Source: Pirellulales bacterium (lineage in GTDB: Bacteria; Planctomycetota; Planctomycetia; Pirellulales; Thermoguttaceae). From it: a stretch of 64,000 bases of DNA. The stretch lies in contig JAFGLH010000185.1 in NCBI GenBank assembly GCA_016928165.1, positions 5,759 to 69,758 on the forward strand, in the 5' to 3' direction. A program made the position numbers and the translations under genes. Below the pieces are notes generated by a model. It did not search any database. It saw nothing but the letters and a program-made list of their open reading frames with translations, and was not told the origin of the DNA. Shown piece by piece: positions 1-64,000 of the stretch (position 1 is its first letter; the number at the start of each line of letters is the position of its first letter).

Positions 1-499
1 AATTCGTGCGCGAAACGGTCCCCTCTCCCTTTGGGAGAGGGTTAGGATGAGGGCCATTTTCCCGCGCCCCCCTGCCCTGCCCTGCCCGATCAGACTCCGG
101 TCCCAAGGCCAAGGCCATCTCGGCCACCTCCTCCGATGTCGGCGGCCGGTCGCCGAGCATCCACTTCAAGCCGTTGATCTGCGCGGGATTGTGCGAAGCG
201 GTCACGATCGCGCAGCCCGCGGCGTCCAAACGGAGCTTGGCATAGTGGATCATCGGCGTGGGCAGCAGGCCCAGTTCGACCACGTCCAATCCCGAGTCGC
301 AAAGCCCATCGACCAGCGCGGCCATCAGCGGCGGGGTCGATTCGCGTACGTCCCCGCCGACGACGAACTTCGCCCCTGGTGCCAGTCGCCGCCCCAGCGC
401 CCGGCCCCAAGCCTCGAACATCGGGGCCGTAAGCTCCGTATCGACCTGTCCGCGAATGTCGCAAGGTTTGAAGATGCTCACCGGAAATACTTTTTCCAT
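1..499 (-). CDS. phosphomannomutase/phosphoglucomutase, N-terminal part (runs off the window start)
   Basis: Absent from the ORF track because it has no stop in the window. My translation of the minus strand from ATG at 499 gives MEKVFPVSIFKPCDIRG...GCAIVTASHNPAQINGLKW. It contains the phosphohexomutase active-site loop TASHNP (plus-strand 186-206). GTG at 481 is an alternative start. A palindromic repeat copy (18-54) is read in frame as PHPNPLPKGEGT. Confidence 0.8.
   Translation of the reverse strand, partial: MEKVFPVSIFKPCDIRGQVDTELTAPMFEAWGRALGRRLAPGAKFVVGGDVRESTPPLMAALVDGLCDSGLDVVELGLLPTPMIHYAKLRLDAAGCAIVTASHNPAQINGLKWMLGDRPPTSEEVAEMALALGPESDRAGQGRGARENGPHPNPLPKGEGTVSRTN
18..54. repeat. 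PLP-type palindromic element copy (gtcccctctccctttgggagagggttaggatgagggc)
   Basis: Core palindrome cctctccc-ttt-gggagagg plus a G-rich tail. It matches the other family copies listed below. Confidence 0.8.
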
Positions 500-1209
500 C
501 GCCGGGGACGCGCCAACACGCTAATCGCCAATGTTATGAGAATAACAACAGCGCTTGGCTCGGGCAATTGCGAATCCGGCCGCAAAATGTGATAAAGGCC
601 GTTTTGATCGCTTGAACGAGGCAGTAGTGGATCTATGTCTGGAGAAAGAAACCCGGTTTGAACCGAATCAGTCAAATTGTAGTTGTATGCGACGTTGTTT
701 CCACCCTTGATGAAAAAATCTCCCCAAACCGGCTCGCGATTGCACCAAAAAGACCAGGTCATGTTGAATTCACTACCCGCCAAAGGAACGAATTTAATCC
801 CCCAAACATCCGACGGCATATGGGGATTTCCGGCATTTGCTTTTTGCATTACTATGTCGTCTTCGATGGTCGCTCCCGCGAGTCCCGCGAGGTCGTCGAT
901 ACTCATCGCTTCGGAGCATTCGATTATCAGATGGCTAATAGCGCTCTGCAACGCACCTTCGCCTGAATAAGCTACCGTGTACGTATACTTCCAAGGATAG
1001 CCCTGCCGGGTCTTGTCGTCGTTGGTAACCGACCAGGAAAAAGTGATCGAGTAGTCATCCCACATTTGTCCGACAACCTTAATACCATTAACGGAATCCA
1101 ACTCGGAAGGCGCATAGGTCAAAGAACCGGACAACGTTTCGGCGAATAGAGACGCGCCATCACAAAACATTATCACACTTGCCGACAAAAAAACCACTAT
1201 ACGAACCAT
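478..1209 (-). CDS. secreted PEP-CTERM-anchored protein, function unknown
   Basis: N-terminal signal peptide MVRIVVFLSASVIMFCDGASLFA. C-terminus PEPSAVVILITLAISVLARPRRWKK has the PEP motif, a hydrophobic helix and a basic tail. GAGGAG Shine-Dalgarno sequence upstream. GC is clearly lower than neighbours (23 of 60 nt at 661-720). Confidence 0.75.
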   Translation of the reverse strand: MVRIVVFLSASVIMFCDGASLFAETLSGSLTYAPSELDSVNGIKVVGQMWDDYSITFSWSVTNDDKTRQGYPWKYTYTVAYSGEGALQSAISHLIIECSEAMSIDDLAGLAGATIEDDIVMQKANAGNPHMPSDVWGIKFVPLAGSEFNMTWSFWCNREPVWGDFFIKGGNNVAYNYNLTDSVQTGFLSPDIDPLLPRSSDQNGLYHILRPDSQLPEPSAVVILITLAISVLARPRRWKKYFR

Positions 1210-1461
1210 GTTGCTCCTCGCTGTTTCTCAATGATGTATCAAACGTGCGCAGAATGATTTCCTCGAACAATCAATGTTCGAGAAAACGAAGTTTAGCGGC
1301 AAAGAGATGAAACGGCTCTGTAAAACCGTGTTCTCGATGGCAAAAGCCGTTTAGGCGGGAAACACAAACGGCATTGCAGGCAGTAGCGCTACCTCGGAAA
1401 TGGCTTGAACGTTGCCTAACTTGCGTATTATGACATTCTGAGCAAATAACGTCAATGCCCT

Positions 1462-1632
1462 GTAGAACGTGTTTTGGAATTGAAAAATTAGTCTCCTCTC
1501 CCTTTGGGAGAGGGTTGGGGTAAGGGCCGATCGGCTGAAAAACATCGGAAGTTGACGACGCAATCCAAACAGTCCTCACCCCCGGCCCCTCTCCCAAAGG
1601 GCGAGGGGAGATTTTCAAAACACGTTCTAACC
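1462..1632. repeat. composite MITE-like palindrome: two inverted PLP elements bracketed by short terminal inverted repeats
   Basis: PLP copies lie at 1491-1527 and 1574-1610 in opposite orientation. The outer arms tagaacgtgttttggaattgaaaa (1463-1486) and ttttcaaaacacgttcta (1612-1629) are imperfect reverse complements. The track ORFs 1271..1618 and 1351..1563 are translations of this repeat. Confidence 0.6.
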
Positions 1633-1724
1633 GGGCAAATCTTCCACCATTGATCGGACATCCTACATCAACTAATGTATATGGATATTACCGTCTATGG
1701 AAGCATCCGGCAGGAGCAACGCGC

Positions 1725-2807
1725 ATGACAACGCCCACCACCCCCCAAATTAGTCCCGAGGAGGCGGTCCGGCGAATCGCCCAGGCACGCGAGGCGCTGG
1801 TCGGCGAGGTCCATAAGGCAATCATCGGCCAAGATGAGATGATCGAGCAGATGTTGATCTGCCTCTTCGCCCGCGGACATTGCCTGACGATCGGCGTGCC
1901 GGGCCTGGCCAAGACATTGACCGTCTCGACGCTGTCCCAGGCGTTGCACCTGAAGTTCGCGCGGATTCAATTCACTCCCGACCTGATGCCCAGCGACATC
2001 ACGGGCACGGAGATCATCGACCAGGACCCGGCGGGCGGTCAGCGGAGCTTTCGCTTCGTGCGCGGACCGGTCTTTTGCAACATCTTGCTGGCCGACGAGA
2101 TCAACCGCACTCCGCCCAAGACGCAGGCGGCGTTGTTGCAGGCGATGCAGGAGCGGGAAATCACCATCGCCGGCAACACCTATCCGCTCGCGCCGCCGTT
2201 TTTCGTGATGGCCACGCAAAACCCGATCGAACAAGAAGGCACCTACCCGTTGCCCGAGGCGCAGTTGGACCGTTTCATGCTCTCGATCAACATCGGCTAT
2301 CCGACCCGCGCCGAGGAGCGGGAGATCGTCGTGGCGACCACACAAACGGCCCGGCCCGAGGTCCGCCCCGTATTGCACGGCCAGGACGTGCTTTGGGCAC
2401 AAGAGTTAGTCCGCCAGGTGCCGGCCAGCCGTCACGTGGTCGATTACGCGGTCGATCTGGCCAGGGCCACGCGGCCCAAGGAGCCGCCAAGCCCCGATTT
2501 CGTCAAGAACTGGCTGGCCTGGGGTGCCGGGCCGCGGGCCGCGCAGTTCATGGTCCTCGGCGCGAAGGCCCGGGCGATACTCCACGGACGCTTCGCCGTC
2601 TCGGCCGACGACATTCGCGCAATGGCCTATCCGGTGTTGCGCCATCGGCTGTTCACCAACTTCAACGCCGACGCCGAAGGAATCGACGTGGACCAGGTGA
2701 TTGAGAAGATATTGCAAACCGTTGCCGAGCCGAACTATGGCGAGTCGCTGCCGACGAAGTCGTCGGATACCGTTCGCCAGCCCCTCCCTCCGCCTCCGGG
2801 AGGATGA
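1725..2807 (+). CDS. moxR: MoxR-family AAA+ ATPase
   Basis: IIGQDEMIEQMLICLFARGHCLTIGVPGLAKT (Walker A), LLADEINR (Walker B), and a typical MoxR C-terminal region. Start moved to ATG 1725 (MTTPTTPQ), internal to track ORF 1650..2807. Confidence 0.9.
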   Translation: MTTPTTPQISPEEAVRRIAQAREALVGEVHKAIIGQDEMIEQMLICLFARGHCLTIGVPGLAKTLTVSTLSQALHLKFARIQFTPDLMPSDITGTEIIDQDPAGGQRSFRFVRGPVFCNILLADEINRTPPKTQAALLQAMQEREITIAGNTYPLAPPFFVMATQNPIEQEGTYPLPEAQLDRFMLSINIGYPTRAEEREIVVATTQTARPEVRPVLHGQDVLWAQELVRQVPASRHVVDYAVDLARATRPKEPPSPDFVKNWLAWGAGPRAAQFMVLGAKARAILHGRFAVSADDIRAMAYPVLRHRLFTNFNADAEGIDVDQVIEKILQTVAEPNYGESLPTKSSDTVRQPLPPPPGG

Positions 2808-2858
2808 ATCGTTCATGGCGTTCCGTTTAGCGCCTGCAAGACCATCGTCTTGTGCGGC

Positions 2859-2929
2859 GGTGAAGGGGACAGGCACATTTTTCGCCCTTGAAAGGGCGAA
2901 AAATGAGCCAGTCCCCGGCCCGTGAACGG
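2859..2929 (+). repeat. 70-nt repeat family copy A (ggtgaaggggacaggcacatttttcgcccttgaaagggcgaaaaatgagccagtccccggcccgtgaacgg)
   Basis: Near-identical to 47895-47970 (same orientation) and to the reverse complement of 49585-49653. Contains the hairpin ttttcgccc-ttgaaa-gggcgaaaa. Sits between the convergent moxR and batA-like genes. Confidence 0.8.
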
Positions 2930-2982
2930 CTGCTTAGCTTCCCATCTTTTCAACTATACCATATTGTGCCGGAGCGACGACT

Positions 2983-5136
2983 CTATTGCAACCCCGATCG
3001 CCTCTTCGCGCCGAAGCGATTGGAAATCAAAGTCTCGAAGACCAGGGCGATCAACACGACCGAGAGAAGCGGTCCCCACAAACCCTTCCCCTCGCGAAGC
3101 CGGACGAAGGCGGCGGAAAGATCGTCCGGGTCGGCGGCGGCCAGCATCGGCGCGCCGTCGAGCAACGACTCCAATTCCGCCGGTTCGATTTTCATCGGGT
3201 CGGCCTCGGCCGGATCGAAATTGACCGCGAAGGCCGCCTCGCTCGGAACCGCCGCGCCGGGAATACGCAACTCATATATTCCGACGTCAAACGTGTTCGC
3301 GTAGTTGAACCGGCCGGTTGCGGTCAACCGCAGCATCGCGCCGTCGGGCGGGACAAGCTCGACTTCTCGCGGTTCGCCGGAGTCGTCGAGCCGATACTGC
3401 AACGGTTGTCCGGCGATCAGATCGCCGCCGGGGCGACCCGACTCCGCCAAATGAAAGGCAAGCTGGACCACCAGCGGCATGAAGATGGGCCGCAAGGGAA
3501 GGTTCGACCAATCGACCGTCGCGGCGATGCCCAGCATCAGCGTTCGCCCCTCGCCCACGCCGCGCTCGACCAGCAGCGGCTCGCCGTCGTCGAGCCGGGC
3601 CAATACGCGGGCGAGACCCTTTTCGACCGACATGCCCACGCGGCGATAGACCAAAATCGACTCGTACAAAGAAGCCGGATCGACCAGATTCTTCAAGGGC
3701 GGATACTTCGCGTCCAAGAATCCGACCCGCCAACTGTCGCGGCCCTCGCCGGCAACAATCCGGCGAAGGCTAGTCAGCGGCGAGGGCAGCAGCCGCCCTG
3801 CGGCCGATAGATTCATCCGATTGTATGCTTCCGGATCGACGTTTCCGCCACAAAGCCAGACGAGATTTCCGCCGTCGGATACATAGTCGGCGAGCCGGCC
3901 GGCCGTCTCAACGTCGAGCGCCGGCAGGTTCACGCAGAACAGCGCTTTATATTTCCCCAACGGTTCGCCGACCAATTCTCCGGCCGTAAGCGAGGCGACG
4001 TCGAACCCTCCGGCGGAGGCCAAGGCTCGATGCAGATAAAACGCGTCGTCGAGGTAGGGAATTTCGTGCCGCCGCGCGACGACCACCGCCACGGGAATAT
4101 TCCCGGCGACATTGACGACGAAAAAGCGGCGGTCGTCGTATGCCGAGCCGTCCTCGCCGACCAGGCGTGCTTCGCCGCGGTGCGGGCCAGGCCCTTGAAA
4201 CGACGCAGTGAAGTCGTGTTTCGCTCGTCCGCCGGGCGGGAGGGTTAACTGAGGACTGCTCGCCCGCTTTTCTCCATCCAGGACCAGTTCGACCAGCCGT
4301 TGTTGTTCGACCGCCGAGACATTGGCGACAGTGACGACGACTTTCATCGGCAGTCCGGCCAATCGCACTGAAGAATCAAGCTCGATCCGCTCGACGGCCG
4401 CGTTCGGTTTCGGGACTCGGTTGCAATCGACGAGGACAACGAGCGGCTTGTGTTCAGCGGCCGACGACACGTCGGCCCCGGGGGCGAAAGTCGTCGTGCC
4501 GGCGGCCGCCTGACGGCCATCCCCCAACCACGATACCCGCTGCATGTCCGTCAAGACGTATATCTGTTTGTTGGGGGCGTCTGCTTCGGCCAATAACGCT
4601 TGGGCTTGCCGCAATTTCAAGACAAGATTTGCTTTTTGGTAGCCGACGCGGCATTGCTGGAGGATTTCGCGGACCGCATGCTGCGTGCTATCCAGCTTGG
4701 CCGGTTCGGCCGCCGTCGGTCCGCAAGCCGGCAGCAAGGCGACCTGGTCTCCTTCGCCCAGTTGATCGAGGATTCGCCCCGCGGCCGCCGCCGCCGTATC
4801 CAGCCGGACGCGGTCCCGGTCGATCGCGCCCATGCTCGCCGAGTTGTCCAGCACGATCGCCGCGGCCGTCCGTCCCTCGCCCCAGAGCGAGCCGACGCCG
4901 GTCAAAGCGGGCCGGGCCAGGGCGACGGCCAGAAGCGCCAAGACGGCCGCGCGGAGGACCAGCAACAGCAGGTCTTGCAGCCGCTTCCGCCGCCGTGTTT
5001 TCTCCACGCTGAGCTTGAGGAAGCGGAGCGTGGGAAACGGCGCCTCTTTCGCCCGGCGGCGATTGACCATGTGCAGCACGACCGGAATCGCTGCCGCCAT
5101 CGCGGCCAACAGGAACAGCGGCGCGGCGAACGTCAT
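2983..5136 (-). CDS. BatA-like membrane protein with N-terminal double-TM domain and vWA domain
   Basis: N-terminus MTFAAPLFLLAAMAAAIPVVLHMVNRRRAKEAPFPTLRFL matches the BatA/aerotolerance N-terminal domain. MIDAS-like DNSAS motif (VLDNSASMG). C-terminal TM helix. ATGA overlap with the upstream DUF58 gene. Confidence 0.8.
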   Translation of the reverse strand: MTFAAPLFLLAAMAAAIPVVLHMVNRRRAKEAPFPTLRFLKLSVEKTRRRKRLQDLLLLVLRAAVLALLAVALARPALTGVGSLWGEGRTAAAIVLDNSASMGAIDRDRVRLDTAAAAAGRILDQLGEGDQVALLPACGPTAAEPAKLDSTQHAVREILQQCRVGYQKANLVLKLRQAQALLAEADAPNKQIYVLTDMQRVSWLGDGRQAAAGTTTFAPGADVSSAAEHKPLVVLVDCNRVPKPNAAVERIELDSSVRLAGLPMKVVVTVANVSAVEQQRLVELVLDGEKRASSPQLTLPPGGRAKHDFTASFQGPGPHRGEARLVGEDGSAYDDRRFFVVNVAGNIPVAVVVARRHEIPYLDDAFYLHRALASAGGFDVASLTAGELVGEPLGKYKALFCVNLPALDVETAGRLADYVSDGGNLVWLCGGNVDPEAYNRMNLSAAGRLLPSPLTSLRRIVAGEGRDSWRVGFLDAKYPPLKNLVDPASLYESILVYRRVGMSVEKGLARVLARLDDGEPLLVERGVGEGRTLMLGIAATVDWSNLPLRPIFMPLVVQLAFHLAESGRPGGDLIAGQPLQYRLDDSGEPREVELVPPDGAMLRLTATGRFNYANTFDVGIYELRIPGAAVPSEAAFAVNFDPAEADPMKIEPAELESLLDGAPMLAAADPDDLSAAFVRLREGKGLWGPLLSVVLIALVFETLISNRFGAKRRSGLQ

Positions 5137-6026
5137 AGGCGGCTCCGTGTGGCGATGTATCGTGAAAGGAGAAAGTCGTACGGCGTCGAGGTGTCGGCCG
5201 AAACGAAGTCGATCCGCGCCTCGGCGCAGGCGCGGCGGTACGTCTCGATGAACGCCTTGATTTGAGCGAGATACTCGTCGCGGGCGTAGACCGGATCGAC
5301 TTCGATGCGCCCGCCCGATTCCAGGTCGCGGAAGGCGGTCGTCTCGCTAAAGGGAAACTCGATCTCGCCCCGGTCGAGCACGTGGAAGACCACCACCTCG
5401 TGGCGGCGGTGGCGAAAGTGGTGCAGCGCCTTGACGATCTCCTCCGGCCGGCCGTAGAGATCGCTTATCAACACGATCAGGCCGCGGCGCTTCGAGCGGT
5501 CGGCAACCCTGTGCAGCGTTTCGGCGACGTCGGTTTCTCCGGCAGCTTCGATCCTTTCGAGCCGCTCCATCATCTCGTTGAAGTGGCGCGGAGTACTGCG
5601 AGCGGGCATGTCGAGCCGTATCCGAGAGTCGAATACCGTCAGGCCGACCGCGTCTTGCTGGCGAATCATCAGGTAGGCGAGCACGGCGGTCAGATAACAG
5701 CCGTATTGCAGCTTGCCGAAGTCGCCCGCGAGGCCGTAGCCCATCGAACCGCTGGCGTCCAAAAGAATCCGGACCCGCATGTTCGTCTCTTCCTCATACT
5801 GCTTGACGTAGAGGCGGTCGGTGCGTCCCAACATGCGATAATCGAGCCGCCGGGGGTCGTCTCCGGGCGCGTACTCGCGGTGCTCGGCGAACTCGGCGCT
5901 GAACCCCTTGTAGGGGCTGGAATGCAAGCCGCTGATGAATCCCTCGACGACCCCGCGTGCGACGAGCGAGAGATTTTTCACCCGCGCGAGGGCCTGCGGT
6001 TCGAGGAATCGGTAGCCGGATTGCAT
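5133..6026 (-). CDS. DUF58 family protein (vWA-like, MoxR partner)
   Basis: SSPYKGFSAEFAEHREYAPGDDPRRLDYR and LLDASGSMGY are typical of DUF58 proteins. Translationally coupled to the BatA-like gene. Confidence 0.85.
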   Translation of the reverse strand: MQSGYRFLEPQALARVKNLSLVARGVVEGFISGLHSSPYKGFSAEFAEHREYAPGDDPRRLDYRMLGRTDRLYVKQYEEETNMRVRILLDASGSMGYGLAGDFGKLQYGCYLTAVLAYLMIRQQDAVGLTVFDSRIRLDMPARSTPRHFNEMMERLERIEAAGETDVAETLHRVADRSKRRGLIVLISDLYGRPEEIVKALHHFRHRRHEVVVFHVLDRGEIEFPFSETTAFRDLESGGRIEVDPVYARDEYLAQIKAFIETYRRACAEARIDFVSADTSTPYDFLLSRYIATRSRL

Positions 6027-6205
6027 GGAGGCGTTTACCTCATTTTATTGGAGTTTGATCCATTTCCGCCCGAATGGCAACCGATTCGTCGCCAAGAGCG
6101 GAATAATCGGAATTCGCCGCCCCGATTTATCCTATATTGTTGACATCCGGCGGGAAGGCGGTTACTCTAGGTAAGTGTAGGGGTAGCATCGGTTTAAGGA
6201 TAATT

Positions 6206-7924
6206 ATGGCCGCCAAACGCAAGAGCGATTACACGGAAATCCTCATCCGCCGGGGCATCGTCGGCGCCGACCAACTGGCCGAGGCCCAGCAGATGGTCGC
6301 CGAACAGGGCATTAACCTCTCCGACGCCCTGATCCGGCTGGGATATACCACCGGCGAAGAGGTTATGAGGGCGATGGCCGAGCAACACGGCCTGGATTAC
6401 GTCAATCTCAACGAAGTCTCCATCCCGCCGTCGGTCGTGGAATTGGTGCCCGAGTCGGTGGCGCGGGAAAACGTCACTATCCCCTTCGAGGAGTCCGATG
6501 GCAAACTGACGGTGATCGTCAGCGACCCGATGGACTACGACACCTTCGACAAACTGCGGTTCATCCTCAACCGCCAGATCGAGATTGCCTTGGCTCCCCG
6601 CGAGGCAATCCTCGAGGCCATCAACCGCCATTACGGCCAGACGGTCGGCGAGAGCGCCGACTCGATGCTCCAAGAGTTCACCGACACGGCGATCGACTTC
6701 ACCGAAACGATGCAGGAGACCGAGGCCGGCGAGGAGGAAGTCGATGAAAGCAGCGCGCCGGTCGTAAGGCTAGTGCAACTGATCATCACCGAGGCGGTGC
6801 AACTCCGAGCCTCCGACATCCACATCGAGCCTTTCGAGGACCGCATCCGGGTCAGATACCGAATCGACGGCGTCCTGATCGAACGAGACAGCCCCCCCAG
6901 ACGGTTGCTCGGGGCAATCCTTTCGCGGATCAAAATCCTCTCCAAACTCGACATCGCCGAGCGGCGGAGGACGCAAGACGGAAGAATCAAAATCTCCGTC
7001 GGCGAAAAGGAACTCGACCTGCGCGTCAGCGTCATTCCGACCAGCCACGGCCAATCGGTGGTAATGCGCATCCTCGACAAGGAAAGCATCAAGGTGGGGT
7101 TGAGGCAACTCGGCTTCTCGGACGAAGACTACCTGAAAGTCCGAGGACTCATCCAGCGCCCCAACGGAATCATCCTAGTGACCGGCCCGACCGGCTCGGG
7201 CAAGACGACCTCGCTCTATGCCGCGCTTAACGAACTGAATACGCCGGACAGGAAAATTATTACGGCGGAGGATCCGGTCGAATACTACCTTCAGGGGATA
7301 AACCAGGTAGAAATACGCCACGAAATCGGGCTGGATTTTGCGCGAGTGATCCGCGCGATGCTGCGTCAGGCCCCGAATGTTATTTTGGTCGGCGAGATGC
7401 GCGATTTGGAGACGGCGCAGATGGGAATACAGGCATCTTTGACTGGACACTTAGTTTTCAGTACACTACATACGAACGATTCGCCCGGTGCCATTACACG
7501 CTTGATAGACATGGGTGTTCCAGCTTACCTCGTGTCCAGCAGCGTCGTCGCCATCATGGCACAGCGTCTTGTTAGAGTAGTTTGTCAAAAATGCAAGCAC
7601 CAATATACCCCTCCAGACTCAATGATCGAAGCCGCCGGGATCACTCCAGAAATGGCGTCCAAGGCCAACTTCGTAAAAGGGGGAGGGTGTGGAAACTGCC
7701 AAGGAAGCGGTTTCCGAGGCCGTTTGGGAATATTCGAACTGATGCTCATGTCGCCGAAAATTCGAGAGCTTACCTTCAACGCCTCGCCAACCGAAGAGAT
7801 CAGACGCGTTGCCGTCGGAGAGGGGATGAAAACCCTCTATTGGGACGGAATTGATAAGGTTTTACGCGGTGTTACCACGCTAGCGGAGGTGCTGCGAGTG
7901 GCCAAAAGATCCGAATCCGGATAG
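6206..7924 (+). CDS. gspE: GspE/PilB-type secretion/pilus assembly ATPase, copy 1
   Basis: T2SSE_N-like N-domain, Walker A GPTGSGKTT, Asp and His boxes, and the tetracysteine CQKC...CGNC motif. Start moved to ATG 6206 (MAAKRKSDY). The 3 prime part from about 7430 has lower GC (50 of 100 nt at 7441-7540 against 59 of 100 at 7001-7100). Confidence 0.9.
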   Translation: MAAKRKSDYTEILIRRGIVGADQLAEAQQMVAEQGINLSDALIRLGYTTGEEVMRAMAEQHGLDYVNLNEVSIPPSVVELVPESVARENVTIPFEESDGKLTVIVSDPMDYDTFDKLRFILNRQIEIALAPREAILEAINRHYGQTVGESADSMLQEFTDTAIDFTETMQETEAGEEEVDESSAPVVRLVQLIITEAVQLRASDIHIEPFEDRIRVRYRIDGVLIERDSPPRRLLGAILSRIKILSKLDIAERRRTQDGRIKISVGEKELDLRVSVIPTSHGQSVVMRILDKESIKVGLRQLGFSDEDYLKVRGLIQRPNGIILVTGPTGSGKTTSLYAALNELNTPDRKIITAEDPVEYYLQGINQVEIRHEIGLDFARVIRAMLRQAPNVILVGEMRDLETAQMGIQASLTGHLVFSTLHTNDSPGAITRLIDMGVPAYLVSSSVVAIMAQRLVRVVCQKCKHQYTPPDSMIEAAGITPEMASKANFVKGGGCGNCQGSGFRGRLGIFELMLMSPKIRELTFNASPTEEIRRVAVGEGMKTLYWDGIDKVLRGVTTLAEVLRVAKRSESG

Positions 7925-8069
7925 ACCAATCGTTGGTCAAATATCGGCCGTTCACGAATAATCTTAGTGAAACCAGAACCGGCATAAGCGGAATTGCGGC
8001 GAGAGAAGAGGCCTCTTTGCCCCCCGAATGCCGGCATTATACTTTTTTACGCGGGGAAGACGTTGTTCC

Positions 8070-9212
8070 ATGGCAAGCATACTCATTGACAAACTGTTGC
8101 AGACGGTCGTCAACCGCAACGCCAGCGACTTGCACATAGCGGTCGGTCAACCGCCGGTGATCCGCGTCGACGGGCACTTGGTCAGGCTGGAGACGAAAGT
8201 CTTGACCCCCGAAGACACGATGTCGCTGATGAAGAGCATCACGCCCGAGCGCTGCCAGCAAGAGTTGCAGGAGGTGGGCGGTTCCGACTATGGTTTCGCA
8301 TTCGGAGACAAGGGTCGGTTCCGCGTTTCCATTTTCAAGGAGCGCGGCAACGTGGCCATCGCCCTGCGGTTGATTCCCGCCCGGCTGATGGACTTCAAGG
8401 AGTTGGGCACTCCGCCGGTGTTGGCGGACCTATGCACGCGCCCCCGCGGATTGATCCTGGTCACCGGGCCGACGGGTTCCGGAAAGACCACCACGCTGGC
8501 GGCGATGATCGACTATATCAATATAAATTTCGACCACCACATCATCACCGTCGAGGACCCGATCGAGTTTTACCATACGCACAAGAAATCGACGATCAAT
8601 CAGCGCGAGTTGGGCGTGGACGTGCCCTCGTTCGCCGAGGCGGTCCGCCGCGCCTTGCGTCAGGACCCGGACGTGATCCTGGTGGGCGAGATGCGCGACC
8701 TGGAAACGATCGAGACGGCGATCACGGCGGCCGAAACCGGCCACATCGTCTTCGGCACCCTTCACACCACCGGCGCGCAGGGTTCGGTAAACCGCATTAT
8801 CGACGTCTTTCCCGTGACGCAGCAGGAGCAGATCCGCACCCAGTTGTCCGTGGCCATCATCGGCATCCTTTCGCAGACGCTGCTGCCGAAGATCGGCGGC
8901 GGCCGGATAGCGGCCTACGAAATGCTGGTCGTCACCCCGGCCATCGCCAACCTGATCCGCGAAAACAAAACCTTCCGCATCACGTCCGCCATCCAGACGG
9001 GTCAGAAGTTGGGCATGCAGTTGTTGGACGACCACATGTTCAAACTGTGGAAGGACGGGCTTGTCGAAAAGAGGGACATTTTGCTCAAGGCCCATGCGGT
9101 TGACGAGTTGCAAAACAAGATCGCCCGGGCCGAGCGTGGGATGTTCGAGGACGAAGGCGAGGCCCGCGAAAGGGGCGAAAGAGGCGAGGGCGAGAAGGTC
9201 TTGAAGGAGTAA
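8070..9212 (+). CDS. pilT: PilT-type twitching/retraction ATPase
   Basis: ASDLHIAVGQPPVIRVDG, GPTGSGKTT, the PilT signature AIANLIRENK, about 380 aa, no N-terminal GspE domain. Start at ATG 8070 (MASILIDKLL). Confidence 0.9.
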   Translation: MASILIDKLLQTVVNRNASDLHIAVGQPPVIRVDGHLVRLETKVLTPEDTMSLMKSITPERCQQELQEVGGSDYGFAFGDKGRFRVSIFKERGNVAIALRLIPARLMDFKELGTPPVLADLCTRPRGLILVTGPTGSGKTTTLAAMIDYININFDHHIITVEDPIEFYHTHKKSTINQRELGVDVPSFAEAVRRALRQDPDVILVGEMRDLETIETAITAAETGHIVFGTLHTTGAQGSVNRIIDVFPVTQQEQIRTQLSVAIIGILSQTLLPKIGGGRIAAYEMLVVTPAIANLIRENKTFRITSAIQTGQKLGMQLLDDHMFKLWKDGLVEKRDILLKAHAVDELQNKIARAERGMFEDEGEARERGERGEGEKVLKE

Positions 9213-9215
9213 ACC

Positions 9216-10933
<1,718 letters not shown>

Positions 10934-10934
<1 letters not shown>

Positions 10935-10990
10935 TGGAGAGTGGAGAGTGGAGAGTGGAGGGAAACGCCCCGCGACTGCGGTCGCGGGGG
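10934..10990. repeat. (GTGGAGA)n tandem array followed by GC hairpin cgccccgcgac-tgc-gtcgcggggg
   Basis: Read directly from the sequence, immediately after the gspE2 stop. Related hairpins occur at 12381-12407 and 14927-14951. Confidence 0.8.
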
Positions 10991-11034
10991 TATAGCGCAA
11001 CAGCCGCTTGCGGCTTCGCATAAGGAATAGAGCC

Positions 11035-12360
11035 ATGCCGACATACCAATTCGAGGCCATGGACGCCACTGGTCAGGAGATCAAGGACGTCATCGAGGCG
11101 ACCAACCAGGACGAGGCCCAAGCCACGATCCGGCAGATGGGCTACTTCGTCACGAAAATCTCCGTTAAGAAGAGCCGCAAGACCGCCGCCGGGAAAAAGG
11201 GCGATCGAAAGGGAAAATCCTTCGCCATCGGCGGGGTCAAGTCGAAAACGCTGACCACCTTCACCCGGCAGTTGTCGATCCTCCAGGACGCCGGCCTGCC
11301 GATCCTCCGCAGCCTGAAAATTCTCGAGCAGCAGTCGCCCCCCGGCGCGCTGAAAAACGCGCTGATCGACGTCTGCGACGAGATCGAGGGCGGGGCCACC
11401 CTCTCCGAGGCGATGGCCAAATCGCCCAAGGCGTTCAACCGCCTCTACGTCAACATGATAAAGGCCGGCGAGGCCGGCGGCGCGCTCGAGGTGATCCTCA
11501 AACGCCTCGCCGAATTCCAAGAGCGTTCCGAAAGCCTGAAACGCAAGGTCAAGGGCGCGCTGGTATACCCCGTCTGCGTCGTCGTCTTCGCTTGCGCCAT
11601 CCTCATCTTCATCATGTTGTGGATCGTGCCCAAGTTCAAGAAAATCTTTCTCGACTTCGACACCGAACTGCCCACAGTCACCGAAATCCTCATTACAGCG
11701 TCGAACATCATCTACGCCTACTGGTATCTGCTGCCCGGCATACCGCTGGGCATCTGGCTGACACTGAAATTGATACGCAAGTTTTCCGGCGGACGGATGG
11801 GCTGGCACATGTTCATCATCAAGATGCCCATTTTCGGCCCGCTGATCGAGAAAAACATCGTCGCCCGCACCACGCGCACGCTCGGCACCCTGGTGGCCAG
11901 CGGCGTGCCCATCCTCGAGGCCCTGCACATCACCAAGGAGACGTCGAACAACGCCGTCTTCGAGCGGCTCTTCCAGAAGGTCTACGAGTCGATCCGCGAG
12001 GGCGAGTCGATCGCCAAGCCGCTGAAGGACAACTCAAAACCCCCCTTCCATCCGATGGCCTTGTTCTTCTGGTTTTTCTATCCGCCGATCATCGGCGCGC
12101 TGTTGTACCTGACGAAAATGAACAAAAAGGTCATCGACGACATGGTCGTCAACATGGTAGACGTCGGCGAGGAGACCGGGGAACTGGACACCATGCTCTA
12201 CAAGGTCGCCGACACCTACGACGAAGAGGTGGCCGTGATAACCGAGAGCCTCATGAGCCTGATGGAGCCGCTGCTGATCATCGTGCTCGGCAGCATCGTC
12301 GGATTTATCGTCATCGCGTTGTTCATGCCGTTGATTAAACTGATTACCGAATTGAGTTGA
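11035..12360 (+). CDS. pilC: PilC/GspF-type inner-membrane platform protein
   Basis: Two T2SSF-type repeats (LSILQDAGLPILRSL... and TLGTLVASGVPILEAL...), an ending IKLITELS, and the conserved start MPTYQFEAMDATGQE. An extra hydrophobic segment PPFHPMALFFWFFYPPIIGALLYL sits before the second conserved VGEETG box. Confidence 0.9.
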   Translation: MPTYQFEAMDATGQEIKDVIEATNQDEAQATIRQMGYFVTKISVKKSRKTAAGKKGDRKGKSFAIGGVKSKTLTTFTRQLSILQDAGLPILRSLKILEQQSPPGALKNALIDVCDEIEGGATLSEAMAKSPKAFNRLYVNMIKAGEAGGALEVILKRLAEFQERSESLKRKVKGALVYPVCVVVFACAILIFIMLWIVPKFKKIFLDFDTELPTVTEILITASNIIYAYWYLLPGIPLGIWLTLKLIRKFSGGRMGWHMFIIKMPIFGPLIEKNIVARTTRTLGTLVASGVPILEALHITKETSNNAVFERLFQKVYESIREGESIAKPLKDNSKPPFHPMALFFWFFYPPIIGALLYLTKMNKKVIDDMVVNMVDVGEETGELDTMLYKVADTYDEEVAVITESLMSLMEPLLIIVLGSIVGFIVIALFMPLIKLITELS

Positions 12361-12380
12361 GTGAGGAGAGGGTATAGAAA

Positions 12381-12471
12381 CGCCCCGCGGCCGCAAAGCG
12401 CGGGGGCTATGGATGGCACTGGCGTCTCGCCAGTGCTTGCGGGCGCCGTTGCTGGCTTGTCCAGCAGTGCC
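12381..12471. repeat. cluster of three GC hairpins in the pilC-pseudopilin spacer
   Basis: The hairpins are cgccccgcg-gccgcaaa-cgcgggggc (12381-12407), ggcactggcg-tctc-gccagtgc, and gctgg-cttgt-ccagc (12449-12471). The last is the same motif as the arms of the 28007-28082 inverted repeat. Confidence 0.7.
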
Positions 12472-12580
12472 GCAATGAGTCTAGTTGACAACGGGCCGTG
12501 AAAAGGGCAAGGCTGGTTTCCGTCTCGCGCGCGGCGTCCGGGGCCGGATAGAGCCTCGGTTCCGCAGGGGAGAAGCAGCC

Positions 12581-13630
12581 ATGAAACAAGGATTAGGGAT
12601 TAGGGATTGGGGATTAGAGGTTCGGGGTTCGGGGTTCTGGGTTCGGGAATGCGGCAAGCACCCTTCACACCCTTCACACCCTTCACACCCTTCACACCCT
12701 TCACACCCCCGCGCCTTCACGCTGGTCGAGTTGATGGTCGTGATCTCGGTCATCGGCATTTTGACGGCGATTTCCTTCGGCGCGTTGCAGTTGGCCCGCG
12801 AATCGGCCCGCGAGGCCGCCACCGAGGCCACCATCGCAAAGCTCAACTCGATCATCATGCGCAAGTACGAGTCCTACATGACCCGCCGCGTGCCGATCAA
12901 TATTCCGAATGGCGCAACGCCCCGCCAAGCCGCAGAGCTAAGGTTAGCAGCGATTCGCGAGATAATGCGAATGGAAATGCCCGATCGGTGGACGGATATT
13001 ATTGATCCACCTAACGGTAATTTACCTGATCCAGATGGGATTATTCCTATTTCGGACAGCACGAATTCCATCAGTATTGAACTACTTCGTCCCGCTATGT
13101 CGCAACTATATTCGCAACGTTATCTTTCATCGCAGCCGGATTCAAATGGAGCACCCATCGGCTACGGGCCTGCCGAATGTTTATATCTGACTATAAACAT
13201 GGGGTTTCCTGAAGAAATGGAGCAGTTTAATCAATCAGAAATCGGCGATGTTGATGGCGATGGATACCCTGAGTTTATTGATGGCTGGGGCAGGCCAATT
13301 ATGTGGTTGCGTTGCGCGCCTGGTTTTGTATATCCATACTCTGATATTCAATTTCTCGATGCGATAAATCATCACGATCCATTTGACGTTCGCAAGGTAC
13401 ATTCCGAAGCATTTCATTTAATACCCTTAATCTACTCGGCCGGCGCCGACGGGAAGTATGGAATACGTACTGATGTAATAGATCCAAGTACAGGCGATGG
13501 TTTTCATTTTATGTCCGAGCATCATCCTTATAACTCGACAATTGGAGAGCCGGCTGCTGATGCAATAGAAGGTAGCGACATCACGTCGTTTCAAGACAAC
13601 ATAACCAACCACCATATCGAGCAGCGGTAA
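12581..13630 (+). CDS. GspG-like major pseudopilin with a long repeat-encoded leader
   Basis: Class III signal RA/FTLVELMVVISVIGIL with Glu at +5. GspG-type C-terminal motifs IDGWGRPIMW and IYSAGADGKYG. ATG 12581 is preceded by GGGGAGAAG. The 44-aa leader is encoded by the tandem arrays at 12590-12708. Confidence 0.8.
   Translation: MKQGLGIRDWGLEVRGSGFWVRECGKHPSHPSHPSHPSHPSHPRAFTLVELMVVISVIGILTAISFGALQLARESAREAATEATIAKLNSIIMRKYESYMTRRVPINIPNGATPRQAAELRLAAIREIMRMEMPDRWTDIIDPPNGNLPDPDGIIPISDSTNSISIELLRPAMSQLYSQRYLSSQPDSNGAPIGYGPAECLYLTINMGFPEEMEQFNQSEIGDVDGDGYPEFIDGWGRPIMWLRCAPGFVYPYSDIQFLDAINHHDPFDVRKVHSEAFHLIPLIYSAGADGKYGIRTDVIDPSTGDGFHFMSEHHPYNSTIGEPAADAIEGSDITSFQDNITNHHIEQR
12590..12708. 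repeat. tandem arrays: G-tract array (GATTAGGG/TTCGGGG units) then (CCTTCACAC)x5
   Basis: 12590-12647 carries seven G3-4 tracts with short loops. 12661-12708 holds five 9-nt units, translated as PSH repeats. Both lie inside the pseudopilin leader coding region. Confidence 0.9.
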
Positions 13631-13631
13631 C

Positions 13632-14888
13632 ATGAATATAAAGAGTGTGAAGAGTATGAAGGGTGTGAAAGGCGAGAAGGGCGTGAAGGGCGCTTCCCGA
13701 CACCCCGAATCCCCGCATCCCCCAACCCCCGCCCCGCGCCGAGTGGACGCGGCGGCTAAACTTTCCTCCCCTCGCCCGCTTGCGGGAGAGGGGCCGGGGG
13801 TGAGGGCAGTTGCTACGACGAGCGCGCAAGCAGCCCTCGCCCTAGCCCTCTCCCAAAGGGAGAAGGGACGCCGAATTGTCCCCTGCTCCCAGCCCCCAAC
13901 CCCCGCGCCCCGCGCATTCACCATCATCGAACTGCTGGTGGTGATTTCGATCATCACGATCCTGATGGGCGTGGTCGTGGGCACGATGTCGTCGGACCGG
14001 GACGACCGGCGGATCCGCGAGGCGGCCCGGGCGGTGAACCTCTATCTCGGCTCGGCGCGGGTCAGGGCGATGGAGACCGGCCGGCCCTGCGGGGTGATTC
14101 TCCGCAATTTCGCCGCGCCCGGCTTCGCCATGAACGCCGACCAGTGCGAGGTTCCCCCAAACTACTGCGGAGAGTGCTATTCGTCGGTCGCCGAGGTCCG
14201 GGCGCTCAACCAGACCACGGTCCTGGCGGAGTTGACCGACGGCTCGGGCAACGCGGAGCCGATCCCGCTCGGCATAGTCAAAAGGAGCGACCTGATGCAA
14301 CTCAACCTGCAAGGGCCGTACTACACGGTAAACGCGCTCGCCGCCGACCCCGACCCGTCCACCGGCAGCACAAGCACGCTGTATCTGCGGCCCCTCGAAA
14401 ACATATTGGTCCCCTGGCCGACAACCGATTCCAAGACAGTGCCGTATCGCATAATCCGCTCGCCGATCAAGGGTTTCGCACAGCCGCTGCAACTGCCCGC
14501 CGGAACGGTCGTCGATATCGCCGGATCTGGCGTGGGCAACAGCGCTTGGGGCACGGGGATGACGAACGACGCAACCATAATGTTCTCGCCCAACGGCTCG
14601 GTCGAGTCCATATACATTGGCGGCAATAAACAAGCTATCGTCGAGCCGATCTACCTGTTGATCGGCAAACGGGAGCGGGTCGACAACGTCTACACCGACC
14701 CGAACACCAACGAGGCCGCGCTGACCAACTTGCAAGACATGGGCAATCTTTGGGTGACGATCAACCCGCACTCCGGCGCGGTCCAGACCGAGCCGGTGGC
14801 CTCGTGCGCCGGCGTGGCCGATTGGAACGATGCCATCGTCGCCGCCCGGGAGTTGGCCCGCCAGGGGCTTGGAATGGGAGGGAGATGA
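13632..14888 (+). CDS. minor pseudopilin (prepilin-type N-terminal domain)
   Basis: RA/FTIIELLVVISIITIL with Glu at +5. ATG 13632 is 1 nt after the upstream stop. The first roughly 95 codons consist entirely of repeat sequence. An alternative in-frame GTG at 13800 lies inside a PLP element, 6 nt after GGGAGAGGGG. Confidence 0.75.
   Translation: MNIKSVKSMKGVKGEKGVKGASRHPESPHPPTPAPRRVDAAAKLSSPRPLAGEGPGVRAVATTSAQAALALALSQREKGRRIVPCSQPPTPAPRAFTIIELLVVISIITILMGVVVGTMSSDRDDRRIREAARAVNLYLGSARVRAMETGRPCGVILRNFAAPGFAMNADQCEVPPNYCGECYSSVAEVRALNQTTVLAELTDGSGNAEPIPLGIVKRSDLMQLNLQGPYYTVNALAADPDPSTGSTSTLYLRPLENILVPWPTTDSKTVPYRIIRSPIKGFAQPLQLPAGTVVDIAGSGVGNSAWGTGMTNDATIMFSPNGSVESIYIGGNKQAIVEPIYLLIGKRERVDNVYTDPNTNEAALTNLQDMGNLWVTINPHSGAVQTEPVASCAGVADWNDAIVAARELARQGLGMGGR
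13641..13690. repeat. 9-nt tandem array of the GTGTGAAGG family (plus orientation)
   Basis: The sequence aagagtgtgaagagtatgaagggtgtgaaaggcgagaagggcgtgaaggg is the inverse orientation of the array at 12661-12708. Confidence 0.85.
13767..13868. repeat. two PLP elements in opposite orientation (13767-13807 and 13834-13868)
   Basis: The first copy, ctcccctcgcccgcttgcgggagaggggccgggggtgagggc, is identical to the copy at 14963-15005. The second is ccctcgccctagccctctcccaaagggagaagggac. Confidence 0.85.
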
Positions 14889-14889
14889 G

Positions 14890-15942
14890 ATGAAGGGGAT
14901 TAGGGATTGGGGGTTAGGGATTAGAAGCGCCCCGCGACCGCGGTCGCGGGCAGCCAATCACATCTCCCCTCGCCCGCTTGCGGGAGAGGGGCCGGGGGTG
15001 AGGGCGGCCAACCGCGCCCGCCGCGCCCTCTCCTTGCTCGAGGTCTTGGTCTCGATCTTCATTCTCGCCTTTGGGCTGTTGGGCGTGGCGGCTTTGATCC
15101 CGTTGGGCAAGCTATCGTTGATGGAGACGAACGTCGCCGACCGCACCGGCGCCTGCGGCCGGGCCGCCATGCGCGAGGTCGAGGTCAGACGAACGCTCTA
15201 CTACCGACGCTGGTACGGCCTGCCAATTACTCCGGATCAATTAGGCGACAGCACGCAGTTCGGCGCAGTGGCGATTGATCCGCTCGGATACTTGGGCTCC
15301 GGCAATGTGGTGTTTCTGGCCGGCAATGTTTTTCCGCGGCTTTCGCTCGATCTCACGCCGGCCGAGGCCGACGCAATTTTCCGCTGGGGCGACGAATTGG
15401 TCTACGCAATGCCGGATGAGATGGCCCCGCCGCAACCGGGCGATCGGCCGGCGCCGGTCCCCGACATGGCCAACCAACAGGACGAGGGCAATTTCTCCTG
15501 GTTCCTCACCGTCTGCCCCTCGCCGAGCGACGTCAACTTGGGCGTGCCGGTCAGGCTGCGGCGGAACTACACCGTTTCGGTCGTCGTCTGCAACAAGCGC
15601 GATTTCACCTCCGCCGCCGAGCACGCAACCGCGAACCCGGTCGCCTTCATCGGCGGCGGATACGGCGGCGGAACGATACAACTGAATTCGGCCGACGCGG
15701 ACATTCTCGACCGCATCGAAAACGATCAATGGGTAATGCTCTTCGGCAGCAGCGGCGTCACGCCCGTTGTGGCCAAGTGGTATCGCGTGGTGGGCGTGGG
15801 CGATGCCGCCACGCCGTATTTAACGCTCGTCGGGCCGGACTGGAACAATACGTTTGCCCCTCGGCTGCTCGTCGTCGAGGGCGTTACCGGAGTGTACTCG
15901 ACCACCGTCCAGTTGGACGCCGATCTGACATGGACAAGGTGA
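14890..15942 (+). CDS. minor pseudopilin (prepilin-type N-terminal domain)
   Basis: RRA/LSLLEVLVSIFILAFGLLGVAAL with Glu at +5. ATG 14890 is 1 nt after the upstream stop. An alternative GTG at 14998 would give a conventional 10-aa basic leader MRAANRARRA, with the PLP element supplying a GGGAGAGGGG Shine-Dalgarno sequence. Confidence 0.75.
   Translation: MKGIRDWGLGIRSAPRPRSRAANHISPRPLAGEGPGVRAANRARRALSLLEVLVSIFILAFGLLGVAALIPLGKLSLMETNVADRTGACGRAAMREVEVRRTLYYRRWYGLPITPDQLGDSTQFGAVAIDPLGYLGSGNVVFLAGNVFPRLSLDLTPAEADAIFRWGDELVYAMPDEMAPPQPGDRPAPVPDMANQQDEGNFSWFLTVCPSPSDVNLGVPVRLRRNYTVSVVVCNKRDFTSAAEHATANPVAFIGGGYGGGTIQLNSADADILDRIENDQWVMLFGSSGVTPVVAKWYRVVGVGDAATPYLTLVGPDWNNTFAPRLLVVEGVTGVYSTTVQLDADLTWTR
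14893..15005. repeat. G-tract array (14893-14925), GC hairpin (14927-14951) and PLP element (14963-15005)
   Basis: The units are ggggattagggattgggggttagggattag, then gcgccccgcgaccgcggtcgcgggc, then the 41-nt PLP copy. The same three unit types also fill the clearly intergenic spacers of this operon. Confidence 0.85.
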
Positions 15943-15963
15943 GGGGGGAGAGGAAAAAATATG

Positions 15964-16056
15964 GTCCCCTCTCCCGCCGGGAGAGGGTTAGGGTGAGGGC
16001 TGATGGGCTGCGGAGTTGCCCTCACCCCCGGCCCCTCTCCCAAAGGGCGAGGGGAG
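15964..16056. repeat. two inverted PLP elements in the spacer before the giant pseudopilin gene
   Basis: Copies at 15964-16000 and 16018-16056, followed by hairpin gccgtcg-gca-cgacggc at 16067-16087. Confidence 0.85.
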
Positions 16057-16131
16057 AAATGTTTAACCGCCGTCGGCACGACGGCGCAACACGGAGCAAG
16101 GGCAAGGAGCGGCTTGTAAAAGGAACGAACG

Positions 16132-19100
16132 ATGAATACTCACAATCCACAATCCGCAATTCATCAATCATCATTCATCATTCATCATTCCCGCGCCCCT
16201 GGCCACGCGCCCCGCGCCCCGCGAAAGGGCATGCTTTTGATCCTGGTATTGGCGGTGCTGGCGATGTTCGCCTTGATCGCCGTGGCGTTCGTGGTGCTGA
16301 CCGGCCACTACCGGCGGATAACGGCCAGCCACCAGCGGATCGAGCAGGTGATGGACCCGCCCAAAAAACTGCTCCGCCAGGCGGCCATGCAGGTCTTCCG
16401 CGGCCCGACGACCCATCCCACGACCGGGCTACCCACGCCCGACTCCGCGATCGGCCCGCACAGCCTGCTGGAAGACATTTATGGCAATGAGTTTTACGGG
16501 GGCTTCGTTAACAATACTCCAACTCCTTTGATCACTTCTGACGGCGTTCACGGTCAGTTGGTAAATATTCCCATTAGCATAAGCGGAATTACACCAACCG
16601 AGTTGGCCCGTTGCAACGGCTGCGTTCTGACGATCACGGGCGTGCCGACCGGCGGCGTTGCCGCCGAACAACTGGCGCTATACGGCCAAAGCACGCGGAT
16701 CGTCGCGGTGGATGCGACCAATTCGATTGTACAAGTCGCCGCATTTTCTAACGGCGCGACGCCGCCAATCAACACAACATTCACCATCAACGGCGTCCCG
16801 TTCAGCGGCACGGGTTTCGGATTCGATTCGAGCAGCAACGATCTGGACCGGACGCTGGATATTACAAATGCGGACCCAACGACTTGGTCTCTGTCATCGG
16901 TTGACCCAAACGATACGCATTTGCCGGTGGCGTTGTTGCCGAACCTGCCGCCATCGCTTTTTGCGGGCGGACCATTTCCGCCCGGCGGGGCAAACGAGGA
17001 CTACGACGCGGCCGACATGCAAAACATGATGCTCGCCGCCCAGGTGGCCCGCACCGGGCCAAGCGGCATTGATTCCGTCTACACCATCCCCTCGCTCCAC
17101 CGCCCGGCGCTCGTCCGATACTGGTTCGACAAGCTCTGCGGCTCCGAATACGACAGTTACTGGCCGGGCGGGATGACCGCAGACGACCGGATGTATGCGT
17201 TGAAATATCCGCTCGGAACCGACGGCATAAAAGGCACCGCCGACGATCCGGTTGCGCTCGACCCGACGATCCTGGCCATAAAGCGGAAGATCATGCTGCG
17301 GCCGCTCTCCGATGACCACCCCAACTTCAACGGCGGCAATCCGTACTTCAACCCCGCCTGGTTCGACGTCTCAAACTACAACACCGGGCCGGGACAATGG
17401 GACGTCGATTGCGATGGCGACGGCGATCCGGACAGCGTGTGGGTCGATCTGGGCATGCCGGTCCGGCACACGGCCGACGGACGGCTCTACAAGCCGCTGT
17501 TCGCCATCCTCTGCGTCGATCTCGACGGCCGGCTGAACCTCAACGCCCACGGCTCGCTGCCGCAAACCAACACTAACTACAACACATTGGCCTCCCAACT
17601 CGGCGGAACGTTCGCCGGTTCCCCCACTGCCATCGCCCGGGGCCAAGGACTCGGCCCGGCGGAAATAAATCTCCGCTATCTTCTAGGCGATGCGTATCCG
17701 CAGTATTTGATGATTGGCAACGGCGGCTATCAAGGCCGCTACGGCACGGACGGCGCGGCAGGAACCCACTACCCTGGATTGGCCGCAATCGACCCGCTCA
17801 CTCAATACAAGTGGTTCGATTACGGGGCGGGCTACGGCTACGGAGCCAACTACTGGACGTTCGCCGACGCCGATAACGAGGGCGATTTCGGCTCCCCGCC
17901 CGATCCCTTCGGCGTCGGCGCGGTGGGCCTGGACCAGGCGGGCCGGCCGGTCTATATGAAAATGTTCGACGCCCTGGGCCCGACGTATCTCCAAGGCTAC
18001 GGCAGCGGCGTGGAGGACTGCCCCTACGAGTTGAATCTCGACGCCAACCAGACCCGGGGCGAGCCGAGCAACCTGGCGACGGTGGACAATCCGTTCTCTC
18101 CTGCGGAGTTGGAGCGGGTGTTGCGTCCCTTCGACCGCGACGCGCCGGCGTTGCCCGACCGGCTGGCCCAGTTGACCGCGGCGACGGTCGGCGATCCAAA
18201 GACATCCGGCTTGTTCAACATTCGACATTCGCTGACCACGGAGAGCTGGGACCTGCCGGCGCCGGGCGTCGGCCTGCACGACGGCGTCCGCGTCAGACAC
18301 ATAACCGATCTGCTTACGGCGCGCGGCATCCCCCAGTCGGCCTGGCCGCGGTTGTTGCCCCCGGACCTGTTGGCCGGCTTGCGGATGGACGTAAACCGCC
18401 CCTTCGGCGACGGACTGGACAACAACACGAACGGCATCGTGGACGAGCCGGGCGAATCAAACGAGATTTTCGGAACTTCGTCGTTCAGCTACGACGGCGC
18501 GGACGGCGCGTTGGCCTCCGATTCGCTCGAGGCCCGGCAGCTAATGGCCCGCTATTTGTACGTGCTGGCGATGCTGGTGGCCGACACGGATGAGATTCGC
18601 AACCGCCTCGGCGGCGCGACGGACGCCGAACTGGCCCGCTTCCTGGCCCAATGGGCCGTGAACGCCGTTGATTTCAAGGACCGCGACTCGATCATGACGC
18701 CGTTCGAGTACGACGTTTACCCGTTCGCCGACAACGATGCGACGCCCAACAATCCTTGGGATGTGGACGGCAGAATCGGCACTACCGCGCTTCCAAGCCC
18801 CGATGACACTCAGGCATATCGCGGATTGGTATGGGGTTGCGAACGGCCGGAGTTGATTTTCGGCGAAACGATCGCCTTGCACGATCGTCGGACCGAGGAC
18901 CTTGCAAACGAACAACACGACCCAACGGACCCGGATGACGACTCGACGGCATCCGGGAGAACAGACGACCCGGATCCAAATCAAGATGCGAGTTTCGACC
19001 AACGATACCGACCGCAGGGGTCTTTGTTCATCGAATTGTACAATCCGTGGACGGCGCAAGAGCCGAGGCCGGTCGAGTTGTGCGACGCGCCGAACGGCGG

Positions 19101-21138
19101 CGTCGATTTGACCAAGATTACGCCCGGAGGCAATTCGCCCGTCTGGAGAATCATCACCGTTAATGAAACCGACGCCGCGAAAGACCCCGACGATTGGGAC
19201 GCCGGCGAATTGCCGGCGATTGAACGGGCGGTGTATTTCGTCGGGCCAAGCGATGGCGCGACGTTGCCCGGCGACGGATCGGTAAGCTTTCAACCCAACG
19301 ACAACTTCGCGGCCCGGATTCCGCCGATCCTTCCCGGCCGTTACGCGGTGATCGGCCCCGGCGACGAGAGCGACGACGCCAACAGCATTACCTACCTCGG
19401 TTTCCAGAACAACGAGAACCCTGGCAACGTGGACACCAGCCCGAACAGCACGCGCCGCATAGTTCTGACGCCTCCTCCCTCGCCTGATCCCAATCCAAAT
19501 ACGTCCAATCAGGTCGAGGTTTACAACGACGGCACGACGAACGACGTCCCGAGCAACATTCAACCGCCGGTCGCCATAGTAATCAACCATCCGCGACGCC
19601 TCAGCATATCGGAGCCGGACGCCGGTTATCCGGATAATAGCCCGGCGGGAACTCCCTACAATGAAACCAACGGCTATACGCCGCCATACGACCAACCGCA
19701 GGACACGCAGGTTCCGTCGCCTTTGGCGGCGGAAATCGCCGAAAACAATCGCTACGACCACATCCAGGTTATTCACCTGCAACGACTCGCCAACCCATTG
19801 CTCCCCTACGACGCGGACACCAACCCCTATCGCACCATAGATAGAGTGCCGGTCGATTTGACGACGTTCAACGGTCTGACGAGCGACACCGATCCGAAAG
19901 CCAACGGGACGCTGATGTCCACTATCAATTTCTTCGCCCGACAGCGCGGCCAAAATAATGGAACGTCGCCGGGCAACCCCAATCTCTGGAGTCAAGAGCC
20001 GGTTGATTCCGAGCCAACGGCAAACGTCAATGACGTGCCCAGCGACGCCACAAACCACGTTTTCAACCGGGCTTTGAATCACACGCTCGGGTATTTGAGC
20101 GATCCATTTTTCCCGCTCAGCGCAATCGCGGGGTGCGAAGGCTCGCCGGAAAATCCTTTCTCCTGGCTAACCTGGAACAATCGGCCTTACGTCAGCCCGT
20201 TGGAGATGATGCAGGTCTCCTGGATGCGATCGTCGAAATTGCTGGACAATTATCGAATGGCCGATCCGTCAGATGATCCTTACACCGAACCCTGGCAGCC
20301 GTTCTCGCACCTATTGAACTTTTTCCCCTCGGGTACGCCTAGTTCGCCAAACGAGGAACTGCACCGGGTGTTCGAGTTCCTCCGCGTCCCCTCGCCGTTC
20401 GCGGGAACGGAGACCTGGGCCAACCCGACGATAGCGGCGACGACAAACGACCACAACTTCCATCCGCCCTTCAACCGAATCTCCGCCTACCGCGAGCCGG
20501 GTAAAATCAACCTCAACACGATCTACGACAACGACGTGTTCTACGCATTGATGAACGGGTTCCCCGGAATGGGCGCCAGCAGCTTCTGGCGGGAATTCAT
20601 CGGCAGCCGGCAGGGGGCCGGCGGCCCGGCAAACCGGGTCTTCGGCTGTGCGACGGGCATGCCGACCGAGTTCGCCCGGCCGTTCCGCTCCTTCGGCGGA
20701 CGTGCATTGACGCCGTCGGTCATGCAGGCCCTGCTCGACAGGGAGATCGACTGCACGCTGCTGCGGCCCGACCCAGCCGACGACGCGACCCCGCTGTTCC
20801 AGCACAACAGCGATCAGCCGGCGGACAACACCGACCGCAACCCGTATTTCCGCTACCAGGGCATCCAGCGGCTGGCGAACCTAACCACTACCCGCTCGAA
20901 CGTCTACGCCGTCTGGATAACCGTGGGGTATTTTGAGGTGACGCCCAGGCCGACAGGATATGACATCGCCATTTACCCCGACGGCTACGAACTCGGCCGG
21001 GAGTTGGGCGTGGACACGGGCGAGATCGAACGCCATCGGGCCTTTTACATCTTCGACCGCTCGATCCCGGTCGGCTTCCAGCGCGGCCAGGACCTGAACG
21101 TCGACAAGGCGATCCTGGTGGATAGGTTTATCGAGTAG
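16132..21138 (+). CDS. giant (1668 aa) GspK-like minor pseudopilin / putative pilus-tip protein
   Basis: N-terminus PRKG/MLLILVLAVLAMFALIAVAFVV is a prepilin-like hydrophobic segment without Glu at +5, as in GspK. It has an acidic DVDCDGDGDPDSVWVDLG loop and the C-terminal motif TTTRSNVYAVWITVGYFEV. The first 33 codons are encoded by a simple repeat (aatccacaatccgcaattcatcaatcatcattcatcattcatcattcc). Confidence 0.8.
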   Translation: MNTHNPQSAIHQSSFIIHHSRAPGHAPRAPRKGMLLILVLAVLAMFALIAVAFVVLTGHYRRITASHQRIEQVMDPPKKLLRQAAMQVFRGPTTHPTTGLPTPDSAIGPHSLLEDIYGNEFYGGFVNNTPTPLITSDGVHGQLVNIPISISGITPTELARCNGCVLTITGVPTGGVAAEQLALYGQSTRIVAVDATNSIVQVAAFSNGATPPINTTFTINGVPFSGTGFGFDSSSNDLDRTLDITNADPTTWSLSSVDPNDTHLPVALLPNLPPSLFAGGPFPPGGANEDYDAADMQNMMLAAQVARTGPSGIDSVYTIPSLHRPALVRYWFDKLCGSEYDSYWPGGMTADDRMYALKYPLGTDGIKGTADDPVALDPTILAIKRKIMLRPLSDDHPNFNGGNPYFNPAWFDVSNYNTGPGQWDVDCDGDGDPDSVWVDLGMPVRHTADGRLYKPLFAILCVDLDGRLNLNAHGSLPQTNTNYNTLASQLGGTFAGSPTAIARGQGLGPAEINLRYLLGDAYPQYLMIGNGGYQGRYGTDGAAGTHYPGLAAIDPLTQYKWFDYGAGYGYGANYWTFADADNEGDFGSPPDPFGVGAVGLDQAGRPVYMKMFDALGPTYLQGYGSGVEDCPYELNLDANQTRGEPSNLATVDNPFSPAELERVLRPFDRDAPALPDRLAQLTAATVGDPKTSGLFNIRHSLTTESWDLPAPGVGLHDGVRVRHITDLLTARGIPQSAWPRLLPPDLLAGLRMDVNRPFGDGLDNNTNGIVDEPGESNEIFGTSSFSYDGADGALASDSLEARQLMARYLYVLAMLVADTDEIRNRLGGATDAELARFLAQWAVNAVDFKDRDSIMTPFEYDVYPFADNDATPNNPWDVDGRIGTTALPSPDDTQAYRGLVWGCERPELIFGETIALHDRRTEDLANEQHDPTDPDDDSTASGRTDDPDPNQDASFDQRYRPQGSLFIELYNPWTAQEPRPVELCDAPNGGVDLTKITPGGNSPVWRIITVNETDAAKDPDDWDAGELPAIERAVYFVGPSDGATLPGDGSVSFQPNDNFAARIPPILPGRYAVIGPGDESDDANSITYLGFQNNENPGNVDTSPNSTRRIVLTPPPSPDPNPNTSNQVEVYNDGTTNDVPSNIQPPVAIVINHPRRLSISEPDAGYPDNSPAGTPYNETNGYTPPYDQPQDTQVPSPLAAEIAENNRYDHIQVIHLQRLANPLLPYDADTNPYRTIDRVPVDLTTFNGLTSDTDPKANGTLMSTINFFARQRGQNNGTSPGNPNLWSQEPVDSEPTANVNDVPSDATNHVFNRALNHTLGYLSDPFFPLSAIAGCEGSPENPFSWLTWNNRPYVSPLEMMQVSWMRSSKLLDNYRMADPSDDPYTEPWQPFSHLLNFFPSGTPSSPNEELHRVFEFLRVPSPFAGTETWANPTIAATTNDHNFHPPFNRISAYREPGKINLNTIYDNDVFYALMNGFPGMGASSFWREFIGSRQGAGGPANRVFGCATGMPTEFARPFRSFGGRALTPSVMQALLDREIDCTLLRPDPADDATPLFQHNSDQPADNTDRNPYFRYQGIQRLANLTTTRSNVYAVWITVGYFEVTPRPTGYDIAIYPDGYELGRELGVDTGEIERHRAFYIFDRSIPVGFQRGQDLNVDKAILVDRFIE

Positions 21139-21210
21139 GTCAGGTACCCCGTACCTGACAAAATACTCGCGATTTTCCTGGTTATTTATGTCAGGTACGG
21201 AGTACCTGAC
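21139..21210. repeat. two copies of the 21-bp perfect palindrome GTCAGGTAC-NNN-GTACCTGAC
   Basis: Copies at 21139-21159 (ccc centre) and 21190-21210 (gga centre). The second is followed by ctacggg tandem units. They start directly after the stop of the giant gene. Confidence 0.9.
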
Positions 21211-21323
21211 CTACGGGCTACGGGTCTACGGTCGCGGCCCATTTCTTGAGCTTGAACGGACCGGCGCCGAGCGATAGGATACCCGACGCCGATACTGCTT
21301 CGGCGCCTCTTTTTTTGCCATTA

Positions 21324-21386
21324 ACGGGGGGAAGGACGGCGTTAAACTGGAAAAATGAAAGTTTGCTGACCAACAGACGCGGCACG
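21324..21386 (+). other. conserved 63-nt non-coding motif, copy 1
   Basis: The sequence acggggggaaggacggcgttaaactggaaaaatgaaagtttgctgaccaacagacgcggcacg aligns with 22815-22882. The shared core is GTTAAACTGGAAAA-TGA-AGTT--TGACCAACAGA. Confidence 0.6.
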
Positions 21387-21410
21387 GCCGAAGGCGGTTG
21401 TGCTACATTT

Positions 21411-21455
21411 GAAGAGTGTGAAGGGTGTGAAGAGTGTGAAGGGTGTGAAGAGTGA
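21411..21455. repeat. 9-nt tandem array (GTGTGAAGG / GTGTGAAGA)
   Basis: Sequence gaagagtgtgaagggtgtgaagagtgtgaagggtgtgaagagtga. It produces the CEGCEECEGCEE tail of the spurious ORF 21246..21455. Confidence 0.9.
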
Positions 21456-21462
21456 GGAGTAG

Positions 21463-21582
21463 GTCAGGTACCCCGTACCTGACATCCGGAAGCGGAATTG
21501 ACTGATTTTGTCAGGTACGGGGTACCTGACCTACGGGTCTGACCTACGGGTCGCACATTTTGTCAGGTACGGGGTACCTGAC
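21463..21582. repeat. three more copies of the 21-bp palindrome GTCAGGTAC-NNN-GTACCTGAC
   Basis: Copies at 21463-21483, 21510-21530 and 21562-21582. The last two are each followed by ctacggg-type units. The last copy ends 12 nt before the epimerase ATG. Confidence 0.9.
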
Positions 21583-21594
21583 CTACGAATTTCC

Positions 21595-22647
21595 ATGTCA
21601 AATTGCCTCGTAACCGGCGGAGCGGGATTCATCGGCAGCCACCTGGTCGAGGCGCTGTTGGAGCGGGGCGACCGGGTGTCGGTCGTCGACGACGAATCGA
21701 CCGGCTCGATCGACAACCTGGCCGCCGTGCTCGACCATCCCCGTCTAGTCTACACCAAGGGCACCGCTGCCGACGAGCGGTTGATCCGCCGCTTGACCGC
21801 GGATGCGGACGAGGTCTATCATCTGGCCGCGGCGGTGGGCGTGCGGCTGATCGCACAATCGCCGATCCGCACCATCGAGACGAACATCTACACGACCGAG
21901 TTGATCCTCCGCGAGCTGGGCCGGCTGATCGACGCCGGACGAACGGTAAAATTTTTCCTGGCCAGCACGAGCGAGGTCTACGGCAAGAACCCCAAGCCGC
22001 GCTGGACCGAAGAGGACGACATCGTGCTCGGGCCGACCATTCGACCGCGATGGTCCTACGGCGCGAGCAAGGCGATCGACGAATTCCTCGCCTTGGCCTA
22101 CAACCGCGAGCGGGGGCTGCCGACGGTGGTCGGGCGGCTGTTCAACGTGGTCGGCCCGCGACAGACGGGCGCGTACGGAATGGTGCTGCCGCGTTTGATC
22201 GACGCGGCGTTGACGGGCGGCCCGCTGGTGGTCCACGACGACGGCCGCCAGCAGCGGAGCTTCGCCCACGTCTCCGACGTGGTGCGGATGATCCTGGCGT
22301 TGATGGCGACGCCCGCGGCCCACGGCGGCGTGTGCAACATCGGCAGCGACCGTCCGGTGAGCATCTTGGAGCTTGCCCGACTGGTGATCGCGGAGGTGGC
22401 GGCTGGCAGTCGCAACCACCACCCTTCACACTCCTCCCCCTCCGCCCCTCGTTCCTCGCCCCTCGAAATTCAGTTCCAGAGCTACGCGGAGGCGTACGGG
22501 GACGATTTTGAGGACTGCCGGCGTCGGGTGCCCGACTTGTCGAAACTTCGCCGTCTGACGGGTTTGGAGGCCCGTTGGACGCTGGAAGACGTGATCGCCG
22601 AGTTGGTGGAGCGGAAGCGAAAGGATGTCTTGTCCCATCGTCCCTGA
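21595..22647 (+). CDS. NAD-dependent sugar-nucleotide epimerase/dehydratase (SDR family)
   Basis: Rossmann motif VTGGAGFIGSHLV, catalytic YGASK (YxxxK), and the C-terminal RRVPDLSKL region. Start at ATG 21595 (MSNCLVTGG). Contains an extra low-complexity insert of about 20 aa at 22402-22470. Confidence 0.9.
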   Translation: MSNCLVTGGAGFIGSHLVEALLERGDRVSVVDDESTGSIDNLAAVLDHPRLVYTKGTAADERLIRRLTADADEVYHLAAAVGVRLIAQSPIRTIETNIYTTELILRELGRLIDAGRTVKFFLASTSEVYGKNPKPRWTEEDDIVLGPTIRPRWSYGASKAIDEFLALAYNRERGLPTVVGRLFNVVGPRQTGAYGMVLPRLIDAALTGGPLVVHDDGRQQRSFAHVSDVVRMILALMATPAAHGGVCNIGSDRPVSILELARLVIAEVAAGSRNHHPSHSSPSAPRSSPLEIQFQSYAEAYGDDFEDCRRRVPDLSKLRRLTGLEARWTLEDVIAELVERKRKDVLSHRP

Positions 22648-22814
22648 TTGTGCTGGTATTCTCCCGGCGTCCCGTTGACCTACGAGATGTTTCGCAACAT
22701 TCCCATCCGGCCGTTCTTCTCCTTGGCGCCGGGATAACGGCCCTTTGATCTCTTATCGAAATTGGGCCATTGCTTGAGGTATAATCAGGCCGCCAATCCC
22801 CACCACCATCCACC

Positions 22815-22882
22815 GCAGGGGGGAATCGGGGGGGGTTAAACTGGAAAATTGAGAAGTTGATGACCAACAGATTTGTCGCACG
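22815..22882 (+). other. conserved non-coding motif, copy 2 (about 250 nt upstream of the sigma factor gene)
   Basis: The sequence gcaggggggaatcggggggggttaaactggaaaattgagaagttgatgaccaacagatttgtcgcacg aligns with 21324-21386. Confidence 0.6.
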
Positions 22883-23129
22883 TCCGGCTGGTTGCCGAAA
22901 GGCAACGTCCTGGGGTGTCGGACGTGGCGAATTTGCAATGGTTCCCCGCCACAAGTTGAGGTCGAATGTTGGGGCGTTCGCGTAACTCATTGCCGCACAA
23001 TCGGATGCGGCGTTGATTGTCGTCCGGCGGCCGTTTGGCGCACCGTGTGCTTATCTTCGCGTTTGTTGCGGAATCGAGAAATTCCGCCGCGGAACCAAGC
23101 ACCGCCACCGCCAACGAGAGGACGTACCC

Positions 23130-24758
23130 TTGTCCAGAACCACCAGCCGCGTCAGCCGTCGTTTCCGTTGCCCAAGACGCCGCTCCAAGCGGCCGGAAGA
23201 CACACAGCAGGTCTGCCGATCCTCGCGGGAAGAGTGCCGCGACGAGGACGAATCGCCCCGCGTGGACGATTTGCAGGACGACTTCGAAGAGGAATATGAC
23301 ATCGACCACACCGGCGAAGAGGACCAGATCGAAGACCCGGTGCGGATCTATTTGATGCAGATGGGCGAGATACCCATGCTTCGGGCGGGCGAGGAGCGAG
23401 GCGTGGCAAAACGCATCGAGCGCTATCGCCGCAAATTCCGCTACAGCATGTTGGCCACCGATTACGTCCTCCAGGAAGCGGTCGGCATGTTGGAAAACAT
23501 CCGCAACAACCGTCTGCGGTTGGATCGGACGATCGAGGTCTCGGTGGTCGATCTGCGCGAGAAGGCGCGGTTGATGAAGATGATGGAGCCGAACCTTCGC
23601 ACGCTCCGCGATCTAATGTTGCGCAACAAGGGCGACTTCGCCGTGGCCGTCTCGCGGCGCCAGCCGGCCGAGGTCCGCCGCGCGGCCTGGCGGCGATTGT
23701 TGAACCGTCGGGTAAAAGCGGTCCGTCTGGTCGAAGAGATGGGTCTTCGCACCCAGCGCCTTCAGCCGGCGTTGGAAAAGACGCGGGGGATCTCCCGTCG
23801 AATGGAGGCGATTCGCCATCAACTGGCCGCCCCCTGCCGCGATAGAGCGGACATGGCCCGCGCCGACGAGCTTCGCAAGGAATTGCGCCAATTGATGCGG
23901 ATTTCCCAGGAAAGCGCGGCCACGCTCCGCCGCCGACTGGAGAGAATAGACGGTTACGCGAAGAAATACGACGCCGCCAAACGGGAACTTTCGGCCGGCA
24001 ACCTTCGCTTGGTCGTCTCCATCGCCAAGCGGTACCGCAACCGCGGGCTGAGTTTTCTCGACTTGATCCAGGAAGGAAACACGGGGCTGATGCGCGCGGT
24101 GGACAAGTTCGAGTACGCCCGCGGATTCAAGTTTTCGACCTACGCGACGTGGTGGATTCGCCAGGCGATTACCCGCGCCATCGCCGATCATGGCCGCGCG
24201 ATCCGTGTTCCGATCCACGTAATCGACAGTCTCGGCCGGGTGCGCGACGCCACGCGAAAATTGACGCAGCAAAACTGCGGCGTTCCAACTTTGGACGAAA
24301 CGGCCCGAGAGGCCGACCTCTCCATCGAGGAAACCGAATGCGCGCTGCGGATCACGCGACAGCCGCTCTCGTTGGACCAGCCGGTGGGCGATCACGAAGA
24401 CAGCTATTTCGGCGAATTTCTCGAAGACCACCGCGAAGAGGACCTCGTGTCGGAGATGAACCGATCGCTGCTGAAGACCCGCATCGCCGAGGTGCTCGAC
24501 ACGCTGGACTACCGCGAGCGGGAGATCATCCGCCTGCGTTTCGGCCTGGCCGACGGCTACGCCTACACTTTGGAGGAGGTGGGCAAGATATTTTCCGTTA
24601 CCCGCGAGCGGATTCGCCAGATCGAGACGAAAGCCCTGCGGACGTTGCAGAACCCCTCCCGCGCCGCGCAGTTGGCCGGTTTCGTCGAGGGCGCGCTTCC
24701 CATCGCCCCATTGTCGCCATTCACCGACGTGCAGCCCGCCGTCGCGGGAAACGCGTGA
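23130..24758 (+). CDS. rpoD: primary-type sigma-70 factor (RpoD-like)
   Basis: Region 1.2 [16 protein letters not shown]. Region 2 [57 protein letters not shown]. Regions 3 and 4 are present ([12 protein letters not shown]...[20 protein letters not shown]). The start is uncertain. I chose TTG 23130, 10 nt after GAGAGG; the track ORF begins at 23013. Confidence 0.85.
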
Positions 24759-24923
24759 GCCGGCGACGCTCGGACCTCCGGCTCCCGTGCGGAGCGCGGG
24801 AACGAGCGGCGATTACTAAATTACGTCGGCATGTGACTGGAGTTGAATAATTCCACCACTTGCCGCCCGCGGTCCGGCGACCTATCTTTGCAGTGAACCA
24901 ATAATCAACAACGGTCCACTGTC

Positions 24924-25730
24924 ATGGTAAAACAGCCGATCCGCCTTCCACCGGGCGAAAAGTTTCGCCTGGCCGATTTTGACGCCGATTACACCGGCGG
25001 GATCAAGAGCAAGAAAAAGGCCCGCCGCGAACTAGACGAAAACATTGCCGTGCTGGCCGACCTCGGCTATCGACTTTACGCCGAGGACCGTCGCTCGCTG
25101 CTGTTGGTGTTGCAGGGAATGGACACGGCCGGCAAGGACGGCACGATCCGCCACGTGATGCGGGGCTTCAATCCGCAAAGCTGCCGCGTGACCTCTTTCA
25201 AGCAGCCCGGCGTCGAGGAGCTGGCGCACGATTTTCTCTGGCGGATCAGCCGGTCCGTGCCGCGGAGGGGTTTCGTGGGCATCTTCAACCGCTCGCACTA
25301 CGAGGACGTGCTGGTCGTCCGCGTCCACAAGCTCGTGCCCAAGTCGGAATGGGAGCGCCGTTACGAGCGAATCAACCTCTTTGAGAAACTGCTTCGCGAG
25401 GGGGGCACGACGATCGTCAAGGTGTTTCTGCACATCAGCAAGGAAGAGCAAAGGCGTCGGCTCCAGGCCCGCTTGGACAATCCCAACAAGCGTTGGAAGT
25501 TCAGCCGCGCGGACCTGAAAGAGCGCGCGTTCTGGAGCGACTACCAACGGGCTTACGAGGCCGCCCTGACCCGCTGCAACACCGAATACGCCCCTTGGCA
25601 CGTCGTGCCGGCTAATCGCAAGTGGTATCGCAATCTCACCATCAGCCGCATTCTGCGAAGGACGCTGGAGAAGATGTCTCCCCAATATCCGCCGGCCGAA
25701 GAGGGTTTGGAGGAGCTGGTGGTGGAGTAA
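24924..25730 (+). CDS. ppk2: polyphosphate kinase 2 family protein
   Basis: LLVLQGMDTAGKDGTIRHVMRGFNPQSCRVTSFKQP...FLWRI...GIFNRSHYEDVLVVRVH is the typical PPK2 core, in a single-domain size of 268 aa. Confidence 0.9.
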   Translation: MVKQPIRLPPGEKFRLADFDADYTGGIKSKKKARRELDENIAVLADLGYRLYAEDRRSLLLVLQGMDTAGKDGTIRHVMRGFNPQSCRVTSFKQPGVEELAHDFLWRISRSVPRRGFVGIFNRSHYEDVLVVRVHKLVPKSEWERRYERINLFEKLLREGGTTIVKVFLHISKEEQRRRLQARLDNPNKRWKFSRADLKERAFWSDYQRAYEAALTRCNTEYAPWHVVPANRKWYRNLTISRILRRTLEKMSPQYPPAEEGLEELVVE

Positions 25731-25792
25731 TTTCGCCATCTTTACAAACCGGCGCGATGTGAGTTAAATTGGCCGTGGAGGATAGTGCATCC

Positions 25793-27175
25793 ATGAAAAA
25801 AAGCGACCGAGGAAATCAACGGCTCTATCTCGGCGTGGACGTCGGCGGGACGAAGATACAGGCGTCGCTGGTCCGCGAATCGGGCGAAATCGTCGCCCGC
25901 GAAAGACGACCCACGCCGCGGCAAAAAGGCCCCGAGCGGGTCGTCGCCGAGTTGGAAAAGTGCATGGAAGACGCCGTGAAAAAGGGTGGCGTGAGGACGG
26001 ATGACCTGACGTCCGTCGGCGTCGCCGTGCCGGGCGTCGTCGATCCCGACGAGGGATTGGTCGTGAATACGCCGAACATGGACCTGACGGGCGTTGATCT
26101 GGGGGCGCTGTTGTCCGCCCGCTTCCAGCTCCCGATCATCATCGGCAACGACGGCAATTTCGGCGCCTACGGCGAGACGTGGCTCGGCTCGGCTCGCCGC
26201 GCCCGCAGCGCGTTTTACATTTGCGTGGGGACGGGAATCGGCGGGGGGCTGGTCCGGCGCGGCAAACTGTGGCGCGGCAGCCGCGATTCTGCCAGCGAGA
26301 TCGGCCACATGCTCATGCAGCTCGACGGCCCGTTGTGCGGCTGCGGCGGCCGCGGCTGTTTCGAGGCCATCGCCAGCCGGACCGCCATCGAGCGCGAGCT
26401 GCGCGAGGCCGTGGCCGCCGGTCGAAAAACCATTCTCTTGGAGCTTACCGGCGGAGACCTCTCGGTAATTCGCAGCGGCATGATCCGAAAGGCGCTGGCC
26501 GCCGAGGACGTACTGGTCACCGAGACCATGCGGCGGGCCTCCGAAGCGCTTGGCCACGCCTGCGTGAACGTACGCCATTTGATCGATCCCGAGGCGATCG
26601 TACTCGGCGGCGGCGTGGTCGAGGCGTGCAGCGACTTCATCATGCCGATCGTGGAAAACATCGTCGGCACGGACCCCTTGCCCGGCGCGCGCGAGGGGGG
26701 CCGCGTGTTGCTCTCCGCGTTGGGCGACGACGCCGTGGCGCTCGGCGCCGTGGCCGCCGCGCGCAGACTGGTCGGCCGAAGCCCCTTTAAGAAACGCTTT
26801 CGCGCAAGGATGAACTACCCCCGCATCGCACGATTTGGATTCGGCGAAATCACCGTCGGAAAAAAAACCTACAGCCGCGACGTCTGCATCTTCGTCGACG
26901 GCAAGATTAAAAAACGCAATAAGTCGCTGGCCAAAAAACTGCACGGCTCCGCGCACGTCGTCGGCCCGGAAGAGTTGGAGTCGTTGTGCCGGCGCGGCCC
27001 GGAAGTGTTGTTCATCGGGTCCGGCGCGTCCGGCAAGCTCGAGCTGAGCGAAGAGGCGAAGCAATATCTCGCCCAACGCGCTATCGAATGTGAAATCTTG
27101 CCCACGCCGGAGGCCGCCGATCGCTACAACCGCTCGAAACTCCGCAAGGCCGCCCTGATGCACGTCACCTGCTGA
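25793..27175 (+). CDS. ROK-family sugar kinase fused to a C-terminal Mth938-like (DUF498) domain
   Basis: ROK motifs LGVDVGGTKI and the zinc motif CGCGGRGCFE. The last roughly 125 aa (GFGEITVGKKTYSRDVCIFVDG...VLFIGSGASGKLELS...AALMHVTC) match the Mth938-like family pattern. Start at ATG 25793. Confidence 0.85.
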   Translation: MKKSDRGNQRLYLGVDVGGTKIQASLVRESGEIVARERRPTPRQKGPERVVAELEKCMEDAVKKGGVRTDDLTSVGVAVPGVVDPDEGLVVNTPNMDLTGVDLGALLSARFQLPIIIGNDGNFGAYGETWLGSARRARSAFYICVGTGIGGGLVRRGKLWRGSRDSASEIGHMLMQLDGPLCGCGGRGCFEAIASRTAIERELREAVAAGRKTILLELTGGDLSVIRSGMIRKALAAEDVLVTETMRRASEALGHACVNVRHLIDPEAIVLGGGVVEACSDFIMPIVENIVGTDPLPGAREGGRVLLSALGDDAVALGAVAAARRLVGRSPFKKRFRARMNYPRIARFGFGEITVGKKTYSRDVCIFVDGKIKKRNKSLAKKLHGSAHVVGPEELESLCRRGPEVLFIGSGASGKLELSEEAKQYLAQRAIECEILPTPEAADRYNRSKLRKAALMHVTC

Positions 27176-27186
27176 ACGCCGCGCGC

Positions 27187-28488
27187 TCAGCCGATTCGCG
27201 CGCCGCGAAGCCAACGTCCAATCACCGGCAAATCCGAGTGAAACAACAATTCGTGCGGGTCGGACGCCTCGCGGTCGGGCAAGGCCACCACCGTCAGATC
27301 GGCCCGCTTCTCGGCGGACAACGAGCCGATTTCATCCTCGCGGCCCAGCGCGCGAGCGCCGCATAGAGTGCCCATCCGAAGAACCTGATCCAGGCCCACG
27401 CCCCGATGACGCCGCGCGACGAACCGCATCTCTTCCAGCAAACTTATATCCGGCGAGGAACCGCGGCCGTCGGTCCCGAGCGCTACCGTTGCCCCGGCCG
27501 ATAGCATTTTGTGCAGCGGATACTCGGCGTGGGCGAACCAATCGTGGCTTCGGGGGCAATAGACTACGCTCATCCGCGAGGCGCTTTCGCCTAAAAAATC
27601 GATCTCTTCGTCGTCCAAATAATTGCCGTGGACCACCAACGCGCGATCGGCATCGGCCAGACGGAGCAGATAATCCATCGGCCGGGGAAGATGGTCGGCG
27701 AGCACCCCGCCCGGCCCGCCGTAACCGAGTCCCTCTAGAAACGGCTTTAGCGGACCGCCGCCGTTGCCTAGGAATTCCATTTCCTCCGGCGACTCGGCCA
27801 GGTGCATGGCAACTGGAAAGCATTCGGCGGCCGAGAGCCCGACGACCGCTTCGAGCAACTCCGGATGGACCGTATACGGGGCATGGGGACAGAGTCCGGC
27901 GTTTCCGCGCGCGACATGCGTCCGCGCTTGCTCGATCGCCTCGCCCGTCCGATCAGCGGTCAGTGCCTTCAACTCCAGAAAGCGAACCACTTCCGGTCCG
28001 TTTTGGGTGCCACTGCTGGCTTGTCCAGCAGTGGACCACAGTGGATTATTCTCTGCACTGCTGGACAAGCCAGCAGTGGCACACGGCGACGCATTACCCA
28101 GCGTTTGATCGGGCTGGACAATGTCGCCGATCGTGCTGACGCCGCCGCAGATACACTCCTCGATCCCCTTGGAGATGACATCTTCGCGAGCTATCGACGC
28201 CTGCCGACGGTGCTCGAACACGAACCGGATCCAATCGACCAGGCCGATGCCGCGACGGCCCAACGGGGCGTCAAGCCCGCTGAAATCCAAATGGGCATGG
28301 GCGTTAATCAGTCCGGGCAAAATAGCCGCGTTGCCCAGGTCGATCATCTCTTCCGCTTCGGGCCGCGCCGCGGCACTGAGACCGACCGACGCTATCCGGT
28401 CTCCTTCGACGACGACCGCGCCGTCGGCAATCGGCGATCCTATCGCCGGAAAGACGCAACGAGCTTTCAGAACGAATCGGCGGGGCAT
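27187..28488 (-). CDS. metal-dependent amidohydrolase (possible aminodeoxyfutalosine/nucleoside deaminase)
   Basis: LPGLINAHAHLDFSG has the HxH metal motif, with HLAES and HGNYL further along. It is the last gene of the mqn-containing minus-strand string. It carries an in-frame palindromic insert at 28007-28082. Confidence 0.8.
   Translation of the reverse strand: MPRRFVLKARCVFPAIGSPIADGAVVVEGDRIASVGLSAAARPEAEEMIDLGNAAILPGLINAHAHLDFSGLDAPLGRRGIGLVDWIRFVFEHRRQASIAREDVISKGIEECICGGVSTIGDIVQPDQTLGNASPCATAGLSSSAENNPLWSTAGQASSGTQNGPEVVRFLELKALTADRTGEAIEQARTHVARGNAGLCPHAPYTVHPELLEAVVGLSAAECFPVAMHLAESPEEMEFLGNGGGPLKPFLEGLGYGGPGGVLADHLPRPMDYLLRLADADRALVVHGNYLDDEEIDFLGESASRMSVVYCPRSHDWFAHAEYPLHKMLSAGATVALGTDGRGSSPDISLLEEMRFVARRHRGVGLDQVLRMGTLCGARALGREDEIGSLSAEKRADLTVVALPDREASDPHELLFHSDLPVIGRWLRGARIG
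28007..28082. repeat. perfect 27-bp inverted repeat separated by 22 nt, inside the amidohydrolase CDS
   Basis: The left arm gtgccactgctggcttgtccagcagtg (28007-28033) is the exact reverse complement of the right arm cactgctggacaagccagcagtggcac (28056-28082). Translated in frame as ATAGLSSSAENNPLWSTAGQASSGT. Confidence 0.9.
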
Positions 28489-30676
28489 AGTATCCTATTT
28501 TCAAGCCCCTCTTCGGGCGGCCGTACGCAAACGCAAGGATGCCTGGCGAACAAGATCAGCAGCAATGCGCCGATAATCGCGCAGCCGAGCACCACCGGCC
28601 ACGTGAACAGACAGCCGGCCTGTTCTCCGGGGACTGCAAAAGAATTCAATATCGGCCATTGCTCGAATAACTGCGGCGTCAACCGGCCGTTGGCCAGCGC
28701 CAGCGTGTTGTGCATCGCGTGGAAAACCATGCACGGCAGGATGCTGCCAGTCTGGACCGCCAGGTAGCCGATTACCAGCCCGTTGAAAAAAGCCAGCATG
28801 GATTGTTGCAGAAAGCCGTGAGCGACGGCGAACAACAGCGCGCTATAGATGATCGCCCGCCATTTGCCCTTGAAATGCCGGAAGCCCGAGAGTATGAATC
28901 CCCGGCAGGCAAGCTCCTCGCAGACCGCGGGCGCCAGCGCGATCAAGATCACCAGCGGCCAGAAATGCGACCTGTTTATCAATTCTTGGATGTTTTTCAG
29001 CGAGGGCAGCAGGCTTTCGCTTACCGGGTAAACGTATTCGACCAAAGCACCCAGCAAGACAATCAACGGATGCATCACAACGGCCAACAGCGCAGCCGCC
29101 GGGACGGTGAACCACGCGGGCAGTTTCAGCAACAGCGTTTCGCGCGGGCTGGTGGTGAACAGCAAGGTCAGCAACAGCGTCGGCAAGAGAAATACCGCTA
29201 GCTGAGGCGTCAACACCGAACGGACAAGGCCGGCGAAATTATCCGGTTCTCCGCCTAACGTGGCGAGAAAGAAACTGAGCAACAGAATCAACATGCAGGC
29301 GAAGACGGTCATCGCCACGTTGGGCGTCGGACGGCGATCGCTGAACAATCGTTGCAGCCAAATCCACAGGTCGAAACGTTCGCTCTCGCGGAACAGGACC
29401 GACTCGCGGTTGAACTGTTCGACGGCCCAACGGATCGCCAACATGCAGACGGCCAACGTCACGGCGGCCACGACCGGCGCGAATTGCAGCACGCTCAGGT
29501 AATCGCCCAACAAGGTGTTCCGCAAAACAAGCGACATGCCCGTCACTGGGATCAGGCTGGTCCCCAGGTTCAGTTCCACCCCCGGCGACATCGGCAGGAT
29601 TACCAGAGGCAAGGTCAGCAGCAGCAGCGGCATCAGGTAGTATTGTCCTTCCCGGGTGCTGCGCGCCAGTGCGGCCAACGCCAGACACAATGCGCTAAAC
29701 AGCGCGGCCATCGGCAGCAAGGCTATCGCCAAGACGGCCAGCGCCGCGGGCGAGGGCAGACCAAATCCGGTCAGGCCGGAGAGCACGACCCAGCCGGTCG
29801 CGCCAACGCTGAGCAGGTTCAACACGGCCGTGGCGATGCTGAAGATCATGATCGTCAGCAGTTTTCCCAGCACGATCTCGCCGCGCCCGGCCGGGCTGCT
29901 CAGCAGCGTCTCCAGCGTGCCGCGTTCCTTCTCGCCGGCGCAAAGGTCCACGGCCGGATAGAACGCCCCGGTCATCGCCCAGAGCAGCATCAAGACGGGC
30001 AGGATGCCGGCCCAACGCGAGCCGAGGCGGTTCGTCTTGCCGCCCACGTCGATTTTTTTGACGGCGAACGGGTGCGGCGCTCTGACCGACATGCCCGCTG
30101 CTTTGAGGTTTTCCTCGCCAATTTTGTCTGTCCAACGCTGCAACACAGAGTCCAACGCCTGGGACGCGAGCACGGATTTCTCGTTCGTCTCGATGTAGAA
30201 TAATTCCGGCTGCGGCACCTCGGGCGAAGACGCCCTGCCGGCCGGCCTCGGACCGACGCGAGAGGTCAGCGAAGCTCGGAATGCCTCGAGCCGGGCGGAA
30301 AAATCAGCGGGAAAGTAGAGCGCAGCCTCGTATTCGCCCGCAAGCACCAACTCTCGGGCGCGGTCCCAACGCTCGGATTCCGCCGTCTCGGTCGAGGGGA
30401 AGTGCAACTCCAGCATCTTTGCCGAGCCGGAGGAGGCGAATAACAACGTCGAGAAGCGGCCTTCTTCTATCAGCGGCGGCGAGACCTCCAACCGCTCGGC
30501 GCCGACGACCAGCACCCGCGCCGGACGAACATGCATGAACTGCGATAGCTGATACATGCTTATCCCCAGGAGCGGATAAAGCAGGATCGGCAACACGGCG
30601 ATCACGAACAGCGTCCGCCGGTCGCGCAATTGGTCGCGGACCTCGCGTGCAAGGATCAGCTTGACGATAGCCGGCT

Positions 30677-30686
<10 letters not shown>
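28467..30686 (-). CDS. ABC-2 type permease fused to a CPBP (CAAX-type) intramembrane protease domain
   Basis: The N-terminal part is a NatB-like ABC-2 permease (large extracytoplasmic loop, then multiple TM helices). The C-terminal part has CPBP motifs [14 protein letters not shown] and HAMHN. Confidence 0.8.
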
Positions 30687-31444
<758 letters not shown>

Positions 31445-31490
31445 GCTGCTTCGCAGGACGGGTTGGCAATCTGTCCTGCATCCCCTTCCC

Positions 31491-32585
31491 CTATTCTGCT
31501 TGGGATGGGCGTCGGGCGTCAAGTAATTGGTAAAAAACGTCCCTTTTTCGAGCCGAATAACCGGCATCTTCGATAGCACCGCGAATTTGCGATTCGGTTG
31601 CCCGATGGCTTGTTCCGGCCGCCGCCACCACGTTCTCCTCTATCATCGCGCTGCCGAAGTCGTTAGCCCCGAACCGCAGGGCCAGTTGCCCAACGGCCAA
31701 ACCCTGCGTGACCCAACTCGCTTGAAGGTTGGCGAAATTGTCGAGATAAAGCCGTGCGACCGCCAAGGTCCGCAGGTAATCGAACGCGCCGGATTTTGGT
31801 AGCTGTGTTAGGGCGGTATTTTGCGGCTGGAACGTCCAACAGATAAAGGCCGTAAAACCGCCGGTTTCGTCCTGCAAGCCGCGCAACCGGCGCAGGTGTT
31901 CGATCCGTTCGGCCGGCGTTTCGACGTGCCCGAACATCATCGTGGCCGAGCCTCGGCCGCCCATTGCGTGCCATAGGCGACAGACTTCCAGCCAGCGGTC
32001 GGCCGATGTTTTTCGGGGGCTGATCGCTTTTCGGACGCGATCGACGAGAATTTCCGCCCCGCCGCCCGGGAGGGAGCCCAACCCGGCCGCCCGCAGCCGA
32101 TCCAAGACCTCGCGGATCGACAGCCCGGAAACCGAGGCGATATGGTCGATCTCCGGCGGACTGAAGCCGTGAATGTTGATCGAGGGAAACGATTGTTTCA
32201 GGTCGCGGAGGAGGTTTTCGTACCACTCGATTTTCAGTTCCGGGTGCATCCCGCCTTGGAGCAAAATTTGGTCGCCGCCCATCGCAACCGTTTCTTCAAT
32301 TTTTTTGTGCAACTCATCGCGTGAGAGGACGTAGGCGTCGGCCGCTCCGAGGGAACGCGAAAAGGCACAGAAGCGGCAGCCGCTCGTGCAGACGTTGGTG
32401 TAGTTAATGTTGCGATCGACGTTGTAGGTGCGATACGGCTCGGGGTGCAGGCGTCGGGTGACGGCGTCGGCCGCGCGGCCCAGGGCCGCCAACTCGTGCG
32501 ATTCCAGCAGCGCCAGGGCCTCCGCATCCGAGAGCCGTCTGCCGGAAATCGCCTTTTCGAGGATCGCGCGGTTTGCATGTTTCAT
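31491..32585 (-). CDS. mqnC: radical SAM enzyme of the futalosine pathway, best fit cyclic dehypoxanthinyl futalosine synthase
   Basis: The [10 protein letters not shown] radical SAM cluster motif, [25 protein letters not shown] and [13 protein letters not shown] together match my recollection of the MqnC pattern rather than MqnE. Confidence 0.75.
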
Positions 32586-32595
32586 GGAGCGTCAG

Positions 32596-33423
32596 TCAAA
32601 TAACGTCGTTGTAAAACAACAACTCCACGTCCGAGGGCGCCAACCCGTTGCGACCGGCCAGTTCGTAGTAACGCTTCAATCCCTCCCGTTGGCGCGGACC
32701 GAAGTGGAACTTCAAATTGTCGCGGAGATAGCAGAGGCAATCCTCTCGGCCAAGTCCGACCTTCGGCGCTTCGCGCTCGGCGATTTCTTCCAACAAAGAG
32801 ATTCCTTCGTCTCGTGCTTGGGCCAGTCGGGCGGCGACGCCTGGCAACTCGACGCCCGGCGGGGCAATCCATAGCGCGAAGACGAACGGCAAGCCCGTCC
32901 AACGCGTCCACTCCTCGCCAAGGTCCCAAACGAAATGAAAGTCGCCCTCGGCCATGGCGATGCCACGGTCGCCGATCATCAACGACGCATCGGCGGACGA
33001 ATCTTCCAGGCGCGCTCCGATCGGCAACGGTTCGGTCTTGGGCGTCACGCCGTATCGCTCCCTCAGGAGAATGAGGCTCAGCGCGGCGCTGGTCCGCGAG
33101 CCTTCGTCCAGGGCAAGGGTGCGGACCCGCTCCACGGGCGTCCGCCCGAACAATTTCACGCTGCGGACCGGTCCGTCGCAGGCAATGCAAGCGTCGGAGA
33201 CAATCGCGTAGCCGGGCCGGCGAGCGTATTCGATCGAGGGGATCATAGCCATGTCCAACCGCCCGGCGGCCAAGGCATCGGCCAGCCGGCTGGGGTGGTC
33301 GAAAACGATTTCCAGCGTTGGATCGAGCCTGCCGAGCGTCTCGACAAGCGGCCGGGCATTGAGGTACGTCACCGCCCCGACGCGGACGGTGTTGCGTTTC
33401 GATGATGATTGACGCAGATTCAT
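32596..33423 (-). CDS. mqnA: chorismate dehydratase (futalosine pathway, MqnA type)
   Basis: VRVGAVTYLNARPL...LDMAMIPSIEYA...ILSDACIACDGPVRSV-type periplasmic-binding-like fold of the VitK2 biosynthesis family. It lacks the CPNDT motif of MqnD. Start at ATG 33423. Confidence 0.75.
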   Translation of the reverse strand: MNLRQSSSKRNTVRVGAVTYLNARPLVETLGRLDPTLEIVFDHPSRLADALAAGRLDMAMIPSIEYARRPGYAIVSDACIACDGPVRSVKLFGRTPVERVRTLALDEGSRTSAALSLILLRERYGVTPKTEPLPIGARLEDSSADASLMIGDRGIAMAEGDFHFVWDLGEEWTRWTGLPFVFALWIAPPGVELPGVAARLAQARDEGISLLEEIAEREAPKVGLGREDCLCYLRDNLKFHFGPRQREGLKRYYELAGRNGLAPSDVELLFYNDVI

Positions 33424-33495
33424 TTTCCAGTACGACAGAGAAATAATCATTATATTTGTTATTTTCGCGAATGAATAGCGGGCAAGTTCGTTTCG

Positions 33496-33550
33496 CGGCC
33501 GTCGGCACGACTGCCATTACATTGCGCAAGCCGCCGTGCCGACGGCCGCT
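33496..33550. repeat. long hairpin built from two inverted GCCGTCGGCACG units
   Basis: Sequence gcggccgtcggcacg...cgtgccgacggccgc. The same unit occurs at 16067-16087 and 51769-51790. It lies in the divergent region between mqnA and the AAA+ gene. Confidence 0.7.
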
Positions 33551-33677
33551 AAACAAAAGGATTATTCCGCCTGACGTCCCGTTCAATGTTACAATCCTTG
33601 CCTTCCGCAGGACACCAACCCCGACCCCCTTTCGCATAAGCTACACTTGAAACGTCCCATAAACCTTTCAATTCACC

Positions 33678-35045
<1,368 letters not shown>

Positions 35046-35098
35046 AGTGCTTGCATCAGATTGACGTTTTACAGGCGGATGGATGCAATTCACCTGAT

Positions 35099-35269
35099 AT
35101 GAGCGTGAAGAGCGATCCCACCGTAGAAGAAGTCCGGCGTCACCGCATGGAGCACACGCGCAAGTTCGGCGGCGACCTGAAGCTGATCTGCGCCGACTTG
35201 CGTCGCACTCAGCGCGAGTCCGACTGTAAGGTAGTCCACCGACCGCCGAAACTGCTTGGGCCTAAATAG
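35099..35269 (+). CDS. small hypothetical protein (56 aa)
   Basis: Only an open frame in a low-GC islet (MSVKSDPTVEEVRRHRMEHTRKFGGDLKLICADL...). No recognised motif. Confidence 0.3.
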   Translation: MSVKSDPTVEEVRRHRMEHTRKFGGDLKLICADLRRTQRESDCKVVHRPPKLLGPK

Positions 35270-35313
35270 GAAAACAACGGCCAGGCACAGCGGGCACCGC
35301 AGCATGTTTTTCC

Positions 35314-35697
35314 TTGAAATTCCGAGCAATTCGCGAAAAGGAGATGCGTATGGGCGCGATACGCCAGTTCTACCCGATAGTCGGCGAAAATGTCATCTCA
35401 GTTCACTCGAAATGGAACCTGGCGTCTTTTTATGCTTTTGGAGAGGTAATCCACGAACTTCGAGTCAACGGTGAGCTTGAGGATTCCCATAGCAGCGGAT
35501 CGATCAAGAAGGCGGGCGCGACGTATGCAATACTTGAAATAGAGGGCAAGAAAACTACGATTCGGGTCGATGTCATGTCCCGGATCATCGGGTATAAGTA
35601 TAAGCTGGACTTTTGCAAATTTGTCCCCTCTCCCTTTGGGAGAGAGGTCGGGGGTGAGGGCATGGGAAAATCGCGCAAGCAAGCCAAGGCGTTTTAA
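35314..35697 (+). CDS. hypothetical protein; the 3 prime end runs into a PLP repeat
   Basis: Open frame in low-GC DNA. The last roughly 25 codons (FVPSPFGREVGGEGMG) are repeat-derived, so the true end is doubtful. Confidence 0.3.
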   Translation: MKFRAIREKEMRMGAIRQFYPIVGENVISVHSKWNLASFYAFGEVIHELRVNGELEDSHSSGSIKKAGATYAILEIEGKKTTIRVDVMSRIIGYKYKLDFCKFVPSPFGREVGGEGMGKSRKQAKAF

Positions 35698-35770
35698 GAC
35701 CGCAAGCCCTCACCCTAGCCCTCTCCCGGAGGGAGAGGGGACTTTCGTTTTCGAATTTGCAAAAGTTCAG
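35610..35770. repeat. composite MITE-like palindrome: two inverted PLP elements with short terminal inverted repeats
   Basis: PLP copies at 35623-35661 and 35706-35751. The outer arms cttttgcaaatt and aatttgcaaaag are reverse complements. Same architecture as 1462-1632 but with different arm sequences. Confidence 0.65.
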
Positions 35771-35793
35771 TTCTTAACCTTAGTTCGCACCTT

Positions 35794-36079
35794 TCAGTAC
35801 CCCGGGCGCCGCCGGCCGTGGGCAACGGCAATGACCTGAATGGTCGTTGAAACAACACGGTGCACGATCAAATACGGAAAGCGGCGCATCAAATAACGGC
35901 GTGTTCCGTGTATGTAAGAGGGATAAAGTTCTGGTGTGGAGCGGATGCTTTCTATCCCCGCATCGAGTTCCGCGAGAAAGGCCTCAGCGGCATCCGATGC
36001 TTCTTGCTTCGTACCATTCTCGGGCCGAACGCGCCTCCGCAACCGCCTCGGGGTGAAGCTCGACGGCTAATAGTTTCAT
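35794..36079 (-). pseudogene. ParE/RelE-family toxin gene interrupted by a frameshift
   Basis: From ATG 36079 my translation gives MKLLAVELHPEAVAEARSAREWYEARSIGCR-stop, a typical ParE N-terminus. The rest of the family-typical sequence (AAEAFLAELDAGIESIRSTPELYP...RFPYLIVHRV...IAVAHGRRRPGY) continues in another frame, as track ORF 35794..36042. One extra base near 35990 explains the break. Confidence 0.65.
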
Positions 36080-36306
36080 TCTACTCGACCGCCTATCGCT
36101 TGGCGCGCCTCATCCTATGGAATTGTCTGGGCCGCTCCGCTGTCCAGATCGGCAAGTCGCCGACGGACTTCCTCAGCCCAGGCGGTTTGTGCGTTGGAGT
36201 CAAACGGTTTATCGAGGCTCTCGATAAGCGAAGCGGCGAGATCGGCGCGATCCCTCTCGGGCAAGCTAAGAGCCGTGTTGAGTAGTTCTTGGATTGTAAT
36301 GTTCAT
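36076..36306 (-). pseudogene. addiction-module antitoxin (TIGR02574-like) truncated by an in-frame TAG
   Basis: Track ORF 36115..36306 ends ...SGAAQTIP-TAG. Reading through gives DEARQAIGGRVE-TGA, and that TGA overlaps the toxin ATG as ATGA (36076-36079). The family consensus has Trp where the TAG sits, implying a TGG to TAG change. Confidence 0.55.
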
Positions 36307-36355
36307 AACCGTATTTTACCAGCGTGATTTGGCTTTGGCAATGTCCGCGAAAATG

Positions 36356-37519
36356 TCACCCCACGATTCGCTTCCAGCGGTCGAGGTTCCACTGATTCTT
36401 CTCGGCCTGGGTCATCTTGCTGAAGTCAGGCGTCTCGGCCGGTTGCACGGGAGCACGACGCGAGGGGAGAGGCTTGCGCGTCGATGAGGTCCGGCCGGCG
36501 TAGCTGGCGGCCGTTTCGGTCCGCTGGAGGTCGTCGGCCAGCGAGCGGCGCGGTCGGATGCCCAACCGCTGCAACGCGCCATGATACGACTTTACCGCCT
36601 CGGCCGGCTCGATTTGGTCGTCGGCCACGGAGCGGAGGTGTTCGATGAAGCTCAATTGGTGCTCGGCGTTGTTGATCTTGCGTCCGTAGAGCGCCACCCG
36701 TGCGCCGTATTTCTTCGCCTCCCAGAGCATGTGGAAGGCGTCGAAAGTGGTCCCGGCCGAGCCGCCTAAAATGCCCACGACCAGCGAGCGGTCGTATCGG
36801 GCCAGGGCCTCCATCGCCGCCGGGCCGTGGTAGACGATCTTCAGAAACAGCGGCCGGCCGCGGCTGGTCACGCCCGCCAAGGCGCGGACGATGTGGTCGG
36901 CCACGAAGCGGCCCACGTCGGCCGGCGGATTCGCTGGCGCGTTCGGATCGAATACCTCGAGGAAATGCCGAAAACCCTTCCGTTCGGCCTCGATGCGAAA
37001 CGCCTTGTAGGCCTCCAGCGTGCGATGGTCCGCTTCCGCGTCGTTGTTGAAGGTGACTGAATACAGTCCCAGGTCGGCCCCCAAGCGGCGTTCCTCCGGC
37101 GCACATTCCGCCTTGCCGCATTGAATGTGGTCGATCGTGGCCGTGCGAAAGGGGCGCGACGGCTGCCGGGGGTATTCGCCGCCGACGCCGGCCAGCCAAA
37201 TGTCGGTGGCGTCGTTGGCGCGGACCGCCGGTGTTACGGGGCTGTCGTCGAAGAGCCGTTCTCGAATCGCAATCGCCTCGTTCGTGCTGGCGCTGGTCAA
37301 CATGACGTCGACCAATCCCTGTCGGACGATCTCGCGGATCAGTTGGCGATATTCGTCGAGGGTGCGAAAGCGGGCTTCGTCGGCATAGTGTTCGGGACTG
37401 CGACCGGGAGCGGCCAGTCCGAACGCCATGTCCGCGTCCTTGGCGTCGGCCAGGATGAAGTCGCGGCAGGCCGCGTCGGCCGCGATGCGGGCGAGTTTCT
37501 TATCGAGCGTCTTTTCCAT
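36356..37519 (-). CDS. conserved hypothetical protein (about 388 aa)
   Basis: Long open frame with coding-like composition. The start is set at ATG 37519 (MEKTLDKKLARI), and the upstream extension looks non-coding. No motif I can name with confidence. Confidence 0.55.
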   Translation of the reverse strand: MEKTLDKKLARIAADAACRDFILADAKDADMAFGLAAPGRSPEHYADEARFRTLDEYRQLIREIVRQGLVDVMLTSASTNEAIAIRERLFDDSPVTPAVRANDATDIWLAGVGGEYPRQPSRPFRTATIDHIQCGKAECAPEERRLGADLGLYSVTFNNDAEADHRTLEAYKAFRIEAERKGFRHFLEVFDPNAPANPPADVGRFVADHIVRALAGVTSRGRPLFLKIVYHGPAAMEALARYDRSLVVGILGGSAGTTFDAFHMLWEAKKYGARVALYGRKINNAEHQLSFIEHLRSVADDQIEPAEAVKSYHGALQRLGIRPRRSLADDLQRTETAASYAGRTSSTRKPLPSRRAPVQPAETPDFSKMTQAEKNQWNLDRWKRIVG

Positions 37520-38753
37520 CCGTCGGTTGTTTTTCGGTTTCTTGCCCCGCATGAAGAACGTCATTATACACGACGGCCACGCCCTCGGCCATCGCGCGGT
37601 CGGAAAACAATCGCGCCTGCCGCTCGAACGCGCTGAGTCGCATTGCCGCCCAATCGTACTCGCCGTCGACGAATGCGGCGACCGTCCGGGCAAGCTCGTC
37701 CGCGTCGGCCGGATCGACCAACACGCCGTCCAGTCCGTGGCGGATAGCCTCGGGCACGCCGGGCACGCGCGAGGCGATCACCGGCACGCCCGCCGCCATC
37801 GCTTCGAGCACTACCATCGGCAGCCCCTCGCCGAAAAGGCTGGGCAAGACGAGCAGGTCCATCTTCTTTAATTCGGCCGTTACGTCGCGCGAGAAACCGG
37901 TCCAGACGACCTGATCGGCCAGCTCGCGCCGATGCAGCCGATCGGCGATTTCATCGGCGTAGCCGGCCGACTCAAACGCTCCCACCGCAAGGAGCCGCAC
38001 GGGGATGCCCTCGCCGCGCAGACGGGCCATCGCCTCGATGAGGATTTCCAGACCCTTGCGAGGCCGAAACAGACCCACCACGCCCAAAGTCCAATTTCCG
38101 CTCGGCGTTTTGCGGAACGGAATCGACGCCAATGAAGGAACGCCGTTGGGAACGACGACGATTTTTGCCCGATCGAACCCTTCGCTTGCGATGTGATCGG
38201 CCATGGCCTTCGATACTGCTATTACCCGTGAAACGCGCCCCAAAAACATCCGTTCGGCGGCGGCGTTCAGCCGCGTCTTCCAACGGCTGGTGGAATCGTT
38301 CGAGGTGGGGCTGTGGGCGTGATACACCAACGGGACGCCGGTCATGGCCGCGGCAACGCCGCCGACCAAAAGCGAGCGGACCGTGTGCGCGTGCAGAATG
38401 CGGTATCTACCCTCGCGGACAATCCTCGCCACGCGCCGCGCCACGCGCGGATCGAACCGGCTCCGCATCGGCACGTCGAACAGCGGCGCCTCGCGGGTCT
38501 GTCGCAGAGCATAAAACTTGTCGAGTTTCAGGCAGGCGAATCCGACCGCGTAGCCGAACTCGGGCAGGCGTTTAGCCAGCAGGTCTTGAACCCTCTCCGC
38601 CCCGGCATAGTGTTCTCCGTTGATGAGATGCAAGACGCGAAGCGTTTTGACCGGCGCCGCTGTCGGCGGCACGGCCGGAGCAATCGCCGGAGGCAGCGCC
38701 AACGGCGGCAGTGCGGAATGCTGTAAATGATGAAAGTTATCGGTCGAGGTCAT
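37500..38753 (-). CDS. family 4 (GT-B) glycosyltransferase
   Basis: LRVLHLINGEHYAGAERV, the C-terminal EGLPMVVLEAMAAGVPVIAS motif, and typical length. Start set at ATG 38753; the 14 codons upstream are simple repeat. Confidence 0.85.
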   Translation of the reverse strand: MTSTDNFHHLQHSALPPLALPPAIAPAVPPTAAPVKTLRVLHLINGEHYAGAERVQDLLAKRLPEFGYAVGFACLKLDKFYALRQTREAPLFDVPMRSRFDPRVARRVARIVREGRYRILHAHTVRSLLVGGVAAAMTGVPLVYHAHSPTSNDSTSRWKTRLNAAAERMFLGRVSRVIAVSKAMADHIASEGFDRAKIVVVPNGVPSLASIPFRKTPSGNWTLGVVGLFRPRKGLEILIEAMARLRGEGIPVRLLAVGAFESAGYADEIADRLHRRELADQVVWTGFSRDVTAELKKMDLLVLPSLFGEGLPMVVLEAMAAGVPVIASRVPGVPEAIRHGLDGVLVDPADADELARTVAAFVDGEYDWAAMRLSAFERQARLFSDRAMAEGVAVVYNDVLHAGQETEKQPTDGKDAR

Positions 38754-38876
38754 GTTTGAGGAGTCGGGGGCCAGAGGTCGGGGACCAAGGGGCAAAGGTC
38801 GCGTGCAGCTTGCGGTTTCGCAGCAAAGGTTTCATTTCGCACTCCGACCCCTGCCGCCTAATCCCTGGCCCCTACT

Positions 38877-40283
38877 TCAATACGCATTCTTTCCAGAAAA
38901 CACGACGACCACGGTTTTCAACATGATCTTCAGGTCCATCCACAACGACCACTCGCGAATGTAGCAGTGGTCGAATTCGATTCTTTTTTCCATTTTATCG
39001 GGCGTGTCGGTCTCGCCGCGGGCGCCGTTGACTTGGGCCAGGCCGGTGATGCCCGGCTTGACTTTGTGCCGAAGCATGTATCCGCCGATCCGCGCGCGAA
39101 ACTCCTCGTTCAGCGCGTTTGGGTGCGGTCTCGGCCCGACAAGCGACATGCTGCCGCCGATGACGTTGAACAACTGCGGCAGTTCGTCCAACGAAGTTTT
39201 CCGCAGTATCGCGCCGACGCGAGTGACGCGGGGATCGTCGCGGACCGCCTGCACCGCTCGGGCGCCGTCCTCGCAAACCTTCATCGTGCGAAACTTACAG
39301 ACGCGGATTTCCCGGCCGTCCAGTCCGTATCGCCGCTGGCGGAAGAAGACTGGCCCGGGCGAGGTGAACTTGACGGCGGCGGCGATCGCCGCCATCGGCG
39401 CCGCGGCCAGCAACAATATCAGGCCGCCGAAAACCAGATCACAAAGCCGTTTTGCCAACCCGTCGATGCCGTACAACGGCGTCTCGAAAACGCTTACTAC
39501 CGGGAGGCCGTGGATATCGGTCCAACGCGAGTGCAGCAGTTGGAAGACGAAGAAATCGGGGACGATATAGACCGAGGCGGTAGTGTCGCCCAGTTTATCG
39601 AGCACTCCGCGGATGCGGTCCTCGGCGCGCATCGGAAAAGTAATGTAGATGCGGTCGATCTCGCCGCGGCGCGCTTTTGCGACCAGGTCCGGGATCGTTC
39701 CCAAGTGACCGCCCAACTCGGGAGGAATTTTCGGGGTGCGCCGCGGCGGACGATCGTCGAAGAACCCCGCCGGCGAGAGGCCCATCTCGGGCGTCGCTTC
39801 GATGTTCCTCGCCAACTGAAAGGCCAATTCATTTACGCCCACGATGGCGAACGTGCGCGTGTTGTAGCCGAGCAAACGCAATCCGCGCAGCGCGGCGCGG
39901 GCGGCGGTCCGCGCGACGATCATCATCGCCGGAGTGACGACGAACCAAGTAACCATCGAAATCCGCGAGAAATGCGAAGTATGCTTGGTGAGAAATCCCA
40001 ACGTCAGCAGCACGGCCAGCGAGCACCCCCAACAAGCCAGCGCGCCGAACAATTCGCGGTTTATCGACACCCCGCGCCAACTCCGGTACAGACCTCCGGC
40101 CTCGGCCACCACGTAAAAAACGACGATTGCAACGGCGGCGACGGTCACGTAAAGATTCGCGGTGGTCGTCAATCCTCGCTGCAGCGAGATCATCAGCCCC
40201 AAGACAATGCAGAGGGCATCGGCGATTCGATACCACAAACCGCGCAAGGACAGATGTTGATGGATCAGTTGTGGGGCGGACAT
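38877..40283 (-). CDS. undecaprenyl-phosphate hexose-1-phosphate transferase (WcaJ/WbaP-like initiating sugar transferase)
   Basis: N-terminal TM helices and the C-terminal bacterial sugar transferase domain KFRTM...DELPQLFNVIGGSMSLVGPRP. Confidence 0.9.
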   Translation of the reverse strand: MSAPQLIHQHLSLRGLWYRIADALCIVLGLMISLQRGLTTTANLYVTVAAVAIVVFYVVAEAGGLYRSWRGVSINRELFGALACWGCSLAVLLTLGFLTKHTSHFSRISMVTWFVVTPAMMIVARTAARAALRGLRLLGYNTRTFAIVGVNELAFQLARNIEATPEMGLSPAGFFDDRPPRRTPKIPPELGGHLGTIPDLVAKARRGEIDRIYITFPMRAEDRIRGVLDKLGDTTASVYIVPDFFVFQLLHSRWTDIHGLPVVSVFETPLYGIDGLAKRLCDLVFGGLILLLAAAPMAAIAAAVKFTSPGPVFFRQRRYGLDGREIRVCKFRTMKVCEDGARAVQAVRDDPRVTRVGAILRKTSLDELPQLFNVIGGSMSLVGPRPHPNALNEEFRARIGGYMLRHKVKPGITGLAQVNGARGETDTPDKMEKRIEFDHCYIREWSLWMDLKIMLKTVVVVFSGKNAY

Positions 40284-40316
40284 GGATGCGGATAATTTCT
40301 ATTCTGGACTTTGTAG

Positions 40317-40333
40317 GTCATGCCAGGCATGAC
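40317..40333. promoter_or_regulatory. 17-bp perfect palindrome GTCATGCC-A-GGCATGAC in a divergent promoter region
   Basis: Read directly from the sequence. It lies 34 nt upstream of the sugar transferase start and about 200 nt upstream of the porin-like gene. An operator role is inferred only. Confidence 0.35.
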
Positions 40334-40530
40334 ATTAAAAATTGACGGGCGGAACCAGACCGGCAAATGGCTGCCACCGCCGTCAAAGTTTTCCCTGCTG
40401 TTACAACAATAGAACATCTCGGCCGCTCGGCTACCCGTCGTGCCCGATTTATTAAGTCTGATACATGTTCAGTCGATACCGTAAGTGACGGAATTGGGGC
40501 CTTTTACGTTAACGACAGGACACGACGACA

Positions 40531-41919
40531 ATGATTAAGCAAACCCTGCCGATCGTGGCAATCATACTTGCATTCTCGGGCGCCGTTTTTGCACAAACGT
40601 CAAACCCACCGTATCTCGGACATACGGACGATCTTGCCGCTCGGTTGAACCAATTAGAGGCCGAGACGCAATCCCTTCGGGCGGAAGTCGAATGGCTCCG
40701 CGCGCATCCGGTCCGGCCCCCGAAGAACAACGCCGCGCCGGTAAGCATGTCCGCAATGATGGCCGCCGAAGACCAAGGAGACTATTTCACTCTCGAAGAG
40801 CTGCGCGGCGAAATGAAGAAGCTGGCGTGGACGAAGGGCGATTTCAAGATCGTTCCTTATGGAATACTTTGGGGGAACATGGTCTATGCGACTCAGCGGA
40901 CCTCGCCCGGCTCATATACGCTGTTCGTCGATTCGAAAACCGCGTCCAACGAGGACGAGTTCGTCGTCGATGCCCGAAACACGCGGATCGGGCTTGACGT
41001 CGGCGGTCCGCGAGTTCCCTTCCTTTTTTACGCTCCCAGCGGCGGCAAGGTGGAAATTGACTTCCAAAACAGCGTCCTATCCACGGAGAACAAACCGACA
41101 ATCCTCATGCGCCACGCCTACTTGGAGGTGAAGAACGAAGAGTTCCGGCTTTTGTTCGGGCAGACATGGGACGTGGTTTCACCGCTGATTCCCGGAACAT
41201 TGCTCTACTCCATCCTCTGGGACGCCGGCAACATCGGCTATCGCCGGGCACAGTTGCGCGGCGAGCGGTATCTGGCCCTCTCCGACGTTTCGCTGCTGTC
41301 GGTCCAACTCTCCGCCAATCAGCAGGTTTTCGAGGACGGCACGAATGAGATCGATGGCGAATTTCCCGACTGGCCGATCATCGAAGGCCGCCTCGGATGG
41401 ACCATTGGCCATCGCGGAAAGAATTGCTTGCCGATCACGTGCGGCGTTTCGGCGCACGTCGGCGAAGAACAGTTCGACCACACCGTCGTGGGGCCGAACG
41501 TCCGCCGTCAAACCTGGTCGGCAAACGCCGATCTCCGTATCCCGATCAATGATCGGCTCGGATTTCAGGGAGAGTGGTTCATGGGCGAAAATCTCGGCGC
41601 GTTCCTCGGCGGCATTGGCCAGGGCGTCAATCCGGTCACCCTGGGCGAAATCCGCAGCTACGGCGGCTGGTTCGAGGTCTGGTTCGACTGGACTGCCTAT
41701 CTGCACAGCCACGTCGGCTACAGCGTCGACGATCCGAACGACAACGACGTTGCCGCCGGGCAAAGGACTTACAACCAGTGCTATTTCGGCAACATAGCGT
41801 ACGACCTGACCGACAAGTTCCTCATCGGTCTCGAGGTCAGCTCGTGGAAAACGCTCTACGCCGAGCGGTTGCCGGGCGATTCGGTCCGCTGTGAATTCGT
41901 GGCAAAATATGGGTTCTAA
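40531..41919 (+). CDS. putative outer-membrane beta-barrel / porin-like protein
   Basis: Signal peptide MIKQTLPIVAIILAFSGAVFAQ, a short coiled coil, alternating-hydrophobicity strands, and a C-terminal ...VAKYGF ending in Phe. Confidence 0.6.
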   Translation: MIKQTLPIVAIILAFSGAVFAQTSNPPYLGHTDDLAARLNQLEAETQSLRAEVEWLRAHPVRPPKNNAAPVSMSAMMAAEDQGDYFTLEELRGEMKKLAWTKGDFKIVPYGILWGNMVYATQRTSPGSYTLFVDSKTASNEDEFVVDARNTRIGLDVGGPRVPFLFYAPSGGKVEIDFQNSVLSTENKPTILMRHAYLEVKNEEFRLLFGQTWDVVSPLIPGTLLYSILWDAGNIGYRRAQLRGERYLALSDVSLLSVQLSANQQVFEDGTNEIDGEFPDWPIIEGRLGWTIGHRGKNCLPITCGVSAHVGEEQFDHTVVGPNVRRQTWSANADLRIPINDRLGFQGEWFMGENLGAFLGGIGQGVNPVTLGEIRSYGGWFEVWFDWTAYLHSHVGYSVDDPNDNDVAAGQRTYNQCYFGNIAYDLTDKFLIGLEVSSWKTLYAERLPGDSVRCEFVAKYGF

Positions 41920-41946
41920 CTTAGGGACTCTAACAAAACCATAACG

Positions 41947-42027
41947 CCCTCATCCCCGACCCCTCTCCCGCTTCCGGGAGAGGGGAGTATTATTAGGGTT
42001 CTTTCTCCCGCTTGCGGGAGAGGGGAG
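41947..42027. repeat. two PLP-type elements downstream of the porin-like gene
   Basis: Copies ccctcatccccgacccctctcccgcttccgggagaggggag (41947-41987) and tctcccgcttgcgggagaggggag (42004-42027). Each is followed by tattnttag. Confidence 0.8.
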
Positions 42028-42308
42028 TATTGTTAGAGTTCCTTAGTTGGGATGTTAGGTCTTCTGCCGCCTCAACAGCGTATTCCCTTCCCTTTTCCCT
42101 TTTCAGTGTGGCATTAGCTGCAAATACCGCCTATGTGGCGGTTTGCATGGCCGGACATTATAGGCAATATGCGCAAATAAAGTAATTATTGCCGATTATT
42201 CTCTTTTTAACGAAAGTTTTAGTCCGGCAAAATCCGATGACTTTTCCGTCCACAACCTCCATCGTGGAGGCTCTGTGGGTATGCCCCCACTGTTAGGAGG
42301 ATAAGATA

Positions 42309-43619
42309 ATGAACTCGACCAGAAGCTGGTCAGTTGGAATTCTGCTTATTTCAATCGCATTTTTGACGGCCGTTCAAAGCGTCAACGCGGAAACCTGGAA
42401 GGCCCGTTCCGATACTTGGCAAACCGCCGCGGAGGAAGACGGTTCGCCTGCCGCGCTGAACTGGCAGCAGCGGGTATTAAAACGCCCTGTTTCCGCCGAA
42501 AAGCCGGCGGTCAGTCGATCCGTGGAACCAGCGGTCGTCGAAGGCGCCGAGCGGATTGCTCGTCGCTCGTCTTATGAACGCGGCACTTACGGTCCGGCGG
42601 AAAAAATGACCCGACGACCGATCTACTCGGCTCGACGTCCCGCCAGACTGGCTAACAACGACGTGCCCGAAGTAATTCCACCCGGGGCGACCGAGTACGA
42701 ACCGATCGCCGAGGAAGGGGTTTTCGCAGACGACGGGTGCGGTGGCTACGATTGTAACGGCGACTGCGGGGCGTGCGATTGTGCTCCCAGCGGCGAGTGT
42801 TGCGACTTCGGCTACGAGTGTTTCGATGGACGCTGCGATTGGTGGTTTCGCAATTTGACGGTCTTCGTCGGAGGACAAGGATTCAAGGGACCGCTTGACT
42901 GGGGCACGAACGGAAACTTCGGCTTCAACGAGGGATTGGGCATATCCGGTCCGCTCGGCGATCCCTGGGGATGCGGCTACCAGATGGGCGCTCGGTTCAC
43001 GCAGAGCGACGTTTACGGGCTGCCGGCCTCCGCTCCGGGGACCGACCGGACGCAGTATTTTGTTACGGCGGGAGTATTCCGCCGAGAGCTATGCCGCGGC
43101 TTACAGTGGAGCGCGGTCTGGGATTACATGCACGATCGATACTACGATACGTTCAAACTCCATCAAATCCGGGCCGATGTCGGGTTCGTCCTCGATCCAT
43201 GGAACGAGCTTGGTTTCCTAGGCACGTTCGGCGCCAACACCGACACATATAATTTCGGCAACTTCAACAACATCGTCCTCGACCCGACCGACATGTACGC
43301 CCTCTATTTCCGCCGCAATTTTGAAAACGGCGGCGACGGGCGGTTCTGGGGCGGCGCCACCGGCCGCGGCGACGGGATAATCGGAGCGGACCTCTGGGTG
43401 CCCTTGGGAAAAGGGTTCGCGCTGCAGAACATCATCAACTACAAACTGCCCAAGGAAGGCCGGGCGCACGGCGCACATGCCGACGAATCCTGGGGACTTA
43501 CGATCCAACTGGTCTGGTACCCCGGACAATCGGCCCTCAGCCAGCGTTGCAATCCTTACCGGCCCATGGCGAACGTGGCCGACAACGGGCTGTTTATGGT
43601 CGACCAGATCATCCGCTAA
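42309..43619 (+). CDS. secreted Cys-rich protein, possible envelope beta-barrel, function unknown
   Basis: Signal peptide, the cysteine cluster DDGCGGYDCNGDCGACDCAPSGECCDFGYECFDGRCDWW, then an aromatic/Gly-rich region. No named family recognised. Confidence 0.55.
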   Translation: MNSTRSWSVGILLISIAFLTAVQSVNAETWKARSDTWQTAAEEDGSPAALNWQQRVLKRPVSAEKPAVSRSVEPAVVEGAERIARRSSYERGTYGPAEKMTRRPIYSARRPARLANNDVPEVIPPGATEYEPIAEEGVFADDGCGGYDCNGDCGACDCAPSGECCDFGYECFDGRCDWWFRNLTVFVGGQGFKGPLDWGTNGNFGFNEGLGISGPLGDPWGCGYQMGARFTQSDVYGLPASAPGTDRTQYFVTAGVFRRELCRGLQWSAVWDYMHDRYYDTFKLHQIRADVGFVLDPWNELGFLGTFGANTDTYNFGNFNNIVLDPTDMYALYFRRNFENGGDGRFWGGATGRGDGIIGADLWVPLGKGFALQNIINYKLPKEGRAHGAHADESWGLTIQLVWYPGQSALSQRCNPYRPMANVADNGLFMVDQIIR

Positions 43620-44237
43620 TCAGTTGCTGATGCTTACTCCCCAACTTACGCCGGGGTGCGGATGACAGCGGTGGGGACGATAGTATCGCGGTCCCCAGTA
43701 CGGGGCATAGTGATATTCCTCGACGATCACCGGCGTCGATTCCTGGACCGCGACCGGATGGACGGCTTGTCGGGGCGGCTCCTGCATGGCGGCCACGACC
43801 CGCTTGCCAACGCCTTGCTGTTGCAGGCGGATCAGGTCGCCCGCTTGCAGCGCAGCAACCATGCCGTTGGCGCGAACATGGTTGACGATCAGTTCTTCAT
43901 CGACGCCCGCGGCGGTCATGGCAATCACGTCGTCGATGGTCACTGCGCCGGCGGCCACCTGCCGGCCGAGTTGTTGCGCAATCATTGCTCGGTTGCGCGC
44001 TTCGGACTCGTCGATGGCGTTTCCGATGGCCGCTCCGCCAAGCGCGCCGAGTCCGGCCCCGATGGCCGTACCCGCCCCGGCGTTGCCCATCTGGTCGCCG
44101 ACGATCGCCCCGGTGCCCGCCCCCAGCAGTCCACCCAGCAGCGCGCCCCGGTCGGAGTGATACGGCGATTGGCAGCCTGAATGGCAGAGAACCACTGACA
44201 GAAGCCCCATCATCGGCAACAACGGCATCCTTGCCAC
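43620..44237 (-). CDS. glycine-zipper lipoprotein
   Basis: Lipobox-like LCHSGC, followed by the glycine zipper GALLGGLLGAGTGAIVGDQMGNAGAGTAIGAGLGALGGAAIG. Its stop abuts the stop of the convergent gene. Confidence 0.7.
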   Translation of the reverse strand: MARMPLLPMMGLLSVVLCHSGCQSPYHSDRGALLGGLLGAGTGAIVGDQMGNAGAGTAIGAGLGALGGAAIGNAIDESEARNRAMIAQQLGRQVAAGAVTIDDVIAMTAAGVDEELIVNHVRANGMVAALQAGDLIRLQQQGVGKRVVAAMQEPPRQAVHPVAVQESTPVIVEEYHYAPYWGPRYYRPHRCHPHPGVSWGVSISN

Positions 44238-44362
44238 GGAAGTCTCCTTTTCAACGGCGACAATGTATGAAGATCATTTGGGTGAGGATTATTGTGTTGA
44301 AAATCTGTCGCCGTCAAGAGATAATAGGCAAAATAGGAATATCCGAAAAACTAGGCGAAATA

Positions 44363-47119
44363 CTATCGGCTGTCCTTCAATAGTCTGCGGAGCATGGCAA
44401 TATCGACCGTGTTCCGAGGCGAGAAGGAATCGCTTTCAAGATAGTCGAACAAGCTGCGGAGGAACTGTCGGGCGACTGGCCGCTCGGCTAGATTGTTGCG
44501 CAAGTCTATGCTGCACATCAACAGCTTGCCTTTGCCGACATTTGCCTCTATCAGAAGCCCCAATTTGCGGTTCGAGTACCAGTCGTCGATAATTTGAACG
44601 ATTGGGCGAAAATCGGCGGGCAAGTCGTCGAGAACCATCGCCCGAGATTTGCTCACAAGGTCCCACCATTGCCAGTCGGCATGGAAATCGGTGGGGAAAC
44701 CGGCCAAGGCGGGGTGGTTTGGCTTGCAGAGGATGCCGAGCGTTCGCAACGGCTGACGTGGAAAACAGACGGTGTTCCAGAAGATCGTGGAAAATGCGGG
44801 CGCGACGTCGCCCCGGACGGTTGCCGGCGGGGCGAGAAGCAGCACCTTTGTTCCCACTTCGAGCGCCGCCGCCGCCTCGGCGTCGAGCGATTGGGACACA
44901 TGTACGTCGTCCGGCGGCGCTAAGTCGAGAGTCGGCGGATAAACCCAAAAGTTCCAGTGATTTTTGTATGGCGTATCTTCAATCGAAAGTGTCAGCGTCA
45001 GTTGCGCCGGGACGGGACATTCACCCAGCGGAAAGTCGATCGATCCCAAATCGGCGATGCCGCCGGTTGAGATATTTTGCGCGGGCAGAAGCGAGGAGGC
45101 GAGCGTTCGTCCGGTTGCATCGCGGATTGTCCAGCGCGGCCGGATGTTTTTCATTGCGGTCGGGCCATAGTGGGCAATTTGAGCGGAAGCTCGAAGCGTC
45201 TCGTCGCCGGTAAACGTAAATTTGTTCATTCGCAGCAGAGGCGCCGTTTCGCAACAGAAACGCCGGAATTCGGCGGCGGACACATAACCCTTGCTTTGCC
45301 AGAAGGCATCGAGCACTCCCACCGGAGCGAATCCTTGTCCGGGAAAGTCCGTCAACCCCAGCAACTGAAATCCGCCGAACCCCGGCGTGCGCAAGCCGGC
45401 CTCGATTTCTTCCTTGTAAAGCAAGACTTGAAGTTTTCCGGAAGCGGCGAGAAAATCCTCGGCCTGGTCGAGCATGTTGTGATCGGCCAATGATCGCCGA
45501 AAGACCTCGATATTCTTCGCGCGGACCACTCCGGTGTATTTTTTAATTTCATCGAGGTTCGGATAAGAACACCACTGTCCCATCTCGTGGGATACTTCGG
45601 GAACGTGAAACTTCGCCACGATGTCGCAATAGTCGTTGTCGGTCGAAAGCGGCCGCCGATTAACGCGGCTGTTCAGCCCGGCTTCGGCGGATTGTATCCT
45701 GGCGCCGAGGGATTGGTATTGATTTTCGGGTATGTTCGGCCAGGCGGAAGCGCTGGTGTAGAGGCGTCGCGGATCGGACTGCTTCCAATGCGCGACGATT
45801 TCGGACGAAAACTCCGCTTGTTTTTCTCCGTAAGGTTCGTTGCCCACGCAAAACATGCAAAAGGACGGATGATTGCCGTAAGCGCGAAGAATCCGATCGC
45901 ATTCCGAGCGGATATAGTCGTCCAATTCCGGATATTCGCCGAGATATGTCCAAAACGGACCTTCGACTTGAAAAATGAATCCCTCGCGGTCAGCCGCCTC
46001 GAAGGCGGCTTCGGGCGGACACCACGAGTGGAATCGGAAGTGGTTCAGGCCGTAACTTTTCGCGATGCGGATAATGCGTTGCCATTCCGCCGCGTCGGTC
46101 GGAGGGTATCCGGTTAGCGGGAACACGCAACACTCCAATGTGCCGCGCAGGAATATCGGCCGGCCGTTGATGGCAAACTGCCTGCCTTTGGCGCCGAAAT
46201 CGCGCATTCCAAAACAGACGGATTTCGCGTCGGCGTATGAGTATGCTTTGTTGCCCGCTTCGAGAATCACGTCCAACTGGTAAAGATTAGGTGTGAACTC
46301 GTCCCACGTTCGCATCGTTTTGCCGAAGGGGATTTCGACGTTGCCTGTGGTCGGTTGGTGAAGCTGGAATTCGACCGGAACGGACCGCGAATATGGTTTT
46401 TGATTCTCCGTTCGGACCACGACGGTGAGCCGGCCCTTGATGAATTGACCGGAGGAGTTGACCACGGTGGCGCGTATCGCGGCCGTCCCGGCGGCAACGT
46501 CCGGATAGACCTGCACGTCGGAAATCCAGACGGGATCGGTCGCCCGCAACTCGATTCGGCCGATGACGCCGTTCCAATTGGTTTGAGTATGGTCGGACAT
46601 GCTATGGGCGCCGCCCCCCACGTTCACTTTATAGCGATTGTCCACTCGAATTACCAAGCGGTGATTGCCGGGGGTCAGCAGATCGCTCAAATCATATTCG
46701 TGCGCCGTGCTCAGGCTGTCTCTCATCCCTGCGGGCCGGCCGTCCACCCAAACACGCGTCTCCCAGTGGCAACGTTCGAGATACAACACAACTCTCTTGT
46801 CTTGCCAGTCGCGGGGAATGGCCACTTCCCGAACGTACCAAGCCGGTCCCACGTACTCGACCACGCGATTGAGCCACTGCGTGGTCGGTTCTGCGGTCTT
46901 CGTGCCGAAGCCGGCTTTGTCGGTCGAGCCGGGCAGATCGATCCGATCGGGCAATTGTCGATCGAACCATTTTTCGGCAACCCCGACATCCTCCGGGTCG
47001 AGTCGAAAACTCCATTTCCCGGCCAACGATATATTATTGGGAGCCTCCTCGACCGCTAAGCAAATGCGACAACCGCACAAAACCGCGACGACCAATGATG
47101 TCTTTATCAATATGCGCAT
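44363..47119 (-). CDS. glycoside hydrolase family 2-like enzyme
   Basis: Signal peptide, a GH2 sugar-binding N-domain pattern (WSFRLDP...VVLYLERCHWETRVWVDG), and a TIM-barrel region with NHFRFHSW and VGNEP motifs. Confidence 0.8.
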   Translation of the reverse strand: MRILIKTSLVVAVLCGCRICLAVEEAPNNISLAGKWSFRLDPEDVGVAEKWFDRQLPDRIDLPGSTDKAGFGTKTAEPTTQWLNRVVEYVGPAWYVREVAIPRDWQDKRVVLYLERCHWETRVWVDGRPAGMRDSLSTAHEYDLSDLLTPGNHRLVIRVDNRYKVNVGGGAHSMSDHTQTNWNGVIGRIELRATDPVWISDVQVYPDVAAGTAAIRATVVNSSGQFIKGRLTVVVRTENQKPYSRSVPVEFQLHQPTTGNVEIPFGKTMRTWDEFTPNLYQLDVILEAGNKAYSYADAKSVCFGMRDFGAKGRQFAINGRPIFLRGTLECCVFPLTGYPPTDAAEWQRIIRIAKSYGLNHFRFHSWCPPEAAFEAADREGFIFQVEGPFWTYLGEYPELDDYIRSECDRILRAYGNHPSFCMFCVGNEPYGEKQAEFSSEIVAHWKQSDPRRLYTSASAWPNIPENQYQSLGARIQSAEAGLNSRVNRRPLSTDNDYCDIVAKFHVPEVSHEMGQWCSYPNLDEIKKYTGVVRAKNIEVFRRSLADHNMLDQAEDFLAASGKLQVLLYKEEIEAGLRTPGFGGFQLLGLTDFPGQGFAPVGVLDAFWQSKGYVSAAEFRRFCCETAPLLRMNKFTFTGDETLRASAQIAHYGPTAMKNIRPRWTIRDATGRTLASSLLPAQNISTGGIADLGSIDFPLGECPVPAQLTLTLSIEDTPYKNHWNFWVYPPTLDLAPPDDVHVSQSLDAEAAAALEVGTKVLLLAPPATVRGDVAPAFSTIFWNTVCFPRQPLRTLGILCKPNHPALAGFPTDFHADWQWWDLVSKSRAMVLDDLPADFRPIVQIIDDWYSNRKLGLLIEANVGKGKLLMCSIDLRNNLAERPVARQFLRSLFDYLESDSFSPRNTVDIAMLRRLLKDSR

Positions 47120-47174
47120 GGCATGTTTCCTGCTGATCTACTGATCTCGGCGGAGAAAATCTGATCCTAGCAGA

Positions 47175-47705
47175 CTACCGAAGCAGGTGCAAATCCACGG
47201 CCCGCCGTTCCGCATTGACGGCGGCTAGGGCTTGGGGTTCTTTTTTCAACAGCTTGATCAATTGAGAGGCGGAGCAGCCGAGCATTTCGGCCGCTCGGCG
47301 GGGATCGAAGTCCTTGGCCGCCAGCGTGTCGAGCGCCTCGGCCAGCAGGGTGGGAAAGTCGGCGTGCGAGGTATTGATTTCGATTCGCCCGCCGCGGCAT
47401 CGCGATTGCCACAAGGGACTTGGGATTGTCCGATTATCAGCAGCACCCTTATTAGAAATCGATCGCCGGATTTCCAGGGCCAGATTGACCCGCAACCGGA
47501 ACATCGCAGCGGCGCGGTTTTCGGCTTGGCTCCGCCGCTCGGCCGCTTCGGCCATCACGCCGGTGGGGCAATGAACGAGCACGACGCCGGTGGAAACCTT
47601 ATTGCGGTGTTGGCCGCCGGGGCCGGACCGTTTGACAAACTGAATGGAACAATCTTCGAGCAACTTATCCGGCGGCAGCGCGGCGGGGTGATCGTATGGC
47701 GGCAT
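47175..47705 (-). CDS. GGQ-domain (RF-1 family) protein with a non-canonical C-terminal extension
   Basis: KRSGPGGQHRNKVSTGVVL is the peptidyl-tRNA hydrolase GGQ motif. It is followed by about 100 aa ending in AAEMLGCSASQLIKLLKK, which resembles a Fis-type HTH. Start at ATG 47705. Confidence 0.75.
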   Translation of the reverse strand: MPPYDHPAALPPDKLLEDCSIQFVKRSGPGGQHRNKVSTGVVLVHCPTGVMAEAAERRSQAENRAAAMFRLRVNLALEIRRSISNKGAADNRTIPSPLWQSRCRGGRIEINTSHADFPTLLAEALDTLAAKDFDPRRAAEMLGCSASQLIKLLKKEPQALAAVNAERRAVDLHLLR

Positions 47706-47894
47706 CGGCTCATCGAAGTTTGTGGAGACAAAAGAAATACTTGAGGGCGTCGCTTGTCTCCAAGCATGCAACCGTTCACAGGGGACTGCTCCCCCCGGCG
47801 GTGCGGCCTGTTAACAGTTGCCATTGTTGCCGGGACTCGATTTTCAATTCTATTGCAAATTGCCGCGGATGTCGATGGCGTAAGAAACGTGGGC

Positions 47895-47970
47895 GGTGAA
47901 GGGGACAGGCACATTTTTCACCCTTGAAAGGGCGAAAAAATGAGCCGGTCCCCGGCCCGTGAACGGTTAC
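47895..47970 (+). repeat. 70-nt repeat family copy B
   Basis: The sequence ggtgaaggggacaggcacatttttcacccttgaaagggcgaaaaaatgagccggtccccggcccgtgaacggttac is near-identical to 2859-2929. Confidence 0.85.
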
Positions 47971-48074
47971 GGCAAACCAGCAGAGGCACCAATTTCAAAA
48001 CACGTTTTAAGAAGATTTGCCATGAAAGATAAAAGCAATTTCAGCAAAAGCCGTTCTTTCCCATGGTCCGGAGT

Positions 48075-49520
48075 TTACGCCGGGCGAGCGAGGCGTTCGT
48101 CGGCCCCCTGGCGGATCATCAGTCGCTCTTGCTCCGGGTCTAGCCCGTTGCGCAGGGCCAACGTGGCGGCGGACATGGCGCCGTTGTGGACAAGAATTTC
48201 GTCGGCTCGGGCCTCTTTCAAGCGGTCGCGGACGGCCAACGTGGGCGGGACGCCACGGACAAGGACCGCGTCGATCGCCTCGACCGGCAATCGTCCCACC
48301 TCGACCGCGTTGCGAATGACTCGATCGAACAACTCCACGTCGTCGTCGATCATCTCGTGCTGCAACCGCTCGAACATTTTTACCGCCGGACCCTCGGAAA
48401 CCATCGTAGACGAGTAGTTGGCGTTGCTGGCGTCGGAAGTGAGCATGAACTCCGGCATGACCAGCCGGCTGGCGATTGCCCGCAACTCGGCCTGCAAGAC
48501 GGCGACGTATCGGCCGGCGTCGATGCCGGCGGCGGGGAACTCGTAATCGGTCCCGGCCGCCGCGTCGAGGATCGTGCCGGGGGCGTAGCGGCGAAAGTGG
48601 CTTGTCCGGCCGGTCGCCGCATTGGCGACGCTCAGGTCCGCCTGGCTGGCGACGAACTCGGCCAACCCCGCGGCGGTTGCCGCGCGGTGTTTGCGGATCA
48701 CCGCGATGGCCGACTGAATTTCCGCCACCACGCTCATGTTCCGCAACAGCTTTTCCGCACGGCGGAGATTTTTCCTCACCGGATAGAACAACGGCAGCCC
48801 GCGCTTTACATTGGCGTCGACGTTGGCCTTGCGGTGCTGTATTTCGGCCGCGTCGATCAGCCGCCCGCCGATCCAATAGCCCAGCACGGTTTCCACATCG
48901 TCCGGGTCGGTCTGAACGCCGAAGCTGGCGGCGGGATCGGAGCGGCGGCCGTCGGGCGCGGCGACCTCGGCCGGCTCGACGAACCGCACGCGGGTCGTAC
49001 CGTCGACCGAAGGGAACAGTCGCAAAAAACATTCACCGTCGCGGTCCATGCGGCGGACAATCTCCTGCTGCCGCCGCCGCCAGCGGTTCAGACGGACGAA
49101 CTCGTCGATTAACGCCTGCGCCTCGGCGACGGTTGAATCGTCGGGCTTCGCGCCGCGCCGGGGCGCCGCGCGATAGACGTGCCCGCTGCCGACGATGTAG
49201 CTGATGCGGTTCTCGTGGCCGTTGATGGCGAATTCGTTTTCCACGGCCAGCGCCCGGCATTGGTCGCGGATTTGCGCCAGTTGCAATTCGTCGTTGAATG
49301 GCATGCCGCACGTTCCGCCTCCGGCCGCGCCCCCTAAACGTCGCCAGGGCGTGCCGTCGAAGTCGGACAGCGCCTCGGCCGGATCGACAAAATCGTCCCA
49401 AAGCTGGTCGAAGGACTCAATCAGCCGGCGTTCGAGATATGTCAGGCGGGGACTTGTTTGGCCGTTCGCCGCGACAGAATTTTTACGTACGACTTGTTCG
49501 ATCGATTCGGTCGTTGACAT
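48075..49520 (-). CDS. phage portal protein homologue (orphan)
   Basis: Portal-family patterns: AINGHENRISYIVGSG, RMDRDGECFLRLFP and MPEFMLTSDASNANYSSTMV. No other phage genes lie nearby. Start at ATG 49520 (MSTTESIEQ). Confidence 0.75.
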   Translation of the reverse strand: MSTTESIEQVVRKNSVAANGQTSPRLTYLERRLIESFDQLWDDFVDPAEALSDFDGTPWRRLGGAAGGGTCGMPFNDELQLAQIRDQCRALAVENEFAINGHENRISYIVGSGHVYRAAPRRGAKPDDSTVAEAQALIDEFVRLNRWRRRQQEIVRRMDRDGECFLRLFPSVDGTTRVRFVEPAEVAAPDGRRSDPAASFGVQTDPDDVETVLGYWIGGRLIDAAEIQHRKANVDANVKRGLPLFYPVRKNLRRAEKLLRNMSVVAEIQSAIAVIRKHRAATAAGLAEFVASQADLSVANAATGRTSHFRRYAPGTILDAAAGTDYEFPAAGIDAGRYVAVLQAELRAIASRLVMPEFMLTSDASNANYSSTMVSEGPAVKMFERLQHEMIDDDVELFDRVIRNAVEVGRLPVEAIDAVLVRGVPPTLAVRDRLKEARADEILVHNGAMSAATLALRNGLDPEQERLMIRQGADERLARPA

Positions 49521-49584
49521 GGAGTGTTCCTTTTCCCGAAGAACGTAATTCATTCCGTTCTTGTGAATGGAATATCGCGTGAAG

Positions 49585-49653
49585 GTAACCGTTCACGGGC
49601 CGGAGACTGGCTCATTATTTCGTCCTTTCAAGGGCGAATAATGTGCCTGCCTC
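49585..49653 (-). repeat. 70-nt repeat family copy C (inverted relative to copy B)
   Basis: The reverse complement reads gaggcaggcacattattcgcccttgaaaggacgaaataatgagccagtctccggcccgtgaacggttac. Extra gtgaacggttac fragments follow at 49661-49705. Confidence 0.8.
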
Positions 49654-49989
49654 TTTTATCCTCGAGGGGGACAGTCCCCTGTGAACGGTTACGCGTGAAC
49701 GGATTGAAATCCGTTTAACTTCAAACCGCCCTCGCCCCCCAGCCGTTCTCACGCGAGCTGGAGATGGGAAATGAAAATCGGTTTATCGCCGTTGCGATTC
49801 GGTATACAACATTGCCGGGTGGATTTCCATATTGCTTTTTGTGCCACTTTTGTAGAACGGGATTCATTCCGTTCCGATAATGCACACCGTCCGGGAACGG
49901 ATCGATATTTATTCTGCGGTCGGTTCGCTTGTCGTATTTGCGAGTTTTGCTACACTGATTGACGCAAAAAGTTGTATTTTTCAATCCCG

Positions 49990-51033
49990 ATGCAAACGCT
50001 TCCAATGTGCGGCAAAACCACATCGAACGATTCGCTTCGGCACTACGACGCACTGCTAGTGGCCTCCTTCGGGGGACCGGAGGGGCCGGACGACGTTCTG
50101 CCTTTCCTGGAAGACGTGGTTTTCGGCAAGAACGTGCCTCGGTCGCGACTGCTGGAGGTTGCAAAGCACTATGAAATGTTCGGCGGCGTCAGCCCGATCA
50201 ACGGGCAACTCCGCGCCCTGTTGGCCGCGCTGGCCGACGAGCTGAACACACGCGGCCCACCGCTGCCGGTCTACTGGGGAAATCTCCACTGGCATCCGTT
50301 TTTATCCGATGCGCTGGGCCAGATGGCCGGGGACGGCGTGCGCCGCGCGCTGGCCTTCGTCACTTCCGCATTTGGTTCTTATTCCGGCTGCCGGCAATAT
50401 GTCGAAGCCATCGAGCAGGCGCGGCGGGAAATCGGACCAAAGGCGCCGAAGGTGGACAAATTGCGACTGTTTTACAACCATCCGGGCTTCATCGAGGCAA
50501 CCGCCTCGCGGACGGCCGCCGCGCTGGCCGAGATTCCCCCGCCCGATCGTTCATCGGCGCGTTTGTTGTTCACCGCCCACAGTCTCCCGATTGCGGCGGC
50601 CGAACGTTCGCCCTACGTGCGCCAGCTTCGCGAGTCGTGCCGTTTGGTAGCCGACGCCCTTGGGGTGCGAAAATGGGATTTGGCATACCAGAGCCGCAGC
50701 GGCCCGCCGTCGCAGCCGTGGCTCGAACCGGACGTCCGCGATTATATCCAAACGCTGCACGAAGAGCGCGGCGTGAAACATCTGGTAATCGCGCCGATAG
50801 GGTTTTTAGTGGAAAACATGGAAGTCGTCTACGATCTGGACATCGAGGTCCGGGATCTGTGCAACGCATTGGGCGTCAACATGATCCGGGCGGCGGTGGT
50901 CGGCGGCCATCCGCGACTGGTCGGCATGATCCGCGAGTTGGTCGTCGAGCGGCTCGATCCGGCCGCCGAGCGGCTTGCCCTGGGCACATTAGGCCCCTGG
51001 CCCGACGAGTGTCCGAAAGATTGCTGCCGATGA
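49990..51033 (+). CDS. hemH: ferrochelatase
   Basis: ALLVASFGGPEGPDDVLPFLEDV...GGVSPINGQ...TAHSLP...IAPIGFLVENMEVVYDLD are typical ferrochelatase blocks. Start at ATG 49990; ATG 50005 is also possible. Confidence 0.9.
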   Translation: MQTLPMCGKTTSNDSLRHYDALLVASFGGPEGPDDVLPFLEDVVFGKNVPRSRLLEVAKHYEMFGGVSPINGQLRALLAALADELNTRGPPLPVYWGNLHWHPFLSDALGQMAGDGVRRALAFVTSAFGSYSGCRQYVEAIEQARREIGPKAPKVDKLRLFYNHPGFIEATASRTAAALAEIPPPDRSSARLLFTAHSLPIAAAERSPYVRQLRESCRLVADALGVRKWDLAYQSRSGPPSQPWLEPDVRDYIQTLHEERGVKHLVIAPIGFLVENMEVVYDLDIEVRDLCNALGVNMIRAAVVGGHPRLVGMIRELVVERLDPAAERLALGTLGPWPDECPKDCCR

Positions 51034-51058
51034 GCAATGCCGATCCCCAAAAGAAGAA

Positions 51059-51268
51059 TTACGCGTATTCGTAGACCGGTGTTTCAATGATTCTGGCGGG
51101 CTTCTGTTGGCTTTGGATTAAGGATTGAATGTGCTCCACGGTCTCGGGCATAAAAAACTGCTCGCCGGTCTCCACGCACACGCGGGCGGGAACGTGTTCG
51201 ACGACGATCAACTTCCCATCGCGTTCGAGCGTATAAGTCACGGTTGTGTTGACCATTGTCTCATTCAT
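51059..51268 (-). CDS. YgiT/MqsA-N-like antitoxin (zinc-finger cysteines degenerate)
   Basis: TYTLERDGKLIVVEHVPARVCVETGEQFFMPETVEHIQSLI fits the YgiT-type pattern. Overlaps the upstream DUF4258 gene by 8 nt. Confidence 0.65.
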   Translation of the reverse strand: MNETMVNTTVTYTLERDGKLIVVEHVPARVCVETGEQFFMPETVEHIQSLIQSQQKPARIIETPVYEYA

Positions 51269-51596
51269 ATCCGTTAACTCCAGCTTGCTTTCTGGTTCGA
51301 AATTCGGTCCACAACGTTGGATCCGGTTGATACAAGGTAATGATTTTAATCAATGGACGGCCGGGATAACTGCATTGTACGTGCAATGGCCGGCCCGCAC
51401 TGGTGAATCCCAAGATCAGACAGCTTGGACCGTATTTGTCCTCGGGATAATCCTCGATTATCCCGCTTCGGCCGCCGATGGCTTCTTCCAACTCCGCTAT
51501 GGAAATATCCCGAAGAATACTTTGATCGACGGCATGTTTGGAAAATTCGTACTGCTTGCGCAGTATTTTCACACGAATTCGTTCCACTTTCTCCAT
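51261..51596 (-). CDS. DUF4258-family toxin
   Basis: FSKHAVDQSILRDISIAELEEAI...IIEDYPEDKYGPSCLILGFTSAGRPLHVQ...ITLYQPDPTLW matches the DUF4258 pattern. Low-GC two-gene module. Confidence 0.7.
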   Translation of the reverse strand: MEKVERIRVKILRKQYEFSKHAVDQSILRDISIAELEEAIGGRSGIIEDYPEDKYGPSCLILGFTSAGRPLHVQCSYPGRPLIKIITLYQPDPTLWTEFRTRKQAGVNGYE

Positions 51597-51768
51597 ATCA
51601 AGAATTTTACAGGAACTCTATTGTCCAATCAACCTATCGTAGTATAACACCACCATGATGGTCAGGTGATTTTCACAATGATCCACCCCATCACTGAGGG
51701 GGGTAGTGATTGTTCTGGGTTTTGGAACTATCGAAGCCTCTATGGCGTCTTTGTTTATAGGTCGTTTG

Positions 51769-51790
51769 TCGGCCGTCGGCACGACGGCCA
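51769..51790. repeat. hairpin gccgtcg-gca-cgacggc in the alpha-2-macroglobulin leader region
   Basis: Same unit as at 16067-16087 and 33496-33550. Lies 66 nt upstream of the A2M ATG. Confidence 0.7.
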
Positions 51791-51855
51791 AAACAGCGAA
51801 AAATATGGGCCGTCGTTCCGACGGCCGCCAAACATGGCATAGGGAGCAAAAACCA

Positions 51856-54800
51856 ATGAAATCGCTTGTCTGCTGGTTGTCCACGGCCGTCGTTTTTGGG
51901 GCGTTTTCGGTCGCCGCCGCATCGGCCGCCGATCTAGACTCGCTGAGAAATCAAATGCAAAATAATTTCAAGCAGGGCAACTTCAAGGACGCTTACGAGG
52001 GCTTCCGCAAGTTGGCCCTCGATCCGGACGACGCCGCCCGCCTGGTCGGAAGCGATCTGTACATGGCCGTTCAGTGCCTCCAACGATTGAATCGCCTGAG
52101 CGAAGTTGACGTCCTCTTGGAAGACGCCGTTAGGGTTCACAAGGGCAACTGGCGATTGCTCCAGGCGGCGGCTTCGCAATACATGCAAATCCCACATTTC
52201 GGCTACATCGTCGCCGGCAAGTTCGAGCGCGGCCAGCACCGGGGCGGCGGTCGCGTGGTCAACTCCACCGAACGCGACCGAGTACGCGCCTTGCAGCTAA
52301 TGGTCCAAGCCATGCCCACAGCCATGACTGACGACGATCATGGGGACGTGGCCGGCTACCTCTCCACACTGGGCGAGATGCTGTTGAACAATCGCGGTTA
52401 CGGCGAGGCGTGGCGGCTGCAATATCTGACCGACCTCAACGTCCTGCCCGACTACGAGGAAGGCTGGGGATACGGGCGTCAGACCTCCGGCGCGCCGGTC
52501 GACAACGACGGCAAACCCGTTTTCTATAGTGTCCCGAAGACGTTTGAGTCTTCCGTCAACGACGGCCAGCGGTGGCGGTGGTGTCTGCAACAGACCGCCG
52601 AGATGGATCCACAGCGGATGAATTCCGTACGGATGCAGTTCGCCAATTTTCTTGAAAACCAGTTCGGCGTGCAGACAATGGTTCAGTGGGGATGGCGGTT
52701 CAGGCAAATGGAGACCGACGACACGCGAGAAGACGAAAGCGGCACGTACGCGCTGCACACCCTCGGCGAGAACGAAACCATCGCCCGGCTGGCCACAGGA
52801 ATCAAACGCTTCGAGTTGCCCGACGAGTTCAACTACATCAAAATTTATCGGCAGGTGGCCGACGACGTAGGACAGGTTGGCAACCTGTCCCACAATAACA
52901 TCGAGGCGTTGGAGCACTTGGCGCAGATTTTCGAGAACCGCCGCCAATACCCCAAGGCGGCCGACTACTGGCGGCGATTGCTGAAGGACTATCCCAATTA
53001 CGATCGCCGGCAGCGCGAGACCTGGAAACAACGGCTCGACCAGATCGTCGGCGCCTGGGGCCGCTTCGAGCCGGCCCAAACCGAGCCGGCCGGCCGTGGA
53101 GCAACGGTCGCGTATCGCTTCCGCAACGGGCGGCAGATCGCCCTAACCGCCCATGAAATTAAGGTCGAAAAACTCCTCGACGACGTCAAGACGTACATCA
53201 AATCCAGACCCGGCCGCATCGACCATAGAAAAATCAATATCGGCGATGTGGGCCACCGGCTGGTCGCGGAAAACCAAGAAAAATACCTCGGCGAGAAAGT
53301 CGCTGAGTGGAAAATGATGGTCAATCCGCAGCCCGACCATTTCGACAAGCGGGTGACGATCGCCACCCCGCTGCAAAAGCCGGGGGCTTATCTGATCGAG
53401 GCCCGCATGGCCGACGGCAACACCAGCTTCATCGTCCTCTGGGTCGACGATACGGCGATCGTCAAGAAGCAGCTTGAAAACAAGACTTATTACTTCGTCG
53501 CCGACGCCGTCTCGGGCAAACCGGTTGCGCGGGCCAACGTCGAGTTCTTCGGCTGGCGAATGATCCACCACAATCGGCCGCAGCGGTTCGAGATCCTCAC
53601 CAAGCAGTTCGCCGAATACACCGACGCCGACGGACAGGTGATTCTCGGCAAAGACGATCAGCCGAACGAGTATCAGTGGCTGGCCACGGCCCGCACCAAG
53701 GACGGACGTTTCGCTTATCTCGGCTTCGACCACGTCTGGTTCGGCCGCCGCCACGACGCCGAATACAACGAGGTAAAGGCCTACGCGATCACCGATCGGC
53801 CGGTCTATCGCCCCGATCAGAAGGTGCATTACAAGTTCTGGGTCCGCCACGCCAAGTACGACATGAGCGATACGTCGGAGTTCGCCGGCCGCGAGTTCGT
53901 CGTAGAGATACACAATCCCAAGGGAGATAAGGTCGCCGATCAGACGCTGAAGGCCGACGCCTACGGCGGCATCGAGGGCGAATACCCCCTTCCCACGGAT
54001 GCGACCTTGGGTGTTTATAGTATAGTCGTGAAAGACTCTTCGCGAAATTTAGGAGGCGGCCATTTCCGCGTCGAGGAATACAAAAAGCCGGAATACGAGG
54101 TGACCGTCGAGGCCCCGGAACGCCCGGTCATGCTCGGCGATAAAATCACCGTCACGATCAAAGCGAAATACTACTTCGGCTCGCCGGTCGTCCACGCCAA
54201 GGTGAAATACACCGTCAAACGCGACAGCTACGACGGACGCTGGTATCCCGGCGGCCCCTGGGACTGGCTCTACGGGCCGGGTTACTGGTGGTTCGGCTAC
54301 GACTACGACTGGTTCCCGGGCTGGAAGTCGTGGGGCTGCCAGCGGCCGACGCCGTTCTGGTGGCCGCGCGGCCATCAGCCGCCCGAGTTGGTCGTCGACC
54401 GCGAGGTCGAGATCGGCGAGGACGGCACCGTGAAAGTCGAGATCGACACGTCAGTCGCCCAAGCCATCCACCCCGACCAGGACCACAGCTACACGATCAC
54501 CGCCGAGGTGGTCGACCAGTCGCGGCGGACGATCGTCGGCACGGGCCGCGTGTTGGTCGCCCGCAAGCCGTTTAAGGTTTTCGCTTGGGTCGATCGCGGT
54601 TACTTCCGCGTGGGCGATACGATAGGCGCCCATTTCCGCGCCCGCACGCTCGACGGCAAACCGGTCGAGGGCCGTGGCGAGTTGAAATTGCTTAAAATCA
54701 CCTACCGCGACGGCAAGCCGATCGAGACGCCTGTCCAGACCTGGGAGCTAGACACGAACGCCGAGGGCGCAGCCCATCAGCAGATGACCGCCTCGGAGTC

Positions 54801-57800
54801 GGGGCAGTATAGGATTTCGTACAAGCTGACATCCTCCCCTCTCCCGCAAGCGGGAGAGGGGCCGGGGGTGAGGGCGGATGGCACTTCTAATCAAACCACA
54901 AACAGCCCTCACCTTAACCCTCTCCCAAAGGGAGAGGGAACCATGCACACCGTCGAAGGCGGCTACCTCTTCACCGTCATCGGCGAAGGCTTCGACGGCG
55001 CCCAGTACCGCTTCAACCACCTGGAACTGATCCCCGACAAAAAGGAATACGCCCCCGGAGATACGATCAAGCTCCAGATCAACACCGCTCGCGCCGGCGG
55101 GACGGTGCTGCTGTTCGCCCGGCCCACCAACGGCGTCTATTTGCCGCCACAAATAATCCGGCTGGACGGCAAGAGTACGATCGAGGAGATCGGCGTGGTT
55201 CAAAAGGACATGCCCAACTTCTTCGTCGAGGCGGTCACGGTGGCCGACGGCCGGGTATACACCGAGTCGAAGGAGATCGTCGTCCCGCCCGAGAAGCGGA
55301 TTCTTAACGTCGGAATTGAACCGTCAAAGGAGGCATATAAGCCGGGCGAAAAGGCCAAGGCGAAGATCAAGCTCACCGACATGACCGGCGAGCCGTTCGT
55401 CGGATCGACCGTCGTGGCGATCTACGACAAGTCGGTCGAGTACATCTCGGGCGGGTCGAACGTGCCGGACATCAAGGAGTTTTTCTGGAAGTGGCGCCGC
55501 CACCACCACCCGCAAACCCAATCGAGCCTTGGCCGCTGGTTCGGCAACATGCAACGGCCGAAAACCGTCGGCATGAGCGATCTTGGCGTCTTCGGCGGAA
55601 CCGTGGCCGACGAAGTCACCGGTCAATGGGATTCCGATGCGATGAACTCGCCCATGCCGGGCATGGCGCAAGCAGGATTCGGCGGACGCGGCGAAGGCAA
55701 GCGAATGGCGAAGTCAATGGTTGCCGGCGCGCCGTTGGAAACCGCCGCCGCTCCAATGATGGTCATGGAAGAGGCAGACAAAGGTTTAGCCGCCGACGGA
55801 GCAGCCGAAGCGCCGATGGTCGAGCCGACCGTGCGGACAAAATTCGCCGACACCGCGCTATGGGTCGGCGCTCTGACCACCGCCAAGGACGGCACGGCCG
55901 AGGTCTCGCTCGAAATGCCCGAGAACCTGACCACCTGGAGGATCAAAGTTTGGGGGATGGGTCAAGGCACCCGCGTCGGCCAAGGCTTCACCGACGTCGT
56001 GACCCGCAAAGACTTGATTATCCGCATGGAGGCCCCACGCTTCTTCGTCCAAACCGACGAGGTTGTGCTGTCGGCGATTGTGCATAACTACTTGAAGAGT
56101 GTGAAGGGTGTGAAGGGTGTGAAGAGTATGAAGGTTGAACTTGATTTAGACAGCGATTTGTTTCAACCAATAGATGTCGATTCATCGGCTACAATTACTG
56201 TTAATGCAAATGGAAATTCTCTCCACGAAAAAGTCGTGAAAACCTTGGACGCCCTACACGATTCGTTTCCCGGCAGAACATTCCGACTGCAAGAGTGGAA
56301 TGGAAAGGATATTGGCTATACGATTTCTCAAACAGTCGAGGTCAAGGCCGAAGGCGAGGCCCGCGTGGATTGGCGCGTAAAGGTGCTCGACGAAGGCGAA
56401 GCGGTCATCCGCATGAAGGCCCTGACCAACGAGGAATCGGACGCGATGGAACAGCGCTTCCCCTGCTACATCCACGGGATGCTGAAGATGGAGGCGGTCA
56501 GCGGCTCGATCCCATCCTCCCCTCGCCCGCAAGCGGGAGAGGGGCCGGGAGTGAGAGTGGGTAGCTTCATGATCGACGTTCCCGCCGAGCGCCGCCCGAA
56601 GGACTCGCGGCTCGAAGTCCGCTTCTCGCCGACGCTGGCCGGGGCGATGGTCGACGCCCTCCCCTATCTGGTCGATTATCCCTACGGCTGCACCGAGCAG
56701 ACGCTGAACCGCTTCCTGCCGACGGTCGTCACGCAAAAAATCCTCTTGGATATGAAACTCGACCTGAAAGAGATCGAGCGGAAGCGAACGAATCTCAACG
56801 CCCAGGAAATCGGCGACGATGCGGAGCGGGCGAAGCAGTGGGGACGGGGACTGTCCCGATTTTCGCACAGCGAAAATGGGACTGTCCCCTTTGCCCGAAA
56901 CCCCGTCTTCAATGAGGACGAGGTCCGCAAAATGGTCAAGGAGGGCGTCGAGGCGCTGACCGAGATGCAGTGCTCCGACGGCGGCTGGGGCTGGTTCTCC
57001 GGCTGGGGCGAACACTCCTCGCCGCACACCACCGCGCTGGTCGTCCACGGCCTGCAAATCGCCCGGGCGAACGACGTCGCCCTGGTCCCCGGCATGTTGG
57101 AAGGGGGCGTCCAGTGGCTGCGCCGCTATCAGGACGAGCAGATTGAACTATTGAAAAACGCCTCGATAAAAGACAAACCGAAGGATTTGCGTTGGAAAAA
57201 ATACGCCGACAACATTGACGCCTTCGTCTACATGGTGTTGGTCGACGCCGGGGTGAAGAATCCCGAGATGCTCGATTTCCTCTACCGCGACCGTACCCAC
57301 TTGGCCGTTTACGCCATGGCAATGTACGGACTCGCATTAGAAAAGCAAGGCGCTCGCGTTTTCCCCTCTCCCTCAGGGAGAGGGGCAGGGGGTGAGGGCG
57401 GTTTGAATGAAAAACTGACTATGATTATGCGAAACATCTCGCAATATCTCGAGCAGGACGACGAGAACCAGACGGCCTGGCTCCGTCTACCCGGCGGATA
57501 TTGGTGGTGCTGGTACGGCAGCGAGTACGAGTCCCAGGGCTATTACCTTAAGTTGCTCGCCCGAACCGATCCGAAGGGCGAGGTGGCCCCGCGGCTTGTA
57601 AAATACCTGCTCAACAACCGCAAACACGCCACCTACTGGAACTCTACCCGCGACACGGCCATCTGCGTCGAGGCGATGGCCGATTTCATCCGGGCAAGCG
57701 GCGAGGACCGGCCCGAGATGACCGTCGAGATTTTCTACGACGGCAAGCTGCAAAAGGCCGTCGAGATCACGCCCCAAAACCTCTTCCAGTTCGACAACAA

Positions 57801-58407
57801 GTACGTCCTCGAAGGGGACGCCATTACTTCCGGCAAACACACCGTCGAACTGAAGGTCAACGGGCGCGGCCCGCTCTACTACAACGGATACCTGACCACC
57901 TTCACGCTCGAAGATTTCATCCGCCGGGCCGGGCTGGAGATCAAGGTCAACCGCAAGTATTACAAGCTGGTCAAGGTCGATAAGTCGATCCACGCGGCCG
58001 GCTCGCGCGGGCAGGCCGTCGATCAAAAGGTCGAAAAATACGAGCGGCAAGAACTCGAAAACCTCGCCGAACTGAAAAGCGGCGATCTGGTCGAGATCGA
58101 GTTGGAAATCGACAGCAAGAACGACTACGAGTACCTGGTCTTCGAGGACATGAAGCCGTCGGGCTTCGAGCCGGTCGAGCTGCGCAGCGGCTACAACGGC
58201 AACGACCTGAGCGCATACGTCGAGTACCGCGACAACCGCGTGGTCTTTTTCGCCCGCGCGGTCGCCCGGGGCAAGCACAGCGTTTCGTATCGGATGCGGA
58301 CCGAGATACCGGGCAAGTTCAGCGCCTTGCCGACCCGCGGCTGGGCGATGTACGCGCCCGAGTTGAAGGCCAATTCGGACGAGATCAAGCTGCGAGTGGA
58401 GGATTAA
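51856..58407 (+). CDS. giant bacterial alpha-2-macroglobulin family protein with thioester motif
   Basis: Signal peptide MKSLVCWLSTAVVFGAFSVAAASA after an AGGGAG Shine-Dalgarno sequence. Repeated MG-type beta-sandwich regions. Thioester motif YGCTEQ (about 56686-56700). A C-terminal receptor-binding-like domain. Start moved to ATG 51856. Confidence 0.9.
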   Translation: MKSLVCWLSTAVVFGAFSVAAASAADLDSLRNQMQNNFKQGNFKDAYEGFRKLALDPDDAARLVGSDLYMAVQCLQRLNRLSEVDVLLEDAVRVHKGNWRLLQAAASQYMQIPHFGYIVAGKFERGQHRGGGRVVNSTERDRVRALQLMVQAMPTAMTDDDHGDVAGYLSTLGEMLLNNRGYGEAWRLQYLTDLNVLPDYEEGWGYGRQTSGAPVDNDGKPVFYSVPKTFESSVNDGQRWRWCLQQTAEMDPQRMNSVRMQFANFLENQFGVQTMVQWGWRFRQMETDDTREDESGTYALHTLGENETIARLATGIKRFELPDEFNYIKIYRQVADDVGQVGNLSHNNIEALEHLAQIFENRRQYPKAADYWRRLLKDYPNYDRRQRETWKQRLDQIVGAWGRFEPAQTEPAGRGATVAYRFRNGRQIALTAHEIKVEKLLDDVKTYIKSRPGRIDHRKINIGDVGHRLVAENQEKYLGEKVAEWKMMVNPQPDHFDKRVTIATPLQKPGAYLIEARMADGNTSFIVLWVDDTAIVKKQLENKTYYFVADAVSGKPVARANVEFFGWRMIHHNRPQRFEILTKQFAEYTDADGQVILGKDDQPNEYQWLATARTKDGRFAYLGFDHVWFGRRHDAEYNEVKAYAITDRPVYRPDQKVHYKFWVRHAKYDMSDTSEFAGREFVVEIHNPKGDKVADQTLKADAYGGIEGEYPLPTDATLGVYSIVVKDSSRNLGGGHFRVEEYKKPEYEVTVEAPERPVMLGDKITVTIKAKYYFGSPVVHAKVKYTVKRDSYDGRWYPGGPWDWLYGPGYWWFGYDYDWFPGWKSWGCQRPTPFWWPRGHQPPELVVDREVEIGEDGTVKVEIDTSVAQAIHPDQDHSYTITAEVVDQSRRTIVGTGRVLVARKPFKVFAWVDRGYFRVGDTIGAHFRARTLDGKPVEGRGELKLLKITYRDGKPIETPVQTWELDTNAEGAAHQQMTASESGQYRISYKLTSSPLPQAGEGPGVRADGTSNQTTNSPHLNPLPKGEGTMHTVEGGYLFTVIGEGFDGAQYRFNHLELIPDKKEYAPGDTIKLQINTARAGGTVLLFARPTNGVYLPPQIIRLDGKSTIEEIGVVQKDMPNFFVEAVTVADGRVYTESKEIVVPPEKRILNVGIEPSKEAYKPGEKAKAKIKLTDMTGEPFVGSTVVAIYDKSVEYISGGSNVPDIKEFFWKWRRHHHPQTQSSLGRWFGNMQRPKTVGMSDLGVFGGTVADEVTGQWDSDAMNSPMPGMAQAGFGGRGEGKRMAKSMVAGAPLETAAAPMMVMEEADKGLAADGAAEAPMVEPTVRTKFADTALWVGALTTAKDGTAEVSLEMPENLTTWRIKVWGMGQGTRVGQGFTDVVTRKDLIIRMEAPRFFVQTDEVVLSAIVHNYLKSVKGVKGVKSMKVELDLDSDLFQPIDVDSSATITVNANGNSLHEKVVKTLDALHDSFPGRTFRLQEWNGKDIGYTISQTVEVKAEGEARVDWRVKVLDEGEAVIRMKALTNEESDAMEQRFPCYIHGMLKMEAVSGSIPSSPRPQAGEGPGVRVGSFMIDVPAERRPKDSRLEVRFSPTLAGAMVDALPYLVDYPYGCTEQTLNRFLPTVVTQKILLDMKLDLKEIERKRTNLNAQEIGDDAERAKQWGRGLSRFSHSENGTVPFARNPVFNEDEVRKMVKEGVEALTEMQCSDGGWGWFSGWGEHSSPHTTALVVHGLQIARANDVALVPGMLEGGVQWLRRYQDEQIELLKNASIKDKPKDLRWKKYADNIDAFVYMVLVDAGVKNPEMLDFLYRDRTHLAVYAMAMYGLALEKQGARVFPSPSGRGAGGEGGLNEKLTMIMRNISQYLEQDDENQTAWLRLPGGYWWCWYGSEYESQGYYLKLLARTDPKGEVAPRLVKYLLNNRKHATYWNSTRDTAICVEAMADFIRASGEDRPEMTVEIFYDGKLQKAVEITPQNLFQFDNKYVLEGDAITSGKHTVELKVNGRGPLYYNGYLTTFTLEDFIRRAGLEIKVNRKYYKLVKVDKSIHAAGSRGQAVDQKVEKYERQELENLAELKSGDLVEIELEIDSKNDYEYLVFEDMKPSGFEPVELRSGYNGNDLSAYVEYRDNRVVFFARAVARGKHSVSYRMRTEIPGKFSALPTRGWAMYAPELKANSDEIKLRVED
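54834..54942. repeat. two inverted PLP elements inside the A2M CDS, read in frame
   Basis: Copies at 54834-54875 and 54905-54942, translated as SSPLPQAGEGPGVRADGTSNQTTNSPHLNPLPKGEGT. Confidence 0.85.
56095..56135. repeat. 9-nt tandem array (GTGTGAAGG family) inside the A2M CDS
   Basis: The sequence gaagagtgtgaagggtgtgaagggtgtgaagagtatgaagg is translated as KSVKGVKGVKSMK. A segment of about 37 percent GC follows directly. Confidence 0.9.
56516..56558. repeat. PLP element inside the A2M CDS
   Basis: The sequence tcctcccctcgcccgcaagcgggagaggggccgggagtgagag is translated as SSPRPQAGEGPGVRV. Confidence 0.85.
57361..57399. repeat. PLP element inside the A2M CDS (second open frame)
   Basis: The sequence ttcccctctccctcagggagaggggcagggggtgagggc is translated as FPSPSGRGAGGEG. 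Confidence 0.85.
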
Positions 58408-58410
58408 AAC

Positions 58411-58450
58411 AGCCCTCCCCTTGCCCGCTTGCGGGGGAGGGGCCGGGGGC
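58411..58450. repeat. PLP element between the convergent A2M and recJ genes
   Basis: The sequence agccctccccttgcccgcttgcgggggaggggccgggggc begins just after the A2M stop. Confidence 0.8.
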
Positions 58451-58468
58451 AATGGCGGCAGACGTAGT

Positions 58469-60235
58469 CTACATCGTCCCGCTTGGTCGCCAATCGACCA
58501 GGTGCAGTTCGACGCTTTGCCGGCCGCGGAAATGATTGATTACCGGACGGAAGGCGACGTCCATCGGTCCGTCCAGGGCGGCCAACTGTTCCGCCCATTC
58601 GCCGCCGCCGAAGGCCACGGCGCGGAGGGCTACGTCGTGCTGCGAAAGTGTCATCGCCAGATGGTGGCCGCCGCTGCCCAGCGGTTTTGGCGCGCCGGCC
58701 AGCGTCACGCCGGTCGTGCAAAGCAGCGGTCGGGCGTTGCCGTGGCCGAAGGGGGCCAAACGCTCCACGTGGCGGACCGTCTCCAGCGTGAGTGCGCTGA
58801 GCGGCGCTTCGACGTCGATGAATATCTCCGCCTCGCGCTGGTCGCGGGGGATGCGTTCCTCGGCCAAGCGGCAGAAGGCCGCGCGGAAGTCGGCCAACCG
58901 ATGCTCATCGATTCGCAGCCCGGCGGCCGCAGCGTGGCCGCCGTGGGCCAGCAAATGTTCGCCGCAATCGGCCAAGGCGGCATGCAGCTCGAAGCCGGGC
59001 ACGCTTCGCGCCGAGCCGACGCCCGGCTTCACGCCCGACTTGTCCAAGGCGATCAGGACCACCGGGCGATGATACTTTTCGGCCAAGCGCCCGGCGACGA
59101 TGCCGATCACGCCCGCGTGCCAGCCGCGATCGGCCAGCACCAGCGCGGCGTCCTCGACCGAATCGAACGATTCCTTGATCTGCTTCGAGGCGGCGAGCTG
59201 AATACTCCGCTCGATGGTCCGCCGCGAGTCGTTCAGCCCGTTGATGTATCGAGCCAGCTCCTCGGCCCTTTCCGGCCGGTCGGTTACCAACAGTTCGACG
59301 GCCAGTTGCGGCTGTCCGAGCCGACCGGCGGCGTTGATTCGCGGGGCAAGTTGAAAGGCGACGTCCTCGGCCTCGATGCGGATCCTGCCGTCGTGCCGTT
59401 TTTTGGGGGTGATTTTTGCGACGCTCATCAGCGCGGTCAATCCCGGCGTGGGCGCGGCGGCCAGGCTCTCCATGCCGTGGCGGACAATCACCCGGTTTTC
59501 GTCGACCAGCGGGACCACGTCGGCGATGGTCCCCAGCGCGGCCAGCCCGACGGCTTGAACGAGAAAATCTTTCATTCGCGGGGCGACCCGTTTCGCTCCG
59601 CCGGCCCGTTGGCAAACGGCCCAGGCCAATTTCATCGCCACGCCCGAGCCGCTAAGATCGCCGAACGGATAGCACCCTCCATCGATGCGTGGATGGACAA
59701 TCGCATCGGCCTCGGGCAGCCGAGGGCCAGGCTCGTGGTGGTCGGTGACGATCAGCTCGATGCCCAATTGCCTGGCGAGCGCCGCCTCCTCGACGCCGGC
59801 GATTCCGCAATCGACGGTAATCAACAGCTTGGTTCCCTCGGCAGCCAAGGAGCGGAGGGCCTCGGCGTTCAGACCGTAGCCCTCGTCCGTGCGGTGGGGA
59901 ACGTAGTATCCGACTTCGGCTCCCAACAATTTCAGACACAACCAGAGTATGGCCGTGCCACTAATGCCGTCCACGTCGTAATCGCCGTAGACGGTAATGC
60001 GTCGCTTATCGGCGACGGCTTCATGAACAAGTTTCGCGGCCCGAGCGCAACCGGGCAAGAGTTCCGGCTCGTGTAGGGCGGTAAGCTTGGGGTCGAGAAA
60101 CACTTTCGCGGCGGCCGGATCGGTCACTCCGCGGCAGACGAGCAACTCGGCCACTACCGCCGGGATGTCGGCGGATCGCCGTAGGTCTTCGATGCGGGCG
60201 AGATCGTGGCAGTGGATGCGCCAACGCTTGGACAT
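58469..60235 (-). CDS. recJ: single-stranded-DNA-specific exonuclease RecJ
   Basis: DHH family motifs VYGDYDVDGISG, TVDCGI and VTDHHEPG, a DHHA1 GGHAAAAG motif, and typical length. Confidence 0.9.
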   Translation of the reverse strand: MSKRWRIHCHDLARIEDLRRSADIPAVVAELLVCRGVTDPAAAKVFLDPKLTALHEPELLPGCARAAKLVHEAVADKRRITVYGDYDVDGISGTAILWLCLKLLGAEVGYYVPHRTDEGYGLNAEALRSLAAEGTKLLITVDCGIAGVEEAALARQLGIELIVTDHHEPGPRLPEADAIVHPRIDGGCYPFGDLSGSGVAMKLAWAVCQRAGGAKRVAPRMKDFLVQAVGLAALGTIADVVPLVDENRVIVRHGMESLAAAPTPGLTALMSVAKITPKKRHDGRIRIEAEDVAFQLAPRINAAGRLGQPQLAVELLVTDRPERAEELARYINGLNDSRRTIERSIQLAASKQIKESFDSVEDAALVLADRGWHAGVIGIVAGRLAEKYHRPVVLIALDKSGVKPGVGSARSVPGFELHAALADCGEHLLAHGGHAAAAGLRIDEHRLADFRAAFCRLAEERIPRDQREAEIFIDVEAPLSALTLETVRHVERLAPFGHGNARPLLCTTGVTLAGAPKPLGSGGHHLAMTLSQHDVALRAVAFGGGEWAEQLAALDGPMDVAFRPVINHFRGRQSVELHLVDWRPSGTM

Positions 60236-60309
60236 GGAGATAAGCCATCAGTGATCAGTTTTCAGTTGTTTTCCGCCAAAACCGCTGAATACTGATAACT
60301 GAAAACTGA

Positions 60310-60474
60310 TTACTTCTTCTTTTCGGTATGCACGGTATGTTTCCGCAGCCGGGGAGAGTATTTTTTCAGGCTCAACTTTTCCCCGCCCGGCTTCCGCCGC
60401 AGCGTGTAGTTGTAGTCGCCCGTCTCCTTGCAAACCAGGAATACGACCTCCGCTTTTTTCTTGCCCTTCGCCAT
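60310..60474 (-). CDS. rpmG: 50S ribosomal protein L33
   Basis: Below the ORF-track size cutoff and found by hand. Translation: MAKGKKKAEVVFLVCKETGDYNYTLRRKPGGEKLSLKKYSPRLRKHTVHTEKKK, the typical L33 pattern. It lies inside the spurious track ORF 60248..60817. Confidence 0.85.
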   Translation of the reverse strand: MAKGKKKAEVVFLVCKETGDYNYTLRRKPGGEKLSLKKYSPRLRKHTVHTEKKK

Positions 60475-61024
60475 TTATAACCCTCCGAGCCGATAAATCG
60501 AGAAACCCTAAACAGGGTCGAAACATGCATTGTACTAATAAAGCGCCCCTCTGGGAACGACCATTCGCTTGGATTCGCGTTGCACCCTCCGGTTGGCAGA
60601 ATTCCGAGTCCCGGATGTGTAAAATACTGGAGGTGCGAAGGGCGACAACCACCAGCGCGAATGGGGGGGATGTTGACGTTTCACCCATTTTTTCCCGGTG
60701 ATTCCATGATGGAAGCTGTTTTGATTTATCGGCGCCGCCCATTGCCGTAAGTCGCGCGGGAACTGCCGGTAGCGTACTTTCCCCATATATGGAGGGTAGC
60801 GTGTTTGTTCCAATCAAGTTAAAATAAATGGTTGGGGATGTCGGTTTGGGCAGCCGGCATGTAGGCGAGTTGTTAGATTACCCTTCTCAAATTGAATACT
60901 ATGGACCTGGTGTAGCCGTCGCCGGGTTTAAGCGGATATTATCGCGCTTTTTGTTGCAATTTGCGCAGATTACGTTACGCTAAATATACTTATTAAATCG
61001 GGCCCTTTTCGGGAGCGCCAGGCC

Positions 61025-62719
61025 ATGTCGAATGTGCCTCTGGCCGAAATAAAATTGAAAGTGGCCAAACCGCTCGGCCGGGAAGGATGGTCGGGCGGAC
61101 GGACCGCACACCCGATAGGCGCCGATTCAACGTCTTTCGCCAACAATCGCCCCCACTCGCTGCCGCAAGCCGAACTTCTGCCCGAGGTGGGACACGTCGA
61201 AAATGCCTTGCCTTTAGGATTGTTGACGGGCAAGCACGGCTTGACGGTCTCCATTTTCTGTCTGGCCCAACTGTTCGTCCACGAAGCGCCCGCCTGGATG
61301 GTAAGCATGGTCGTCCACATGGTCACTTTGGTGACGATGGCCATGGTTACCGTCTCCGAGCCGGTCCCCTACAAACCGCAACACCTTATCGTCACCCCCC
61401 CGCCAGAAAAGAAGGAAGTCGAGGAGATCGTGGACGTTCCCGACGACCAACCTGATAGATTGGACGACGCTGCGGTGTTCGAGGTGGAAGCCCTGGACAA
61501 GCACTACGAACAGTCGATGAAGTACATCGACCCGATCGACGAACCGGAAGCCGCGCCGGCATCACCCAAAACGACCGACTCCGGCCCGGACCTGGTGTCG
61601 CCAAGCGAGATGCTCAAGTTGGACGGCGCACATGGCTACAGCCCGTATTCCATGCGGAAAAACGTGCCTAATAACGTCAATCAACTCGAGCGGGAGGGCG
61701 GTTCCCAGGCCAGCGAGCACGCGGTGGCCAAGGCGTTGAAGTGGCTTTCCATCCACCAATTGCCCGACGGCGGTTGGAGCTTCGACCTGACGAAGTGTCC
61801 TCATTGCAAGGGCAAATGCCGCAACTCAGGCTCATACGGCAAGGCCCGCGTCGCCGCCACCGGCTTGGCCCTGCTGCCGTTCCTCGGTACCGGCGACACG
61901 CACAAGGAAAGCAAGCGATACAAATCGACCATCCATCGCGGCTTGCAATTCCTTGTCAACCAGATGCGCGTGGGCAGCCACGGCGGCGCGTTGAACGAGT
62001 CTTACGGAACGATGTACTCGCACGGCATCGCAGCCACGGCCATCTGCGAGGCCTACGGCATGACGAGAGACCCGGACCTGCTGGCCCCGACTCGCGCGGT
62101 GCTCGGTTTCATCTGCTACGCCCAGGACCCGATCGGCGGCGGTTGGCGATACCGGCCGCGTCAGAAGGGGGACACGTCGGTAGTCGGCTGGCAATTGATG
62201 GCCTTGAAGAGCGGCTACATGGCCGGCTTCGAGATCCCCGCGCAGGTCGTCGAGCGAACTTCCCTGTTTCTCGACAGCGTGCAGACCAACGGCGGCGCCG
62301 GCTACGGTTACACCACCCCCGGCCAGGGCGAGGCGACCACCGCCATCGGCCTGCTCTGCCGCATGTATCTCGGCTGGAAGCGGGACAATCCAGCCTTGGA
62401 GCGGGGCGTGCGAATGCTCAGCAAGCGCGGCCCCTCGCCCAGCAACATGTACTACAACTACTACGCCACCCAGGTCATGCGGCACTGGGAGGGCGAGCCG
62501 TGGGAAAACTGGAACCGGCAGATGCGCGACCAGTTGGTCCACAGCCAGGCCAAGCAGGGACACGAAGAGGGTAGTTGGTTCACCGGCAGCGGCGACCTCG
62601 GCGCCCCGACCGGCGGACGGCTCTATTGCACGGCAATGGCCGCGATGATCCTCGAGGTCTACTATCGCCACATGCCCATCTACAGTTCCGGGAGCGTCGA
62701 GCAGGACTTCCCCGATTGA
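61025..62719 (+). CDS. membrane-anchored prenyltransferase/squalene-oxidase-repeat (alpha/alpha toroid) protein
   Basis: A TM helix (WMVSMVVHMVTLVTMAMVTV). After it come repeats of the terpene-cyclase-like type (QLPDGGWSF, QDPIGGGWRY, NGGAGYGY) and a CPHCKGKC cluster. The start is uncertain. Confidence 0.7.
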   Translation: MSNVPLAEIKLKVAKPLGREGWSGGRTAHPIGADSTSFANNRPHSLPQAELLPEVGHVENALPLGLLTGKHGLTVSIFCLAQLFVHEAPAWMVSMVVHMVTLVTMAMVTVSEPVPYKPQHLIVTPPPEKKEVEEIVDVPDDQPDRLDDAAVFEVEALDKHYEQSMKYIDPIDEPEAAPASPKTTDSGPDLVSPSEMLKLDGAHGYSPYSMRKNVPNNVNQLEREGGSQASEHAVAKALKWLSIHQLPDGGWSFDLTKCPHCKGKCRNSGSYGKARVAATGLALLPFLGTGDTHKESKRYKSTIHRGLQFLVNQMRVGSHGGALNESYGTMYSHGIAATAICEAYGMTRDPDLLAPTRAVLGFICYAQDPIGGGWRYRPRQKGDTSVVGWQLMALKSGYMAGFEIPAQVVERTSLFLDSVQTNGGAGYGYTTPGQGEATTAIGLLCRMYLGWKRDNPALERGVRMLSKRGPSPSNMYYNYYATQVMRHWEGEPWENWNRQMRDQLVHSQAKQGHEEGSWFTGSGDLGAPTGGRLYCTAMAAMILEVYYRHMPIYSSGSVEQDFPD

Positions 62720-63050
62720 CGTTTTTCGACGCGTTTCCGCGTTCCTTCCCGCGTAGCTTAGGCACTCTCATACCTGACACTTAAGCAGAACCGAGTTAAC
62801 GCCAGGTGCGGAGTACCCAGCCTATCTCCGGCCTACTCGTCGGCATACAACCATCTCTATTCGCATTTTCAACCCTTTCCGCACGAAACGACGGCGACGG
62901 CGATCCGCCCGAGGTGCGAAAATAACGCACAATCTGGATTGGGGTTATCGTGCAACCTATGTATTCTCAGGCGGAGAAGCAGTCCGAGGCCGATCGAGTA
63001 TCGTCGGCCGTCTTCTCCCGCATCGCACACACTATTCGAGGAGGTGGATC

Positions 63051-63767
63051 GTGAGAACTGTTGTTACTGCATTGGCGCTGGCGCTGGCGTTGTGTTCGTT
63101 CTGCCCGGCCGCCGATCATCCCGCCAAGACGTTCAACACGAACATGCCGGCGGGGGAGATGATGAAGGTATCGCAAGACGGTTTTACCGCCATGAGGGCG
63201 ATCCGCGCCGCGCGGCTGGCCATCTTCAACGGAGAGCCGGAAGTGGCGACCGAGATGCTCGACAAGGCCAAGAATAATCTCCAGCAAGCGTATAACGACT
63301 TCTCGGAGTTTTTCAACAAGGCCGATTACGAGGCCAATGGGCACACCCAAACCGGCACGAAAGAAACCTCGCATGTCGAGTGGATTCCCATCGACGGTCA
63401 AGTGGCCCTGGCCGAGACTTACGTTCCCTCGCTCGAGAAAGCCAAGCACATCGACAAGGCCAACATTTACTTCAAAAATGGCCAAAGCAAGCAAGCAATC
63501 GAAGAGCTTAAACTCGGCGAGATCGACGTGAGCTACACGTGCATCTTGATGCCTTGGGACGCGACGTGGAAGTGCGTAACCGAAGCCGCCAAACTCGCCG
63601 ACGAGCACAAATACTACGAGGCCAACCTAGCCCTGAAGGCGGCCGAGGACGGGCTGATCATCGACTCGACCAGCCTCGTCGGCACCCCGACGGAGGAAAC
63701 CAAGGAGCATCGGCAAAACCATCTCAAGAACCAGAACCGACAGCAACACCATCAATCAGAGTGGTAG
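63051..63767 (+). CDS. YfdX-family periplasmic protein
   Basis: GTG start 7 nt after GAGGAGG. Signal peptide. Two YfdX-type helical repeats (GFTAMRAIRAARLAIFNGEPEVATEMLDKAKNNL and KQAIEELKLGEIDVSY...). Confidence 0.75.
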   Translation: MRTVVTALALALALCSFCPAADHPAKTFNTNMPAGEMMKVSQDGFTAMRAIRAARLAIFNGEPEVATEMLDKAKNNLQQAYNDFSEFFNKADYEANGHTQTGTKETSHVEWIPIDGQVALAETYVPSLEKAKHIDKANIYFKNGQSKQAIEELKLGEIDVSYTCILMPWDATWKCVTEAAKLADEHKYYEANLALKAAEDGLIIDSTSLVGTPTEETKEHRQNHLKNQNRQQHHQSEW

Positions 63768-63806
63768 TTATACTTCCGCTTCGCGCGGCACGTTGATGAT
63801 CGGGAA

Positions 63807-63870
63807 GGAGTCCCGGGGACGGCGGCGATTCGCGGGAATCGCGGGCGTTGTCCCCAGGGCTCCGTTTTTT
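63807..63870 (+). terminator. rho-independent terminator after the yfdX-like gene
   Basis: Outer stem ggagtcccggggac / gtccccagggctcc enclosing the inner hairpin gcgattcgc-ggg-aatcgc. Followed by a T7 run (63864-63870). Confidence 0.75.
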
Positions 63871-63927
63871 TCCACGAACCGTTTGACAAACAACGGCCGA
63901 TCTGCTAAAGTCATGCTTTGTTACGAC

Positions 63928-64000
63928 GTGCGTTGGTGGTCGGTTTTTCTTGTGGGAAAGGCCGACGAACAGGGAACTCCGGTGCGAATCCGGGGCGGCC
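63928..64000 (+). promoter_or_regulatory. cobalamin (B12) riboswitch, 5 prime part, truncated by the window end
   Basis: The sequence ...ggtggtcgg...gtgggaaaggccgacgaacagggaactccggtgcgaatccggggcggcc matches the conserved 5 prime blocks of the cobalamin riboswitch (GGGAA, GGTGNGAATCC, GCNGCC). The B12 box would lie beyond position 64000. Confidence 0.55.

Follow-up and report, generated by a model that had tools for sequence, protein, structure and literature searches.

The repeat that recurs along the window analyzed here, a 64,000-nt stretch of Pirellulales DNA, is in all likelihood a member of the BoxC/PIT/TMECO family that has inserted in frame in genes. The source genome is a 3.6-Mb Thermoguttaceae MAG (Planctomycetota; 88.5% complete; G000), in which this repeat is strongly amplified. 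In the window copies, the repeat (TM) unit of about 40 nt reads CCCCTCTCCC, loop, GGGAGAGGGG, linker, GGGGTGAGGGC, i.e. after a 10-bp G+C hairpin comes a G-rich tail in which the 3' arm is repeated, and the hairpin of a single unit folds with -25 kcal/mol. Type A units have the linker TTA, and type B units the linker GCCGG and a length of 39 or 42 nt. The exact core CCCTCTCCC-N3-6-GGGAGAGGG occurs 7 times in the window (0 expected); allowing up to 3 mismatches with a 3-nt loop gives 10 occurrences (0.05 expected). Units occur solo, in short tandem arrays of up to four, as inverted A+B doublets, and in two TIR-bounded composites of about 170 bp.

The initial annotation knew of no description of such a family in this lineage, and indeed none comes from it, but the family itself is known: TMECO denotes a G/C-rich "intrastrand triplex motif" that Holder et al. 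(2015, PMC4666352, citing the earlier BoxC and PIT papers) described from E. coli and other bacteria, though neither from this lineage nor as intragenic. That survey found TMECO in Proteobacteria and G/C-rich triplex motifs in Cyanobacteria, counted 23 TMECO copies in K-12 and a maximum of 143, and reported the E. coli motif as "always intergenic" (PMC4666352). The published TMECO pattern has 42 exact matches in our genome, and allowing a second loop of 5 nt adds another 142. Common features are the C-rich arm, the 3-6-nt loop, GGGAGAGGG, the linker and GGGTGAGGG, the presence of both types A (TTA) and B, inverted A+B doublets, patchy copies that differ between related genomes, local instability, and the lack of a nearby transposase. 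Differences are the type-B second loop, which is 5 nt (GCCGG) here instead of CCG, the 6-nt first loop of many units, the far higher copy number, the in-frame location of at least 41 loci inside genes, the planctomycetal host, and the bracketing of DUF559 genes by units.

Of the copies in the window, 15 are solid, one is degenerate and one is a hairpin only; they are listed here with two of their host genes:

1..499, minus strand: 5' part of a phosphohexomutase (PGM/PMM) gene that runs past the left edge of the window
18..53, plus strand: TM unit of type A, antisense to the PGM gene (nhmmer E 1.4e-8)
1462..1632, no strand: famA, MITE-like composite of about 169 bp with outer inverted repeats, intergenic in a divergent spacer; type A unit 1491-1526 (+), 47-nt spacer, type B unit 1574-1610 (-)
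13766..13869: inverted TM doublet, 13766-13806 (+) and 13834-13869 (-), in an open pseudopilin leader
14963..15004, plus strand: TM unit of type B within the open leader of the following pseudopilin gene
15964..16056: inverted doublet of types A and B, 15964-15999 (+) and 16019-16056 (-), intergenic
35610..35770, no strand: famB, MITE-like composite of about 175 bp, intergenic; units 35623-35660 (+) and 35707-35742 (-) with a 46-nt spacer
41947..42040, minus strand: TM unit 41947-41987, then a hairpin-only partial copy at about 42004-42040
51706..58407, plus strand: alpha-2-macroglobulin (A2M)-like gene, 2233-aa ORF with putative start; three insert loci with four TM units
54834..54940: in-frame inverted TM doublet in A2M, 54834-54874 (+) and 54906-54940 (-)
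56517..56556, plus strand: in-frame TM unit of type B in A2M
57361..57398, plus strand: in-frame TM unit of type B in A2M
58415..58454, plus strand: degenerate TM unit starting 8 nt past the A2M stop codon (nhmmer E 4.6e-4)

Sixteen of the 17 copy positions originally proposed were recovered by nhmmer, the one at 58415 weakly (E 5e-4); at 42004 the G-rich tail was not found, and this copy is a hairpin only. The strong units (E <= 7e-7) start at 18, 1491, 1574, 13766, 13834, 14963, 15964, 16019, 35623, 35707, 41947, 54834, 54906, 56517 and 57361. The claim that only one reading frame of the consensus has a stop holds for type B, which is open in 5/6 frames, but not for type A, which has stops in 3/6. 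Both composites have sharp ends and outer inverted repeats, with a blastn depth of about 40-90 matches at 85-93% identity for famA and of about 40-63 matches at 84-97% for famB, and the famA doublet has an RNA fold of -64.8 kcal/mol (z -5.4). Two intergenic loci follow genes closely: the doublet 15964..16056 starts 22 nt past a pseudopilin stop codon, and the 41947 unit 28 nt past that of gene 40531-41919.

In case of the A2M-like gene, the ORF is open across all four units and encodes the Pfam domains MG2, MG3, A2M_BRD, A2M, TED and bMG10 as well as a CTEQ thioester motif. Orthologues were found in 16 of 20 relatives searched, and all three sites are empty in some of them. The doublet 54834..54940, which encodes SSPLPQAGEGPGVRADGTSNQTTNSPHLNPLPKGEGT and has an RNA fold of -64.3 kcal/mol (z -6.1), is intact in G003, degenerate in G004, and was not found in G001, G002 or any more distant relative with an aligned orthologue. 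Unit 56517..56556 encodes SSPRPQAGEGPGVRV some 45 residues before the thioester motif; G000, G002 and G011 alone carry it, and 13 other orthologues lack it. Unit 57361..57398, encoding FPSPSGRGAGGEG, is present once in G000 and in G003 and twice in tandem in G005, and was not found in G001, G002, G004 or any more distant relative with an aligned orthologue; compared with the empty sites, the G003 unit at this locus is an insertion of exactly 42 nt. Among named Thermoguttaceae-like A2M loci, 19 of 80 carry units, at four or more different sites.

The phosphohexomutase (whole ORF G000:C257:4734-6278) has the TASHNP active-site loop, and its Pfam domains PGM_PMM_I to IV flank the insert on both sides. 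Unit 18..53 reads in frame as PHPNPLPKGEGT, and a second unit lies just outside the window, to its left. The insert is missing from most of 52 homologues, and its site is a hypervariable inter-domain linker. In the AlphaFold model (mean pLDDT 91.3), values exceed 95 except in this linker, whose residues 134-176 are predicted as coil with block-mean pLDDT 46-58. The in-frame peptides that had been quoted for A2M and the phosphohexomutase are exactly those encoded; in the pseudopilin leaders, translation through the units is likely. The doublet 13766..13869 lies in the open leader of pseudopilin ORF 13632-14888, no in-frame ATG, GTG or TTG exists between its second unit (13834-13869) and the A|FTIIELL site, and the G002 orthologue has an equally long, open and repeat-filled leader from a conserved ATG. 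In the next pseudopilin gene, whose mature part begins at about 15022, the candidate starts are ATG 14890 or an in-frame GTG that follows the SD-like GGGAGAGGGG within unit 14963..15004.

Throughout the genome, 273 loci could be classified, and at 41 of these one open frame joins the coding sequence on either side of the locus; about 12-17% of loci are inside intact genes with a frame that is open throughout. Besides A2M and the phosphohexomutase, the in-frame hosts include MutS, LigA, CarB, IleS, PheT, AroB, IspG and PurL, and in all of these eight, as in AceE, RecQ and others, Pfam domains flank the inserts on both sides. The insert of AroB maps precisely between residues 268 and 269 of PDB 6lk2, those of DegT and LigA fall in alignment gaps, and the MutS doublet is found only in G000 and G005 within the genus. 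Together with the phosphohexomutase and 30-odd other genes that align like A2M with orthologues, this demonstrates that the inserts are lineage-specific, vary among congeners (absent, single or tandem) and sit in loops or linkers; at the same fixed positions, genomes of one genus differ by gain, loss and duplication of units. No frame-breaking copies were seen: 19 further loci are same-strand but out of frame, none of them looks like a broken gene, and in 16 of the 19 an upstream stop lies 7-69 nt before the element.

Could these segments be ancient Gly/Pro-rich protein features, could the hosts be pseudogenes, or could the inserts be mis-assemblies of a MAG at repeats? The incompleteness of the MAG and the contig ends, which often are TM units and thus indicate that the repeat disturbs assembly, would fit the last possibility. 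However, the segments are missing from orthologues, the hosts are intact and mostly essential genes, among them essential single-copy ones whose ORFs are unbroken and whose domains flank the insert, one gene runs in frame across each unit, and the same inserts exist in the independently assembled G002, G003, G005 and G011. In-frame units are also preserved as well as intergenic ones, with median profile scores of 33.2 bits versus 31.9 bits for the others, as fits recent insertion. Such explanations are therefore hardly credible, and the palindromic family indeed resides in frame in real genes, as the initial annotation had claimed in parallel to the Rickettsia palindromic elements (RPE).

The genome-wide profile scan (nhmmer, model from the copies first annotated, E <= 0.01) gave at least 436 non-overlapping copies, about 85% of them intergenic; all gene calls used here come from a hexamer model built in this analysis. 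The pattern CCCTCNCCC-N3-8-GGGNGAGGG-N3-5-GGGNGAGGG has 188 exact matches, in contrast to 0 for the reversed control pattern; no higher count was seen in the 301 Planctomycetota genomes that were sampled, and 54 of these match at all. The intergenic placement is REP-like, as copies lie just past stop codons and avoid divergent spacers: 68 loci start within 30 nt past a stop codon, and 109 loci lie in tandem spacers, 45 in convergent and 10 in divergent ones, versus a genome background of 1314, 337 and 322. The orientation relative to transcription is biased about 2:1, both downstream of genes (107:52) and within them (43:18).

This clustering past stop codons, the depletion in divergent (promoter) spacers, the orientation bias, the stable hairpin of each unit, and the GGGAGAGGGG with in-frame GTG ahead of the pseudopilin gene might suggest that copies are kept as useful, namely as 3' hairpins that stabilize or terminate transcripts, as intragenic pause sites or flexible linkers, or as an upstream ribosome-binding site with start codon. 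We consider this improbable. Selection against harmful insertions alone predicts the same placement, the host proteins of relatives work without inserts, and at every site examined presence varies among congeners, so that no copy is conserved as a functional part. Moreover, PIT elements of E. coli acted neither as promoters nor as terminators (PMC4666352).

The TM units rather behave as REP- or MITE-like selfish repeats, their insertion behavior is RPE-like, and the family is a known one. Like RPEs (Ogata et al. 2000, 2002, as relayed in PMC10969869 and PMC3733652), they are palindromic, occur in frame in many unrelated, functional and often essential genes, add peptides at fold-compatible sites, and have intergenic copies too. 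The sequences are unrelated, however, RPEs are about 100-150 bp long whereas the units are 37-43 nt and the doublets about 105-125 nt, and the host is a free-living planctomycete and not an obligate intracellular alphaproteobacterium. Intragenic REP-type repeats are known beyond Rickettsia: Di Nocera et al. (2013, PMC3733652) described REPs with a GTAG or CGTC tag inside genes. With REP/BIME/REPIN elements the TM units share a similar size, inverted doublets that fold to long hairpins, a preference for tandem and convergent spacers just past genes, and occasional in-frame positions in repair, replication and tRNA-synthetase genes, a location also reported from the PVC bacterium Opitutus terrae (PMC3733652), but they lack the GTAG or CGTC tag, and the two RAYT-like genes of G000 are flanked by another repeat. 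In-frame fusions are also known from MITEs, such as Coxiella QMITEs (PMC5896051) and intragenic ERIC elements (reviewed in PMC10969869). famA and famB resemble MITEs in being non-autonomous with terminal inverted repeats and sharp ends, and TM units share the occasional in-frame fusion with host ORFs, but a parent insertion sequence with a classical transposase is missing here, neither a target-site duplication nor a consistent target motif was found at the insertion sites compared, and the candidate autonomous form carries a Vsr-like nuclease.

This candidate is a minimal cassette that would consist of a TM unit, a DUF559 gene of 120-130 aa (Vsr-like, PD-(D/E)xK) and an inverted TM unit. Both DUF559 genes of G000 are bracketed by TM units, which for a random interval has a probability of 0.00048, and of the 11 DUF559 loci in G000 and Pirellulales relatives combined, 9 have a TM unit within 200 nt on either side, usually as TM(+), gene, TM(-). 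Bracketing by inverted units extends to eight genomes of the order, and across 300 Planctomycetota genomes the presence of TM units is associated with that of DUF559 (odds ratio 12.7, with phylogenetic non-independence ignored). The protein matches PDB 3HRL (E 9e-20) and weakly 3R3P (E 0.008), the catalytic domain of a mobile-intron homing nuclease. Like DUF559/Vsr-like nucleases, which include that phage group I intron homing endonuclease, it is small and associated with selfish DNA; unlike them, it has no intron or intein context, is TM-bracketed and can be read in frame with a host protein, and its nuclease activity is predicted. In other Planctomycetota the cassette is read through in frame within HsdM and HsdR genes. 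We tentatively infer that the DUF559 cassette mobilizes TM units, with spread being driven in trans and solo units and doublets being its non-autonomous derivatives. Between doublet spacers and cassette interiors no similarity was found, however, and the PIT elements of E. coli showed no mobility and have no transposase nearby (PMC4666352).

Alternatively, host processes alone (replication slippage at stable hairpins or triplexes, ectopic recombination, gene conversion between copies) might spread the units with no dedicated enzyme. In that case DUF559 would be either a passenger or a separate selfish gene with a preference for the gaps between TM units. DUF559 was not detected in many TM-rich genomes, including G005 with 274 exact copies, albeit in MAGs that are 84-97% complete and in which repeats assemble poorly; the nuclease thus could be a passenger landing between TM units. 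Tandem numbers vary (1 versus 2 at A2M locus 57361, arrays of up to four units), and the empty A2M alleles at 56517 and 57361 look like the TM tail (GGGCGAG..., GGCCGAAGG...), a possible sign of microhomology. The lack of target-site duplications also agrees with host processes, as does the instability of E. coli TM loci without mobility genes nearby (PMC4666352). Nevertheless, this alternative is doubtful, as it explains neither the first arrival at hundreds of unrelated, sharp-ended sites, such as the exact 42-nt insertion, nor the highly non-random bracketing of DUF559 by inverted units.

The intragenic copies would persist through a filter and not by design. Type B, 39 or 42 nt long and with five open frames, encodes peptides rich in Pro, Gly and Ser, and in-frame units are 5 of type A versus 42 of type B, compared to 71 versus 178 elsewhere (Fisher p 0.01). 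The predicted peptides may be tolerated as disordered surface loops or cleaved leaders, and copies that break frames or hit structured cores would be purged by selection.

The palindromic repeat of the window is a real sequence family, as its core occurs there exactly seven times and not once in 100 shuffles, and ten times with up to three mismatches, against 0.05 expected. Of the 17 copy positions in the initial annotation, a profile recovers 16; position 42004 has a hairpin that lacks the tail, and the copy at 58415 is degenerate. Aligned, the 17 positions give the consensus [GCT]TCCCCTCTCCC, a loop of 3 or 6-8 nt, GGGAGAGGG(G), a linker that reads TTA (type A) or G[CT]CGG, and then GGG(G)TGAGGGC, with a total length of 37-43 nt and commonest model-aligned lengths of 39 and 42 nt. 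Rfam has no family at gathering thresholds within the window, and the route to a name was a full-text literature search with the arm sequences, which led to the TMECO motif 5'-CCCTCNCCC N3-6 GGGNGAGGG N3 GGGNGAGGG-3' of Holder et al. 2015 (PMC4666352). The genome holds 42 exact matches to this strict published pattern and 142 more if the second loop has 5 nt, and the repeat is therefore a member of the known BoxC/PIT/TMECO family, whose single copies are here called TM units.

In E. coli, the family has a TTA form (type A), a CCG form (type B) and inverted doublets of the two (PMC4666352), and both the types and the doublets are found here too. In comparison with type A in Table 1 of that study, the three stem blocks and the TTA linker of the type-A units match throughout, whereas the first loop differs, and most E. 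coli copies also differ at 1-2 stem positions. A single strand of BoxC/PIT/TMECO is described as adopting a class II purine-motif triplex in vitro. For the present units, the predicted hairpin folds have energies of -25.4 kcal/mol for a single unit and about -64 kcal/mol for a doublet (z -5.4 to -6.1). The 3' arm and tail, GGG AGA GGGG CC GGGGG TGA GGG (for example at window positions 54851-54874), also fit the canonical four-tract G-quadruplex pattern, in addition to the published triplex.

With the profile built from the listed copies, the genome-wide scan that the initial annotation had proposed detected 436 non-overlapping copies (E <= 0.01) in the 3.62-Mb, 88.5% complete MAG, which is about 120 per Mb. 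The strict pattern gave 188 exact copies, and its reversed control none. As many contigs end in a unit, the real copy number must be higher than 436. Contigs of this genome often start or stop in or beside a unit or composite (C4:45-82, C5:23-55, C39:47-84, C254:1-110), so the repeat fragments short-read assemblies and copy numbers from MAGs are underestimates. Previously, 3610 TMECO copies have been reported among 262 proteobacterial genomes, with a single-genome maximum of 143 (PMC4666352). Among 301 sampled Planctomycetota genomes, 54 have any pattern match and most have none, and the count of the present genome is the highest in that sample; exact copies number 55-274 within the genus and 0-91 within the family. 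In another planctomycete with 158 exact copies, units recur every ~170-280 nt across about 5 kb (G175:C1:798921-804038), and the region is a tandem array or else a gene made of repeats with one unit in each.

The copies lie at 344 loci, of which 262 are solo units and the others are inverted doublets and short tandem arrays whose units are ~12-17 nt apart. Units that form a close pair are nearly always convergent (66 +/- versus 3 -/+); most of the 58 convergent doublets combine A with B, and 46 nt is the commonest spacer. Two MITE-like composites hold two units each, and blastn depth along each of them is about 40-90 hits:

Composite elements with two TM units
Window 1462-1632: famA, ~169 bp, sharp ends and outer inverted repeats
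Window 35610-35770: famB, ~175 bp, sharp ends and outer inverted repeats

The 23 copies of E. coli K-12 are "always located intergenically" (PMC4666352). This placement, which is not part of the motif definition, does not hold here. Coding regions were called with an iterated hexamer model trained on the genome, since an earlier codon-usage model separated coding from non-coding sequence too poorly, and a locus was counted as in frame if one frame was open across it and both flanks had a coding signal. By this test, 41 of 273 classifiable loci are embedded in frame in genes, in agreement with what the initial annotation had claimed. At 19 more loci the coding flanks are on the same strand but out of frame; in 16 of these, an upstream stop codon precedes the element by 7-69 nt, and in the other three the unit itself provides the final residues and the stop codon. 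None of the 273 classifiable loci showed a frame-breaking insertion. The hosts are ordinary, mostly essential genes, in which Pfam domains flank the inserts on both sides:

Host proteins of in-frame units (Pfam)
DNA repair and replication: MutS, LigA, RecQ, an AddA-type helicase-nuclease
Translation: IleS, PheT, a class II tRNA synthetase, PrmC
Metabolism and envelope: CarB, AceE, AroB, IspG, PurL, AsnB, two Mur ligases, NuoJ, KdtA, DegT, a PGM/PMM phosphohexomutase
In the window: alpha-2-macroglobulin

The units had been described as stop-free, which is largely correct for type B (open in five of six frames), whereas type A is open in only three. In-frame units comprise 5 of type A and 42 of type B, compared with 71 and 178 elsewhere (p 0.01), and this deficit of type A is what a stop filter predicts. 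The predicted peptides, such as SPLPQAGEGPGVRA, LPSPASGRGAGGEG and PHPNPLPKGEGT, are rich in Pro, Gly and Ser. The G-rich strand is the sense strand in a ratio of about 2:1, within genes (43:18) as well as downstream of them (107:52), and stop codons fail to account for this bias.

Are these segments insertions or old parts of the proteins? Orthologue alignments, which had been suggested as a check, show that the segments are insertions, and on these alignments and the intact domains we reject the readings that the segments are ancient features, that the hosts are pseudogenes, or that the loci are mis-assembled. In MutS, a doublet just upstream of the Walker A motif exists only in the present genome and in G005, one of the genomes compared, and is absent from three congeners and 14 other aligned relatives of the family or order. 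The alpha-2-macroglobulin gene has three insert loci with different distributions. The doublet of the first (54834-54940) is intact in G003, degenerate in G004, and absent from G001, G002 and every more distant relative with an aligned orthologue. The unit of the second (56517) is found only in the present genome, G002 and G011, and the third (57361) has a single unit in the present genome and G003, a tandem pair in G005, and none elsewhere; at the DNA level, the G003 unit is an exact 42-nt addition in comparison with the empty sites. Among named relatives, 19 of 80 Thermoguttaceae-like alpha-2-macroglobulin loci carry units, at no fewer than four different sites (at least 4). In-frame units match the profile as well as all others do (median 33.2 versus 31.9 bits), which argues that they are young or maintained rather than decayed.

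The empty alleles of this gene in G001, G003 and G004 at 56517-56556 and 57361-57398, GGCCGAAGGA... and GGGCGAGAAGG, resemble the G-rich tail GGGNGAGGG of the unit, which hints at microhomology or a preference for G-rich targets.

The mapped insertions lie at fold-compatible sites. Mapping on structures, likewise proposed earlier, places the AroB tandem insert exactly between residues 268 and 269 of PDB 6lk2, while the DegT insert is at the join of two aligned blocks, and what remains in LigA are 6 residues in an adenylation-domain loop. In the phosphohexomutase, two units are located in the hypervariable linker that joins domains I and II; they are missing from most of 52 homologues, and a few close relatives have their own TM-derived peptides there. 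The AlphaFold model of this protein (mean pLDDT 91.3, pTM 0.89) predicts residues 134-176, which contain the units, as coil with block-mean pLDDT values of 46-58, next to domains above 95. At the start of the linker, many Thermoguttaceae homologues share a GQGRGEG motif, which may be an old, decayed unit; if so, the linker would be a repeatedly hit site.

In-frame units had also been assigned to pseudopilin leaders. Both leader ORFs are indeed open through the units. In the first gene (13632-14888), no canonical in-frame start follows the second unit ahead of the A|FTIIELL site, and the G002 orthologue has an equally long, open and repeat-filled leader that begins at a conserved ATG, which makes translation through the units likely; in distant relatives the leader has roughly 10-30 residues. 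In the neighbouring gene (14890-15942), for which G002 and G004 show similarly open, repeat-filled leaders, the GGGAGAGGGG of the unit together with an in-frame GTG could give a 10-residue leader. The leaders of the genus (window 14890-14962 and the G002 and G004 orthologues L170 and L171) are full of simple repeats in inverted arrangement, with (GGGATT)n or (GGGGTTC)n ahead of the respective complement; they stay open in frame, starting at a conserved ATG directly after the upstream stop codon.

The intergenic loci comprise 109 in tandem, 45 in convergent and 10 in divergent spacers, of which the genome has 1314, 337 and 322, respectively, and 68 loci start no more than 30 nt after a stop codon. 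REP elements have the same published spacer placement (PMC3733652), and the inverted doublets and the position downstream of genes in tandem or convergent spacers are further traits that TM units share with REPs and REPINs. However, the GTAG or CGTC tag of these elements occurs neither in the unit alignment nor in the flank profile, where the 5' flank is A/T-rich and then continues with [GCT]TCCCC. Intragenic REPs have been described in repair and tRNA-synthetase genes of several species (PMC3733652), and hence intragenic repeats are known beyond Rickettsia (see also PMC10969869). The parallel to the Rickettsia palindromic elements drawn in the initial annotation is supported insofar as both are palindromes that occur in frame in many functional genes, at fold-compatible sites. 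With a consensus of ~100-150 bp, the Rickettsia elements differ from the 37-43 nt units in size, and also in composition and host lineage, and the likeness claimed is therefore one of behaviour only and not of membership. famA and famB resemble MITEs in that many copies have sharp boundaries and terminal inverted repeats. At the filled and empty sites compared there is no consistent target-site duplication, and the flank profiles of "solo" units, which are dominated by half-composites, reveal no target motif, just an A/T-rich 5' flank.

What, then, spreads the repeat? TMECO/PIT has been reported to act neither as a promoter nor as a terminator and to lack associated mobility genes (PMC4666352). 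The genome contains two RAYT-like Y1 transposase genes (PF01797; C242:15790-16272 and C155:496-954, both outside the window), but these were rejected as mobilisers, as their immediate flanks hold a different repeat, with no TM unit closer than 1.8 kb in one case and 7 kb in the other. That second repeat, which translates as ...PGRCPGLGEP..., probably constitutes another REP family, with a transposase of its own.

A different candidate is the small Vsr-like nuclease DUF559. Both DUF559 genes of the genome (C53:17338-17700 and C261:803-1170) are bracketed within 200 nt by TM units and hairpin arrays, for which the probability is 0.00048 for a random interval. Across eight genomes, the present one and seven Pirellulales relatives, units bracket both sides of the gene at 9 of 11 DUF559 loci. 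The usual cassette of ~490 bp consists of TM(+), 20-60 nt, the DUF559 gene, 35-80 nt and TM(-). Of 300 Planctomycetota genomes, 28 have TM units and DUF559, 25 only TM units, 20 only DUF559 and 227 neither, a co-occurrence with a raw odds ratio of 12.7 that is uncorrected for phylogenetic relatedness. In other Planctomycetota, the whole cassette is open in frame inside one HsdM-HsdS gene and two HsdR genes. The protein matches PDB 3HRL (E 9e-20) and, weakly, the mobile-intron homing nuclease domain 3R3P (E 0.008). Against the link stand several TM-rich genomes without detectable DUF559, including G005 with 274 copies, as well as the doublet spacers, which show no similarity to the cassette interior, and the filled and empty sites, at which there is no target-site duplication. 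A literature search found no paper that connects DUF559 to these repeats. All in all, we regard DUF559 as a possible mobiliser of TM units, at somewhat short of an even chance. The idea that doublet spacers derive from cassette interiors was dismissed, since blastn-short gave only the self match. Beside one DUF559 gene, partial units form tandem arrays: on the upstream side the 3' arm with a 23-nt spacer occurs 3-4 times (C53:17171-17285), and on the downstream side there are three hairpin-only units that lack the G-rich tail (C53:17717-17808). These arrays may be intermediates of unit formation or decay.

The TM-DUF559-TM arrangement would be a candidate autonomous form of the MITE-like TM elements. 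In the wider reading, which we put forward tentatively as less likely than not, BoxC/PIT/TMECO repeats would represent the terminal repeats of a minimal, cross-phylum selfish element, and also its MITE-like remnants; the sole gene of this element would encode a DUF559 nuclease of ~125 aa. Such an element would insert without breaking reading frames, and essential genes too could thus be open to it. In this Thermoguttaceae genus, where congeners differ in presence, absence and copy number at identical codons, it appears to be active at present. If this is true, the genus would be a natural system in which the mechanism could be worked out and the cut site located.

BoxC/PIT/TMECO repeats are among the oldest unexplained bacterial genome repeats, having resisted explanation for three decades, and in the published view they are intergenic DNA-structure motifs whose means of spread is not known. 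The presence in the Thermoguttaceae lineage, the density and the intragenic copies are new relative to PMC4666352, and the genome has the family in an unreported, highly amplified, gene-invading state. For annotation this means that TM units give rise to spurious small ORFs, inflate the lengths of proteins, cause breaks in MAG assemblies and, as the pseudopilin leaders illustrate, can misdirect the choice of start codon. For the biology of the family, a free-living planctomycete shows that it can reach ~120 copies per Mb, enter essential genes (mutS, ligA, carB, ileS, pheT, aroB, ispG and others) while leaving them unbroken, turn over fast among congeners, and be physically tied to a small nuclease gene. 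With this scale, the clean filled and empty sites in congeners and the two resident DUF559 cassettes, what moves BoxC is now a directly testable question. In-frame palindromes of the Rickettsia type would be a general result of a stop-free repeat of length 3n under selection, and would then not be peculiar to intracellular bacteria.

Follow-up and report, generated by a model that had tools for sequence, protein, structure and literature searches.

A lambda-family portal gene between MITE copies as a probable piece of a dispersed, GTA-like gene set in Pirellulales

The portal gene and its surroundings

We analyzed a window of 64,000 nt (the whole stretch of DNA under study) on contig C257 of a Thermoguttaceae MAG, which was estimated to be 88.5% complete and is fragmented at repeats. 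A single phage-type gene, encoding a portal protein, was found here between host genes and between copies of a miniature element (MITE). The features that are needed below are the following (positions in the window):

2856-2929, minus strand: MITE copy A, a half-element with the first hairpin and a degenerate TIR (GTGAACGGCTGC)
47175-47771, minus strand: host RF-1-domain (ArfB-like) gene, left neighbour of the portal gene
47768-47970, minus strand: MITE copy B, 203 nt, with TIRs GCAACCGTTCAC / GTGAACGGTTAC, a shortened second hairpin, an 88-nt insert and the first hairpin
47804-47891, no strand assigned: unique 88-nt insertion within copy B, with the direct repeat GGCGGTG at 47797-47803 and 47892-47898
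47942-47958, minus strand: terminator-like stem-loop and T-run from copy B, 117 nt 3' of the portal stop codon (a pattern match)
48075-49520, minus strand: portal protein gene of the lambda family (PF05136), 481 aa, ATG start, TAA stop, frameshift-free
49577-49584, no strand assigned: left target-site duplication of copy C (GCGTGAAG); its partner GCGTGAAC at 49693-49700 is identical at 7/8 positions
49585-49692, plus strand: MITE copy C, 108 nt, with both TIRs and an internal deletion in the second hairpin, inside the portal 5' leader
49787-49849, minus strand: cluster-specific promoter-like motif AAGTGGCaCAAAAAGcAAT-aTGGAAA-17 nt-TATACC, conserved 5' of the portal gene
49972-51033, plus strand: host ferrochelatase gene, right neighbour of and divergent from the portal gene

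The original prediction of a full-length portal homologue was confirmed: the reading frame is uninterrupted, and its product matches both Pfam PF05136 (Phage_portal_2, portal protein) and PHROG 21 ('portal protein', E=4.5e-40). The Pfam match scores 83.7 bits, far above the curated gathering cut-off of 32.9, and covers profile positions 22-354 of 354, i.e. the whole domain. The start codon at 49520 is aligned in 4-5 genomes of the same genus. Among 50,697 phage records no close relative of this protein was found, the best match among sequenced phages having 26% identity across half of the protein.

According to the window annotation, only host-type genes lie within approximately 15 kb on each side of the portal gene, including GH2, ferrochelatase, alpha-2-macroglobulin (A2M), DUF6666, glycosyltransferase and RecJ genes, the RF-1-domain (ArfB-like) gene and a gene for a MqnC/CofH-like enzyme. 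In genomes of the same genus the RF-1-domain gene and the portal gene are on different contigs, and the ferrochelatase gene of relatives lies with the A2M gene and does not adjoin the portal gene.

Partner genes elsewhere in the genome

A portal gene that had first been described as lone is so only with respect to its surroundings, because its terminase, capsid and neck partners are present on other contigs of the same genome. Searches with tblastn using all families of the gene cluster detected in relatives (see below) found no other cluster family on the portal's contig. TerS (phrog_4102, 2.6e-16) and TerL (phrog_38, 3e-74) were found together on contig C124, whereas contig C54 carries the genes for the major capsid protein (MCP, PF25209) and for scaffold-like, cement-like and neck/head-completion proteins. 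Genes that precede TerS in relatives are located on C9, so that the gene set is spread over at least four contigs. The TerL protein belongs to a family other than the GpA type (phrog_38, with a weak Terminase_6C match) and could be located only via synteny in relatives; a lambda GpA-type terminase (PF05876) was not detected in this genome. The P-loop/GNAT gene (fam2) was missing from this 88.5% complete assembly, and tblastn with all tail-side families from relatives detected no tail genes. The genome-wide search that had been proposed for capsid, terminase and tail genes thus recovered the first two.

A conserved gene cluster across Pirellulales

We then compared this gene set with those of related genomes, in whose loci open reading frames were chosen by a GC3-weighted picker suited to high-GC DNA. 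The portal gene is present in 49 of 61 sampled relatives, mostly as a single copy. Protein identity amounts to 81-83% within the genus, mostly 66-77% within the family and 51-63% within the order; a genome of one order-level family (G059) has only a version with 34% identity. The remaining 12 relatives, some of them 95-99% complete, have no portal gene, and the element is therefore dispensable. Another family of the class also has versions of the cluster, which are more divergent.

Gene order is kept across the 49 named loci of Pirellulales, and about 20 fragments from IMG/VR have it as well. The 5' part of the cluster encodes an HD-domain protein, an HTH protein, a trypsin-like peptidase and a P-loop/GNAT protein, followed by TerS, TerL, portal, a small protein (fam13), a scaffold/protease-like protein, cement, MCP, a LamG protein and neck/head-completion proteins. 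Tail genes occur in some lineages only, and the tail modules vary between lineages. A host gene of the MoaB/Mog-like type is found repeatedly at the same flank of the cluster in divergent lineages. No replication or integrase gene was found among the conserved cluster families tested against Pfam; several conserved families have no annotation.

In many genomes the cluster is broken into separate chromosomal pieces whose genes are still apparently intact. A solitary portal gene, matched across most of its length and apparently intact, was observed in 7 of the 49 long loci, and within the genus the portal gene lies apart from the capsid genes and is only loosely linked to TerL, with gaps ranging from 444 to more than 1500 nt. 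In the open-access literature searched, a conserved capsid cluster of Planctomycetes or Pirellulales, whether GTA-like or domesticated, is not described.

Descent and selection

The divergence of the portal gene was compared with that of a single host gene, ferrochelatase, in genomes that are related and hence not independent samples. The two distances are correlated (Spearman 0.79 over 41 genomes; Mantel r 0.79, p=1e-4) with a slope of 1.13 and similar mean p-distances (0.35 vs 0.37). Maximum-likelihood trees of both genes recover the host genus and family, and they have 5 of 18 splits in common vs a maximum of 3 in 2000 permutations. These results suggest that the gene set has been inherited vertically in Pirellulales, which is one part of the explanation favoured below.

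The portal gene is under purifying selection. The dN/dS analysis proposed with the original prediction gave 0.12-0.23 (0.19-0.23 for pairs involving this genome), in comparison with 0.12-0.19 for TerL. Across the 49 genomes the portals are mostly without stop codons. We conclude that the portal gene is real, intact and under selection.

The flanking repeats belong to an abundant MITE family

The inverted flanking repeat described in the original prediction as a 70-nt unit does exist, although it is not a unit in itself but half of a MITE of about 144 nt, which has 12-nt TIRs (GTAACCGTTCAC...GTGAACGGTTAC), two hairpins and 8-bp target-site duplications. The repeat family is a true MITE. In the 3.6-Mb genome, its 79-nt half has 171 near-full copies and 308 sites that merge into 291 loci, and 8-bp duplications are found at most of the 34 complete copies. 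Outside the MITE loci, exact TIRs are rare (2/157). Variants of the element occur in all five genomes of the same genus. An autonomous IS partner was searched for as a TIR pair 600-4000 nt apart with a target-site duplication, and none was found in this fragmented assembly; likewise, no transposase partner has been assembled.

The arms of the inverted repeat around the portal gene (47899-47970 and 49585-49656) are 72 nt long and 88% complementary. What had been taken as the left copy (47895-47970) is the first hairpin of the full copy B, and the distant third copy was located as copy A. Copy C is approximately 88-91% similar to other copies of the family, in comparison with 96-97% for copy B. 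The site of copy C is empty in genomes G003 and G004. Copy B has no target-site duplication (CCAAGCAT vs GGCAAACC) and may therefore mark a joint of recombination between two MITEs; its 88-nt insert is unique in the genome by plain blastn.

Adjacent MITE pairs 300-3000 nt apart number 33 in the genome, vs 48 +/- 5 expected at random. At this abundance, flanking by two copies is to be expected by chance, which the original prediction had itself named as a refutation. As part of the explanation favoured below, the flanking repeats would be two incidental, independent insertions of a very abundant MITE (about 290 sites).

The hairpin TTTTTCGCCC-TTGAAA-GGGCGAAAAA, which had been proposed to be terminator-like, has its T-run 5' and its A-run 3' of the stem in both orientations, as read from the sequence, and this excludes it as a canonical intrinsic terminator. 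The terminator pattern is instead found in the other MITE stem, where GGGCCGGGGACCGGCTC is followed by ATTTTTT on the portal's strand (47958-47942). Copy B may thus incidentally supply a terminator-like hairpin to the portal gene, terminator-like sites being no more numerous than in shuffled sequences.

A promoter-like motif common to the portal gene and the capsid genes

Beyond copy C, a 63-nt block is 78-88% conserved upstream of the portal gene in four genomes of the same genus. It contains the GTGGCCCAAAAAG box, a -35-like hexamer at 49824-49829 and a -10-like hexamer at 49801-49806 (plus-strand coordinates). The first candidate for a factor binding this box is an adjacent Xre-type regulator that is encoded divergently (fam17, C54 4351-4800). 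By plain blastn the block is unique in the genome; an nhmmer profile of the motif gave two matches, one 5' of the portal gene and the other, detected only in this way, at C54 10640-10604 on the minus strand, upstream of the fragment fam13-scaffold-cement-MCP. In relatives the motif precedes separated portal genes or lies between portal and fam13/scaffold. The motif was not among the sites picked out by a generic sigma-70 scan; its conservation and the similarity of its hexamers suggest that it may act as a promoter. Since the portal gene keeps a copy of a motif that also precedes the capsid fragment, these pieces are probably switched on together.

No structured leader RNA was detected 5' of the portal gene, either by single-sequence folding (z = -0.40) or by the RNAalifold covariation term for six portal leaders (-0.05); among these leaders, that of G000 has no central hairpin.

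Origin of the locus and of the gene set

The original prediction held that MITE-like inverted repeats had mobilized or insulated the gene; the identity of the repeats was correct, whereas the mechanism is not supported, given the duplication that copy C has of its own and a number of brackets at or below chance level. That the portal gene was brought here by copies B and C working together as a composite transposon is very unlikely, even though exactly one gene is bracketed by two complete, inverted MITEs, the position of the gene is not ancestral and the family does transpose, as its duplications indicate. The outer flanks, CCAAGCAT and GCGTGAAC, form no duplication around the unit, and the inner copy C, which interrupts the native leader of the portal gene and whose site is empty in G003 and G004, has one itself, which means that B, portal and C do not constitute a composite transposon; composite transposition was rejected on these grounds. 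In addition, the conserved promoter-like block lies outside the bracket, brackets are fewer in the genome than under random placement, and the transposase partner is not assembled. It is somewhat easier to imagine, but still improbable, that an assembly error at the MITE copies placed the portal segment in C257 and that this segment truly belongs beside TerL and/or the capsid genes. The MITE is located at 52 contig ends of the assembly, C124 with TerS and TerL terminates in a MITE, in each of the five genomes of the same genus the three blocks joined in the window lie on three separate contigs, and copy B lacks a target-site duplication; the left junction passes through copy B, and its identity to other copies may allow a bubble-merging artefact there. 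However, no k-mer of 55 or longer from 47600-50000 recurs in the genome, copy C is divergent from the other copies, and at the right junction (49700-50000) k-mers are unique down to k=21. Because the native upstream block lies beyond copy C, the junction between portal and ferrochelatase must fall in the unique sequence 49850-49970. Moreover, the terminal MITE of C124 is wrongly oriented for copy C, the scaffold gene on C54 is preceded by 1.5 kb of other sequence, and within the genus the portal gene is already off the capsid genes and loosely tied to TerL. Repeat-collapse misassembly was thus rejected as the main explanation on the basis of k-mer uniqueness and of the native upstream block.

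As for the gene set itself, a prophage, whether intact or cryptic, does not agree with the location of the genes on at least four contigs, with the lack of a linked integrase in 4/5 relatives or with an order-wide distribution that tracks host phylogeny. The cluster could also represent temperate phages or tail-less satellites, such as capsid-forming PICIs (cf-PICIs), that co-speciate with or repeatedly reinfect Pirellulales, in which case the portal gene would be a piece of a mobile element. The inventory of TerS, TerL, portal, scaffold, capsid and head completion, often without a tail, resembles that of cf-PICIs; about 40 related contigs are classed as viral in IMG/VR, in G005 an integrase lies at a distance of 4 kb from the cluster, tail modules are variable, and 12 of the 61 genomes have no portal gene. 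Nevertheless, we consider this unlikely. No tyrosine recombinase was found near the cluster in 4/5 well-assembled relatives, and in a closed genome the nearest integrase is more than 1 Mb away. The portal gene is usually single-copy and diverges at the same rate as the host gene, and apparently intact genes persist in split chromosomal pieces, an arrangement incompatible with a mobile genome that is packaged. None of the IMG/VR contigs exceeds 32 kb, all of them being fragments with the same chromosomal layout, and close relatives are absent among the 50,697 phage records. A decaying prophage remnant, or a portal exapted alone for a non-capsid host function, would agree with its solitary position among host genes in the window. 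Either is highly improbable for a full-length gene conserved across an order with a dN/dS of around 0.2, equal to that of TerL, with all head partners kept in the same genome and with a promoter-like motif common to the portal gene and the capsid fragment.

In our judgement, the most probable explanation, taken as a whole, is that the portal gene is one part of a domesticated, GTA-like element whose parts are dispersed and probably co-regulated, its product being a functional lambda-family portal of an ancient phage-derived gene set. Of the readings offered originally, a remnant of a dispersed GTA-like system is closest to this, except that the gene is intact and selected and hence no remnant; domestication for a host function agrees with the vertical descent and the purifying selection. 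TerS, TerL, capsid and neck genes have, however, been kept along with the portal gene, which makes a role connected with capsids more probable than solo exaptation. In this genome the set is spread over at least four contigs, and the portal gene would now be a transcription unit of its own between the ArfB-like and ferrochelatase genes. In the proposed mechanism, on induction, the portal would build a dodecameric ring at one vertex of the capsid, and TerS/TerL would pump DNA via this ring into capsids made from the genes on C54. The product would be a particle of the GTA-like (viriform) kind or, at the least, a capsid filled with DNA. As no tail genes were found in this genome and the tail modules differ among lineages, the end product may not be a classical tailed GTA.

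More tentatively, and with rather less than even confidence, we propose that Pirellulales carry an order-wide GTA-like system built on a lambda-type portal, which in lineages such as that of this genome may form tail-less DNA-filled capsids. According to this proposal, the genes would be scattered yet remain functional because each fragment has the same dedicated promoter.

Comparison with known systems

In the GTA of Rhodobacter capsulatus (RcGTA), phage-derived head and packaging genes are fixed in the chromosome, inherited vertically in an order-level clade, subject to purifying selection, distributed over several loci and not linked to an integrase. The Pirellulales element is similar in that genes of phage origin for head and packaging functions (TerS, TerL, portal, scaffold-like, cement, MCP and neck) reside in the host chromosome, that vertical inheritance at the level of an order (judged with one host marker) and purifying selection were both found, and that the genes are retained despite lying at several loci, with the integrase unlinked in 4/5 assemblies. 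A common regulatory signal is plausible. In contrast, no close sequence relationship was detected (Rhodobacter phage matches reach 26% at best), the host belongs to another phylum, and tail genes are variable or absent in the Pirellulales element. The portal of RcGTA is of the HK97-type family, whereas the portal here is of the lambda family.

Phage satellites of the cf-PICI type encode capsid and packaging proteins themselves and take their tails from helpers. They form compact, mobile islands that include modules for integrase, regulation and replication. They share with this genome TerS, TerL, portal, protease/scaffold, capsid and head completion without a tail; they differ in that the integrase is unlinked here in 4/5 genomes, the set is split over the chromosome and co-divergence with the host is observed. 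With gpB of bacteriophage lambda (Phage_portal_2) the portal has in common sequence membership across the whole domain, but its gene lies in a host chromosome, at a distance from those for terminase and capsid, and is preceded by a promoter-like element of its own. The MITE resembles those of other bacteria (Correia in Neisseria, RUP in Streptococcus pneumoniae and Nezha in cyanobacteria), which are likewise non-coding elements of approximately 100-200 nt with TIRs, duplications, hundreds of copies and internal hairpins able to add terminator-like signals. It differs from them in its new TIR (GTAACCGTTCAC), its 8-bp duplication, its two-hairpin body, its genus-wide variants and an autonomous IS partner that was not found in the search described above.

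Implications

The MITE, located at 52 contig ends, is a main cause of fragmentation of this MAG. Virus predictors class chromosomal clusters of the kind described here as viral contigs, by which estimates of prophages and of virus-host relationships for planctomycetes would be inflated. To our knowledge, few GTA lineages have been characterized, those of Alphaproteobacteria most thoroughly, and for Planctomycetota we know of few phages and few genetic tools. If the order-wide GTA-like system proposed more tentatively above is real, it would represent a new GTA lineage in Planctomycetota, and an order-wide, vertically inherited capsid/packaging system would be an independent case of virus domestication. 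The scattered, apparently intact genes and their common promoter-like box would then constitute a concrete, testable regulon.

Portal gene and its surroundings

The portal gene (48075-49520, minus strand) encodes an uninterrupted 481-aa protein that covers nearly the whole Pfam Phage_portal_2 profile (lambda family; 83.7 bits, gathering score 32.9) and matches PHROG 21 'portal protein' (E=4.5e-40). The orthologues in four same-genus genomes have start codons that line up with its ATG at 49520. Around it lie host genes for a GH2 glycosidase, an RF-1-domain (ArfB-like) protein, ferrochelatase, a 2233-aa alpha-2-macroglobulin (A2M), DUF6666, glycosyltransferases, RecJ and a MqnC/CofH-like enzyme. 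The original prediction of a full-length portal without frameshifts, in non-phage surroundings, was therefore correct.

The flanking repeat is an abundant MITE

The inverted repeat reported around the portal was confirmed, with 72-nt arms that are 88% complementary. The window belongs to contig C257 of a 3.62-Mb MAG in 269 contigs (88.5% complete), which carries 171 near-full copies of a 79-nt repeat, 52 of which occupy contig ends. These breaks (52 of 538 contig ends) all lie at the junction between two hairpins and on the same side of the repeat, and the element is a main cause of assembly breaks in this genome. The proposed 70-nt repeat is real, but read-throughs show that it is half of an element of ~144 nt with the order GTAACCGTTCAC, hairpin 1, TTCACCGCCGA, hairpin 2, TGTGAACGGTTAC. 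Because 8-bp target-site duplications (e.g., GCGAAGTT, GTGGGTTC, CTTATTGA and CGTTAGCG) flank most of the 34 complete copies, it is a genuine MITE. The family is new, and each of the five same-genus genomes carries at least dozens of copies of variants that match it at 97% over the right end. Of 157 exact 12-mers of the terminal inverted repeat (TIR), only 2 lie beyond MITE loci, and none of the TIR pairs spaced 0.6-4 kb has a duplication; no autonomous partner is assembled in the window's genome.

MITE copies in the window
49585-49692: copy C, complete element, internally deleted, flanked by a duplication of its own (GCGTGAAG/GCGTGAAC)
47768-47970: copy B, both TIRs, an 88-nt unique insert, without duplication (CCAAGCAT vs GGCAAACC)
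47804-47891: insert in copy B, 88 nt, once in the genome, bounded by the 7-nt direct repeat GGCGGTG
2856-2929: copy A, half-element

MITE matches were found at 308 sites, or 291 loci after merging (~1 per 12 kb), and 33 adjacent pairs lie 300-3000 nt apart, whereas random placement gives 48 +/- 5. A pair of copies around a single gene is therefore nothing unusual in this genome, and the repeat is so abundant that flanking by two copies is expected by chance, the very condition that the original prediction had named as refuting it. The unit formed by copy B, the portal and copy C also failed the composite-transposon test. The idea that the repeats mobilize or insulate the portal found no support; the insertions are incidental. 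Nor is the hairpin noted in the repeat a canonical terminator, because in either orientation it has a T-run 5' and an A-run 3' of the stem. Another stem of copy B, followed by ATTTTTT, fits a terminator pattern; it lies on the strand of the portal, 117 nt past the portal stop codon.

Short hairpins of the type GAACGG-ATT(G/C)A(A/T)(A/T)-CCGTT, at 49697-49715, 49855-49873 and about 49540-49560, surround copy C and sit in the portal/ferrochelatase spacer; they are possibly another small palindromic repeat family. In two sister genomes, G001 (loci L074/L035) and G002 (L072/L033), small elements of other kinds have entered the portal leader at almost the same point, that of G001 being a palindromic element (CCCTCTCCC...GGGAGAGGG). 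Insertions seem to favor the leader.

Head and packaging genes in the genome and its relatives

A six-frame search detected the portal in 49 of 61 related genomes, usually in single copy and without stops, with identity stepping down from 81-83% within the genus through mostly 66-77% at family level to 51-63% at order level. In relatives it sits inside a recurrent gene block, and tblastn placed its partners in the window's genome on other contigs. The portal is thus solitary only within the window, and the proposed lack of capsid and terminase partners does not extend to the genome.

Cluster genes on other contigs (C124, C54, C9) of the window's genome
C124 119-589: TerS (phrog_4102 at 2.6e-16)
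C124 576-2198: TerL (phrog_38 at 3e-74)
C54 7335-8531: major capsid protein (MCP; PF25209)
C54: scaffold/protease-like protein (phrog_29592)
C54: small protein whose orthologue matches Phage_cement_2
C54: other cluster genes, namely protein families fam43 and fam13, a LamG protein, fam12, fam10 and a head-completion-like protein
C54: Xre-type regulator, divergent
C9: upstream cluster genes, namely HD-domain protein, fam8, trypsin-like peptidase and fam3

In 49 named loci, each 15 kb or longer, the genes run HD-(HTH)-fam8-trypsin-...-fam3-P-loop/GNAT-TerS-TerL-portal, continuing as (fam13)-scaffold-cement-MCP-...-fam12-fam10-head completion. Beyond this lies one of three endings: tail-completion gp17 (PF11367) and more, a tail tube (PF18906) block, or an Xre regulator followed by host genes. 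In 7 of these 49 loci only unrelated genes surround the portal, and capsid genes are already away from it within the genus.

Outside the order, a phylum sample of 301 genomes gave portal versions at 35-39% in a single additional family of the class and none elsewhere. A similar TerL-portal-scaffold-MCP order accompanies divergent portals (34-39% identity) in one family of the order (G059:C5:1514240-1515523) and in another family of the class, f26 (17 of 24 genomes); either older shared ancestry or a separate, second domestication could explain them. One Planctomycetia MAG locus (L116 9935-21228, CAVOTX010000011.1) contains four portal-family ORFs (838, 305, 382 and 288 aa) interspersed with leucine-rich-repeat proteins (fam30), as also seen in L118 and L120, and two separate portal loci occur in one MAG. 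Such an array is local portal amplification or fragmentation.

The solitary position and a shared upstream motif

The RF-1-domain gene, the portal and the ferrochelatase-A2M pair occupy three different contigs in each of the five same-genus genomes, and TerL, where visible, is 444 to >1500 nt upstream of the portal. Since the window joins these three blocks and has MITEs at or close to the junctions, the arrangement might be an assembly artefact, chiefly at the left junction through copy B. We consider this very improbable. No k-mer of at least 55 nt from 47600-50000 has a second occurrence in the genome, and 49700-50000 stays unique down to k=21. Beyond copy C, a 63-nt block (49787-49849) is conserved 5' of the portal in four same-genus genomes; its spacing to the portal differs by about the MITE length, and two relatives (G003 and G004) have the empty site. 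This makes copy C a simple insertion into the native leader, and because this leader extends past it, the portal/ferrochelatase junction falls in unique DNA (49850-49970). Moreover, the MITE at the C124 end is wrongly oriented to be copy C, and 1.5 kb of other sequence lies 5' of the C54 scaffold gene. Copy B, lacking a duplication, would equally fit a real MITE-MITE recombination joint.

Taken on the portal's strand, the sequence of the 63-nt block is AAGTGGCaCAAAAAGcAAT-aTGGAAA-17 nt-TATACC. A profile made from the five genus sequences was run with nhmmer over the whole genome and ~1.4 Mb of related loci. Only two matches were obtained in the genome, the block itself and C54 10640-10604(-), directly upstream of fam13-scaffold-cement-MCP. 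All matches in relatives are on the cluster coding strand, either 5' of separated portals (L078, L079, L081, L147) or between the portal and fam13/scaffold (L089 11446-11488, L105 8152-8198, L115, L087 and others). In the capsid-fragment class, about 10-20 nt at most separate the motif from the fam13 ATG; fam13, a small conserved protein of ~75-90 aa (...AQLEAALAEMLAE.LRRGFFGTAAVELSVQDGTIQHIRR...) with no Pfam match, opens the capsid operon. A generic promoter scan did not flag the motif, and a structured leader RNA 5' of the portal received no support. From its placement, we infer that the motif may be a dedicated promoter keeping the scattered pieces co-regulated.

A probably domesticated cluster

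Portal and ferrochelatase identities to the window's genome are correlated (Spearman 0.79, 41 genomes), as are their distances over all pairs of 20 genomes (Mantel r 0.79, p=1e-4, slope 1.13), with nearly equal means (0.35 vs 0.37). ML trees of both proteins recover host genus and family and have 5 of 18 splits in common, versus a maximum of 3 in 2000 label permutations. The dN/dS of the portal is 0.12-0.23 (0.19-0.23 in pairs with the window's genome) and that of TerL 0.12-0.19, marking purifying selection. No integrase is linked to the cluster in four of five well-assembled relatives, the nearest in a closed genome being >1 Mb off. In relative G005, a tyrosine recombinase (G005:C1:274389-274928) lies 4 kb from the portal, adjoining a truncated P-loop/GNAT (fam2) gene where the cluster lacks its upstream half; a mobile element probably entered the cluster there secondarily. 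Divergent lineages have a MoaB/Mog-like host gene and an EEP-family gene in common at the same flank. The nearest portal in 50,697 phage records is 26% identical over half of the protein. About 40 related IMG/VR 'viral' contigs (L172-L211) are fragments of up to 32 kb with the chromosomal layout unchanged, including the flanking HD, trypsin-like and fam3 genes, and are likely false-positive virus calls for planctomycete hosts.

The cluster failed the prophage test, and its fragmentation without decay counts against a prophage because a genome needing packaging could not survive splitting. Together with co-divergence, purifying selection, the lack of a linked integrase, the recurrent flank genes and the distance from phages, this favors domestication. 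The most serious rival is a capsid-forming PICI-type satellite, which the head and packaging set of this genome resembles because tblastn found no tail-side families in it; we regard this reading as unlikely. Order-wide, co-diverging with its hosts and scattered here with a motif in common, the cluster works like a GTA in its chromosomal head and packaging genes, its vertical descent and its purifying selection. We file it as GTA-like, since the defining traits of a GTA (particles, random host DNA, sub-genomic capacity) are functional and the cluster is known here from its genes. Of the suggested remnant of a dispersed GTA-like system, the dispersal and the likeness are favored, but the portal is intact and selected and so no remnant.

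No description of such a cluster in Planctomycetes was found in the open-access literature searched. Overall, it is probably a domesticated phage particle locus, a known kind of element, accompanied by a new MITE family. The scattered pieces would be co-induced, a capsid would assemble with the portal at one vertex, TerS/TerL would package DNA, and GTA-like particles or DNA-filled capsids would be released.
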